NCBI GenBank assembly: GCA_001929475.1
Contig: LXFE01002348.1
Location: forward strand, 1-39,249
From: Neolecta irregularis DAH-3
Lineage: Eukaryota
Length of the DNA stretch: 39,249 bases
Reading direction: 5' to 3'
Shown: positions 1 to 39,249 of the stretch, one piece after another
How the letters are laid out: every line of letters begins with the position of its first letter
How positions within the stretch are numbered: position 1 is the first letter of the stretch
The notes under the pieces: model-generated
What the model was told of the DNA's origin: nothing
The model's database searches: none
Seen by the model: the letters and a program-made list of their open reading frames with translations, nothing else
Program-made: the position numbers and the translations under genes

Positions 1-7
1 TAACTGT

Positions 8-91
8 GGTTAACGGGGTAAACCGGTCAACGTGGCAACGGGTAAACGGGTCAACGGGTCAACGGGTAAACTGGTCAACGGGGTATACCGG
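8..91. repeat. Imperfect tandem array, about 10 copies of an 8-9 bp unit GGT(C/A/T)AAC(G), directly upstream of the Dicer ATG
   Basis: ggttaacg-gggtaaacc-ggtcaacg-tggcaacg-ggtaaacg-ggtcaacg-ggtcaacg-ggtaaact-ggtcaacg-gggtatacc read directly. May extend beyond the window start. Confidence 0.85.
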
Positions 92-99
92 CACCCACG

Positions 100-3000
100 A
101 TGCCGCCCGCCCTGCCCGCGCTCGCCTCTCTGGCCATCGCCTCCCCGCCCGATGTCCTCGATCCGCGCCCCTACCAGCGCGAACTCTTTGAGCGCGCGCG
201 GCTGCACAACACCCTCGCCGTCATGGACACCGGCTCCGGCAAGACCCTGATCGCCTGCATGCTGCTCAAACACGCCCTCGTCCGCAAACCCCCGGCCGCT
301 GCCCGCCGCCTGGCTGTCTTCCTCGTCGACAAAGTCCCGCTCGCCCTCCAGCAGGGCACCGTCGTCCCCGCATCGCCTGCTAACTGCTGCAGGCTTCGTC
401 TTGAAGCACAACGTCACCCACAACATCGAGGTGTGCTACGGGGCAAAGGTCGACGCGTGGTCCCTCGACCAGTGGAGGCACGTCTTCGACACAAGAGACC
501 TGCTCGTCATGACCGCAGACATCCTCAAAAACCTCCTGCACTCCGCTTATGCAAAAATAGACCAGGTCCTCCCGCCCTTCCCATCCCCCCGCCCTTAGCC
601 CTAGATAAATCTCCTCATCTTCGACGAGTGCCACCACGCAAAAAAGCAGCACGCCTATGCCGTGATCATGACCCAGTTCTACTTTGAAACCCCCCTCGAC
701 AAGCGGCCCCGCATCTTTGGAATGACCGCCTCTCCCTTTGATGACCTTCAGCAGTCTATACATGGAAACTCGGCAGAGTACTCTTGCTCCTCTTGCCGCA
801 CTCACGCCAAAGAAACCTCGAAAAGATCCTCGACGCACACATCTGCACAGTCACAAACATGGCGTCCCTAAAAGGTACCCTTTTGCGCCAACGGTCATTA
901 CATGACAGACTTTCTACACAAGCCCGTTGAAATCGAGAGAGACTATCAAACATATCACGCCCCAGACTTTTCTCCGCTCCATAAAACACTCGACGAGATG
1001 TGCAAAACATTTCCCAAATCCTTCAAAAAGGCCCAGAATGCCGCCAGAGCAGTCCACGAAGAGCTAGGCCCTTGGTGTGCTCATCACGCCTGGGGAATCC
1101 TATTGAACGAACTCAAAGATTGGCCTTATCAAGCTCGCATAAGAGGCTTGGTCAATGATGACGTCACCATTCACACTTCCCAAAACATAGCAAGAGAACT
1201 GGCCCAAAGAGCCCTCGAGTTCTACAATGACTACAATTTCGCAGAATTGTCGGTTGCAGATGTCAGCCCAAAAGTCAACGTCCTCCTAGACATCCTCAGA
1301 GAAGTATACATTGTCAGAGATGTCACTGCAATACTATTCGTCGACCGAAGAGCCACTGCATTTGCCTTGAACGGTCTTGTTAAAGACCTGGGCCAACGCC
1401 AGCTTACTGGCCCTTTTCACAACATCAAATCTGAAATTCTTGTAGGCCATGGAACGAGCTCAGCCCCCGGCGACGTTCAAATGGATTTGAAAAACCAGCA
1501 AAGAGTCCTCTGTCGATTTCGTAACCGGTCCTTGAATCTCTTGATCGCTACAAGGTATCCATCCACCACGCGCTCAACTATAATGATAGTGTTGGAGAAG
1601 AAGGCCTCGATATAATAAGCTGCAGCGTAGTAATTAGGTTTGATGCTTTGCCAAGCAAGCTTACACCCCCAGATTCGATTTATGCGCAACCCCAATTCAG
1701 TATATCCAGTCCCGCGGGCGAGCACGCCAGCACGACTCTAAAGTATATTTACTTTCAAACCGTCAAGTAACACAAAGTTTTATTTAATCAAAGAAGCCGG
1801 AAATGCTTCACATGTTCGTCTGATTAACCAGGTAAAAGTCGCTGAAACGACGCTTCGAGAGTACTGTGCCCGTCTTCCATCAGAACGGAAAATCATGCTC
1901 GATGCTGACGACGACGGGGATCCTCCATCCCAGACAAACTTTGTCTACATTGAAAACTCTACAGGTGCTCGTTTGACGGAATTTAACGCTCTCGGATTAC
2001 TAAATGTGTATTGTCAATCTCTTCCGCTGGACAAATATACTCCAACAACACCCACATTTACCCTCGAAGGAGATTTTATGTACTCTGTAACTCTACCAAA
2101 AGTATCTCCATTAAAAGAAATAATTCGGGGGTCCCCTCAGAATTCCCGGAAAGCTGCAAAAAGAGTCGCTGGTTTTCTGGCTTGTGTCCGACTTCGCGAA
2201 ATAGGAGAGTTAGACGAATATTTACGACCCCCTTGTATTCGCAAATCAATCATCGATCTAGAACTACAAGAACTAGAAAAAGAAGTTCAATGGACGGCGA
2301 AACTGGAATACCCTGTTTATCGACCTGCATGTTGGTTACTCGAAAACATCAAAGATACAAGCGCTTTCTACATCAATATTATTTCCTTGGAAAAACCACT
2401 ACAGCAAGTCGAATTCCGAAATCTTTGCTTTCTATCTAGAACTGAATTGTCAGAGATCCCTGATATCGATCTTTTTGACGGCGAGAAAACTGGAGTTGCT
2501 AGAATTAGTACTTCCTCTCGACGTATTCTTCTCGATTCAACACAATCTTTACGTTGTCGCGATTTTACGTTAGGCATGTTTGCTACTGTACTCGGCCGTC
2601 AATTCGTCATTAAAGATAAAAGCGGTAGTTTACCATTCTTCATCGTTCCACTTTGCAAACAACATCCATGCGATATAGATTGGGAGCTTTTAGAAAAGTG
2701 TCTTTGTACCTCTGATTCCCCATTGCCCGAATCTCTCGATGGAGACATGCAAGATGTCATGCAAGATGTCATGGTAAGTGTAATGGGCCAATATCGCGGA
2801 AAATACACCATCTCGCGAATTCGCTATGATCTAGGTCCATCGTCAATTCCTCCTCCAGGTTCAACCGAAGAAGGATACAAAAGTATCGCAGAATATTACG
2901 AAAAACATGCTCAAAATTGTCAAATTGAAGATATTTGTCAACCGCTGTTGGAAGCGCGCAAAGTCTCTCGCGTTTTAAATTATTTACATCCTAATGGCCG

Positions 3001-4867
3001 ACCACGGGATCGGCCAAGTATCTTTTTGGGTTGTGTTTTTCCTAACGGGTAGAAAATGATCCAGGAAAACCGTTTCATTTGATCCCCGAGATGTGTTTAG
3101 CTAGTCATATACCCGCATCGTTAATACGAGCATGGCTTCTAATACCAGCTGTACAAATTCACCCATATATTTCTTACAAGATAGATATACATGCGCCTTG
3201 AAGCATATCTGTTAACTCGACAGCTCGGTGTAAAACTCAAATCAAACGTTTCGTTAAATTTGCTTTTAACCTCGCTACAATCGCCCTCGGCCAACATGTC
3301 GACTAATTACGAACGGTATGTGTTCTCGCGATATACATGTTTACAATTTAGCCTAGAGTTTATCGGGGATACATTTCTTAAATTTGTCGCTACGCTTTTG
3401 GTGTATACTAAACATCCGGAGAAACACGAAGGGTTTCTACACCTCTTTCGGAAGAAAATCATTTGTAACCAGAGTTTATATTATAAGGCTATCGACCTTG
3501 GTCTTCCTGGCTATGTACCATAACATTCAAAGAAAACATACCTAATGGAACAGGTTTGCAGTTTTCCGTTTTCTCGGGGTATAATAAGTCTACCAGGCTG
3601 TTTTATTACCGGACATTCGGTCGTGGAAACACAACGACTAGGCAAAAAGACTGTTGCAGATGTGATGGAAGCATTATTAGGGGCTGCATATCTTCATGGC
3701 CAATTAGACGAAGCCCTCAAAATGTCTAAAGAACTCGGAATCGTCGATACACAAATCTCTCACATCCATGAATTCTTTTCAGAGATTACACCTGTCCCTC
3801 AACATTCCATCAATTCCCATCAAGAATGGCCTCAACGAGAACAAATTGAACAAACAATCGGGTACAAGTTTCGGGATGGAAATCTTTTACGGCAAGCGTT
3901 AACTCATGCCTCTGTGCAAAATTCAACATCAGATTGTTATCAACGACTTGAATTCGCGGGGGATGCTGTACTCGATTTATTAGCAGTCGATCATATCTGC
4001 AGAAAGTTCCCCAGCGAAACACCTGCTAATTTGACTCTTTTAAAGGTATACTTTTTGAAAAATGAAAAAGTTGAAATCATTAGAATGTTTTAGTGTCCAA
4101 CAAGACACTTTGTGCTATATGCATTGACTCTGGGTTTCAGCTTTACATGGAATTCATGAGTTCTACAATTATCTCTGATATCAACATATACGTTGAATCA
4201 TTGGAATCTTGCCGTGATGAATCAAATCTGCCCGAGTATTGGATGGACCTGCATTCGCCAAAGGTATCTTCATACTACGTCTTCTCTGACATCTAAAGTT
4301 CCTTTCGGATGTTGTCGAATCTCTTATTGGTGCCATTTTCTTTGATTCAGGCTGTCGAATGGATGCTCCCTTGTTATTTTTTCAGAAATTTCATTTACCC
4401 TTTTGTGATCCTGATACAATACCTACGTTTCACGGCAATCCAATGGTACCGCTTATCAGTTTTATTTTTAATTCTTACGGTGACAGACAGAGTTGATGCA
4501 AATCCTTCAAAAAAGGTGTGAAAATTACCATATGCAAGCTTTTCCTTTTCTGCAAATTCTTACAATCAGAGAAAAGATACATGTCCAAGATGAGAATGCG
4601 CTGGATCAATTTCCCCCGGATAATATCCAGAATGCGCTGGGTGAATTTCCCCGGGATTATATCCAGGTTTCACTTGTTGTGCACGATACCATTATTCACT
4701 CTGAAAAGAGCATTTCTTTGAGGGAAGGGAAGAATCTTCTTGCAACTCATGTACTGGAGCAATTTGCAGCAAACGACCAATATTGCTTTCAATATTGCGA
4801 TTGCAAGAGAATCCAAACTGATAAATCACATAGTGACGACGACGATGATTTTGTTAACAATATCTAG
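100..4867 (+). CDS. dcr1: Dicer (DExH helicase, DUF283, PAZ-like, two RNase III domains, C-terminal dsRBD with Zn motif); 14-15 introns
   Basis: [32 protein letters not shown] and YIQSRGRAR helicase motifs; DUF283 [13 protein letters not shown]-like AEYY..QPLL..LIPEMC; RNase III NYERLEFIGD and [22 protein letters not shown] and [10 protein letters not shown]; terminal YCDC. Introns 356-392, 566-604, 778-812, 875-908, 1555-1589, 1638-1672, 1743-1777, 3018-3052, 3151-3184, 3316-3351, 3515-3553, 4046-4083, 4264-4298, 4446-4486, and possibly 4534-4569. Confidence 0.95.
4595..4666 (+). repeat. 36-bp tandem duplication inside the Dicer C-terminal domain
   Basis: aatgcgctggatcaatttcccccggataatatccag / aatgcgctgggtgaatttccccgggattatatccag, encoding [12 protein letters not shown] / [12 protein letters not shown]. 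Confidence 0.85.
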
Positions 4868-4913
4868 AGGAATCCCGCTATTTACTGCATTTATGGAACC
4901 AGAACAGTCATAT

Positions 4914-6917
4914 TTACATTTGCTCTGATTGTTTGTACTCGATAAAAGCTTGTAAATTTTGAGAAATTTCATTGGCTTTGGATCGTTGTGCGCGATTGTG
5001 CTTTGGTATGCAGTTTACCTATTTGATATTAGCGCAGTCCTTTCAGTGTGGCCCCACCATTGTATAAAGTTTGGGCAAGGTCTCTTGTAAATGCCTCAAG
5101 AACCCGCATTGGACAAAAACAGGTGTATCGTAATCAAATGCCGAGTCGGCATAAATATCAAACAAGGCATCCAAAGATTCAATGACGGCGTCGACCGGAC
5201 TTCTCGGGAGTCCTTGGATGACCGTCATGAGGAATATGCCAATTTCCTACTAATCAGATATTGAAACCGATAAGGAGTATACTTGATTGATCTCAATTTG
5301 GCCCTGTCTGCAAGCTAGCTTTCCCAACGTGCCGATACATTTCGTTTGAAGATTTTCAGATGATGTCTCGCGGAAGATTTTAATGATTTTTTCGAGGTCA
5401 GGTTTGGAAATGTCAATATCGAATGATGTCCTTGTGATAATCCATGCTAATCCCAAGACAAGCTCAAGTTCAGCTTCCCCTGTGCAGTCACCCGTTATAT
5501 AATTGAGGCAAATGTTCCAGATGTCCAACGCTATATCCTTCCAACCGAATCGTGATTCTTGTTTCTCTGGAATACGAGATTCGATAGTCCATCCAATGTT
5601 GTTTAAAAATTCTAATGTTCTTATCGCCATATCTGCTTTTCCTTGGTCAATCTTTTCTTCCAGTTCTTTTTGTAGGTCTTGCAGAAGACGCACAGATATG
5701 GGAACGGCAACTGAAATTATCTCCATGAGAAAGCTTTGCGAAACAACTGAAAAAGTTTCCACTCCCATTTCTTCATCCGAAGCATTGGAACATGCATCAT
5801 CTTCATCGCATACCAAAGTCTCTAAAATATCAAAAGAGGTTGATATCAAGTCAAAAGACTCCAAACCAACAAGGCGAGGAAAGTCCTGCCGAGATCGCTT
5901 GTCATCTTGGTCTTTCAGGATAGCAAGGACCTTTTGAAAAGGTTTCGAATGATCTTCCAGAGAGGTGAGATTACACAACACGCCTTTGATTAACTGCAGT
6001 CGAACGATGAAAATACCACATAAATTGATTCGGGCTAATGCTGGACAATCCTTTGCATCGATAGAACATGCAAGTACGTTCAAAAGGGACTCGTCATTCG
6101 AAATATCAGCACGTATTTGTGAATTCAAGTCTGATAATGCATATAATGATTTAGCTATAATTCAGAGATGTAAACAACTCAAAGTTGGTACCAGCGACTA
6201 TTTGAGAGGTTATTGGTGAGCGGTATTTATTATCAACGAGTCCAGATATCAGAGCCAATACTGATGCATTCGACTGAACAATGACCTGCATTGCTTTATC
6301 CGCGAATTCGCTGTTGAAGAAGTGAGATTATTATAAGCGAGTTGTTACGGACCTTAAAGCCCATACAAGACACAGTAAATTTTCACTCAAGGGCCATAGG
6401 ACTTTCAGCATTATTGCATCAACGCCCGGGCTTTCTGATTGTGCACGAACAGTCGTGCTGCACTTCCATTAGTCTAATATTTCGACGCTGCATGCTTTGT
6501 TGATAAGGGACATCGCGGGAGTCAAGATATCATTCTCGTAAAGTTCCACACAGACGTCTGGGGTAGTTGCAAAGTTTCGCAAAGAACCGCTTGCCTCAAG
6601 AATAACTTGTTGAGACGAATCCGTTAATCTCTGAATCAAGGTTTTGAGGACGCCATTTGCTATTAGTAAACGCTTTAATTCTGTGTCTTCAGCGGCAATG
6701 TTGGAAACAGCCACAGCAGACCACGCACGGTCATTCTCGTTAGGACTGTCCAACTGAGATGAAGTAAGCTCACTCACAAGTGATCACAAACTTTTGAAAT
6801 TATCGGCAAGATACCAGCTTGAGATATTTGAGAGTCAAGCTTGCCATCCACATCGAGTCTCTTTGTCGGAGCTGGTCTGTTCTGCCTATTATTTCTGCGA
6901 GACGCCGTTTTACCCAT
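4914..6917 (-). CDS. syo1: ARM/HEAT-repeat protein, Syo1/HEATR3 family (symportin for Rpl5/Rpl11); about 7 introns
   Basis: Basic N-terminus MGKTASRRNNR, then ILPIISK|LDSPNENDRAWSAVAVSNI, LIQRLTDS, EASGSLRN, LVWALSE; C-terminal LDALFDIYAD and NLQAFIEYKQSE. Introns include 6754-6791, 6463-6495 (GC-AG) and 5019-5057. Confidence 0.8.
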
Positions 6918-6982
6918 TCTCAATGAATATTTCTTGAAATGATTTGTTTAATTGTGTTGTGCACGTGCGCTTTCCTACCGTC
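6918..6982. promoter_or_regulatory. 65-bp bidirectional promoter region between syo1 and MLH1, containing a GCACGTGC E-box palindrome (6961-6968)
   Basis: Divergent ATGs at 6917 (-) and 6983 (+). The palindrome is read directly; its function is inferred. Confidence 0.5.
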
Positions 6983-9399
6983 ATGATGGATGCTCCACCA
7001 GAGACAGATGCCAATCTTCCACGTCCAATTAAAGCTTTAGACGCTACGGTGGTCAATAGGATAGCGGCAGGAGAGGTAGGCGGCCGCAAATTATCACCGT
7101 TGATTGACCTTGTACGATCATCCAACGTCCCGCAAATGCATTGAAGGAGCTTATTGAAAACTCCATAGACGCTCGGTCCACAAGCATAGATATACTAGTC
7201 AAGGATGGAGGACTCAAGCTGCTGCAAATCACTGACAATGGTCATGGCGTTCGGGTACGAGGCCCCATAGTGTGTTGCTTACAAGTTTCAGAAAGACGAC
7301 ATGGCTATTCTGTGTGAAAGATTCACCACTTCCAAATTGCAAACCTTTGAAGATCTCTCCTCAATTGCTACATACGGATTCCGGGGTGAAGCTCTTGCTA
7401 GTATTAGCCATGTTGCACATATGACCGTCACTACCCGGACTGCAAGTTCTGACTGTGCTTGGAGGTTAGCATTACAAAGAGTTTGCTAATGCTTAGAGCT
7501 TGCTATTCAGATGGAAAACTCGTAGCAGCAAAGAATGGAATCTCTGCAGAGCCAAAACCCACGGCCGGACGACAAGGAACCCAGATCACCGCGGAGGATT
7601 TATTTTACAATGTCCCTACTCGTCGTAAGGCATTCAAAAATACAAACGAGGAGTATTCTCGGATAGTAGATGTTGTCAGTAGGTATGCTGTACATTGCGA
7701 GGGCGTAAGCTTTACTTGCAAAAAGGCATATTTCTACCGTTGATGATACTTATTCCACAGCATGGCGATAATAATTACAGCGTTTCGACAATGGCAAAAG
7801 CATCGAGCCTTGACAACATTCGTCAGATATATGGTCATGCTGTCGCATCGGAGACTGTTGCATTCAGTTGCTCAAATACAAAGTTTGGGTTTCAGGCAAA
7901 GGGTTTGATTACAAACGCAAATTACCATGCGAAGAGAATGATTATGTTATTATTCATCAATCGTAAGAAGCTCGTTCTGGAACTCAAATTAAGGGAAAGA
8001 CCGTTTAGTCGAATCGTCAAGCTTAAAGAAAAACATCGAAGCGACCTATTCAACTTTCCTTCCCAAGGGCAGCCATCCTTTTATTAATATATCAATTGAA
8101 ATTGAACCGCACCGGGTCGATGTAAATGTTCACCCAACGAAACGTGAAGTTCATTTTCTAAATCAAGAAGAAATCATTGATGATATATGTGCTGCTCTGC
8201 AAAGAAAGCTTGCATCCACAGATACTTCCCGCTCCTTTAAAACTCAAGTATATGACCACTACCTTTGCAACCTAACTTTCAAAGACTTTATTACCTGGCG
8301 TTAAACCTGTCGAACTTCCAGCTACAGTAGAAGATCTGAGCAAAGGTAACACATCAAGAAGCAGCACAATTCTCATGCATCTAGTTCGAAAGCCATATGA
8401 AAAACATATGGTTAGGACAGATAGCCGTGACAAAACTCTGGATTCTCACTTTACACCTCTCAAAGAAGTAAAGTCGAATATTTCACAAGTTTCCTCTCCC
8501 ATCTGTAAAACCACAGATCGAAGGCGAGTTCATATACGTCTTTCCAGCATCAAAGAACTTCGCTCACAAGTTCGGGATACTATGCACAGCGCTTTAACTG
8601 AGGTTTTCGCAAGTCATACTTTTGTTGGAATTGTGGATGAGACACGAAGACTAGCGGCAATTCAACATGGAACGAAGCTTTATCTCGTTGATTACGGTGC
8701 AATCAGTTTTGATTTATTCTACCAAATTGGGCTGACTGACTTTGGAAACTTTGGAGTCATTCTCTTAAATCCACCTTTGGAGATTTCTGCTCTCTTGGAG
8801 CTTGCAGCTTCTTCCCAAGATGGGGAAGATGCAGTCATGTCTGATATTAATTCGCCCGAGCAAACACAAATAAACGCAAGATGAAGTCCGACTGTTCATA
8901 CTGATTGGTCAGCCAGTCACGGAGATTCTCGTGTCCCGCAAGGAGATGCTGAACGAATATTTCTCTATTGAAATTTCCGAAGACGGATTTTTGTTGACAA
9001 TACCGCTGCTATTAAAGAACTACTCGCCTGGACTAGGAAAATTACCTCGTTTCTTACATAACCTCGGAAGCAAAGTATCGCCATTTCTTATCTCTGCATA
9101 ACTGTAGGTGAATTGGTTTGACGAGAAGGAATGCTTTAAAGACCTCATAGGAGAACTCTCTCTGTTCTATTCACCAGAACCTTTGCCCCAGCCCGTGCCT
9201 GAAGCTATGGAAGGACGAGCCACTGATCTTCGACATTCGATCGAACATGCTCTGTTTCCTGCTTTCAAGAAGCGACTGGTTGCGACAAAGCGATCACAAC
9301 AAGAAAGAAGAGTTGTTGAAGTTGCAGATCTTCCAGATCTTTACAAGTTAGTTTTTTGTCAGTTTTTCGTTAACGCGCAGAGTATTTGAACGATGTTAG
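6983..9399 (+). CDS. MLH1: DNA mismatch repair protein MutL homologue MLH1; 10 introns
   Basis: [62 protein letters not shown], terminal LYKVFERC*. Introns 7076-7116 (GT-CG), 7255-7291, 7465-7496, 7726-7760 (GC), 7963-7999, 8248-8284, 8346-8384, 8876-8912 (GC), 9075-9107, 9347-9380. Confidence 0.97.
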
Positions 9400-9663
9400 A
9401 TAATGTAGTATAGAGTTCGACAGGATGGGGTTTGCATTTTTCTACTCATAGGGAAACTCTTAGCTGTGTTAAACTGAGTATGGAAGCGGGAATAGCTAAT
9501 TATGACAATTGATAGTGATTCAAAGTAACAAGTTACGCCCCATACAAAACTAGTCAATTTTTATTTTTAATGTGAAAAGGTAGAACACATCCTGAGATAT
9601 ACTAAAGATCAGATTTCCACTATCAGATTATGACCACCCGTGTGGCCAGGGCGATTCTAGGTG

Positions 9664-10981
9664 ATGTCAACCTCCAACCAACTTCACTCAAAAAGTAACA
9701 TCCTCCACACAACAGAATCTGGCACGACGCTTATCGACGTGCCTCTGAAGCGAGATGTGCTTCACAGTCTCAAATATAATGTGCCGATCTCATCTCCACC
9801 AAAATACCCATATGTCCTAGCAGAGCCCAAGAAATTGGGGTCAACCTTGGCACAAACGGAGGAATTGCACAAACTTCACACCAGATGGAAAGACGTACTC
9901 GAAAATGCATTGCTGGACATGAAGAATGCTATTGGTGAGAGTGGACGGTGGTGTTGTGAGAGACCGGAAACAGGAGAAGAAAGTTTGGAGCTCATAGACT
10001 TTAATTTCGGAGATTGGGCTTGGAATTTGGAAAGTATGAGATCAATGGGATGTTTTCAGAATACATCTGTGCTCGAATTATCAAGTATTCAGTCCTTTTT
10101 GATCATGTTAATCTTTTCTATTCCAGGTGATTTCACAGAAAATGTCTTTGATATCGATTCAATATATAGCAGAGTTGTAGCCAACAACTCCTCAACTGGA
10201 ACGACCTTATCGATTTCTATACCGGGGAGAAATCAACAGTATTCGCGATACTATATACCAGCGCATTCAGCTTTTCTCCTCGCGCGGTTCCAGCCTACTA
10301 TCGGCCATATGAATATTTATGCATCATCTGTCAATGGCTTTGATTTACTTATCCTCGACCCGCCATGGCCGAATAAATCTGCAAGTCGTGGTAGCAAGTA
10401 TCGCACAATCGATGTTTTTGATCTATATCAACTGAGAATCGGCCACTGGTTGCGAGAAGGAGGACTTGTGGCAGTATGGTGCACCACAAAGACAAAATTC
10501 AATAATTTTACAAAAGAGAAGTTATTTCCGGCATGGGGGGTGGATTTGATTGCGGAATGGGTGTGGCTAAAGGCAAGTTACGTATTGGCAAATCGCTGAT
10601 ATCAAGGTGACTGACAAGGGAGAGCCAGTATTTAATTTAGACTCGTTAAATCGGAAACCATACGAACCAATAATAATCGGTCGAAAGCGACTTGATCTTC
10701 CGAGAAGAAATCGAAAACGGAATAAGGCAGAATCGAAAGATATTGATCACGTGTCTTTTCTGCCCGACAGAAAAGTGTTGATCGGAGTTCCAGAGAAGCA
10801 TAGCGTAAAGCCTAACCTTATTGGTAAAGGTGCGCATAATAATAAATACTAATATTCAGAGCTTTTGGGTGACTTTATCTCTCCAAATGCAGTAATTGGC
10901 GAAGTGTTTGCGCGTAATTTAACAAGTGGGTGCTTTTCATGGGGTGACCAAGTTCTCCAGCATCAGTCTGTGCGTGAATGA
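9664..10981 (+). CDS. MT-A70 family N6-adenine methyltransferase, METTL4-like; 3 introns
   Basis: FDLLILDPPWPNKS catalytic motif, EWVWLK|VTDKGEPVF, RKPYE, HSVKP, EVFARNL, SWGDQVL. Introns 10085-10126, 10573-10606 (GC-AG), 10824-10859. Confidence 0.85.
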
Positions 10982-11098
10982 AATTATCTCTGGTTCCCTC
11001 AGAAAGCAAGTTTCCCATTCATCCTAGTACTGTAGGATAACTGCCCTGTAACCAACCTGCTTGTTGTGTATGTTTATAACAATATAATTCAATACAAT

Positions 11099-11899
11099 CT
11101 AAATCTTGCTTTCTCGATTTAAATCTAGGGCAGATTTGGGATTTGTGGACATCAGCTCCAGGGGATGGCCAGACCCCGTGGCTTTCGGACCCTCGACATC
11201 ACCTTGCAAATATATAGTATCTCGATACACAAAGTCGAACCGTTCATAGATGTTTCTATTTTGAGGGTGGGAGGATTCAAGATAACAAGGAACACCGGCA
11301 GCATCAGCCTGATCTATTAGATCTTGATAACATCAAGGAGACTACCTGGCGCGAAGCGCATTCGATGAGCTTTCTAGCGTAGCCTTTACCTCTTGCGGAA
11401 GGGAGAGTACCAAGATATACGAGATACCAGGAATTCTGATCGTAGTCTCCAAGGATGAGTTTCCTAAGGTTAATATCGCTGCTAGTCGGAGATATACTTT
11501 GTGGCAAAAAGCAGTGGGAAGAACTCGTCGAACAAGCGAATCCGGCCTTTGCGCGATAGTTTGTAGTATAGTCTCCAATAGCCGCTCATAAATAGGGTAG
11601 TCAGACTGTCTGTGCTCTTGCCGGGGGGCATCCTGCACTTGTAAGAAACGAGTCATGCTGGGATGGTACCATAGGGACACGCCGGCAAAGTCATCGATCT
11701 GCCAGACCTGGCCGTGGAGGAGATGTGCGTAGACGGTGTACTCCATGAAGTCGGCATGGAGTTTCCGGAAGGTTTCTTCGGAGGTGGAGATGTGTGGGTG
11801 GCCAAAGAGGTAGCGGGAGGCAGGATCATCGTTGAAGGCAGCGGCAAGAGTAGCAGCGGCTCTACTGCAGTCGCAAAAGGACACACGCTGGGGCTGCAT
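11099..11899 (-). CDS. GNAT-family N-acetyltransferase; 3 introns
   Basis: AAATLAAAFNDDP, GVSLW|MPPG, WYLVYLGTLPSARGKGYARKL (acetyl-CoA motif A), PCYLESS, NRNIYERFDF. Confidence 0.85.
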
Positions 11900-12140
11900 A
11901 AGAGAGAGTTTGGGATAAAGAGGGTTGAGATGAAGAGGCTAGGGATAAAGACTGGGTTAAAGATTCGGGATAAGATGTGGGATGCGGGGAAGGACCAGAT
12001 AAATAATATTCGAATACTCCGCTACGATTTTCATTATGAATTAATAAATAAAAAGATGCCACCTTCGTTGACTGACAAATTCCGGGACTGTAACCGTGTG
12101 GGGTTAAATCTTATCAATCATATTTGACACTTAGTCCAAG

Positions 12141-12903
12141 ATGACCTTTTCCCGCGCTTCAAGAAAAGTCATTGCAATTGGCCGCAGTATCTCTGTATTT
12201 ATATACATCAACTGAATATTAAGACTATGTTGAACACGTCAAAGAACTCCACAATGCCGTTCCTGCCACTCCTTTCTTTTTCCTGAAACCGCCAAGCTCC
12301 ATCATCCCCCCAAAATCCACTCTTCGCATCCCACAGGGCGTCCATGCACACCATGAAGTCGAATTGGCACTTATCATCGGCCACAGAGCAACAGATATCC
12401 CCAATGACATGGACGCCGCCATGAGCGTCATTGCGGGCTATGCGGTTGCAATCGACGTCACTGCTAGAAACGTCCAGGACGACGCTAAAAAGAAAGGATT
12501 GCCTTGGACCATCGCAAAGGGCTTTGATACATTTCTACCAATGAGGTTTACATAACTCTATACATGACACTCATAGTCATAAAGCTCCTTCATCCCGAAA
12601 AGTTCAATACCAGATCCACACAATGCAGTCTTGAAGTTGACTGTCAACCACGAGTCCCGGCAGAACGACTCTACCAACCTCATGATTTTTAAAATCCCTA
12701 AACTACTGAGCTATATTTCTGGGATCATGTCTCTTGAACCAGATGATGTTGTATTGACAGGAACACCAAAAGGTGTCGGGAGAATTGTCCATGGAGATGT
12801 AATGAGAGCCAGTATCCATGTGGATGGAGACAATATCAAACAAGGCAACATAGAAATAATGGTGCAGGATAGAGTTGGAGGATACCACTATGTTAGCAAA
12901 TGA
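12141..12903 (+). CDS. Fumarylacetoacetate hydrolase family protein (FAHD1/Fmp41-like acylpyruvase or oxaloacetate decarboxylase); 2 introns
   Basis: KVIAIGR|NYVEH, FFLKPPSS, HHEVELA, DVTAR, PWTIAKGFDTF, DVVLTGTPKGVG. Introns 12187-12223 and 12546-12584. Confidence 0.9.
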
Positions 12904-12972
12904 ATAAAAGCTTTTAAGTACAAAGCGAATGTATTTATCTATACGATCTTCTTTTTCCTATCTAACTTTGGG

Positions 12973-15085
12973 TTACTCATGAGTCGGCATATTCACAGTA
13001 GCTTTAGTACAACTAGCATCATCATGTCTCCAGAGCGCAGTAACGGTTTTCAACTGCGTGTAAAACTGCAACCCTCCCTTTCCGTAGAAATTCAAGTCGC
13101 CGAGAACACTCCCTTTATTGCCGGTGAACGAAAACATTGGCAAGGGAACGGGAATGGGGACATTGATTCCGATTTGACCTACCTCGACGTCTTTCTGGAA
13201 TCGACGTGCTGTTGCACCGTTGGTTGTAAATATGGCAGTCCCGTTGCCATCTTATTGTCAGTGTCTAGAGTTCATTGATGTTTTGTACATTTGTTTTCGT
13301 TGATAAGATCAATGGCGTCGTCGAGAGTCGGCGCATTGAGGCAAACAAGAACCGGTCCGAAAATTTCTTCTTCGTAGCATTTCATTCCCTTTTTGACATC
13401 GGTAAGAATCTGTTTCATCAATCAAGTTCTATAGACTTAAAAACCGTACCGTAGGTGCAACCCAGTTTCCAGCCGGGTATTTTTCAGGTACGTAGCCACG
13501 GCCGTCAAGTGATAGCGTTGCTCCTTCGTCAATCCCAGACTGGATCAAACTTTCAATTCGAGCCTTTGATTGTTTCGAAATAACTGGACCACTGCAATGT
13601 TATAAAGCAAGCCCTTTCCAGACATACAGATCGGCCCCCTCTTCAAATCCACCTGTAACTTTAAGCTCCTTTGCCCTTGCTACAATATCCTTAATCCACT
13701 CTTTAGTTTCACCAACGAATACAACTTGTTTTTTCAGCATCAAGAGTAATGAATAACTTACGAGTGGATAAAGCCATACATCGCTGCCCTGCAGCACCAA
13801 AAGCAGCCCCTATAATTGAGTTGATGGTATGCTGTTTATTCGCATCCGGCATAACGACGGCATGGTTCTTGGCTCCAAGATTCGCCTGTACTCGCTTTCC
13901 ATTAGCGGTACCGCGTTCATAAATATATTTTCCAGCACGATCACTCCCTACAAAGGATATGGCTTTGATATCAGGGCAATCAAGTATATAATCGACTGTT
14001 GGAGCCGTTCCATGGACAATGTTAAGAACGCCATTTGGGAGACCTGCCTCGCGAGCTAGTTCAGAAATTATCATTGCCGCCCCTGGGTCTCGTTCGGAGG
14101 GTTTCATAATCAAGCAGTTGCCGGTGACAGCTGCTACTGGAAGACACCACAGCGGAATCCTAACGATCAGCATGAATATACAACGGCGAGTGTACATGGC
14201 GGGAAAGTTGAAGGGACAGATGGCTGCTACGATACCCTATAGTATTAATACGATGGCGAGATTGAGTCGTTGTACAAGAGGCTCTCTTTGCAATCAGTAG
14301 AGGTGGGATAGCGGAAACTTACCGAATAGTGTAAGTGTCCATATCCTGGCTAACTTCGATCTGTTCGCCCATCATAGTCATAGGTATAGCACAAGCACTT
14401 TCAACAACCTGCAACCCTCTCAAGACATCTCCTCGGGCATCGGCCAAAGTCTTTCCCTGTTCAAGGGTAATGCAGGCAGCCAATCGGTCCCAGTTCTCTC
14501 GAATGAGCGAGACGAGCCGGAACATGATTTGTTGACGGTGCATGATTGAAGTTTTGCGCCATGCGGGGAAGGCTTTCTTTGCAGAGGCGACTGCCGCGTC
14601 GAGTTCCTCTGTGGTGGTCTCGGGGACCCGGGTGACGAGGGTTTGAGTTGCCTAGGCTTGTTAGCAAAGAGGAGCAGAACCGAGTAAGCAAGATGCAATG
14701 GAAGCTATGACAGAGGTACCCAGCCCGCAAGAGGCTAGGAATTATTATGATTGTCCTCAAGATAGAGGCTTTTCCTGACCGTCCTCAAGACCAAGGCCTA
14801 CTCGCCATCAAAGAAACCCAATTAAACACACCGGATCATGAAGATCAATCCACTTGTTTGTCCTGCTCTGACGGTCAAAAATACATCTGGGAGCAAACAC
14901 ACCTCGACCAAGGTGTTGTCTAGAAAGTTCATGGTTGTGCTAGGCTGCTTGACATCAAAGTGGGACTTTGGGTAGGGCGCATTTGCAGCGGCCATGGCGG
15001 AGCGGACGGGGCCGGAAGTAACAAGACCTCGCATGTAGATGAGCGGAGGTCGTGCAATGGAGCGGAGGAGAATACGCGAAGACAT
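12973..15085 (-). CDS. Mitochondrial methylmalonate-semialdehyde dehydrogenase (ALDH6A1/MmsA); 9 introns, including one of 180 nt, and a 10-nt micro-exon
   Basis: Arg-rich presequence [73 protein letters not shown]; ends NMPTHE*. Confidence 0.95.
14652..14831 (-). other. Atypically long (180 nt) structured intron in ALDH6; candidate cis-regulatory RNA or intronic ncRNA
   Basis: Junction HDP|ATQ; GTGTGT donor, GCTAAC branch, TAG acceptor. Closing stem CGAGUAGGC/GCUUACUCG (14796-14804 with 14681-14689), internal hairpin 14719-14739, 10-nt direct repeat TCTTGAGGAC twice. Confidence 0.6.
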
Positions 15086-15321
15086 GAGAAGAGAGGAGGC
15101 GGCAGCGGGAGCGGGGAAGTTAAGCGGGAATTGCCGCAGGCACAAGCGAGACGGCCCGCTCTTGCCGTCGACGCAATTTGCAGATCTCCGCCTGTGCTCG
15201 TTCTCTCTTGGCCCATAACAGCGATCCACGCCTGTTCGATGTATATTCTCCTCCGCAGTTGAGTACCGTAAAGGCGGCACAGCCCGACAACTCACGCAGA
15301 CACCGCACCTCTTTCGCAACC

Positions 15322-16478
<1,157 letters not shown>

Positions 16479-16807
16479 AATGATCAGGGCGTTAGAGGGT
16501 TGTAGAATTTGCTGTCACGCTTCTTTTTCTTTAAGGAATGCATTTGCGGGGTTAACAGAATATGATCTATACACATAGACCGCGCTCCCACAAACTTACA
16601 GAGGGAAATGAAATGAGGAACGTACTCCAAAAAAAAAGAAAATGACAAATCTGGCATATTTTCAACCCTCCTTCAAGGTAGATAAAATAGCCGAACCCTT
16701 CGGGATAGCAAAAGTAGAAAAGGACACTTGATTCCGGTTTTCGACGCCGTTGAATAGAGTTAGGATATGTGATAGAAAGGCGTGGAATGAACGTGAAAGA
16801 AAACCAT

Positions 16808-18598
16808 CTACTTCTCGATTCGAAGTCCATCACCAACAAGTTCGCTGAGAGTAGCTACAGCATCCGTACTAGGGATTTCAGCCTTGATTGTTCCCTGCTC
16901 AGGGGCAACATGGTTATTATACTCTCCGTCAAAATTGGACATTGCCCGAGGGAACGGTGGTGACATTGGTCCATTATACGACATTGGCATCGGTGAGCCG
17001 TAGCCTGGTTGAAATGATACCATTCCAGGACTGATCTCGTCAGCATTATTCCGTGGTTAGAAAAGTTGTTACCTTTGCATATACATTGGAATATTGGGAA
17101 GACTCATTGGGCTCCATGGTTGCTCATTGCTCCCTTCTGTGTCTCGAGGACTTCCAAAGTTGGCTGCCATCTCTGCGTACAATGGATCATCCATAGAGGC
17201 TCGACCAGTAAGAACATTGTATTCTCGAGCTCGCATGAAACGTCGTCGTGCAGTCGACCCCTTGAGTCCTAGACAGTTACAACATGACTTGACATGTCCA
17301 ATTACGCTTCTGTTGCGGAGAATCCGCGTATCGAACTTGAAGCGGTTGAGTACATCCAGGGATAAGCTTTCCGTTGAACTTTTCGATAATAGCATCAGCA
17401 GCTTCTCGGTCCATCATTCGAGCAAAACCAACACCTCGGCTCATGTTATTTGTCGCATCTCGAAGGATTCGGTTAGATACGACCTGGTATGGCTGAAACA
17501 ACTCTTCAAGATCCTGTATGGTTAAATACTATACCAAGGAAGGAAACATTACTCGTTCATGAGTATCCAAGGGCAAATTGCTAATGTACAAGTTGGTGCT
17601 CGCGTTGTCCTGCAAATTTCTCAATCGAGTACTGAAAGATTCCTGAGATGAGCGAATTGTAATGGGGGTTAAAAATACCTTTGCAAAAGAACATTGGTAA
17701 CCGCACTGCGAAAGGCCAATTATACATGCACAAGCTTCAGCCTCGTTTTCAAACATGGCAAATCCAAAGCCCTTGCAGGAGCCGGTTTGTTGATCAATGA
17801 TAGCCTTGCTCGATTTGATGGAGCCAAACCTTACACATTAGAAATAGCAGCCTTGCCTGGATTTGCATGCCTTTGGGCCATCCACAAAAGAGCTTCATCT
17901 GTCATGTCTGGTGCAAGACCCCGCACATAGACATTAGTCGTTTGGGTAGGATTGTACAATGCTGCTTCAAGCGAATTATAACCTCCAGGGCCACCATACA
18001 AGGTCGGGACTGGAGCAGGAACTTCTCTCAAGACTTGAGCGAGATTCGGGTATTGTGCATTAGGGTCGACTGGAGCATGGAACACAGGTTGCGCATTGAA
18101 TTGACCAGGAGACATCCCCATTTGTTGAAAGGGATAGATCGCAGAGAACGCAACGTTCGGACTCGGCATTGATGTTCCATTGTACATGTCGCGTTGAGCT
18201 TGCGGCGCAAACTGAGGAGCGAATGACGGACGCCTAGCTTGATTTGAGCCGAGCCAGGAGTTGCGTCGGGAATTGGGAAATCCATTTGGAGGATACCCTC
18301 CGGCAAACGACGGTCGGATAGCAGCTTGGGGAGGACGAGATGAAGCAGGGAAGAAATTCCCATACATTGGATACTGCTGCATCTGCGGAGGAGATGCTGG
18401 AACTTGCATAGCACAAACATTTCCTAGGCCTTGACGAACTTGAGATGGAGACGAAGTGGGCGGCGTAAGAACGTTTTCAGTTCCTTTCAATTCTTCTGGT
18501 TTGTCATCAGCAGTTGCTGCCTTGATGTTGTTTCCCAAATCCTTCATTTCAGATGTCTGCGGAGCGCTGATAATGGTAGAAGTCTTCTCTTCGGACAT
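16808..18598 (-). CDS. spo5: Two-RRM RNA-binding protein, fission-yeast Spo5-like (RBMS/MSSP family); 5 introns
   Basis: Low-complexity P/Q/S N-terminus; RRM1 TNVYVRGL..FGSIKSSKAIID..CKGFGFA..GYQCSFAK|ESFSTRL; RRM2 STNLYISNLP..SNRILRD..SRGVGFARM..PLQVRYADS. First intron 17830-17870 is GC-AG. Confidence 0.8.
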
Positions 18599-19541
18599 GA
18601 CGTAGACCTTTTCACCTCAATTTCTAATTCTTCCGGGTCAGAATTATTATTCACAGAAACGAGGAAGGAAAAAGCAAAGCCGAGAAATAGCAAGTCCTTG
18701 ACATACCTAACAAGTAGACAAATTCGAACCGAGTAGCAGATAGTCGATATATTCCGTACAAGGTCGACAAACAACGGGTACGTAAGGTATATTGCTAAGG
18801 TTGAAGAGACCGATAGAAATGACGTAGGGAAAGGGGGAGTAGGAGAAGGGTATGTGAGTATCTGAATAGACAAGCGTGAAGGTCGTAATTTTCGAGAGAC
18901 GAAGGAGGATGCGAATTGGACTGGCCAGCCCCGGCTTTTTATATCCTGTTATTGGAAGAACGCGGCGGTTTGTAAAAAGAAGAGCAGCCTAAAATGGCGC
19001 TAAAGATATACAAAGAGACCCTTGCGAGTTGATTAACCAATCATCTCCTTTGCGGTCTATGCCGTTCTCAGCATGGCGAAACGCTCTTCAAGAACGTCAA
19101 TTCTCAAAGGACTTGCAATTTCAAGCCGCGTCTTGTGCAAAAAAGCTCCGGGAGGCCTCACTAACGCTCCAATGCATTGGGGCCATATTAGTGCCCTGGC
19201 CGCAATGCAAAGCGCCGCCGTTTAAAATGCGCAAATTTTGATATCGATACAGAGCAGCAGTGACTGTCTATTTGGACGAAGCATCAGAGAGGGAGGATGT
19301 GTTTGTACAACAACAGCACTTGAACTGTATTTGCTGCTGATGGGTGTTGATTTGCCCAGGCACCTTGAAACTCTCCACAAAAAGAGAACTCACAAAAATT
19401 AAAATAGTTCCAGCTTTAAAAAGAGAGATATATATATATAAACCGATCCAACCCTCAAATGAATCATGAGTAACCACAAATAATAACAAACTCTGGTCGA
19501 CTCTGTGGAAACATCAATGCACCCAAAGGGACAAGAAACTT

Positions 19542-21810
19542 TTAACTCCAAACCTAACAAATTATGCCAAATAAAGGGAAGAAAATATACATCTTCTTGA
19601 TAGGTCCCGCGATTACGCATTTGTTTAACCAATTCTTCTCCTGCCTTGGCCGGCAAATTGCGTTGTTCTTCAAATATTGTCCCAAGTAGAGTATTGACTT
19701 CTCGAGCCATATGTGCAGCCTAAATGGTTATCAGGCAAACATTAACTAGTCATCAAAACAAACATCGCCACAAACATAAAAGTAACCCCCTTCTTGCAGC
19801 AAGTCGTTGACTTGTTTTGAATGTTCCTGTAAACGATGTTGAACGTAAATCTTTTGCTCAGTCTCACGTGAGAAGGCGGTTATAATTTTGAATTTTCCGT
19901 TTAGTTCTTGTTCCGCGACTTTCCATTCATCGCGGTAAAGGAAATCTTCATTTTCTCTTCTACACCCAAAGAATAAGATGATTTGACCGATTTCTGTGCC
20001 TTGTTTGACTTGTTCGATTTTTTCTTGGAGAAATCCACGAAAGGGAGCGACTCCGGTGCCAGGTCCAACCATGATGATAGGTTTCGCAGGATCATTGGGC
20101 AGCTTAAAGTTTGAATGTCGAGTGTGAACAAGAACGTGGATCCCATCGTACTTGTTTCGTGGACCATCTAGTTGATACGAAAGGCCATAGGGCCGAGGGT
20201 CTTCTGCTCCATGTTGTCTTAGTTTCAAAGCATAAAGATAATTTGTGGTCACGCCGTTCAATACGTTGTCGCTGCCATTGATGGTTCGCGAATCTACGGC
20301 AGCAGTGATATGAGCAACTTTTGGACTAGTGAGACTCGATGATGAGATAGAGTAATAGCGAGCCTGAAGATGGTTCAAAGATTCAACCATCAAACTGAAT
20401 GGGACTTGCCATTTTGGTGCGATTGATTCCATGACCTGACCGAGGGTCATCGACTTTTCTGAAACCTTTGATTTAAAGTATTCTTTGTCAGTAGCCAATT
20501 TGAATACTTCAGCCTTGGTCTCTGGGGATGGAGAAAATTGACAGAGGGAGGACATGAATTGTCGTGATACGGGAGCGCAAATTTCGAGATAGTAACGCAA
20601 TACTGATTCATATGTTGTTGGCTGAGGGATTGGGATTTTTGCTGTAGGATCGGCGGAGGTGACTCGAATCACTTTGTCGTGTTTTTCCGTCAGATCAAGA
20701 ACCCTGAGAAGGCGATCGACTTCTTTATCCGAATTTGTAGGCCACAAGGCGAGATGGTCTCCGGTTCTGTAGGCGAGACCAGACAAGCCGAGATTAATTT
20801 CCATATGCAGGCAGTTGCGGTTTTTGCTTTTAGATAGTTCGCGAGAGGAAAGGATGGGCGCGATGTATGGATTGTGTGCATTGTATGGCCCTGTTGACAT
20901 GGTTAGGTGTTGTTTGCTAGGTTCGCCAAGATAGACTTGATCGGAATCTGCAGACAAACTTTCGTCTTCTATGACGGTAAGGGTTGGTTCGTACCTAGGA
21001 TTAGTACGGAGGTGATGAAACTGACACACTCTGTTTCCTTTTCCTCTAGATTCATAGCTGCAGCAACGGCGTCCCACATGCCCTCCTTCCAGCTAAGGAA
21101 ATCCTCTTCCATGGTTCCATCGCCGTCATCGCCTTCACCAGCATCACCCAGCCTCTGAGCACCAAGTTGTGCCAAAGCACTGTCAACCTTTCTGACCATT
21201 GCGTTGTAGTGTTCATAGGTTTTGTTGCCAAGGCCAAAGGCGACATATTTAAGGTTTGAGAGGGGTTTTTCGTCTATACCGCCGCCATTAGAAAATGTTG
21301 TATCTTGACCGCAAATTAATTCTGTAAACCCTACTGCATTATCTGTGGGCTCGCCTTCGCCATATGTTGCGAGAATGAACATCGCGAGTTTGTTGTTTGG
21401 AAACGTGTCAAGGGTATCGAGGTCATAGTCCTCTGGATCGGCGGTCATACTTTTCAAACCGAATCTAGAGTGACCTTCCTTTGCGAGTCTCTGTGCGTAA
21501 TCTTCGGCAGTGCCAGTTTGGGATCCGTAAAATACGACGAGATCTTTGTTCTGGAAAGGGTTAGAAGGAGGACAAGGGACGGGTATGGAGATACGGTCTC
21601 TTGCATCTTTTCTATGATGTTTCTTGTCTTTTTTGGTTTATTGAGGGCGTCATTGACCAGCCTTGAGGAATACCCATAGCGTTGATCAGCCTGTTTCCCC
21701 CAGAGCCTTCCCTTTGTGAAGTAGGCAGCGGTAGCAATGCCCATGGAGGCGAGAATAGCAATGTCCAGGGGCTCTACCCAAGGTTTCTCAGGATTTGCAG
21801 TCGGAGACAT
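19542..21810 (-). CDS. NCP1: NADPH-cytochrome P450 reductase; 4 introns
   Basis: N-terminal membrane anchor, FYGSQTGTAE, ATYGEGEPTDNA, FGLGNKTYEHYN, ARYYSISSS, MVGPGTGVAPFRGF, FFGCR, YVCGD, terminal YQED|VWS*. Confidence 0.96.
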
Positions 21811-22281
21811 TTGGGGGGCAGAAAGGAAAAGCAAAGGGGGGACGAGCAAGAACTAAACGAGGTTTTTAGCTTTATAGGATTAGGGAGCGGTGTTGTCCGG
21901 TGGGCTTTCGATGGTAATAGTTTGGAATATATATGTGGGAGAGAAGAGTGGAGAGGGTACAACTATTTGCAGAGCGTCTATCTATTCATATACAGGAGAT
22001 CGGAGGTGCACCCTTGGGGATGGCGACTCAAGCCGGGGGACTCCGGGAGACATAGGATTTACGTGCGGTATCCAGGGAGGTGCTTCGCAAAGTGATCCGG
22101 TTTAACCCGGTACCGCTATCTGCTGTCAACTCTGTGTATTCTATTTTACTGCATTCCACTACACTACTACTATGGAGACTTCAGTCTGCTAGTCTGCAAG
22201 TCCGCTGCAATACTCTGCTCAGTGGTCCACTAGTCCACTCATTTGTCCACTATTAGCCAATTCCATTATTATTCACTCTAC

Positions 22282-22362
22282 TCCACCCACCACCACTAAC
22301 CACCAACCACCAACTGTCAACCACCAACCACCAGCTGTCAATCACCAACCACCCACACCTCC
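22282..22362. repeat. CCA-rich low-complexity repeat with a duplicated unit of about 21 nt (aaccaccaaccacca(a/g)ctgtc), upstream of mor2
   Basis: Read directly; followed by a short (GCT)n run near 22423-22436. Confidence 0.65.
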
Positions 22363-22479
22363 TCCTGCATCCGCTCTCCGCGATCGACCCGGCGTCCTTC
22401 GGGGCTTCGAACGGGTGTGTTGCTGCTGCTGCTGTTGTCAATTACTGCTTCCACCAAAGACCAAAGACCATACCCGCCC

Positions 22480-25400
22480 ATGCTGGTCAACGCCTATCCC
22501 CAGCAAGACCCCGGCGATCCCAGTCTCTCCAGGCCCCCTGTTCCTTCCTCCACCGGCCCGCCCTCCCGCCAACCCTCCCTCTCCTCGGCTCCCCACTTCA
22601 GTTCGCCCAGACGCACCCCGCATAGCTCTCCTTCCGCCCGCTCAACGCCCGGCCCTTCCCCCGTCGTCCTCCAGACAGCATTCCCCGGCAGCAGCACTCC
22701 AGAACAGCTCCAGTCACCGGTCATCCCCCCCCCTGGAAAGACCCAACTTCCAAATGGCAAGACCCACTCCCCTGATCCAAAGACACCCGCTGAATACGCC
22801 CTCCATATCTTGTTTACGCAGTTCGTCAAAGTCGCAGAGAAAAAATTAAATTTTATCCAAACATTGCCCAGCGATTCGGAGCCAAACATCACCAGTATAC
22901 TCGGTCTTGGTGTCGACCCCACTTTCGACAAAATACTTGTATCCCTCGGTTATATCGCACGTCATAAACCAAAACCAGTCATCGATAGCATCATGTTTTG
23001 GCGAAAGTCCAAGAGTGAAACATCAGTCGTCACTGAACCCAGGCGCCCAGAAATGCATCACCCCAGAACAAAAAGCTATGGCAGCAATCTAAGCAACTCG
23101 AGTAGAGAAGCAACCATATTGGCAGAACGCCGTAGTCTCGTGTCAATATACATCCTTTGTAGAGCTCTGATCGAAGTCGTGAAACAAACTCCTTCAGGTG
23201 CTCTTGGAGAAGAACTAGGCGACAAACTCGAAGAAATCGTATTCAACCAACTTAAAAATGCAGATCCTGAAACGATCGGCCAATCACCAATCCGACTTGC
23301 CAATTGGGAATTATTTGCCGAAATGCTGGGTTGCATGTCCGAATCTCGGTAGGCCCCCCTCCGAGCCTAGCTTAATAGATCCAGGTTTGCGGAGGTCAAT
23401 GATCGCTTCATCGAGGAACTTGAAAAACACTCCAAAGGTCCCCTTCCTAAAGACAGGGAAGCCGGCGTAGAGTTGGTTATCCAAGGAATGCGTTATCTCA
23501 AGATCAAAGTGTTCAGTGTAATTCAGTCATGGCTAATATCAGATATATCCCATGGATGCCCTTGAAGAGTGCTCTGGGTTTCTGTCCAGTCTCGCGGGTT
23601 TTTTAAAACAAGCTTCTAGCTTTAGAATCAAGCGTGCCTATGCGGATCTGCTCAATATGCTAATATTACCCGTCGTCGGAGTATACTCCATCTCTATACT
23701 TTTCTAATAGTAGGCGGCAACAGCCGAAGTCAATCACCCTACCTGGTCTGATACCATTAAATCTCTTTACCCAAAAATTGTAAAGATGGCTCTCAAACAG
23801 CGCAATTGGCCGTTTGCCTATCCATTAGCTGTCACATTGCTCTGCGTAAGTCCTCAAGAGTTTTTCGCAGATCATTGGTTCGAACTGGCCGAATCGAATT
23901 TCAGCAGGTTTAAAGACAAAACATGCAAAGGTAATAACATTTACACTGGTATCAGGCTTGATGTTTCTAGGCCTCGCAGTCTGCTGCCTTTCTCAACTCG
24001 TCTGGATTTATATGTTTCGTTACACAGATTCCATCTCAAATACAACCCGGAAACTCGACATTATCACGAAAACCCTCTTTCCCTCAGGCCGCAAAGGGAT
24101 CGTGCCCTCAGATGTTTCGATTACTCCATTCATTCAACTCTTACGATTTATTTGCGTCAAGCATTTCGACTACGGCTACAAGAACATTATTTGTTCATTG
24201 ATGAACGCCGACCAATTAGCTCTTGTGCAAGGCTACATTCCATTAGATTCTCTCTCGCCCGAACGAATGACTGTCGGAATCTATGGATTTCTTGCAATTT
24301 TGTCAAGTTTGGCTAGCTCAGAAACCACCCCTCCCTTTCCGACTAATTTCGAAGACAATCCGCGAGTCCAAAATTGCCATACCCTGCCTTCTTCTTTATT
24401 TTCGACGCCGCTTATCAAGGATTGCTATGAACATTTCTGTCAGACTCTTGGGAAAATTGCCTTTGCGTGTGACCAATACCTTTTTGGAGGTGGCAACGCT
24501 ACTGATTCTCCAAAAACCCCAATAGTAGGTACGTTCCAATTCGAACCTTATGGAGTCAGTTTACCGCTTGGCTCTCATATCAGGGACAAGCAAGCATCCT
24601 TTGACTTGTTACACGCCATTTTTGATGCGATCCCTACATGTTTTCCCAAGAATATTCCTTTAGCAAAAGTCATTGATATTCTTTGCAGCGGAATAGGACA
24701 TATCGATCCTGGCGTAGCAGCCGCTGCTCGAACCGCATTAAAAGCCATTGCTAAAACGAAAAATGCAAAAATGATTGTTACTGGCTATGAGCGATACTTA
24801 TTTAAATATGACGAAAGACAAGTTCGCGATCGAAGTGGAGACTCTCAGTTGGCCGTTAGCGACGATATGCTTAAATTGTACATCGATCTTCTCACGGCGT
24901 GGTTGGAAGCCTTACAAGCCAAAATAAAACCGATGCCTGAGACGCCAATGTCGCCGATCAGCAATGATGAAAATTTAAATCGAAGCGAAGAATTGGAAAC
25001 AACCAGTATTTGGTCCGTCATTGAAGAAACCGAAGCAAATGGTCTTTTCTTCCTTTGTAGTCAATCTCGGAAAGTTCGCAGGCGAGCTATTTCCGTAATG
25101 AGACTGATTACAGAATTCGAAACGGTGCTTGATTATCGCTGTGATTCCGCAAGATCAATTACAAGTCCACTTTCATTACCATCTACCCCAAACCAATCTC
25201 CGTGTACACGGATCATCCACATTCTTGAAAATAACAGTTCAACTGTTTTGGATTTCGATCATGATTTATTATCGACTGCTGAACGAACCCGCTTGCATAA
25301 ATTACAGCAGAACAACAAAACTGCCGATACACTTCTTCATCTGGCTGAAAGCGACAACGCGATCGATATGGCCCTTTGGTACCGTGCTTTTCCCAGACTT

Positions 25401-28400
25401 ATCAAGATTTGTTTTGAAAAGTTTCCAATGGCAGTCGTGTTATGTCGCAATACCATTTGTGAACGTTTGTTACATATGCAAACATATATTACGGCTTTGG
25501 TGGAGGGCAACAAGTTGCCTAACCTCAGCCCTTTTGATATTCTTCCAAAGAGTATAAAGGCTACCACGTACCCTGAAATGCTTATTGAACAATGGAAGCT
25601 ATATCTCATTATGGCGTGTTCGACGTTGACGTTGACTGACGAACAAGCACCCAAGTTACGTTATCGTCATGGTCGAAAGCGATCTGTACCAGTCGCCGCA
25701 TACGAGAGAATTACATCTGCTCGAGCGGTTTTCCAATTGGTCATTCCACTTTTGGCTGTGGAACATAACAGGATTCGGCAAGGCGTTGTGACAGCTTTGG
25801 GATGTATTAATGTGAACCTTTACAAGGTCCTAGTTGAAGATCTACAGCCCATTATCAGATCGCTCGGTGAAGATGTTCGTGTCAAACAGTATGGAAAGCA
25901 ATCTCCTAGTCCACGTCGCAATCGGCGTCAAGATCGCTTACGAGCCGAAGTCACACACATTTTTCAATCTACTTCACATTTTCTTCTTCATGAAGAGATT
26001 TCTCGGGACGATTGGATACTTGAGACCCTTGTCAATTTCATTAAAGATACCAAAGTCTTTCTAAGTGACGCCGATGTTCAAGTGGAATGGGAATACCAGG
26101 AACTTCGCCGTCATTTCTGTGGTCTGATGGAGGCATTGTACAACGTTATAATCAAAACGCCTGAACCTTCTCGTTGGCTCCCTTTTGAAGGTCGGGTTTC
26201 TTGCTTTCGTTTAATTGAAGAATGGTGCGGTTTCGGTCAATATGCAAGCCTTGCAAAGCAGCGTGAAGAGAAAATGAAAGCCTCTGTTTTGGCACAGTAT
26301 AAAGATGTTCGAGACAGAGGCGCATTAACTGCTCCACTTGAAATAGAGAAGCGGAACGTTGAGCTCGCTGCTTTGAGTGTTTTGGCATCATTATGCGTAT
26401 GCTCCGCATATACACTTCTTCTGATTCAATACAGTCTGGTCCGGTGATGCAGCCTATCGAACAAGACGGAAGCAGGAAAGCTCTCATGGCTTTTGACATT
26501 GGTGGGCTTTTGCGCTGGATCGATGCGGTCTTTACGAGTCCAAGTGAACGCATACACAAAATTGGTCGAAGAGCCTTGAGCAATCTCCTCACCCATAATG
26601 TCGACCACGGCATTTTATTTGAAGATGTTGTTCAGCAATGCTACGTTGGAGAACCGAAGGCCAAAGTCACACAAAGTTTCTTTATGGTGGCTGCCGATAC
26701 ATTGACTGAATATCCCGACACGCGATGTCAGTTGTTCCAAATCTTGGCCTTATGTATTCTCAAGGCCGGGGATAAGAATATAGAAGTCCGACTCAAAGCC
26801 GTTCATTTACTCGAAACGACCGAAATGAGGCATTTTGGCCGATCAGTCCTGGAAGAGTTCGAGATCGGTTTAGCAAGCGATACTCCTGCAGTTTATCGCC
26901 GCCATCAGTCGCTTCTGTCGCAGAGAATTGCTGAAACACATCCTGATCAAGTTCTCTATGTTTTTTCCGAATACACTTCCTATATCTATCTTGTCAATGA
27001 ACACTACCAGCAAGATATCATATCCGCCCTGCTTCCCTGGATCCGGATGATCGAATTGCATTTAGATCCAACAGGCGAAGACCTTAGTTCTGCCGCTCAA
27101 ATGGTATTCGCAAATATGTTTGAGATTCAAGTACGTCTTGGAGATCACATGTTGGATCACATTGAAGCATTGTGGACGGCACTGGCGTCTGGCCCGTTTC
27201 CTGGAAACGTCAAGGCTATTCTGGATTATATTCTGAAGCAGAGCATTCATCGGCGTGATCCAGCCTTTGTTAATCTGTGTCGTGAAGTCATTGTTTATCT
27301 AAGTCGTACCCCGGCAGGCGTAAAACTTGTCGAGGCACTGATTGCTTATCTTCAACCACGTTCAATGATCCCTCAAGTTGTGGAACCCTCACCGACTCTC
27401 AATCTTGATCAGATATATCCGCATCATGCAAACCTCTCGACTCTTCTGACACCACCTATCAAGCCCGCCGTATTCTCGTATGGTCAACTAGCACTCATTT
27501 TTCTGGCGGATATCGTGCAAAAGCCTTTATCAACGATGACTCAACATGTCCCACTCATTCTACATATTGTTTTCTCGCAGTTGGATCATTACACTTGTTT
27601 GATACATGACCAAACAAAAGAGATGCTGATTCATTTGCTTCATGAAATCCCCGAACGACGTAGATCGGATACATTCTTAACGACAGCAGCAAAAGATCTA
27701 ATCAGCGATTTGCGCAAATGGGATAACAAATTATTCTGGTCGTATGATGACCTCAACAATCGAAAAAATGCTCGAACGCCAAAGCAGATGGAGAAAATGG
27801 TTCATAATGTAATTGAAGCTTTCAGTGTCGAAATCCCTGATCTTCGACATACATGGGGAAAGACTGCGCTCACCTGGGCAACCTCTTGCCCTGTCCGTCA
27901 CCTTGCCTGTCGTTCATTTCAAGTTTTTCGCTGCCTAATGCCTGGGATGACCCAGGACATGCTTGCAGATATGCTGGCCCGCTTATCGAATACAATTGCC
28001 GACACCTCAAATGATATTCAAGGATTCGCTATGGAAATTCTTGCTACTTTGGATGCTGTAACCTCTGAGCTCGACGTAGCCGATGCTTTGGATTATCCCC
28101 AATTATTTTGGGCCACTGTCGCATGTCTCAATACAATCCACGAACCTGAATTTCTTGCATCATTGTCTATTCTCGAGAAACTGATTGTAAAGATTGATCT
28201 CAGTAACCCCTCCAATGTTGCTTTTCTAATGGCTACCTTCCCTCCGAAATGGGAAGGCAAGTTTGAAGGTTTGCAATCTTTGATCTTGAAAGGTCTTCGC
28301 TCGTCACGGGCTCTTGAGCCGTCTTTCAAAATTTTGGAACGCCTCAACGAAATACCCGATAATGAGCTTGTCTATTGCGACGGACGATTGTTATATGGCG

Positions 28401-29731
28401 TTTTAGCGAATTTGCCCCGTTTTCTTGATTGCATTGAAAACTCTCAAATTACTGACGATGTTGTTATCGCTGCTCAACAATTGTCTTCGACTGCAGAACG
28501 TCAGGAGCTTTACACATTAGCCAAGATCCTAGATTCTTATGGAAAATCCAGATTCCGAACCAAAGAGGATTTTCTTCGGCAAATTGTTCATACCATTCGA
28601 GAGTTGTATTTTCCGCAGCATGAAACACAGGCGCTCATCTTCTTGCTGGGTCTACTATCCAACAAGTTGACATGGATGAGACTAAAGACTCTCGAACTTC
28701 TGAAAGCTGTCTTGCCTCATATCGACATGCGAAAGCCTGATTTTGTTGGAGTTGGAGCGGACCTCATTGCCCCTCTACTTCGACTACTTCAAACTGATCA
28801 TGCCCACAAGGCTCTCAAGGTTCTTGATGAAGCCATCTCGATATCTGGAGGTCCAATGGACAGACACATTCTTCGCATGAGTTTGGGTAATAGCACAATC
28901 AGAAAAGAATACGAACGTACCGCCACTCTCTTCGGGATCCCAGATGAAACTGGCTGGGCCATCCCTATTCCTGCAGTAACTGCAACAACAACTCGAAACA
29001 ATGTCCATGCTGTCTTTTATACTTGTGTTAGTACTACAAGTGCAGGCTCGCCCGGTTCCGATGTCCAATTTCATGCCGATGACTACATTTATTCACCCAT
29101 TCGGGATGATAGAACTGCTACAATGTTATCAGATGATCGGACTGAAGTACATATGGGTGATATGGTATCCACGCTCCATAATCTCGACCAGTGGTTTGCA
29201 GAAGACGTTCCATCTCATGCACCCACGCCTTCTCTTGCTGGTACAGAATATAGCGTTGAACATTCAGAGAGTGCGCCCCATGTCTATGATACTCGGGTAG
29301 CTGCTATTGTGTCACGCAGTCTCATGAGAACACCATCAACGACATCGTTTAAAACAAATTTGGCAGATTCCTTCGGCGCTGCTTACGGAAATGTTCGCCC
29401 ATCAATGCCGCATCCACATGCATACCGGTCATCCCCAAACACAGATTCTCCAGGTTCACCGGCAAGTCTTGACAGCAGAGGGATAAAAGAAGAAGACTCC
29501 TTTGAAAGCGGAGACGATTACGATAATGACGAAGATACGGTCGTATTCAACAGTAACAGTTTTGAAAATTCCTTTGGGCTTGAAAAGTTGATTCGTACGG
29601 CCAAGCGCAGTTCATCAAAGATGCAGCTATCAGCCAAGCTCAATGGGAAGAAATCTGCTGTGCCGCGAGAAACTCGTGATCGAAACAGTCGAGGCCGTTC
29701 GCTATCAAATGGATTCGGTATTGCCTCGTGA
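22480..29731 (+). CDS. mor2: Cell morphogenesis scaffold Mor2/Tao3 (Furry family, MOR/RAM network); 5 introns
   Basis: KTPAEYALHILFTQFV, GVDPTFDKIL, KPKPVIDSIMFWRKSK, ERRSLVSIYILCRAL, WATSCPVRHLACRSFQ, DMLARLSNTI, TLFGIPDETGW. Introns 23349-23384, 23509-23542, 23681-23713, 23931-23970, 26397-26434. Start codon is uncertain. Confidence 0.93.
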
Positions 29732-30202
29732 TATCCTGAATGATGATCATGAACTATGAGCTACGAGTTTCTCCTAGCATCTTTTGCATTTTTACAATGT
29801 TTGTTTCGCCTATTTTGGATTCATCTAACTGGTTTGCAGATTGTGTTCCGTGTCTTGCTATTCTCTACGCCTGTACAATTATATTGGAGGGGCGTTGATT
29901 TTTCCGGATTTTGAGTATCTTTCTTTTTCGTTTTTCTCTTATGCGAAGGTGTTTGGATATCGTTATTTTCACGAGGTATGATGAGATGGGTGGATCTTGT
30001 ATATAATGAGATAGATTACAGGTTACGGAGCTCTTATGATTGTAATATTATACCTATAGATTTGACGATCAAGCTATAGCATGTAGAGTCACGCCGGACT
30101 GCTCTTCGATCTACTTCCAAAGGTCGATGAGCTTGACGTAGGAATTAATGTTATGAAAATAAAACGTCAACCTCACCGAAAATCATCGGCCGTGCTAACT
30201 AA

Positions 30203-31499
30203 ATGAACTCTCTCTCCCATCTTCCAGCTGGAGTCCATGACCCATATCGACCGTCTCTATTTGAATTAGTAGCAGAAAAACAACTACGCGATCTTCTGCA
30301 GCCAGCATTACGTTATGTGTTCGCCGTAAGTTGATCTTGAGAACACACTTATTCAAAATTACCCAGTTCTATGCCGAAAGATATCCACGCTATCTCATAC
30401 GTATATTTAATTTGCACGATGAGTTATATGCACTTCTCATGGTGCTGATTGAAAGATATTACTTGAGGGAATGGGGTTCACCTACTCGAAATCTTTTGCA
30501 AATTAACAGAACAAGGAGGATCATTTACGGAAAACTTTTATGGTCTGAAGAGAACGCGGGCACCAGCTCTTGCTGATGTGCATCGTACTTCAGCATCAGT
30601 GTCAGGTCTATTGAACAAGGCCACTCGGCTACGGAGCAAAGATATCCGGAGGTCGCTTTTTGTTATGGTTTACTCAAGGAAGACTCCTAAGTTGAACCAT
30701 AGATTGTAATACCTTACATCAAGGCTAAATTAGACAATCTCTACGATGTTCGAGCTGGAGGGGCAGCATCTCGACTCTTAGGACACGCATTTCAACAGGA
30801 CGAAGAATTACACGAAAATGTAAAGAGAATTCCGGAAGCCTTATTAACCCAGAGCAGACTTCACGGCGTGATAGGTTTTATTTTTACCTTGCTCGGATAT
30901 TTCGTCGATTTTATCCATTTATCAATGCAGCATACAGTCTTTCCACCTTGGCCTTTTACTTTACATATCTATTCGACAAATCGGACTGTCACTCCCCCTG
31001 GCTTGCTCTAATTAGGGTCAGGGTCAGAAGACTCGGGGCGGATGACTACGTAAGCAGTCATGAACACGAGTCATTCTGATGAAATTAGCGTTTACAAGCA
31101 GATAAATCACAAAACTCGAGGAGAAATGGCGTATCAGCCTCATCGAGGATTTTCAACAGTCTTCGTCTTATGCTACCAATATCGATCTTCCTTCTTAAAT
31201 TTCTCGAATGGTGGCACGAGAGTGACTTTGCCCGACAGTGGACCGCAAAGTCCACTTTATCCATCGAATTGCCTCCTCCAGAACTGATTCCTCCGCATGA
31301 AGATGGCATTTCACTACCTACTGATTCAAGTCTATGTCCCCTTTGTGAAATGAGCATTCGGAACCCTACAGTTTTGTCCACGGGTTATGTTTTTTGTTAT
31401 CCTTGTATTCATAAATGGGTTGAGGAGCATGATTATTGTCCTGTAACTCGAAGCAAAATTCTCAGTGGCGTAGCTGAACTCAGGAGGATAATGGCTTAA
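30203..31499 (+). CDS. PEX12: Peroxin PEX12 (RING-type peroxisomal import factor); 5 introns
   Basis: PSLFELVA..LRDLLQPALRY, GGSFTENFYGLKR, IFLLKFLEWW, degenerate RING CPLC..NPTVLSTGYVFCYPCI..CPVT, LRRIM. Confidence 0.92.
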
Positions 31500-31602
31500 A
31501 AAGCGTAGATATAAAAATCATGTAAAGTTATCGCCGTCATGTCATTCTCACGTGATCCTGACTTTCCTATCTTCCAAAACTGAACTCTGGTTCATTTCGG
31601 AT

Positions 31603-32086
31603 ATGGAGCAACAACCAAATTCCTCTGATTGTTTCCTGTTTCACTCTTCTGTGTTTCCAAATGAGGCTTCAGAGGCACGAGATCATTGCGGTACACATTC
31701 CAACTATTCAAAATTTGACTCTAGCAAATGAACGAAACTTTCTGTCATGTCTCCGGCTTGCAATAATCCTAGCTCTTGTAGGCGTAGTAATTGAAGGCCG
31801 AATTCGACTGATATCGGATGATGGTCCGTCTTCTCCTAGGCCGGAATATCCCTTGCCCCTTGGTATTGCGGAATATTAAATTGACCAAGCTGACACCTAA
31901 GGCATTGTTTTGCTAATTTTGAGTATTTTTTGCTTGATATTCGGAGTGTTTAATTACTACCACACGCTGAAGAAATACGAACAGCATCGGTCTTATGTTC
32001 AGTTGGGATGGCAATCACAGCTTTTAGGATTATCGATTGGGATATGTACATTTGGAATGACGGTTTTATTCACCTATTATAGTTGA
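31603..32086 (+). CDS. Small DUF202 (YidH/Vtc1-like) membrane protein; 2 introns
   Basis: NEASEARDHC|ANERNFLSCLR signature followed by three hydrophobic segments. Introns 31691-31724 and 31863-31901. Confidence 0.8.
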
Positions 32087-32219
32087 CGGCTGATCCACTA
32101 GGTTGTGTCTTTGATAACAGAACGACGCTGAGAGTTTGGACTGTGCTGAGGTTCATCCTAGTCTACTATAGCCAAACGATTTGACAGCATGCACAACTAC
32201 AATCATAAGCCTCCCTAAA

Positions 32220-35200
32220 TTACTGCTCCATATAATCCGGATTTTTCCTCAAAATCACAAGACCTTCAAGAACGGCCGACAATGAAAGATATTCCTCCGA
32301 TGCCAGTTCTGCACGATCGTTATGACCCAAGAGTACAGGGGTGGTGTGAGTTTGGAAGCCGGTTATTGTCTTGGGTCGGCCAGCCTGTCCGACAACGTCA
32401 ACGGCCTGTGGGGTAAGTCCTCAAAGTAAAGAAAAAGTAGCTACCTGTCCTACTCTAGCAGTAACCGGCAACGGTTCAAGGTTCTCATCTAATGTAATCA
32501 AGAACCGGGGATGCATGGCCATTGACATGTAATATAGTAACCAAGGGGCTTGTTCCAAAATAACTGCTTCATCAGCAGATTTCCAAATGACAAAAGATTA
32601 CAGAATTTTGAATCCATGAGCGATACTAATACCGATAATAATCCCGAGACCGCTACTTTTGACATAATTTGCCGATCCCCGTAAAATGGGTTGATACTCA
32701 TAGTACCCTTACCCATATGCACTAGACCCTACTCTGAGTCAACTGGGGGTTCTATAAAGCAATTTACCTGGGCGATTCGAACCATGAACAGTGCATTTGC
32801 TTCTCGAGAATAATAACTCGCAAGTTGTCTCAACAATTGAGCTAATCGGGCATTGTTTGTCCCAGCACCAATCATTCCCATTGCAAATATTGCATTAATA
32901 GCAACCTCAATATCACTGTCATGAGATAGTCGACTTAGAGTATCGATAATTTTGATCTGGGGGTTGCTGGCACTTATCAATCCCAAAGCGAGAGGGACTG
33001 CTTTGCGAATGACAGGTTCACCATAATGCATCTAATAGTAAGCTCACAAACCCTATTGATGTCGAACCAAATGACTAAATTGACGTAAAGCCATTTCAGC
33101 ACCAACCTCTTCGCCCATAGCAATCATTGCAATTCCTAGGACAGCAAACCCTTGGAATAAATCATCTTTGTGGTCATCTTCGCCATCAATATGCGCATTG
33201 CAGAGATGCAATAGAGACTGAATTTTGAGCACGTTTCCTGTACCAGCGTAGCTGGATATATCTACAAGGACTTCTGACTGTCTAGCAATAGGATGTTCGA
33301 CAGCTTTGAGGGTTTCGATGGTAACGTCTGCTGCGTCTTGTTTGCCCAAGAATAAAAGGGCCAAGCCGAGAGACATGAAGCGGCCGTATTTGTCCTTCAA
33401 GGCCTTTTCTTCACGTTCCATGAGAGTCTGGAGAATCGTAGAGCTGATTTCATCATTACATGACCCTACAAAAACTTGGCCCAGAGCCAGCGCTGCGAAC
33501 CCGGATAATTGCATAGTGTAAGCCGAATCACCAACGATTGGAAGCAAAAGATCCAGAACTTCTTGTCTCTGTGAACCGGCATATGCGAATCCCAACCTAC
33601 ACATTCAGAGGCAGCCATAAAGAAAGCCTACCCAGCGATAGCCCCTGTCTTGACATGCATATTTGGTGCTTCGAGCCACTCACCAAGAATCGCGAGACCA
33701 GGATCATTCTCGTCACGCACACCCATCAAAGAAATGCCCATTGCGAGTGCAGAACCGCCTTTAATGTGATCCTCGGAAGAATATTGATATTTCTCGGCGG
33801 CTTGTAGACCCTCATCTGGATTCCAAAGATGTAGAAGACCAATTGAACCAGCAGCACTCATTTGATCAGCATTTTTATTTTTGAAAATCCAAGGGCTCTT
33901 TTCATCTTCCACGAGGATGAGTTTATCTTTTCCGAACCCGGCATTTACGAATGCGTTTACGAATGTTGCAGCAAGGTTTTGCTTAGCCGAGTCAATATTT
34001 GCGGCCCCGAGGCTTGGTCCTAAAAGGAATCAGTCGTCGGATTAATTTCACAACACTGACGGGTATTTTCCAAATGTGACTTGTAGATGTCCTCGGGCAA
34101 TTTTGGCTCCTGGATGTTGAGTTCGTCGGCGAGTTTGTGAAAGTATTTGTGTAGCTTGGTATTACGAAGACAATCAGAGAGTTCTTCATCTTCGGATTCT
34201 ATCCAAATTTGTTGTCGTGACAGCATAAATGCTAGCTGGCGCTTCAGAGTGCTAAAATGAATGTGAGCCATGTCTCGAAATGTGCAAACATACCGATCTG
34301 TTGTTGATTCGAAATCCGCATGGATGAGATCCAGATCATCTAATCTAATAGCTAGTGACAAGGCTTGTGCTATTCTGCCATGCCGTCGATAGATCTCGTG
34401 CGCTGTGCGAAGGAATTGGACATCATCGGGAGGTGCCAGTAAACTAACGCAGCTGGTTGTCAGTTCAGCCTTGTCTATATCATGATAGTACCCGACCATG
34501 TACAAGCACACTCGTTCAAAGGTATTTTTGTCGACGAATTCTACTATTCGGTCGATAGATTCTAGTTCGAGTAGCAAATCGACAGCATCATGTTCAGCAT
34601 TATGTCCTAGGAAAAAAGGAACGAGGATAAGGACTAGAGACATTAGGTCATCGATGCCCTCTTCTTTTTCCATCCGTGCCGTATGCTCTTGCGCGATCTC
34701 AGCAGCCAAATGCCTGATGTTGGTGATCAAGCAAAAGTAAATACATACCGCACGTATTCATGGCCCCACAAGGTTGGATCTTCATTACCTCCCAATAGCC
34801 TATATTTTAGAGACTGTCGTTTTCCATTTTCAGTGAAAGTCATGCCCAAGACCGATAAAACATCTGCAAGAGCATGCTAGAGGGTCAATAGACTTTCCAT
34901 CTCTGGGTCTCAGCTCTACCTTGTTTGCAGAATCTGGCCATGATTCATACAGACCAATCATGTCTGCATAGTGTGGTCTTAGGAATTTGAGAGGTTTTGG
35001 GACGGCCGTCATTGAGCTCGTGGAAGTTCGGATGTATGTTTTGAGCTGCTCAAGAGCAGGCTTATAGAGGGCGGAATTCGATTCCTTGGAGTAAATGCGG
35101 AATTCTAGCGAGTGCAGTACTTTTAGTCTCTCTACAAGCATCTCGAGTTCGTTTTTGAGCTGTTGGTCTTCCTCTGACTGTGGGATAAGCCCGGTTTGGG

Positions 35201-35333
35201 GACTGGAACCCACCAATTCCTCCTGGTCCTCGTTCTTAGGCTGCATGCCGGGTTTCTGGGCGGGTGGACCTGAGTCTGCATCTGCAGGTGTGGGTTTGGA
35301 GGTCTTTGTGGGTGCCTGGGCGCTTGAAGGCAT
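32220..35333 (-). CDS. RPN1: 26S proteasome regulatory subunit Rpn1 (PSMD2/Mts4); 12 introns
   Basis: [106 protein letters not shown]. Confidence 0.97.
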
Positions 35334-35536
35334 GTCGGCGGTCTGTTTGAAGCGCGGATTCTTCTCTGAGCTGGGCCGCGTCACTTGCAGCCGCCCCCGG
35401 TGATGGTGGAGCAGATGCATACATGCAGACTGCTTGCTGCAGCGGCGCTTGGAGGTGTATGTGCTTGTGCTGTATATCTCACTACGCATATACCCGAGAA
35501 TGCCGCCAGTGGCCACGCCGCTGCCCAAACATACCC

Positions 35537-36346
35537 ATGGCCACTCCCCGTCCAGGCACCACACCAGGCATTTACTCCACACCCAGCCACCGTACACTGA
35601 CTCTGCCCAGACACAGAAGCCAAGCTGCAGTCGTATGTCAACTACAGCGGCCATTTTAGCTTCATCCGCTACCTGCACCTCGCAGATTTTATCACAATCC
35701 TCAATGGTGCATATATGCGCCGTATATGTGTTGCTTATCTTGGCGCAGGGTTTTGCGGAATCATGTCCGTCTTCTCGTCGATGCGCTACTGTCTTGGTCT
35801 ACCTACAGACTTTTCAGACCTCACTCTTGCCATGGTCCTGATCCCCATGGGCCTCTTTTTCGACTTTATGGACGGCAAGGTCGCCAGGTGGAGGAACAGG
35901 AGCTCGTTTCTCGGACAGGAACTGGATTCGCTCGCAGATCTGGTGTTACGGTCGTATAGGCTACACTCTAACCTCGTTAGATTTCATTCGGCGTTGCCCC
36001 AGCCGCTTGCGCTTTTGCTATTGGATTTCGTACCTTTGCTGACACAATCGTGCTATCCTCTTTTGTCCTTTGCGGCTTGTCTCGGCTAGCAAGGTTCAAT
36101 GTCACCGTCTCTTCCCTGCCAAAAGATGTATCTGGAAAATCCAAATATTTCGAAGGGACGCCTATCCCCACAACTCTGGGCCTTGTAATGACAATGGCGT
36201 ATTGGTTGAAGCAGAATCGTGTCCTTGATGCCCTACCATGGGGCGTAAAAGGAAGCGGCATGTTTGAAATCCATCCCATTGTATGTATATTTATATTGCA
36301 TGGATCTGCAATGTTGAGCAAAACTCTCAGAATACCCAAGTTGTAG
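35537..36346 (+). CDS. CHO1: CDP-diacylglycerol-serine O-phosphatidyltransferase (phosphatidylserine synthase); 3 introns
   Basis: [71 protein letters not shown]. First intron 35568-35610 is GC-AG. Start codon is inferred. Confidence 0.9.
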
Positions 36347-36971
36347 ACTCTGGAGTTGATAACACGTAATAGCATTTGTGGAGTATACTCCAGAGACTCA
36401 ATTTCAATAGCATATTATTTTTGTTCGTATTAAGCTAGGCTGTTGGCAATTCTCTATGGGATCAGCTTTTTGGAATACCGACAAAAATTGTCCAACAATT
36501 CGACAGAGTAACAGTACCCGTAACATCACCTCGATATCACTCAATGATGTTTTGTTGAAGAATGCATCTCGTGTCTAATCTCTTTCTCTCGAGATGGCGA
36601 CATCTCAGTGGAGACACGCCAATGAGGGGCTACCAGTTAAATTGGTCAGGGTCACCTGGTATATCGATGAACCTCAAAATATCCACGTTTATTCATTCCG
36701 TAACTATGCTATTGGTTTGCAAGCACTTGGACCTCCAAATATTGGTGATAGAAATCTCGGACTAATAAAATTAATTCGAAGCGTAAGATACAAAGCATAA
36801 ATCAGTCATGGATTCATGTTGGCAAGGGACCGCGTTAAGTTGCCCATGTCATCACCCGATCCCCTCCATTGCATTTGCATGGAAGAATGAGGCACTTCCA
36901 TTACCGCTTACTCCGGCCGTATAAAGCCCATCTGCTCTTATCAACCAACGTCATCTGCTTGTCTCTTCACC

Positions 36972-38835
36972 ATGAAGGCTACGGTAGCATCACGTTTATC
37001 CAGTACATCATCTAGCAGTTCGTCAGACCAGAATGTAGCGACTGTCAACTCTAGAGACAAATTGCGGCCAGGACCCGAGAAAATGAGCAGTTACGACGTT
37101 GTTTTAAAACCGAACAAAGACTCCCTAAAACGACAAATACTCAACAGTTTCAAACGCAAAGATCAAGATATAGAGGATGATAATCATAGCTTTTCCCCGT
37201 TACAGATGGTTTTGATGCCACTGGGAACTTGTATCGGAACCGGTCTGTTCATTGGGACAGCGATTTCACTACGAGAAGGTGGCCCTGGTGGTCTATTAGT
37301 GTCGAATTTATTCATGGCTCTACTGATGGTTTTCGTTATTCCGAGTCTTGGAGAGATGTCTGCTACAATTCCTGTTACTGGTTCTTTCACAGCCTATTCA
37401 GCAATGTTTATCCATCCTTCATGGGGATTTGCTATGGGTTGGATGTAATGACTTCCTAATTAAATGCTGGTTTTGACGAGGCTAGTTACGCTTTAAATTG
37501 GCTAACTGTATTCCCACTGGAGTTGACGGCTACGAGCATGGCAATCAATTACTGGCAATCAAACCCAATTGCTCCTGGATATGTACTTGCTCTCCTTTTC
37601 GTTGTAATCATCATTGTCAATCTTTTCGGACCTCAAGGATATGCTACATCAGAATCAACAGCCTCAATAGTCAAGGTTATTGGTGTAATGCTCTTCGTAA
37701 TCGTTGGTGAGTATTCCTTGCATTCGTTACTAAATATCACTAGGCATCATGCAGAATGTTGGTTATCTTCCTCGAGTTAATGGCGAGTATATCGGGGGAC
37801 AATACTGGCGAATACCTGGTCCTTTAGCGCACGGCTTCAAAGGTGTATGCTCCACTCTCGTACACGCTGCTTTTGCGTTCTCGGGAACTGAGATGGTTGG
37901 GATGTATGCTGCACAAGCGAAGAACCCAGCGAAATCAATACCGTCCTCAACCAAACAAGTCTTCTGGCGGATCGGACTGTACGTGAACACATAATATCTC
38001 GTTGCTGACTCCTAGATTCTACATCGCTGCAGTCATCATTATTGGCCTGGATATTCCATATAATGACCCCGGTTTGTATGATGAACATTCATCTTCACCA
38101 TTTGTGTTGGCGATGATGAAGACGAAATTGGGCGCCCTTCCATTCATCGAAAATCTCGTTATTGTTCTATCCATTCTATCCGTCGCAAATTGTAGCGTCT
38201 TTGCGGCTAGCACAACTATCGTAGGTCTTTCGAGAAAAAATCTTGCGCCCAGCCTCTTCGGGTATGTCGATCGGCAAGGGAGGCCTTTGCCATCACTTTT
38301 ACTGAGTCTTATTTTTGGTACTTTGGCATTCATCAAACTTTCAAGCGCCGGTACCCAGCTTTTTGATTGGCTTTTGTCTCTGTCAGGTTTTGGGGCGATT
38401 CTTCAATGGGCCAGTATTCTGTTTTCGCACATTCGTATTCGGAAAGCTTTGAGGAGAGAATTCCCTTTGGATTCACTTCCCTATCGAGCACTTTGTGGAG
38501 TCTGGGGTTCTTGGGCTGGCTTATTTATGCTCGGTCTCGCAATTCTGGCGCAATTTTACACTGCTTTCTTCCCAATCCAAGGATCGTTCACAATCGAAGT
38601 ATTTTTTCAAAAGATTCTTGCCCTGATCGTTATCCTTTTGTTATTCTTCTCACATGTTATTTTTGCAAACAGATCTTCATTTGTTGACGGAAAGCGATGG
38701 AGGCTTATACCAACCAGCTCAATCAATATGAAGGAGTTTGTTGGAAACAAGGTTGATTGCATCAAGGGAGACAAGAACGTTTCGACAGAGATCGTTCGAG
38801 GAAAAGCTATGCGTATTGTTGACTTCTTGTGTTGA
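36972..38835 (+). CDS. Amino-acid permease (APC superfamily, yeast amino acid transporter type); 3 introns
   Basis: GTCIGTGLF, GGPGG, LGEM, GFAMGW, FAFSGTEMVG, KQVFWRI, SPFV, DRQGRP, FDWLLSLSG. Introns 37445-37485, 37707-37743, 37979-38015. TATAAA at 36920-36925. Confidence 0.93.
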
Positions 38836-39249
38836 TTGGTATTATGGTTGCATTCCGGAGGGTCACAGGTTTAGATTTCATGTACATAGATTTGTACGTA
38901 ATTGATATGAGTAAGTGAAAGATACAGGCATCCGCACAGTTCATGGATATGTATGCTTTCCATTCAATCTTGTGATAAATTATAATCCAAAATCATGATT
39001 GTTATTAAATACAATTGGCTAGTTAACAATACAGAAGACCAGCCCTTTTTAATATCCGCCAGCAGCAGCCTGGTATCAAACGGAAAGAGCAGTCGACAAG
39101 ATAAGAGAACGCGAAAACAGGAATTACAGAGTAGGGGGAGCGGTCGATGGCTGCACAGCAGGCTACCAGTGTAAGCTTTGATACTCCGGAGTACAAATAA
39201 GACCAGGTTTATAGTACTAGCCTAAGTGTTGTATCTCAGGCTAGGTATT

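Follow-up and report, generated by a model that had tools for sequence, protein, structure and literature searches.

How does a spliceosome find very short introns whose donors show little consensus? This question is raised by the window analysed here, a stretch of 39,249 nt from contig LXFE01002348.1 of Neolecta irregularis DAH-3. A sequence-only reading had reconstructed about 90 introns in its 16 genes, all but one of them of 32-44 nt, and had proposed a molecular ruler as the main basis of splice-site choice, with modified U1/U6 snRNAs or a reduced spliceosome.

Supported introns and their lengths

We collected 51 introns from nine genes of this one contig, supported by homologous proteins, spliced transcript contigs or the continuity of Pfam and PDB matches; neither length nor donor consensus was assumed. 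The homologue aligner treated all GT/GC..AG introns of 18-600 nt alike, at one fixed penalty, and recovered 35 introns in three genes (ALDH6, Dicer and RPN1) with 14-16 homologues each. The spliced coding sequences of these genes are open, each closed by one stop; with 35 introns over 8550 nt, intron density is about 4.1 per kb of coding sequence. Transcript contigs from run X2 carry 56 splice joints within bases 1-20000; 16 introns are confirmed among the joints listed (15 of the 56 rows), and Pfam profile continuity backs five further introns. The coordinates are given in Table 1.

Table 1. Genes and introns of the window. Numbers after "v" are homologue votes; lengths are in nt.
Gene	Position	Strand	Supported introns or introns of public model	Other calls	Basis
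Dicer	100..4867	+	356-392 (37, GC-AG; 14/14 homologues place it within 356-406), 566-604 (v13), 778-812 (v14), 875-908 (v10), 1555-1589 (v14), 1638-1672 (v13), 1743-1777 (v10), 3018-3052 (v4; acceptor 3064 gets 8), 3151-3184 (v14), 3316-3351 (v12), 3515-3553 (v11), 4046-4083 (v14), 4264-4298 (v13), 4446-4486 (v9)	Intron 1 alternatives: 361-406 (GT-AG, 46) or 370-406	14 introns; spliced alignment of 14 homologues
SYO1-like	4918..6917 (ends approximate)	-		Predicted: 5019-5057 (GTGGGG), 5247-5282, 6155-6191, 6311-6352, 6458-6511, 6754-6791; uncertain, in frame: 5082-5120	Pfam TPR_SYO1 on large exon
MLH1	6983..9389	+	Model: 7255-7291, 7465-7496, 7705-7760 (56), 7963-7999, 8248-8284, 8346-8384		Public model P0271 (100% alignment, stops at 8881)
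MT-A70 family methyltransferase	9664..11027	+		Predicted: 10582-10618, 10824-10859, 10930-10966	Pfam MT-A70, E 4e-16
GNAT acetyltransferase	11099..11899	-		Predicted: 11309-11345, 11464-11497, 11633-11669	Pfam Acetyltransf_1 on one exon
FAH-domain	12141..12903	+	12187-12223 (37), 12546-12584 (39)	Predicted in the region: 12098-12134	Two X2 joints
Methylmalonate-semialdehyde dehydrogenase (ALDH6)	12973..15085	-	14868-14902, 14652-14831 (180, sole long one), 14286-14322, 14237-14275, 14160-14195, 13725-13761, 13592-13627, 13410-13449, 13251-13288		9 introns; 14 homologues, X2 joints
RIO2 kinase	15322..16478	+	15527-15566 (40, GTCTAC), 15736-15774 (39, GTGCAA), 15985-16021 (37)		Three X2 joints
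RRM protein	16808..18598	-	17031-17072 (42), 17269-17305 (37), 17514-17552 (39), 17643-17678 (36), 17830-17870 (41, GC-AG, donor GCATGC)		5 introns; X2 joints, prediction
NADPH-cytochrome P450 reductase	19542..21810	-		Predicted: 19554-19590, 19720-19763, 20995-21029, 21551-21594	Pfam Flavodoxin_1, FAD_binding_1, NAD_binding_1 on exons
Tao3/Furry-like	22172..29759	+		Predicted: 23349-23384, 23509-23542, 23681-23713, 23931-23970, 26397-26434, 29587-29620; weak or in-frame, uncertain: 22184, 22663, 28165, 29454	Prediction
PEX12	30203..31469	+	30476-30515 (40, GTTCAC), 31050-31088 (39)	Predicted: 30326-30366, 30668-30702, 30820-30857	Pfam Pex2_Pex12
DUF202 protein	31560 (start approximate)..32086	+		Predicted: 31691-31724, 31863-31901, 31990-32027, 32046-32082	Weak Pfam DUF202 matches, two exons
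RPN1	32220..35333	-	35178-35213 (v15), 35085-35120 (v16), 34877-34919 (v15), 34714-34748 (v16), 34453-34491 (v16), 34252-34293 (v16), 34020-34060 (v7; alternative 34013-34056 gets 9), 33597-33631 (v16), 33032-33067 (v16), 32729-32767 (v16), 32564-32601 (v15), 32406-32444 (v16)		12 introns; 16 homologues, 56-65% identity
CDP-alcohol phosphatidyltransferase	35415..36346	+	35943-35980 (38, GTGTTA)	Predicted: 35592-35630	Reading continuity
Amino-acid permease	36972..38835	+	37445-37485 (41), 37707-37743 (37), 37979-38015 (37)		Pfam AA_permease

The Dicer introns match one for one the 14 lengths that had been read by hand (37, 39, 35, 34, 35, 35, 35, 35, 34, 36, 39, 38, 35 and 41 nt). The 105 nt missing from X2 record 9 between 1552 and 1778 correspond to three Dicer introns of 35 nt. 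Record 10 lacks 116 nt between 15526 and 16022 in RIO2, and 195 nt between 17030 and 17870 in the RRM gene, the sum of its five introns (42+37+39+36+41); two of the latter are represented among the X2 joints listed, the other three boundaries coming from prediction and sequence inspection. All nine ALDH6 introns were recovered by 14/14 homologues and all are present as X2 joints. They include the 180-nt intron, which is absent from the X2 transcript contig and whose removal is required by 14/14 homologues, and they enclose a micro-exon of 10 nt (14276-14285) that appears in X2 as 10 letters between its two sides.

In PEX12 the Pex2_Pex12 profile is matched at positions 20-48 before and 50-74 after the intron at 30476, and at 109-169 before and 168-213 after that at 31050. 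Across the three permease junctions the AA_permease profile runs from 80 to 82, from 156 to 170 (14 residues unaligned) and from 237 to 239; it also passes straight through 37243-37278 and 38351-38386, so that these two predicted introns are coding sequence. In the phosphatidyltransferase gene the frame is unbroken to ...ELDSLADL and resumes with ISFGVAPA... across 35943-35980, which we take to be a conserved motif of this family. The predicted intron 35880-35918 of the same gene was rejected, since it would excise in-frame coding sequence.

The length of 50 of the 51 supported introns is 34-43 nt (median 37, sd 2.30, minimum 34), a bin into which just 3.7% of the window's 20-300-nt GT..AG pairs fall; the remaining intron is the one of 180 nt. 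With this minimum and median, the introns lie outside the ultra-short class, whose typical length is below 30 nt.

A predictor with donor, branch, acceptor, length and codon usage terms, trained with the tested gene left out, found 33 of the 35 introns with three false calls. It also found all seven introns that RNA joints showed afterwards, among them both introns of the FAH-domain gene, on which it had not been trained. Over the whole window it called 110 introns, about 20 of which were judged false or misplaced, so that the total is about 90-100; the 56 joints in the first 20 kb are consistent with this number. The earlier counts of introns and genes, as well as the narrow length range with its single exception, are thus borne out.

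A separate case is MLH1. Intron 7112-7146 of its public model is wrong, and a 41-nt removal at 7076-7116, with GT..CG ends, seems to be needed instead: positions 7117-7254 in the other frame align to residues 25-70 of human MLH1 (PDB 4p7a_A, E 9.6e-17). Downstream of the stop codon at 7105-7107, no AG acceptor was found before base 7117. The removal could reflect a 1-nt error or a mutation, and it was left out of the 51 supported introns.

Splice signals and their spacing

The supported introns comprise 49 with GT-AG and two with GC-AG termini, one of the latter with a poor surrounding consensus (GCACCG). Among the 49 GT donors, A at +3 (36 donors) and G at exon position -1 (28 donors) are strongly enriched relative to composition (p about 1e-10 and about 1e-7, respectively, for 47 donors), and +5 is G in only 18. 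Position +4 holds a pyrimidine in 34 donors, A in 11 and G in four (p = 0.008 for the pyrimidine bias, 47 donors). Information sums to 0.19 bit at +4 to +6 and to about 0.8 bit at +3 to +6. GTRNGT is matched by 11/49 donors and GTAAGT, correctly described as rare before, by two; the mean match to CAG/GTAAGT is 5.0 of nine positions, about 3.75 being expected from GT alone. The two bases -1 G and +5 G were not seen to compensate for each other (Fisher p 0.20, 41 donors). In other fungi donors are usually GTRNGT with G at +5, a class to which most of these 49 donors do not belong. The U12-type donor consensus, RTATCCTT, is absent: the single donor that starts with GTATCC, at 1555, continues with AT and not TT.

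The statement that donors vary freely beyond the first two bases is therefore too strong: positions +4 to +6 are indeed weak, but +3 A and -1 G are well above chance. The eight donors quoted for it are mostly exceptions to this pattern, though themselves largely well placed: those at 566, 875 and 1638 obtained 13, 10 and 13 of 14 homologue votes, those at 15527 and 15736 are RNA joints in X2, and those at 30476 and 35943 are backed by Pfam and by reading continuity, respectively, while the one at 5057 is a prediction.

A strict yTnAy branch motif whose A lies 6-11 nt ahead of the 3' end was found in 40/51 introns versus 248/2485 size-matched GT..AG decoys (10%; p 1e-30). With relaxed motifs, the distance from these motif-based putative branch sites to the 3' end peaks at 8 nt.

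When leave-one-gene-out signal matrices were applied at a threshold passed by 30/34 true introns, 2167 GT..AG decoys of 20-400 nt passed as well, only 58 of them 34-43 nt long; the length window thus removes about 97% of decoys. In silico, spacing adds information beyond the sequence motifs. As 58 decoys pass even inside this length range, either the model misses information or the spacing is read more actively than assumed. Donors also carry information, since dropping the donor matrix gave 148 calls and merged genes, compared with 110 calls when it was kept. When 12.7 kb of spliced mRNA were scored with matrices built from the true introns themselves, none of the intron-like 34-43-nt pairs came up to the 25th percentile of the true-intron scores; synonymous shuffles gave 4.4 ± 2.7 such pairs (0/30 as low) and the antisense strand five.

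Recognition of the introns

The ruler proposal started from the premise that ascomycete donors approximate GTRNGT. This fails for the subphylum of Neolecta, Taphrinomycotina: the splice sites of Schizosaccharomyces pombe have been characterised as mammal-like and of high degeneracy (PMC4787815, PMC8624252). S. pombe has a YURAY branch motif at a mean of 13 nt from the AG, and its efficiency of intron-definition splicing depends on intron length (PMC8624252); its introns average less than 100 nt, with more than 75 exceeding 400 nt (PMC8624252, PMC4787815). Neolecta resembles S. pombe and its subphylum in GT-AG termini, in degenerate 5' sites and in a yUrAy/yUnAy branch motif that lies very close to the AG; in both, no polypyrimidine tract is evident and genes have several introns each. 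The Neolecta introns of this window, however, are shorter than those of S. pombe and vary far less in length (34-43 nt, sd 2.3), and the motif-based distance from branch A to the 3' end is about 8 nt as against the mean of 13 nt. The +5 G is much stronger in S. pombe than in Neolecta.

A sharp length peak at the lower limit, reduced motifs and a branch A near the AG are shared with ciliates, dicyemids and myxozoans, in which splicing is apparently conventional and U2-dependent (PMC13644364, PMC5014332). Their introns are of 15-30 nt and belong to protists or fast-evolving parasites, whereas Neolecta, with its minimum of 34 nt, is a free-living multicellular ascomycete. Animals with 22-nt introns are reported to retain canonical U2 and U2AF (PMC13644364). 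Conservation of 5' sites is said to be lower in intron-rich than in intron-poor species (Irimia, Penny and Roy 2007, cited in PMC8476143), and Neolecta, intron-rich with a weak 5' consensus, agrees with this co-evolution (PMC8476143). Unlike that pattern is its +4 pyrimidine bias: of the two 5'-site classes distinguished by Parker et al. (2023), the one with +4 U preference is tied to intron-poor species (PMC10581693).

The introns of the window exist with these lengths and signals and are removed from RNA. We think it probable that they are minimal-size U2-type introns of an intron-rich, early-diverging ascomycete, recognised by intron definition. They would have shrunk to the smallest size that the Neolecta spliceosome accepts, each probably being recognised as one unit made of a weak 5' site (G/GUA, then little), yUnAy about 28 nt downstream and AG about 8 nt past the branch A. 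Weak as each of the three signals is by itself, their combination within so short a stretch and at this spacing may be specific enough. The narrow length peak would then result from a lower size limit and shrinking pressure and not from a measuring device, and the Neolecta snRNAs are presumably canonical; the data do not call for altered U1/U6 or a reduced spliceosome. Rfam gave no match within the window, snRNA genes included. Three observations sit less easily with this canonical U2-type reading: the +4 pyrimidine bias, atypical for an intron-rich species given Parker et al. 2023 (PMC10581693), the two GC-AG introns together with the apparent MLH1 GT..CG removal, and the insufficiency of the signals without a spacing term (2167 decoys versus 30 true introns).

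A ruler acting on the donor-branch-acceptor distance, with sequence reading relaxed through modified U1/U6 or a reduced spliceosome, would suit the confinement of 50/51 introns to a 10-nt length range, the roughly 0.2 bit at +4 to +6, the low mean match to CAG/GTAAGT (5.0/9) and the loss of about 97% of signal-passing decoys through the length window, as well as the two GC-AG introns, the apparent GT..CG case and the +4 preference. In its strict form it is contradicted, because the 180-nt ALDH6 intron, a single case, is spliced. Moreover, the branch motif, +3 A and -1 G remain well preserved, prediction is worse without the donor matrix (148 calls versus 110), relatives and ultra-short-intron lineages cope with canonical snRNAs (PMC8624252, PMC13644364), and weak 5' sites usually go with many introns and with complex rather than reduced spliceosomes (PMC8476143, PMC10581693). 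What survives of this proposal, which we find quite improbable, is that spacing is strongly informative in silico (2167 decoys reduced to 58), with the canonical signals still in place. Only slight credence is due to a compact intron-definition complex that reads the donor-branch distance of about 28 nt as a primary signal, its U1/U6 contacts at +4 to +6 being relaxed or re-tuned, for which a changed U6 ACAGA modification or U1 5' end may serve as examples. If true, it would explain why donors are GUAY and have lost +5 G, as well as the GC-AG introns of poor consensus and possibly a non-AG acceptor, and the intron density of Neolecta would rival or exceed that of Pneumocystis.

Unlikely, but with some claim to attention, is a machinery that is canonical except for one shift in the U6 or U1 reading of +4 to +6, leading to GUAY donors, for example through loss or change of METTL16-dependent m6A in the U6 ACAGA box. 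The excess of C/T at +4 (34/49, p = 0.008 for 47 donors) and G at +5 in only 18/49 agree with it, as does the report that in Saccharomycotina +4 identity correlates most strongly with METTL16 (PMC10581693); the sample is however small and comes from one contig, and C at +4 is unexplained by the METTL16 model. That the short gaps are assembly frameshifts or hand-annotation artefacts has practically no chance of being correct. MLH1 7076-7116, without a legal acceptor, would fit, but transcript contigs skip exactly these segments, homologues require the removals, the removed segments have common GT-AG ends and a branch motif, and an independent assembly of run X1 matches the window without differing letters or gaps in long pieces. 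For the 51 supported introns this possibility is refuted.

Public gene models and wider significance

The public models often miss or misplace these introns. For ALDH6, Dicer and RPN1 together they contain 27 of the 35 introns and one false intron. The ALDH6 model (P0008) aligns at 100%, as does that of Dicer (P0121), which has 12 of the 14 introns; its 49-nt intron 628-676 is false, as it lacks homologue support and deletes the Dicer DECH box. The models of RPN1 and MLH1 are truncated, the former (P0272) having only six of 12 introns and ending early at 32732. Published counts for 1211 orthologues are 4202 introns in Neolecta versus 4842-5289 in Pneumocystis (PMC7940399). Given the poor models, such comparisons may undercount Neolecta introns, an extrapolation from three genes.

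In the literature texts searched we found no statement on intron length or donor strength in Neolecta, and neither "intron" nor "splic" occurs in the main text of the genome paper (PMC5309816); its supplementary tables, and those of PMC8476143, may hold numbers. The intron-length distribution described here would rank among the tightest and shortest in non-microsporidian fungi, in an organism used in discussing the origin of complex multicellularity. These introns could serve to probe the shortest donor-to-branch distance that a fungal spliceosome tolerates.

Introns verified by homologous proteins

The window derives from Neolecta irregularis, an early-diverging ascomycete (Taphrinomycotina), and translations, Pfam domains and homologues revealed 16 genes in it, the same number as in the previous sequence-only reading. 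Introns were verified with a protein-to-DNA spliced aligner that used BLOSUM62 and one flat penalty per GT..AG or GC..AG intron of 18–600 nt, with no donor matrix; therefore, the narrow lengths and the donor pattern were not produced by the method. Three genes were fully resolved, namely those for methylmalonate-semialdehyde dehydrogenase (ALDH6), Dicer and RPN1. All nine ALDH6 introns were recovered by each of the 14 homologues aligned (68–74% identical). For Dicer, 14 homologues (31–36% identical) gave 14 introns, matching those of the sequence-only reading in number and length. The RPN1 introns are described in the table. Furthermore, Pfam profile coordinates run on unbroken over five further junctions in the PEX12 and permease genes, and one junction in a phosphatidyltransferase gene was placed from its uninterrupted reading.

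In total, 51 introns from nine genes were supported by homologues, RNA contigs or Pfam/PDB continuity. All but one of them (50/51) are 34–43 nt long (median 37, sd 2.30), a range that by chance comprises 3.7% of GT..AG pairs of 20–300 nt; the remaining one has a length of 180 nt. Forty-nine introns are of the GT-AG type and two are GC-AG. Among the 49 GT donors, position −1 is occupied by G in 28 cases and position +3 by A in 36, giving 0.63 bit at +3. Positions +4 (A 11, C 16, G 4, T 18), +5 (G in 18) and +6 (T in 20) together hold 0.19 bit. GTRNGT was found 11 times, GTAAGT twice and GTATGT four times, and no compensation between G at −1 and G at +5 was found (Fisher p 0.20). Thus, the initial observation of short introns with weak donors was right. 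The accompanying claim that donors vary freely goes too far: the weakness lies at positions +4 to +6, the donors quoted in its favor are exceptions, and GUA after G is still clearly preferred.

Of the 51 introns, 40 contain a strict yTnAy motif whose A lies 6–11 nt from the 3′ end, as compared with 10% of 2485 size-matched decoys. The distance from the branch to the 3′ end peaks at 8 nt, which places the branch about 28 nt from the donor. The acceptor position −3 is G in none of 48 introns, and relative to coding sequence the introns are mildly G-poor and T-rich. Lengths divisible by three are not depleted (20/51), and at least six supported introns are open in frame, with no stop if read through (see the table). 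If retained, these six would escape nonsense-mediated decay. Gene predictors take them for coding sequence.

Introns and other features of the window, with rejected predictions
Feature	Position	Length (nt)	Details
ALDH6, 9 introns		35, 180, 37, 39, 36, 37, 36, 40, 38	public model aligned at 100%
RPN1, 12 introns		35–43	16 homologues, 15–16 votes each; one ambiguous acceptor (41 or 44 nt)
In-frame intron, no stop	3316–3351	multiple of three
In-frame intron, no stop	14160–14195	multiple of three
In-frame intron, no stop	34252–34293	multiple of three
In-frame intron, no stop	34453–34491	multiple of three
In-frame intron, no stop	35085–35120	multiple of three
In-frame intron, no stop	35178–35213	multiple of three
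Dicer intron 1, option		37	GC-AG, donor GCACCG; 7/14 homologues
Dicer intron 1, option	370–406		GC-AG; 6/14 homologues
Dicer intron 1, option		46	GT-AG, bypasses first AG after perfect CTAAC; 1/14 homologues
MLH1 removed stretch	7076–7116	41	starts GT, ends CG, no AG available
Dehydrogenase micro-exon	14276–14285 (− strand)	10	between 39- and 37-nt introns; transcript contig and 14/14 homologues agree
Rejected predicted intron	32957–32998		shown to be coding
Rejected predicted intron	35880–35918		shown to be coding
Rejected predicted intron	37243–37278		shown to be coding
Rejected predicted intron	38351–38386		shown to be coding
Discarded intron call	8839–9075		spans gene end; by judgement
Discarded intron call	9347–9612		spans gene end; by judgement
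Discarded intron call	9661–9695		spans gene end; by judgement
Discarded intron call	12888–12921		spans gene end; by judgement
Discarded intron call	12958–12996		spans gene end; by judgement
Discarded intron call	14913–15139		spans gene end; by judgement
Discarded intron call	31470–31503		spans gene end; by judgement
Discarded predicted gene	25988–26553		antisense; by judgement

Transcripts, intron number and public gene models

The RNA evidence covers bases 1–20000, over which the contigs assembled from one of two coded sequencing runs (X2) are spliced at 56 joints, 15 of them listed. The listed joints include all nine ALDH6 introns, with the 180-nt intron and the micro-exon, as well as two introns in a gene with an FAH domain, two in an RRM gene and three in RIO2. 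The RIO2 joints bear out two unusual donors proposed in the sequence-only reading, GTCTAC (15527) and GTGCAA (15736). Arithmetic on contig pieces gave further support: the X2 contig is short by 105 nt at 1552–1778 in Dicer, equal to three 35-nt introns, and by 195 nt (42 + 37 + 39 + 36 + 41) at 17030–17870 in the RRM gene, whose 41-nt intron is GC-AG with the donor GCATGC.

It should be noted that X2 was recorded as ‘DNA?’ and contains spliced transcript-like contigs. A single X2 contig of 5591 nt covers four genes, from both strands, and lacks the introns of all four. Between 1082 and 2941, the X2 transcript contig and the window disagree at 14 positions; all lie in Dicer exons, and eight are synonymous. 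No differences were found in the remaining listed X2 pieces within the first 20 kb. The Dicer differences may come from another allele or individual, or from a close paralogue.

Simple ab initio finders with flat or near-flat length priors recovered at best 15 of 22 known introns; they either joined exons across long false introns or fused genes, and were dropped. A predictor combining donor, branch and acceptor matrices with a length term and codon usage was trained on the verified introns. In leave-one-gene-out runs it recovered 33 of 35 introns with three false calls, and none of the seven introns that RNA contigs revealed afterwards had escaped it. Applied to the whole window, it called 110 introns, about 20 of them judged false or misplaced, its weakness being the over-calling of in-frame segments. 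This corrected count, taken with the 56 joints seen in RNA over the first half of the window, points to a total of roughly 90–100 introns, in line with the number of about 90 initially proposed. In the three resolved genes, 35 introns interrupt 8550 nt of coding sequence, a density of about 4.1 per kb.

Of the 35 introns verified in these genes, 27 are present in the library proteins that match the window at 100%. The public Dicer model (100–4867) reads through two introns and then removes 49 nt encoding the DECH box, and that of RPN1 (32220–35333) treats three in-frame introns as exon sequence and ends prematurely. The MLH1 model (6983–9389) lacks a conserved coding segment (7112–7146) and stops at 8881. 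All three models are wrong. For Neolecta, 4202 introns in 1211 orthologues are given in the available text of PMC7940399. Since public models miss verified introns, counts based on them are likely too low, as extrapolated from the three resolved genes.

Irregular splice sites in Dicer and MLH1

The first Dicer intron (356–406) is GC-AG with a poor consensus and two alternatives, and has no clean solution (see the table). The first ~900 nt of the window, which contain the 5′ part of Dicer, have a far higher GC content than the remainder, and in this part the introns are rich in C and have the most unusual donors.

In MLH1, removal of a 41-nt stretch is required to keep in frame a conserved N-terminal segment that aligns to residues 25–70 of human MLH1 (E 9.6e-17). 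The independent assembly from the other coded run (X1) has identical letters there. The stretch could have a non-AG acceptor, or could reflect a single-nucleotide mutation in the individual sequenced or an error within the reads.

Intron recognition and other features of the window

Most likely, these are major-type introns recognized across the intron. The 5′ site, the branch site and the AG, packed into about 37 nt, would be read as one intron-spanning unit. In silico, the individual signals are weak alone: at a threshold passing 30 of 34 true introns (leave-one-gene-out matrices), 2167 decoy pairs of 20–400 nt also pass, of which 58 are 34–43 nt long. Across 12.7 kb of spliced mRNA, the 25th percentile of true scores was not reached by any intron-like pair of the right size, as compared with 4.4 ± 2.7 such pairs in synonymous shuffles and five on the antisense strand; with matrices that came from the true intron set, this hints that exons avoid intron-like patterns. 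Since far fewer decoys pass at 34–43 nt and the spliced mRNA is free of such pairs, spacing matters a great deal in silico. The earlier proposal of splicing by a length ruler is therefore right in treating spacing as strongly informative, but a strict ruler is contradicted by the splicing of the 180-nt intron.

A length peak hugging a lower limit characterizes minimal introns in many lineages. According to the available text of PMC8624252 and PMC4787815, Schizosaccharomyces pombe has degenerate mammal-like splice sites; its branch motif is YURAY, the branch lies on average 13 nt from the AG, and under intron definition its splicing efficiency varies with intron length. Animals with 22-nt introns keep canonical U2 and U2AF, as the accessible part of PMC13644364 states. 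The features observed in Neolecta would require neither altered snRNAs nor a reduced spliceosome. A change in how the 5′ site is recognized, i.e., a re-tuning, has a modest probability, given the +4 pyrimidines, the two GC-AG introns and the GT..CG stretch of MLH1. A +4 pyrimidine preference has been tied to intron-poor species lacking METTL16 (Parker et al., 2023, PMC10581693, as available); Neolecta shares the preference, but is intron-rich.

Introns of minimal length and narrow size range, with weak 5′ sites and recognized by intron definition, are a known kind, of which N. irregularis is an extreme and apparently undescribed member. No statement on Neolecta intron length or donor strength was found in the literature searched, where supplementary tables may hold figures. 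The accessible part of the genome paper (PMC5309816) reports 14.5 Mb, 44% GC, 5,546 genes and RNA sequencing; ‘intron’ and ‘splic’ are absent from its main text.

Rfam and tRNA scans across the whole window gave no hits. The window also carries, at 9664–11027, a gene for a methyltransferase of the MT-A70 family with a DPPW motif (Pfam E 4e-16). METTL4, an animal member of this family, methylates U2 snRNA. At the contig start (1–95) there are degenerate G-rich repeats with units of 8–10 nt, e.g., GGGTCAAC and GGGTAAAC. They look telomere- or subtelomere-like, though the G-rich strand points inward, and contigs from both X1 and X2 extend past base 32 with more G-rich repeats of a similar kind.

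Follow-up and report, generated by a model that had tools for sequence, protein, structure and literature searches.

The MLH1 locus of Neolecta irregularis

The DNA analysed here (the window; 39,249 nucleotides) comes from Neolecta irregularis DAH-3 and contains a complete MLH1 gene, NEOLI_001282, on the + strand, with its ATG at 6983 and its stop codon at 9397-9399. Its exons matched the Pfam families HATPase_c_3, DNA_mis_repair and Mlh1_C, corresponding to the GHKL ATPase N-terminal, MutL transducer and Mlh1 C-terminal domains. When the largest MLH1 exon was used as the query in a protein search, the top match was the window's own NEOLI_001282 (542 aa, 100% identical), followed by fungal Mlh1 proteins with at most 56% identity; no close relative of Neolecta was found in this search, the next match being 56% identical. 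A literature search brought up no publication about Neolecta splice sites or its MLH1 gene. Introns and splicing are absent from the main text of the Neolecta genome paper, and the searched terms are absent from one of its supplementary files.

Two sequencing runs covered the stretch, X1 (DNA) and X2 (recorded as 'DNA?'), and both were viewed as assembled contigs. Contigs drop rare variants; they show the presence of isoforms, not their absence. Between 6500 and 10000, the X2 contigs skipped 11 short segments with GT/GC...AG ends. Because its contigs skip introns, run X2 behaves as derived from transcripts, despite its label. One X2 contig of 2109 nt spanned MLH1 from 7116 to ~9545, with nine introns removed. 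The gene is organized as follows:

6983..9399, + strand: MLH1 coding region, 11 exons and 10 introns; NEOLI_001282
6983..7075, + strand: exon 1, 31 codons, ending in ...VVNRIAAGE (last codons GCA GGA GAG)
7076..7116, + strand: intron 1, 41 nt, GT...CG, phase 0; 19 of 80 metagenome MLH1 loci have an intron at the homologous site
7117..7254, + strand: exon 2, 46 codons, first helix and motif I of the GHKL ATPase fold; HATPase_c_3
7255-7291, + strand: intron, GT-AG, 37 nt, removed in the X2 contig
7465-7496, + strand: intron, GT-AG, 32 nt, removed in the X2 contig
7726-7760, + strand: intron 4, GC-AG, 35 nt, removed in the X2 contig; missed by the public model
7963-7999, + strand: intron, GT-AG, 37 nt, removed in the X2 contig
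8248-8284, + strand: intron, GT-AG, 37 nt, removed in the X2 contig
8346-8384, + strand: intron, GT-AG, 39 nt, removed in the X2 contig
8876-8912, + strand: intron 8, GC-AG, 37 nt, removed in the X2 contig; missed by the public model
9075-9107, + strand: intron, GT-AG, 33 nt, removed in the X2 contig
9347-9380, + strand: intron, GT-AG, 34 nt, removed in the X2 contig

Apart from intron 1, MLH1 is intact and expressed. Once the RNA-supported introns were taken out, the C-terminal ...FERC of the MLH1/MutL family was present (...LYKVFERC), and with intron 1 (7076-7116) removed as well, the product had 684 residues and aligned without gaps at its N-terminus. The public model of NEOLI_001282 has 542 residues against these 684 RNA-supported ones and lacks the ...FERC end. 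It places a GT-AG intron at 7705-7760 instead of the GC-AG intron 7726-7760, losing seven residues (VSFTCKK); it then runs into the GC-AG intron 8876-8912 and stops there at residue 542, which costs ~140 C-terminal residues. The deposited model appears to come from a gene caller that accepts GT-AG introns only.

GC-AG introns make up 2 of the 10 MLH1 introns (7726-7760 and 8876-8912), well above the 1-2% customary in fungi; elsewhere in the window, none of the 12 homology-anchored introns described below needed a GC donor. The intron table for Ganoderma lingzhi gives a GC-AG share of 1.85% (PMC11590231).

The neighbouring genes lie close by. MLH1 (ATG at 6983) and a SYO1-like gene on the - strand, whose transcript contig reaches 6820, diverge from an interval of ~160 nt. 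At the other end, the MLH1 transcript contig, which reaches ~9545, overlaps by ~17 nt with that of the + strand gene following it, an MT-A70 family member whose contig starts at ~9529; MLH1 and the MT-A70 family gene are thus packed very tightly.

Intron 1 and the motif that fixes its junction

Intron 1 consists of the letters GTAGGCGGCC...TTGACCTTGTACG, with the pattern GTAGGC...TTGTACG. The initial annotation had described it as an apparent MLH1 intron without an AG acceptor, and every element it described was found in place. The features in and around it are:

7076..7081, + strand: intron 1 donor GTAGGC; the hexamer recurs at the start of the homology-anchored intron 23349
7104..7108, + strand: branch-like TTGAC; distance from its A (7107) to the end of the intron 9 nt; top motif score
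7114..7116, + strand: intron 1 end ACG, replacing the usual CAG, TAG or AAG
7112..7146, + strand: GT-AG intron of the public model, 35 nt; rejected as the main form
7145..7146, + strand: first AG downstream of the branch site, inside the stretch kept by the transcript contig

Between 7076 and 7150, AG dinucleotides begin at 7078, 7145 and 7148 only. The sole AG inside intron 1 is thus the one at 7078-7079, which agrees with the earlier placement at +3/+4, and there is none between 7080 and 7144. The reading frame of exon 2, counted from 7117, differs from that of exon 1 and is closed upstream by a TGA at 7105-7107. A frame-keeping acceptor must therefore end within 7107-7116, where there is no AG at all. 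Without splicing, the MLH1 frame stops at the TGA at 7142-7144, after 53 codons, and the next in-frame ATG is at 7301, located in exon 3; both had been pointed out in the initial annotation and were confirmed.

Taking out 7076-7116 is the only in-frame way to join exon 1 (...IAAGE) to the conserved start of exon 2. Among the 120 homologues listed, with Neolecta's own protein excluded, 54 contained AAGE in the first 120 residues, and in 54 of these 54 it was followed by exactly 10 residues (mostly IIVAPVHALK) and then by E[LM]xEN. Neolecta MLH1 fits this arrangement only with 7076-7116 removed. Exon 2 aligned from its first residue to the N-terminal domain of human MLH1 (4p7a residues 25-70, E 1.2e-16) and also end to end with E. 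coli MutL. Because all 54 homologues share the spacing and exon 2 aligns to both 4p7a and MutL, the restored MutL-type motif is, judged from these alignments, not a chance match. If the conserved motif is kept, a non-AG end is forced. The claim that the motif returns only when these 41 nt are removed held on AG positions, on frame and on comparison of gene models: no other junction kept the motif.

One in-frame alternative with GT-AG ends had been overlooked in the initial annotation. This is the intron of the public model (7112-7146, 35 nt), which does not keep the motif. If it were correct, Neolecta MLH1 would have a divergent N-terminal helix. The intron has canonical ends and a normal length, preserves the frame and belongs to the deposited annotation; however, it swaps the conserved 10 residues, a segment of fixed spacing in 54 of 54 homologues, for 12 unrelated ones, offers no reason for 30 nt of perfectly conserved coding sequence and has no good branch motif, only a weak CAAAT. 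The transcript contig retains 7116-7146, and both GC-AG introns are mis-modelled in the same annotation. We consider it very improbable that the public model is right at this point.

Another possibility is that the CG is skipped and the first downstream AG (7145-7146) is used, giving a 71-nt intron and an in-frame MLH1 shortened by 10 residues; this could be the main form or an alternative one. The spliceosome usually picks the first AG after the branch site, and such an intron would follow that rule, with GT-AG ends, the frame preserved and the ELIEN motif kept. Against it, the transcript contig retains 7116-7146, the length is far beyond the local 32-40 nt, 39 nt separate the branch A from this AG (6-11 nt locally), the 71-nt option has no more than a weak CAAAT motif, and the helix that would be deleted is conserved. 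Scored against three homologues, both the annotated model and the 71-nt model fell ~40-55 points below the model with 7076-7116 removed. Use of the downstream AG appears quite improbable. The deposited NEOLI_001282 contains three errors, a misplaced intron 1 and two missed GC-AG introns, and its protein shrinks from 684 to 542 residues. GT-AG-only annotation of the intron-rich Neolecta genome can silently harm conserved motifs.

The X2 contig ran unbroken through 7116-7253, indicating that an RNA form keeping 7116-7146 exists. It stopped exactly at 7116, with no loose end (one run, one study). Position 7116 is the last letter common to spliced (...GAGAG/ATC) and unspliced (...GTACG/ATC) RNA, and an assembly graph would be expected to branch there; the end of the contig at 7116 is therefore a weak hint of a junction at this point. 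No contig in X1 or X2 joined 7075 to 7117, the X2 cover of MLH1 starting at 7116. X2 left 6821-7115, the part with exon 1 and intron 1, uncovered, and we did not count this gap as evidence.

Several further candidates were rejected. A junction shifted by +3 (GEV/IQRP, ends GG..TC) has no GT, and the contig end would then be expected at 7120; a shift of -1 has the ends GG..AC and gives the same mRNA. No AG is available to pair with GC donors at 7064 and 7067. A ribosomal frameshift within 7108-7116 would insert ~14 residues, and no slippery site was present. A U12-type intron was rejected on a donor mismatch: the consensus donor of U12-type (minor) introns is RTATCCTT, and the intron 1 donor GTAGGCGG does not fit the U12-type extended donor.

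We also considered whether the true base at 7115 is A, in which case intron 1 would be an ordinary GT-AG intron. A single base change would indeed make it canonical. Against this, the X1 contig was identical to the window over 6500-10000, including every letter of this stretch, at a mean word depth of 439. Since this independent contig assembly gave the same letters at that depth, an assembly error at the acceptor is unlikely, with the qualification that X1 is possibly the window's own source data, so that its agreement tests the assembler rather than the sample. Overall, a sequence error is hardly credible.

Intron 1 among introns of the window and of other MLH1 loci

For comparison, we used a reference set of 23 window introns, of which 11 (9 GT-AG, 2 GC-AG) were taken from X2 contigs in 6500-10000 and 12 were homology-anchored, that is, placed from the continuity of Pfam profile coordinates between adjacent open frames. 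The latter lie in SYO1-like, FAA-hydrolase, aldehyde-dehydrogenase, Rio2 and MOR2/PAG1 genes. Dicer, RNase III, CPR, RRM, MT-A70 and the last MOR2 pair were excluded, as their profile coordinates were not contiguous, and the reference scan covered ORFs up to 27606.

All 23 reference introns ended in AG (9 CAG, 9 TAG and 5 AAG), which for the 12 homology-anchored ones, searched for GT/GC...AG solutions only, means that a fitting canonical solution exists and does not imply its use. Intron 1 was the sole non-AG case among the 24 introns examined in the window. Because 23 of 23 other window introns end in AG, CG acceptors are an exception in the window, not a general habit of this spliceosome. 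In other respects intron 1 was close to its neighbours. The reference introns measured 32-40 nt (n = 23), and its 41 nt lie one base past this range. For the best YTNAY-like motif, 21 of 23 reference introns had a distance of 6-11 nt to the 3' end; in intron 1 the distance was 9 nt, which bears out the earlier claim that TTGAC (7104-7108) puts its A 9 nt before the end, at the usual local spacing. Of the features of a U2-type intron, intron 1 has a GT donor, a YTNAY-like branch motif at the local distance and an orthologous position; it lacks the AG 3' end, its last three bases being ACG. It keeps a G at the last position (7116), as BG-type 3' splice sites do, and its last 20 nt (the CGTTGATTGACCTTGTACG region) contain no run of four or more T and no U-rich tract. 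Intron 1 thus looks like a normal local intron in all but its last two bases.

A separate observation concerns the aldehyde dehydrogenase gene of the reference set (14237-14322, - strand), which has an apparent 10-nt micro-exon at 14276-14285, AGAGCCTCTT. It would be flanked by GT-AG introns of 37 and 39 nt, a structure predicted from homology; this arrangement alone restores the aldehyde dehydrogenase peptide.

We scanned metagenome contigs with the exon-2 peptide and obtained 80 MLH1 loci. AAGE and II... were contiguous in 61 of the 80, with no intron at the site. In the other 19, which form 14 groups at 90% nucleotide identity, exon 2 began at the same codon as in Neolecta (L004, L005, L008, L013, L014, L016, L018, L022, L027, L038, L043, L052, L056, L058-L061, L071 and L074). 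An AG preceded exon 2 in all 19 (15 CAG, 3 TAG and 1 AAG). The upstream IAAGE exon ran straight into a GT in 17 of them, with introns of 49-162 nt (~146 nt in L004, with a corrected boundary); for the remaining two, no such exon turned up in the 700 nt upstream, or in as much of them as the contig contained. Because 19 of 80 loci share the site and all of these are AG-ended, the position of MLH1 intron 1 appears, on this comparison, to be old and widespread, with Neolecta having retained the intron and its ACG end being derived.

The loci nearest to Neolecta in exon 2 (L001, L002 and L003; 85-91% identity) had AAGE/IIQRP contiguous. An in-frame stop just upstream of VVDKIAAGE in these three loci suggests an intron at a different, nearby position.

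Interpretation and comparison with known systems

The explanation we favour, with a probability of about 0.65, is that intron 1 is an ancient intron with an altered acceptor, ACG where AAG probably stood before, and that its splicing continues, perhaps at low efficiency. It would be an old spliceosomal MLH1 intron, at a position common to many other fungi, whose 3' end is now ACG and not NAG. The simplest origin would be a single A-to-C change in an AAG acceptor, the end of 5 of the 23 local introns. The major spliceosome would still join GAG/ATC, with ligation at the CG; positioning of the 3' end in the catalytic centre may come from the GT donor together with TTGAC, whose branch A lies 9 nt upstream, while the terminal G is retained and only the A at position -2 lost. 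Splicing of intron 1 would probably be less efficient than that of the other nine, so that spliced and intron-retaining RNAs coexist. The contig end at 7116 would be compatible with a weak site and some retention. Counting against this explanation, AG is found in 23 of 23 other introns, and the window gives no sign of a general tolerance of the spliceosome; the U-rich tract that favoured non-AG sites in yeast is missing, and replacing AG by CG ordinarily disables the second splicing step.

Alternatively, the C at 7115 may be a recent mutation, in this individual or its lineage, that blocks correct splicing of intron 1, leaving little or no functional MLH1 and making this a mismatch-repair-deficient mutator strain. 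A recent mutation in this individual would leave a DNA picture identical to that expected under the favoured explanation; the acceptor is one step from AAG, with which 5 of 23 local introns end, and no junction-spanning RNA was present among the X2 contigs, whose cover of MLH1 begins at 7116. Nevertheless, the gene is otherwise intact and is transcribed with nine introns removed, its contig ends exactly at 7116 as a junction would give (a weak point), and yeast with relaxed fidelity can splice at an ACG (PMC10711555). We regard such a splice defect as unlikely. The initial annotation had offered an acceptor positioned by distance as one possibility, and had gone on to name a tunable mutation rate through throttled MLH1 output and a mutator strain as consequences of intron 1; these last two are speculation.

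A broader reading is that in this fungus, with introns of no more than 32-41 nt, a fixed branch distance of 6-11 nt largely determines the 3' splice site and a terminal G suffices, so that the CG could be the sole productive acceptor of an essential repair gene and its lower efficiency would make MLH1 dosage depend on splicing. We hold this to be distinctly unlikely. If it were true, the mutation or recombination rate would depend on splicing fidelity through MLH1 dosage. If the CG is used, as the favoured explanation of a changed but still working acceptor has it, intron 1 would be a natural case of a non-AG acceptor as the only productive site, placed before the ATP-binding motif, and a convenient system for studying the choice of 3' ends in ultra-short introns.

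Known systems resemble intron 1 in different respects. Compared with the 19 metagenome MLH1 introns at the homologous position, it occupies the same phase-0 site, between IAAGE and [IV][IL]xRP; those introns are 49-162 nt long and all end in AG, whereas the Neolecta intron has 41 nt and ends in CG. GC-AG introns are the common non-canonical class and deviate at the donor, whereas intron 1 deviates at the acceptor; the removal of those in MLH1 was seen directly in the transcript contig, and they too are absent from the public annotation.

The closest match in mechanism comes from Saccharomyces cerevisiae. When Prp18 is missing, this yeast splices at BG-type 3' sites; one of them, an ACG in PHO85, was verified by RT-PCR, and U-rich tracts favoured non-AG 3' sites (PMC10711555). 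The yeast sites share with intron 1 a retained terminal G, a replaced A at -2 and a position near the branch point. They are, however, low-level alternatives, activated without Prp18 and favoured by U-rich tracts. In Neolecta, by contrast, a conserved gene would depend on the CG as its only productive site; the fungus is presumably wild-type, and there is no U tract.

For the dinucleotide pair itself, the precedent is Ganoderma lingzhi, whose curated annotation contains 19 GT-CG introns (0.0206%; PMC11590231). Ganoderma belongs to another phylum and has much longer introns, and the accessible part of the report links none of the 19 to a conserved catalytic motif; the pair of ends is nevertheless the same, in a fungus, with transcript support there. 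The use of ACG in yeast and the GT-CG introns of Ganoderma therefore indicate that the chemistry is possible and that the class is known though rare. Intron 1 of Neolecta MLH1, with its putative CG acceptor, belongs to this known, rare class of non-AG acceptors.
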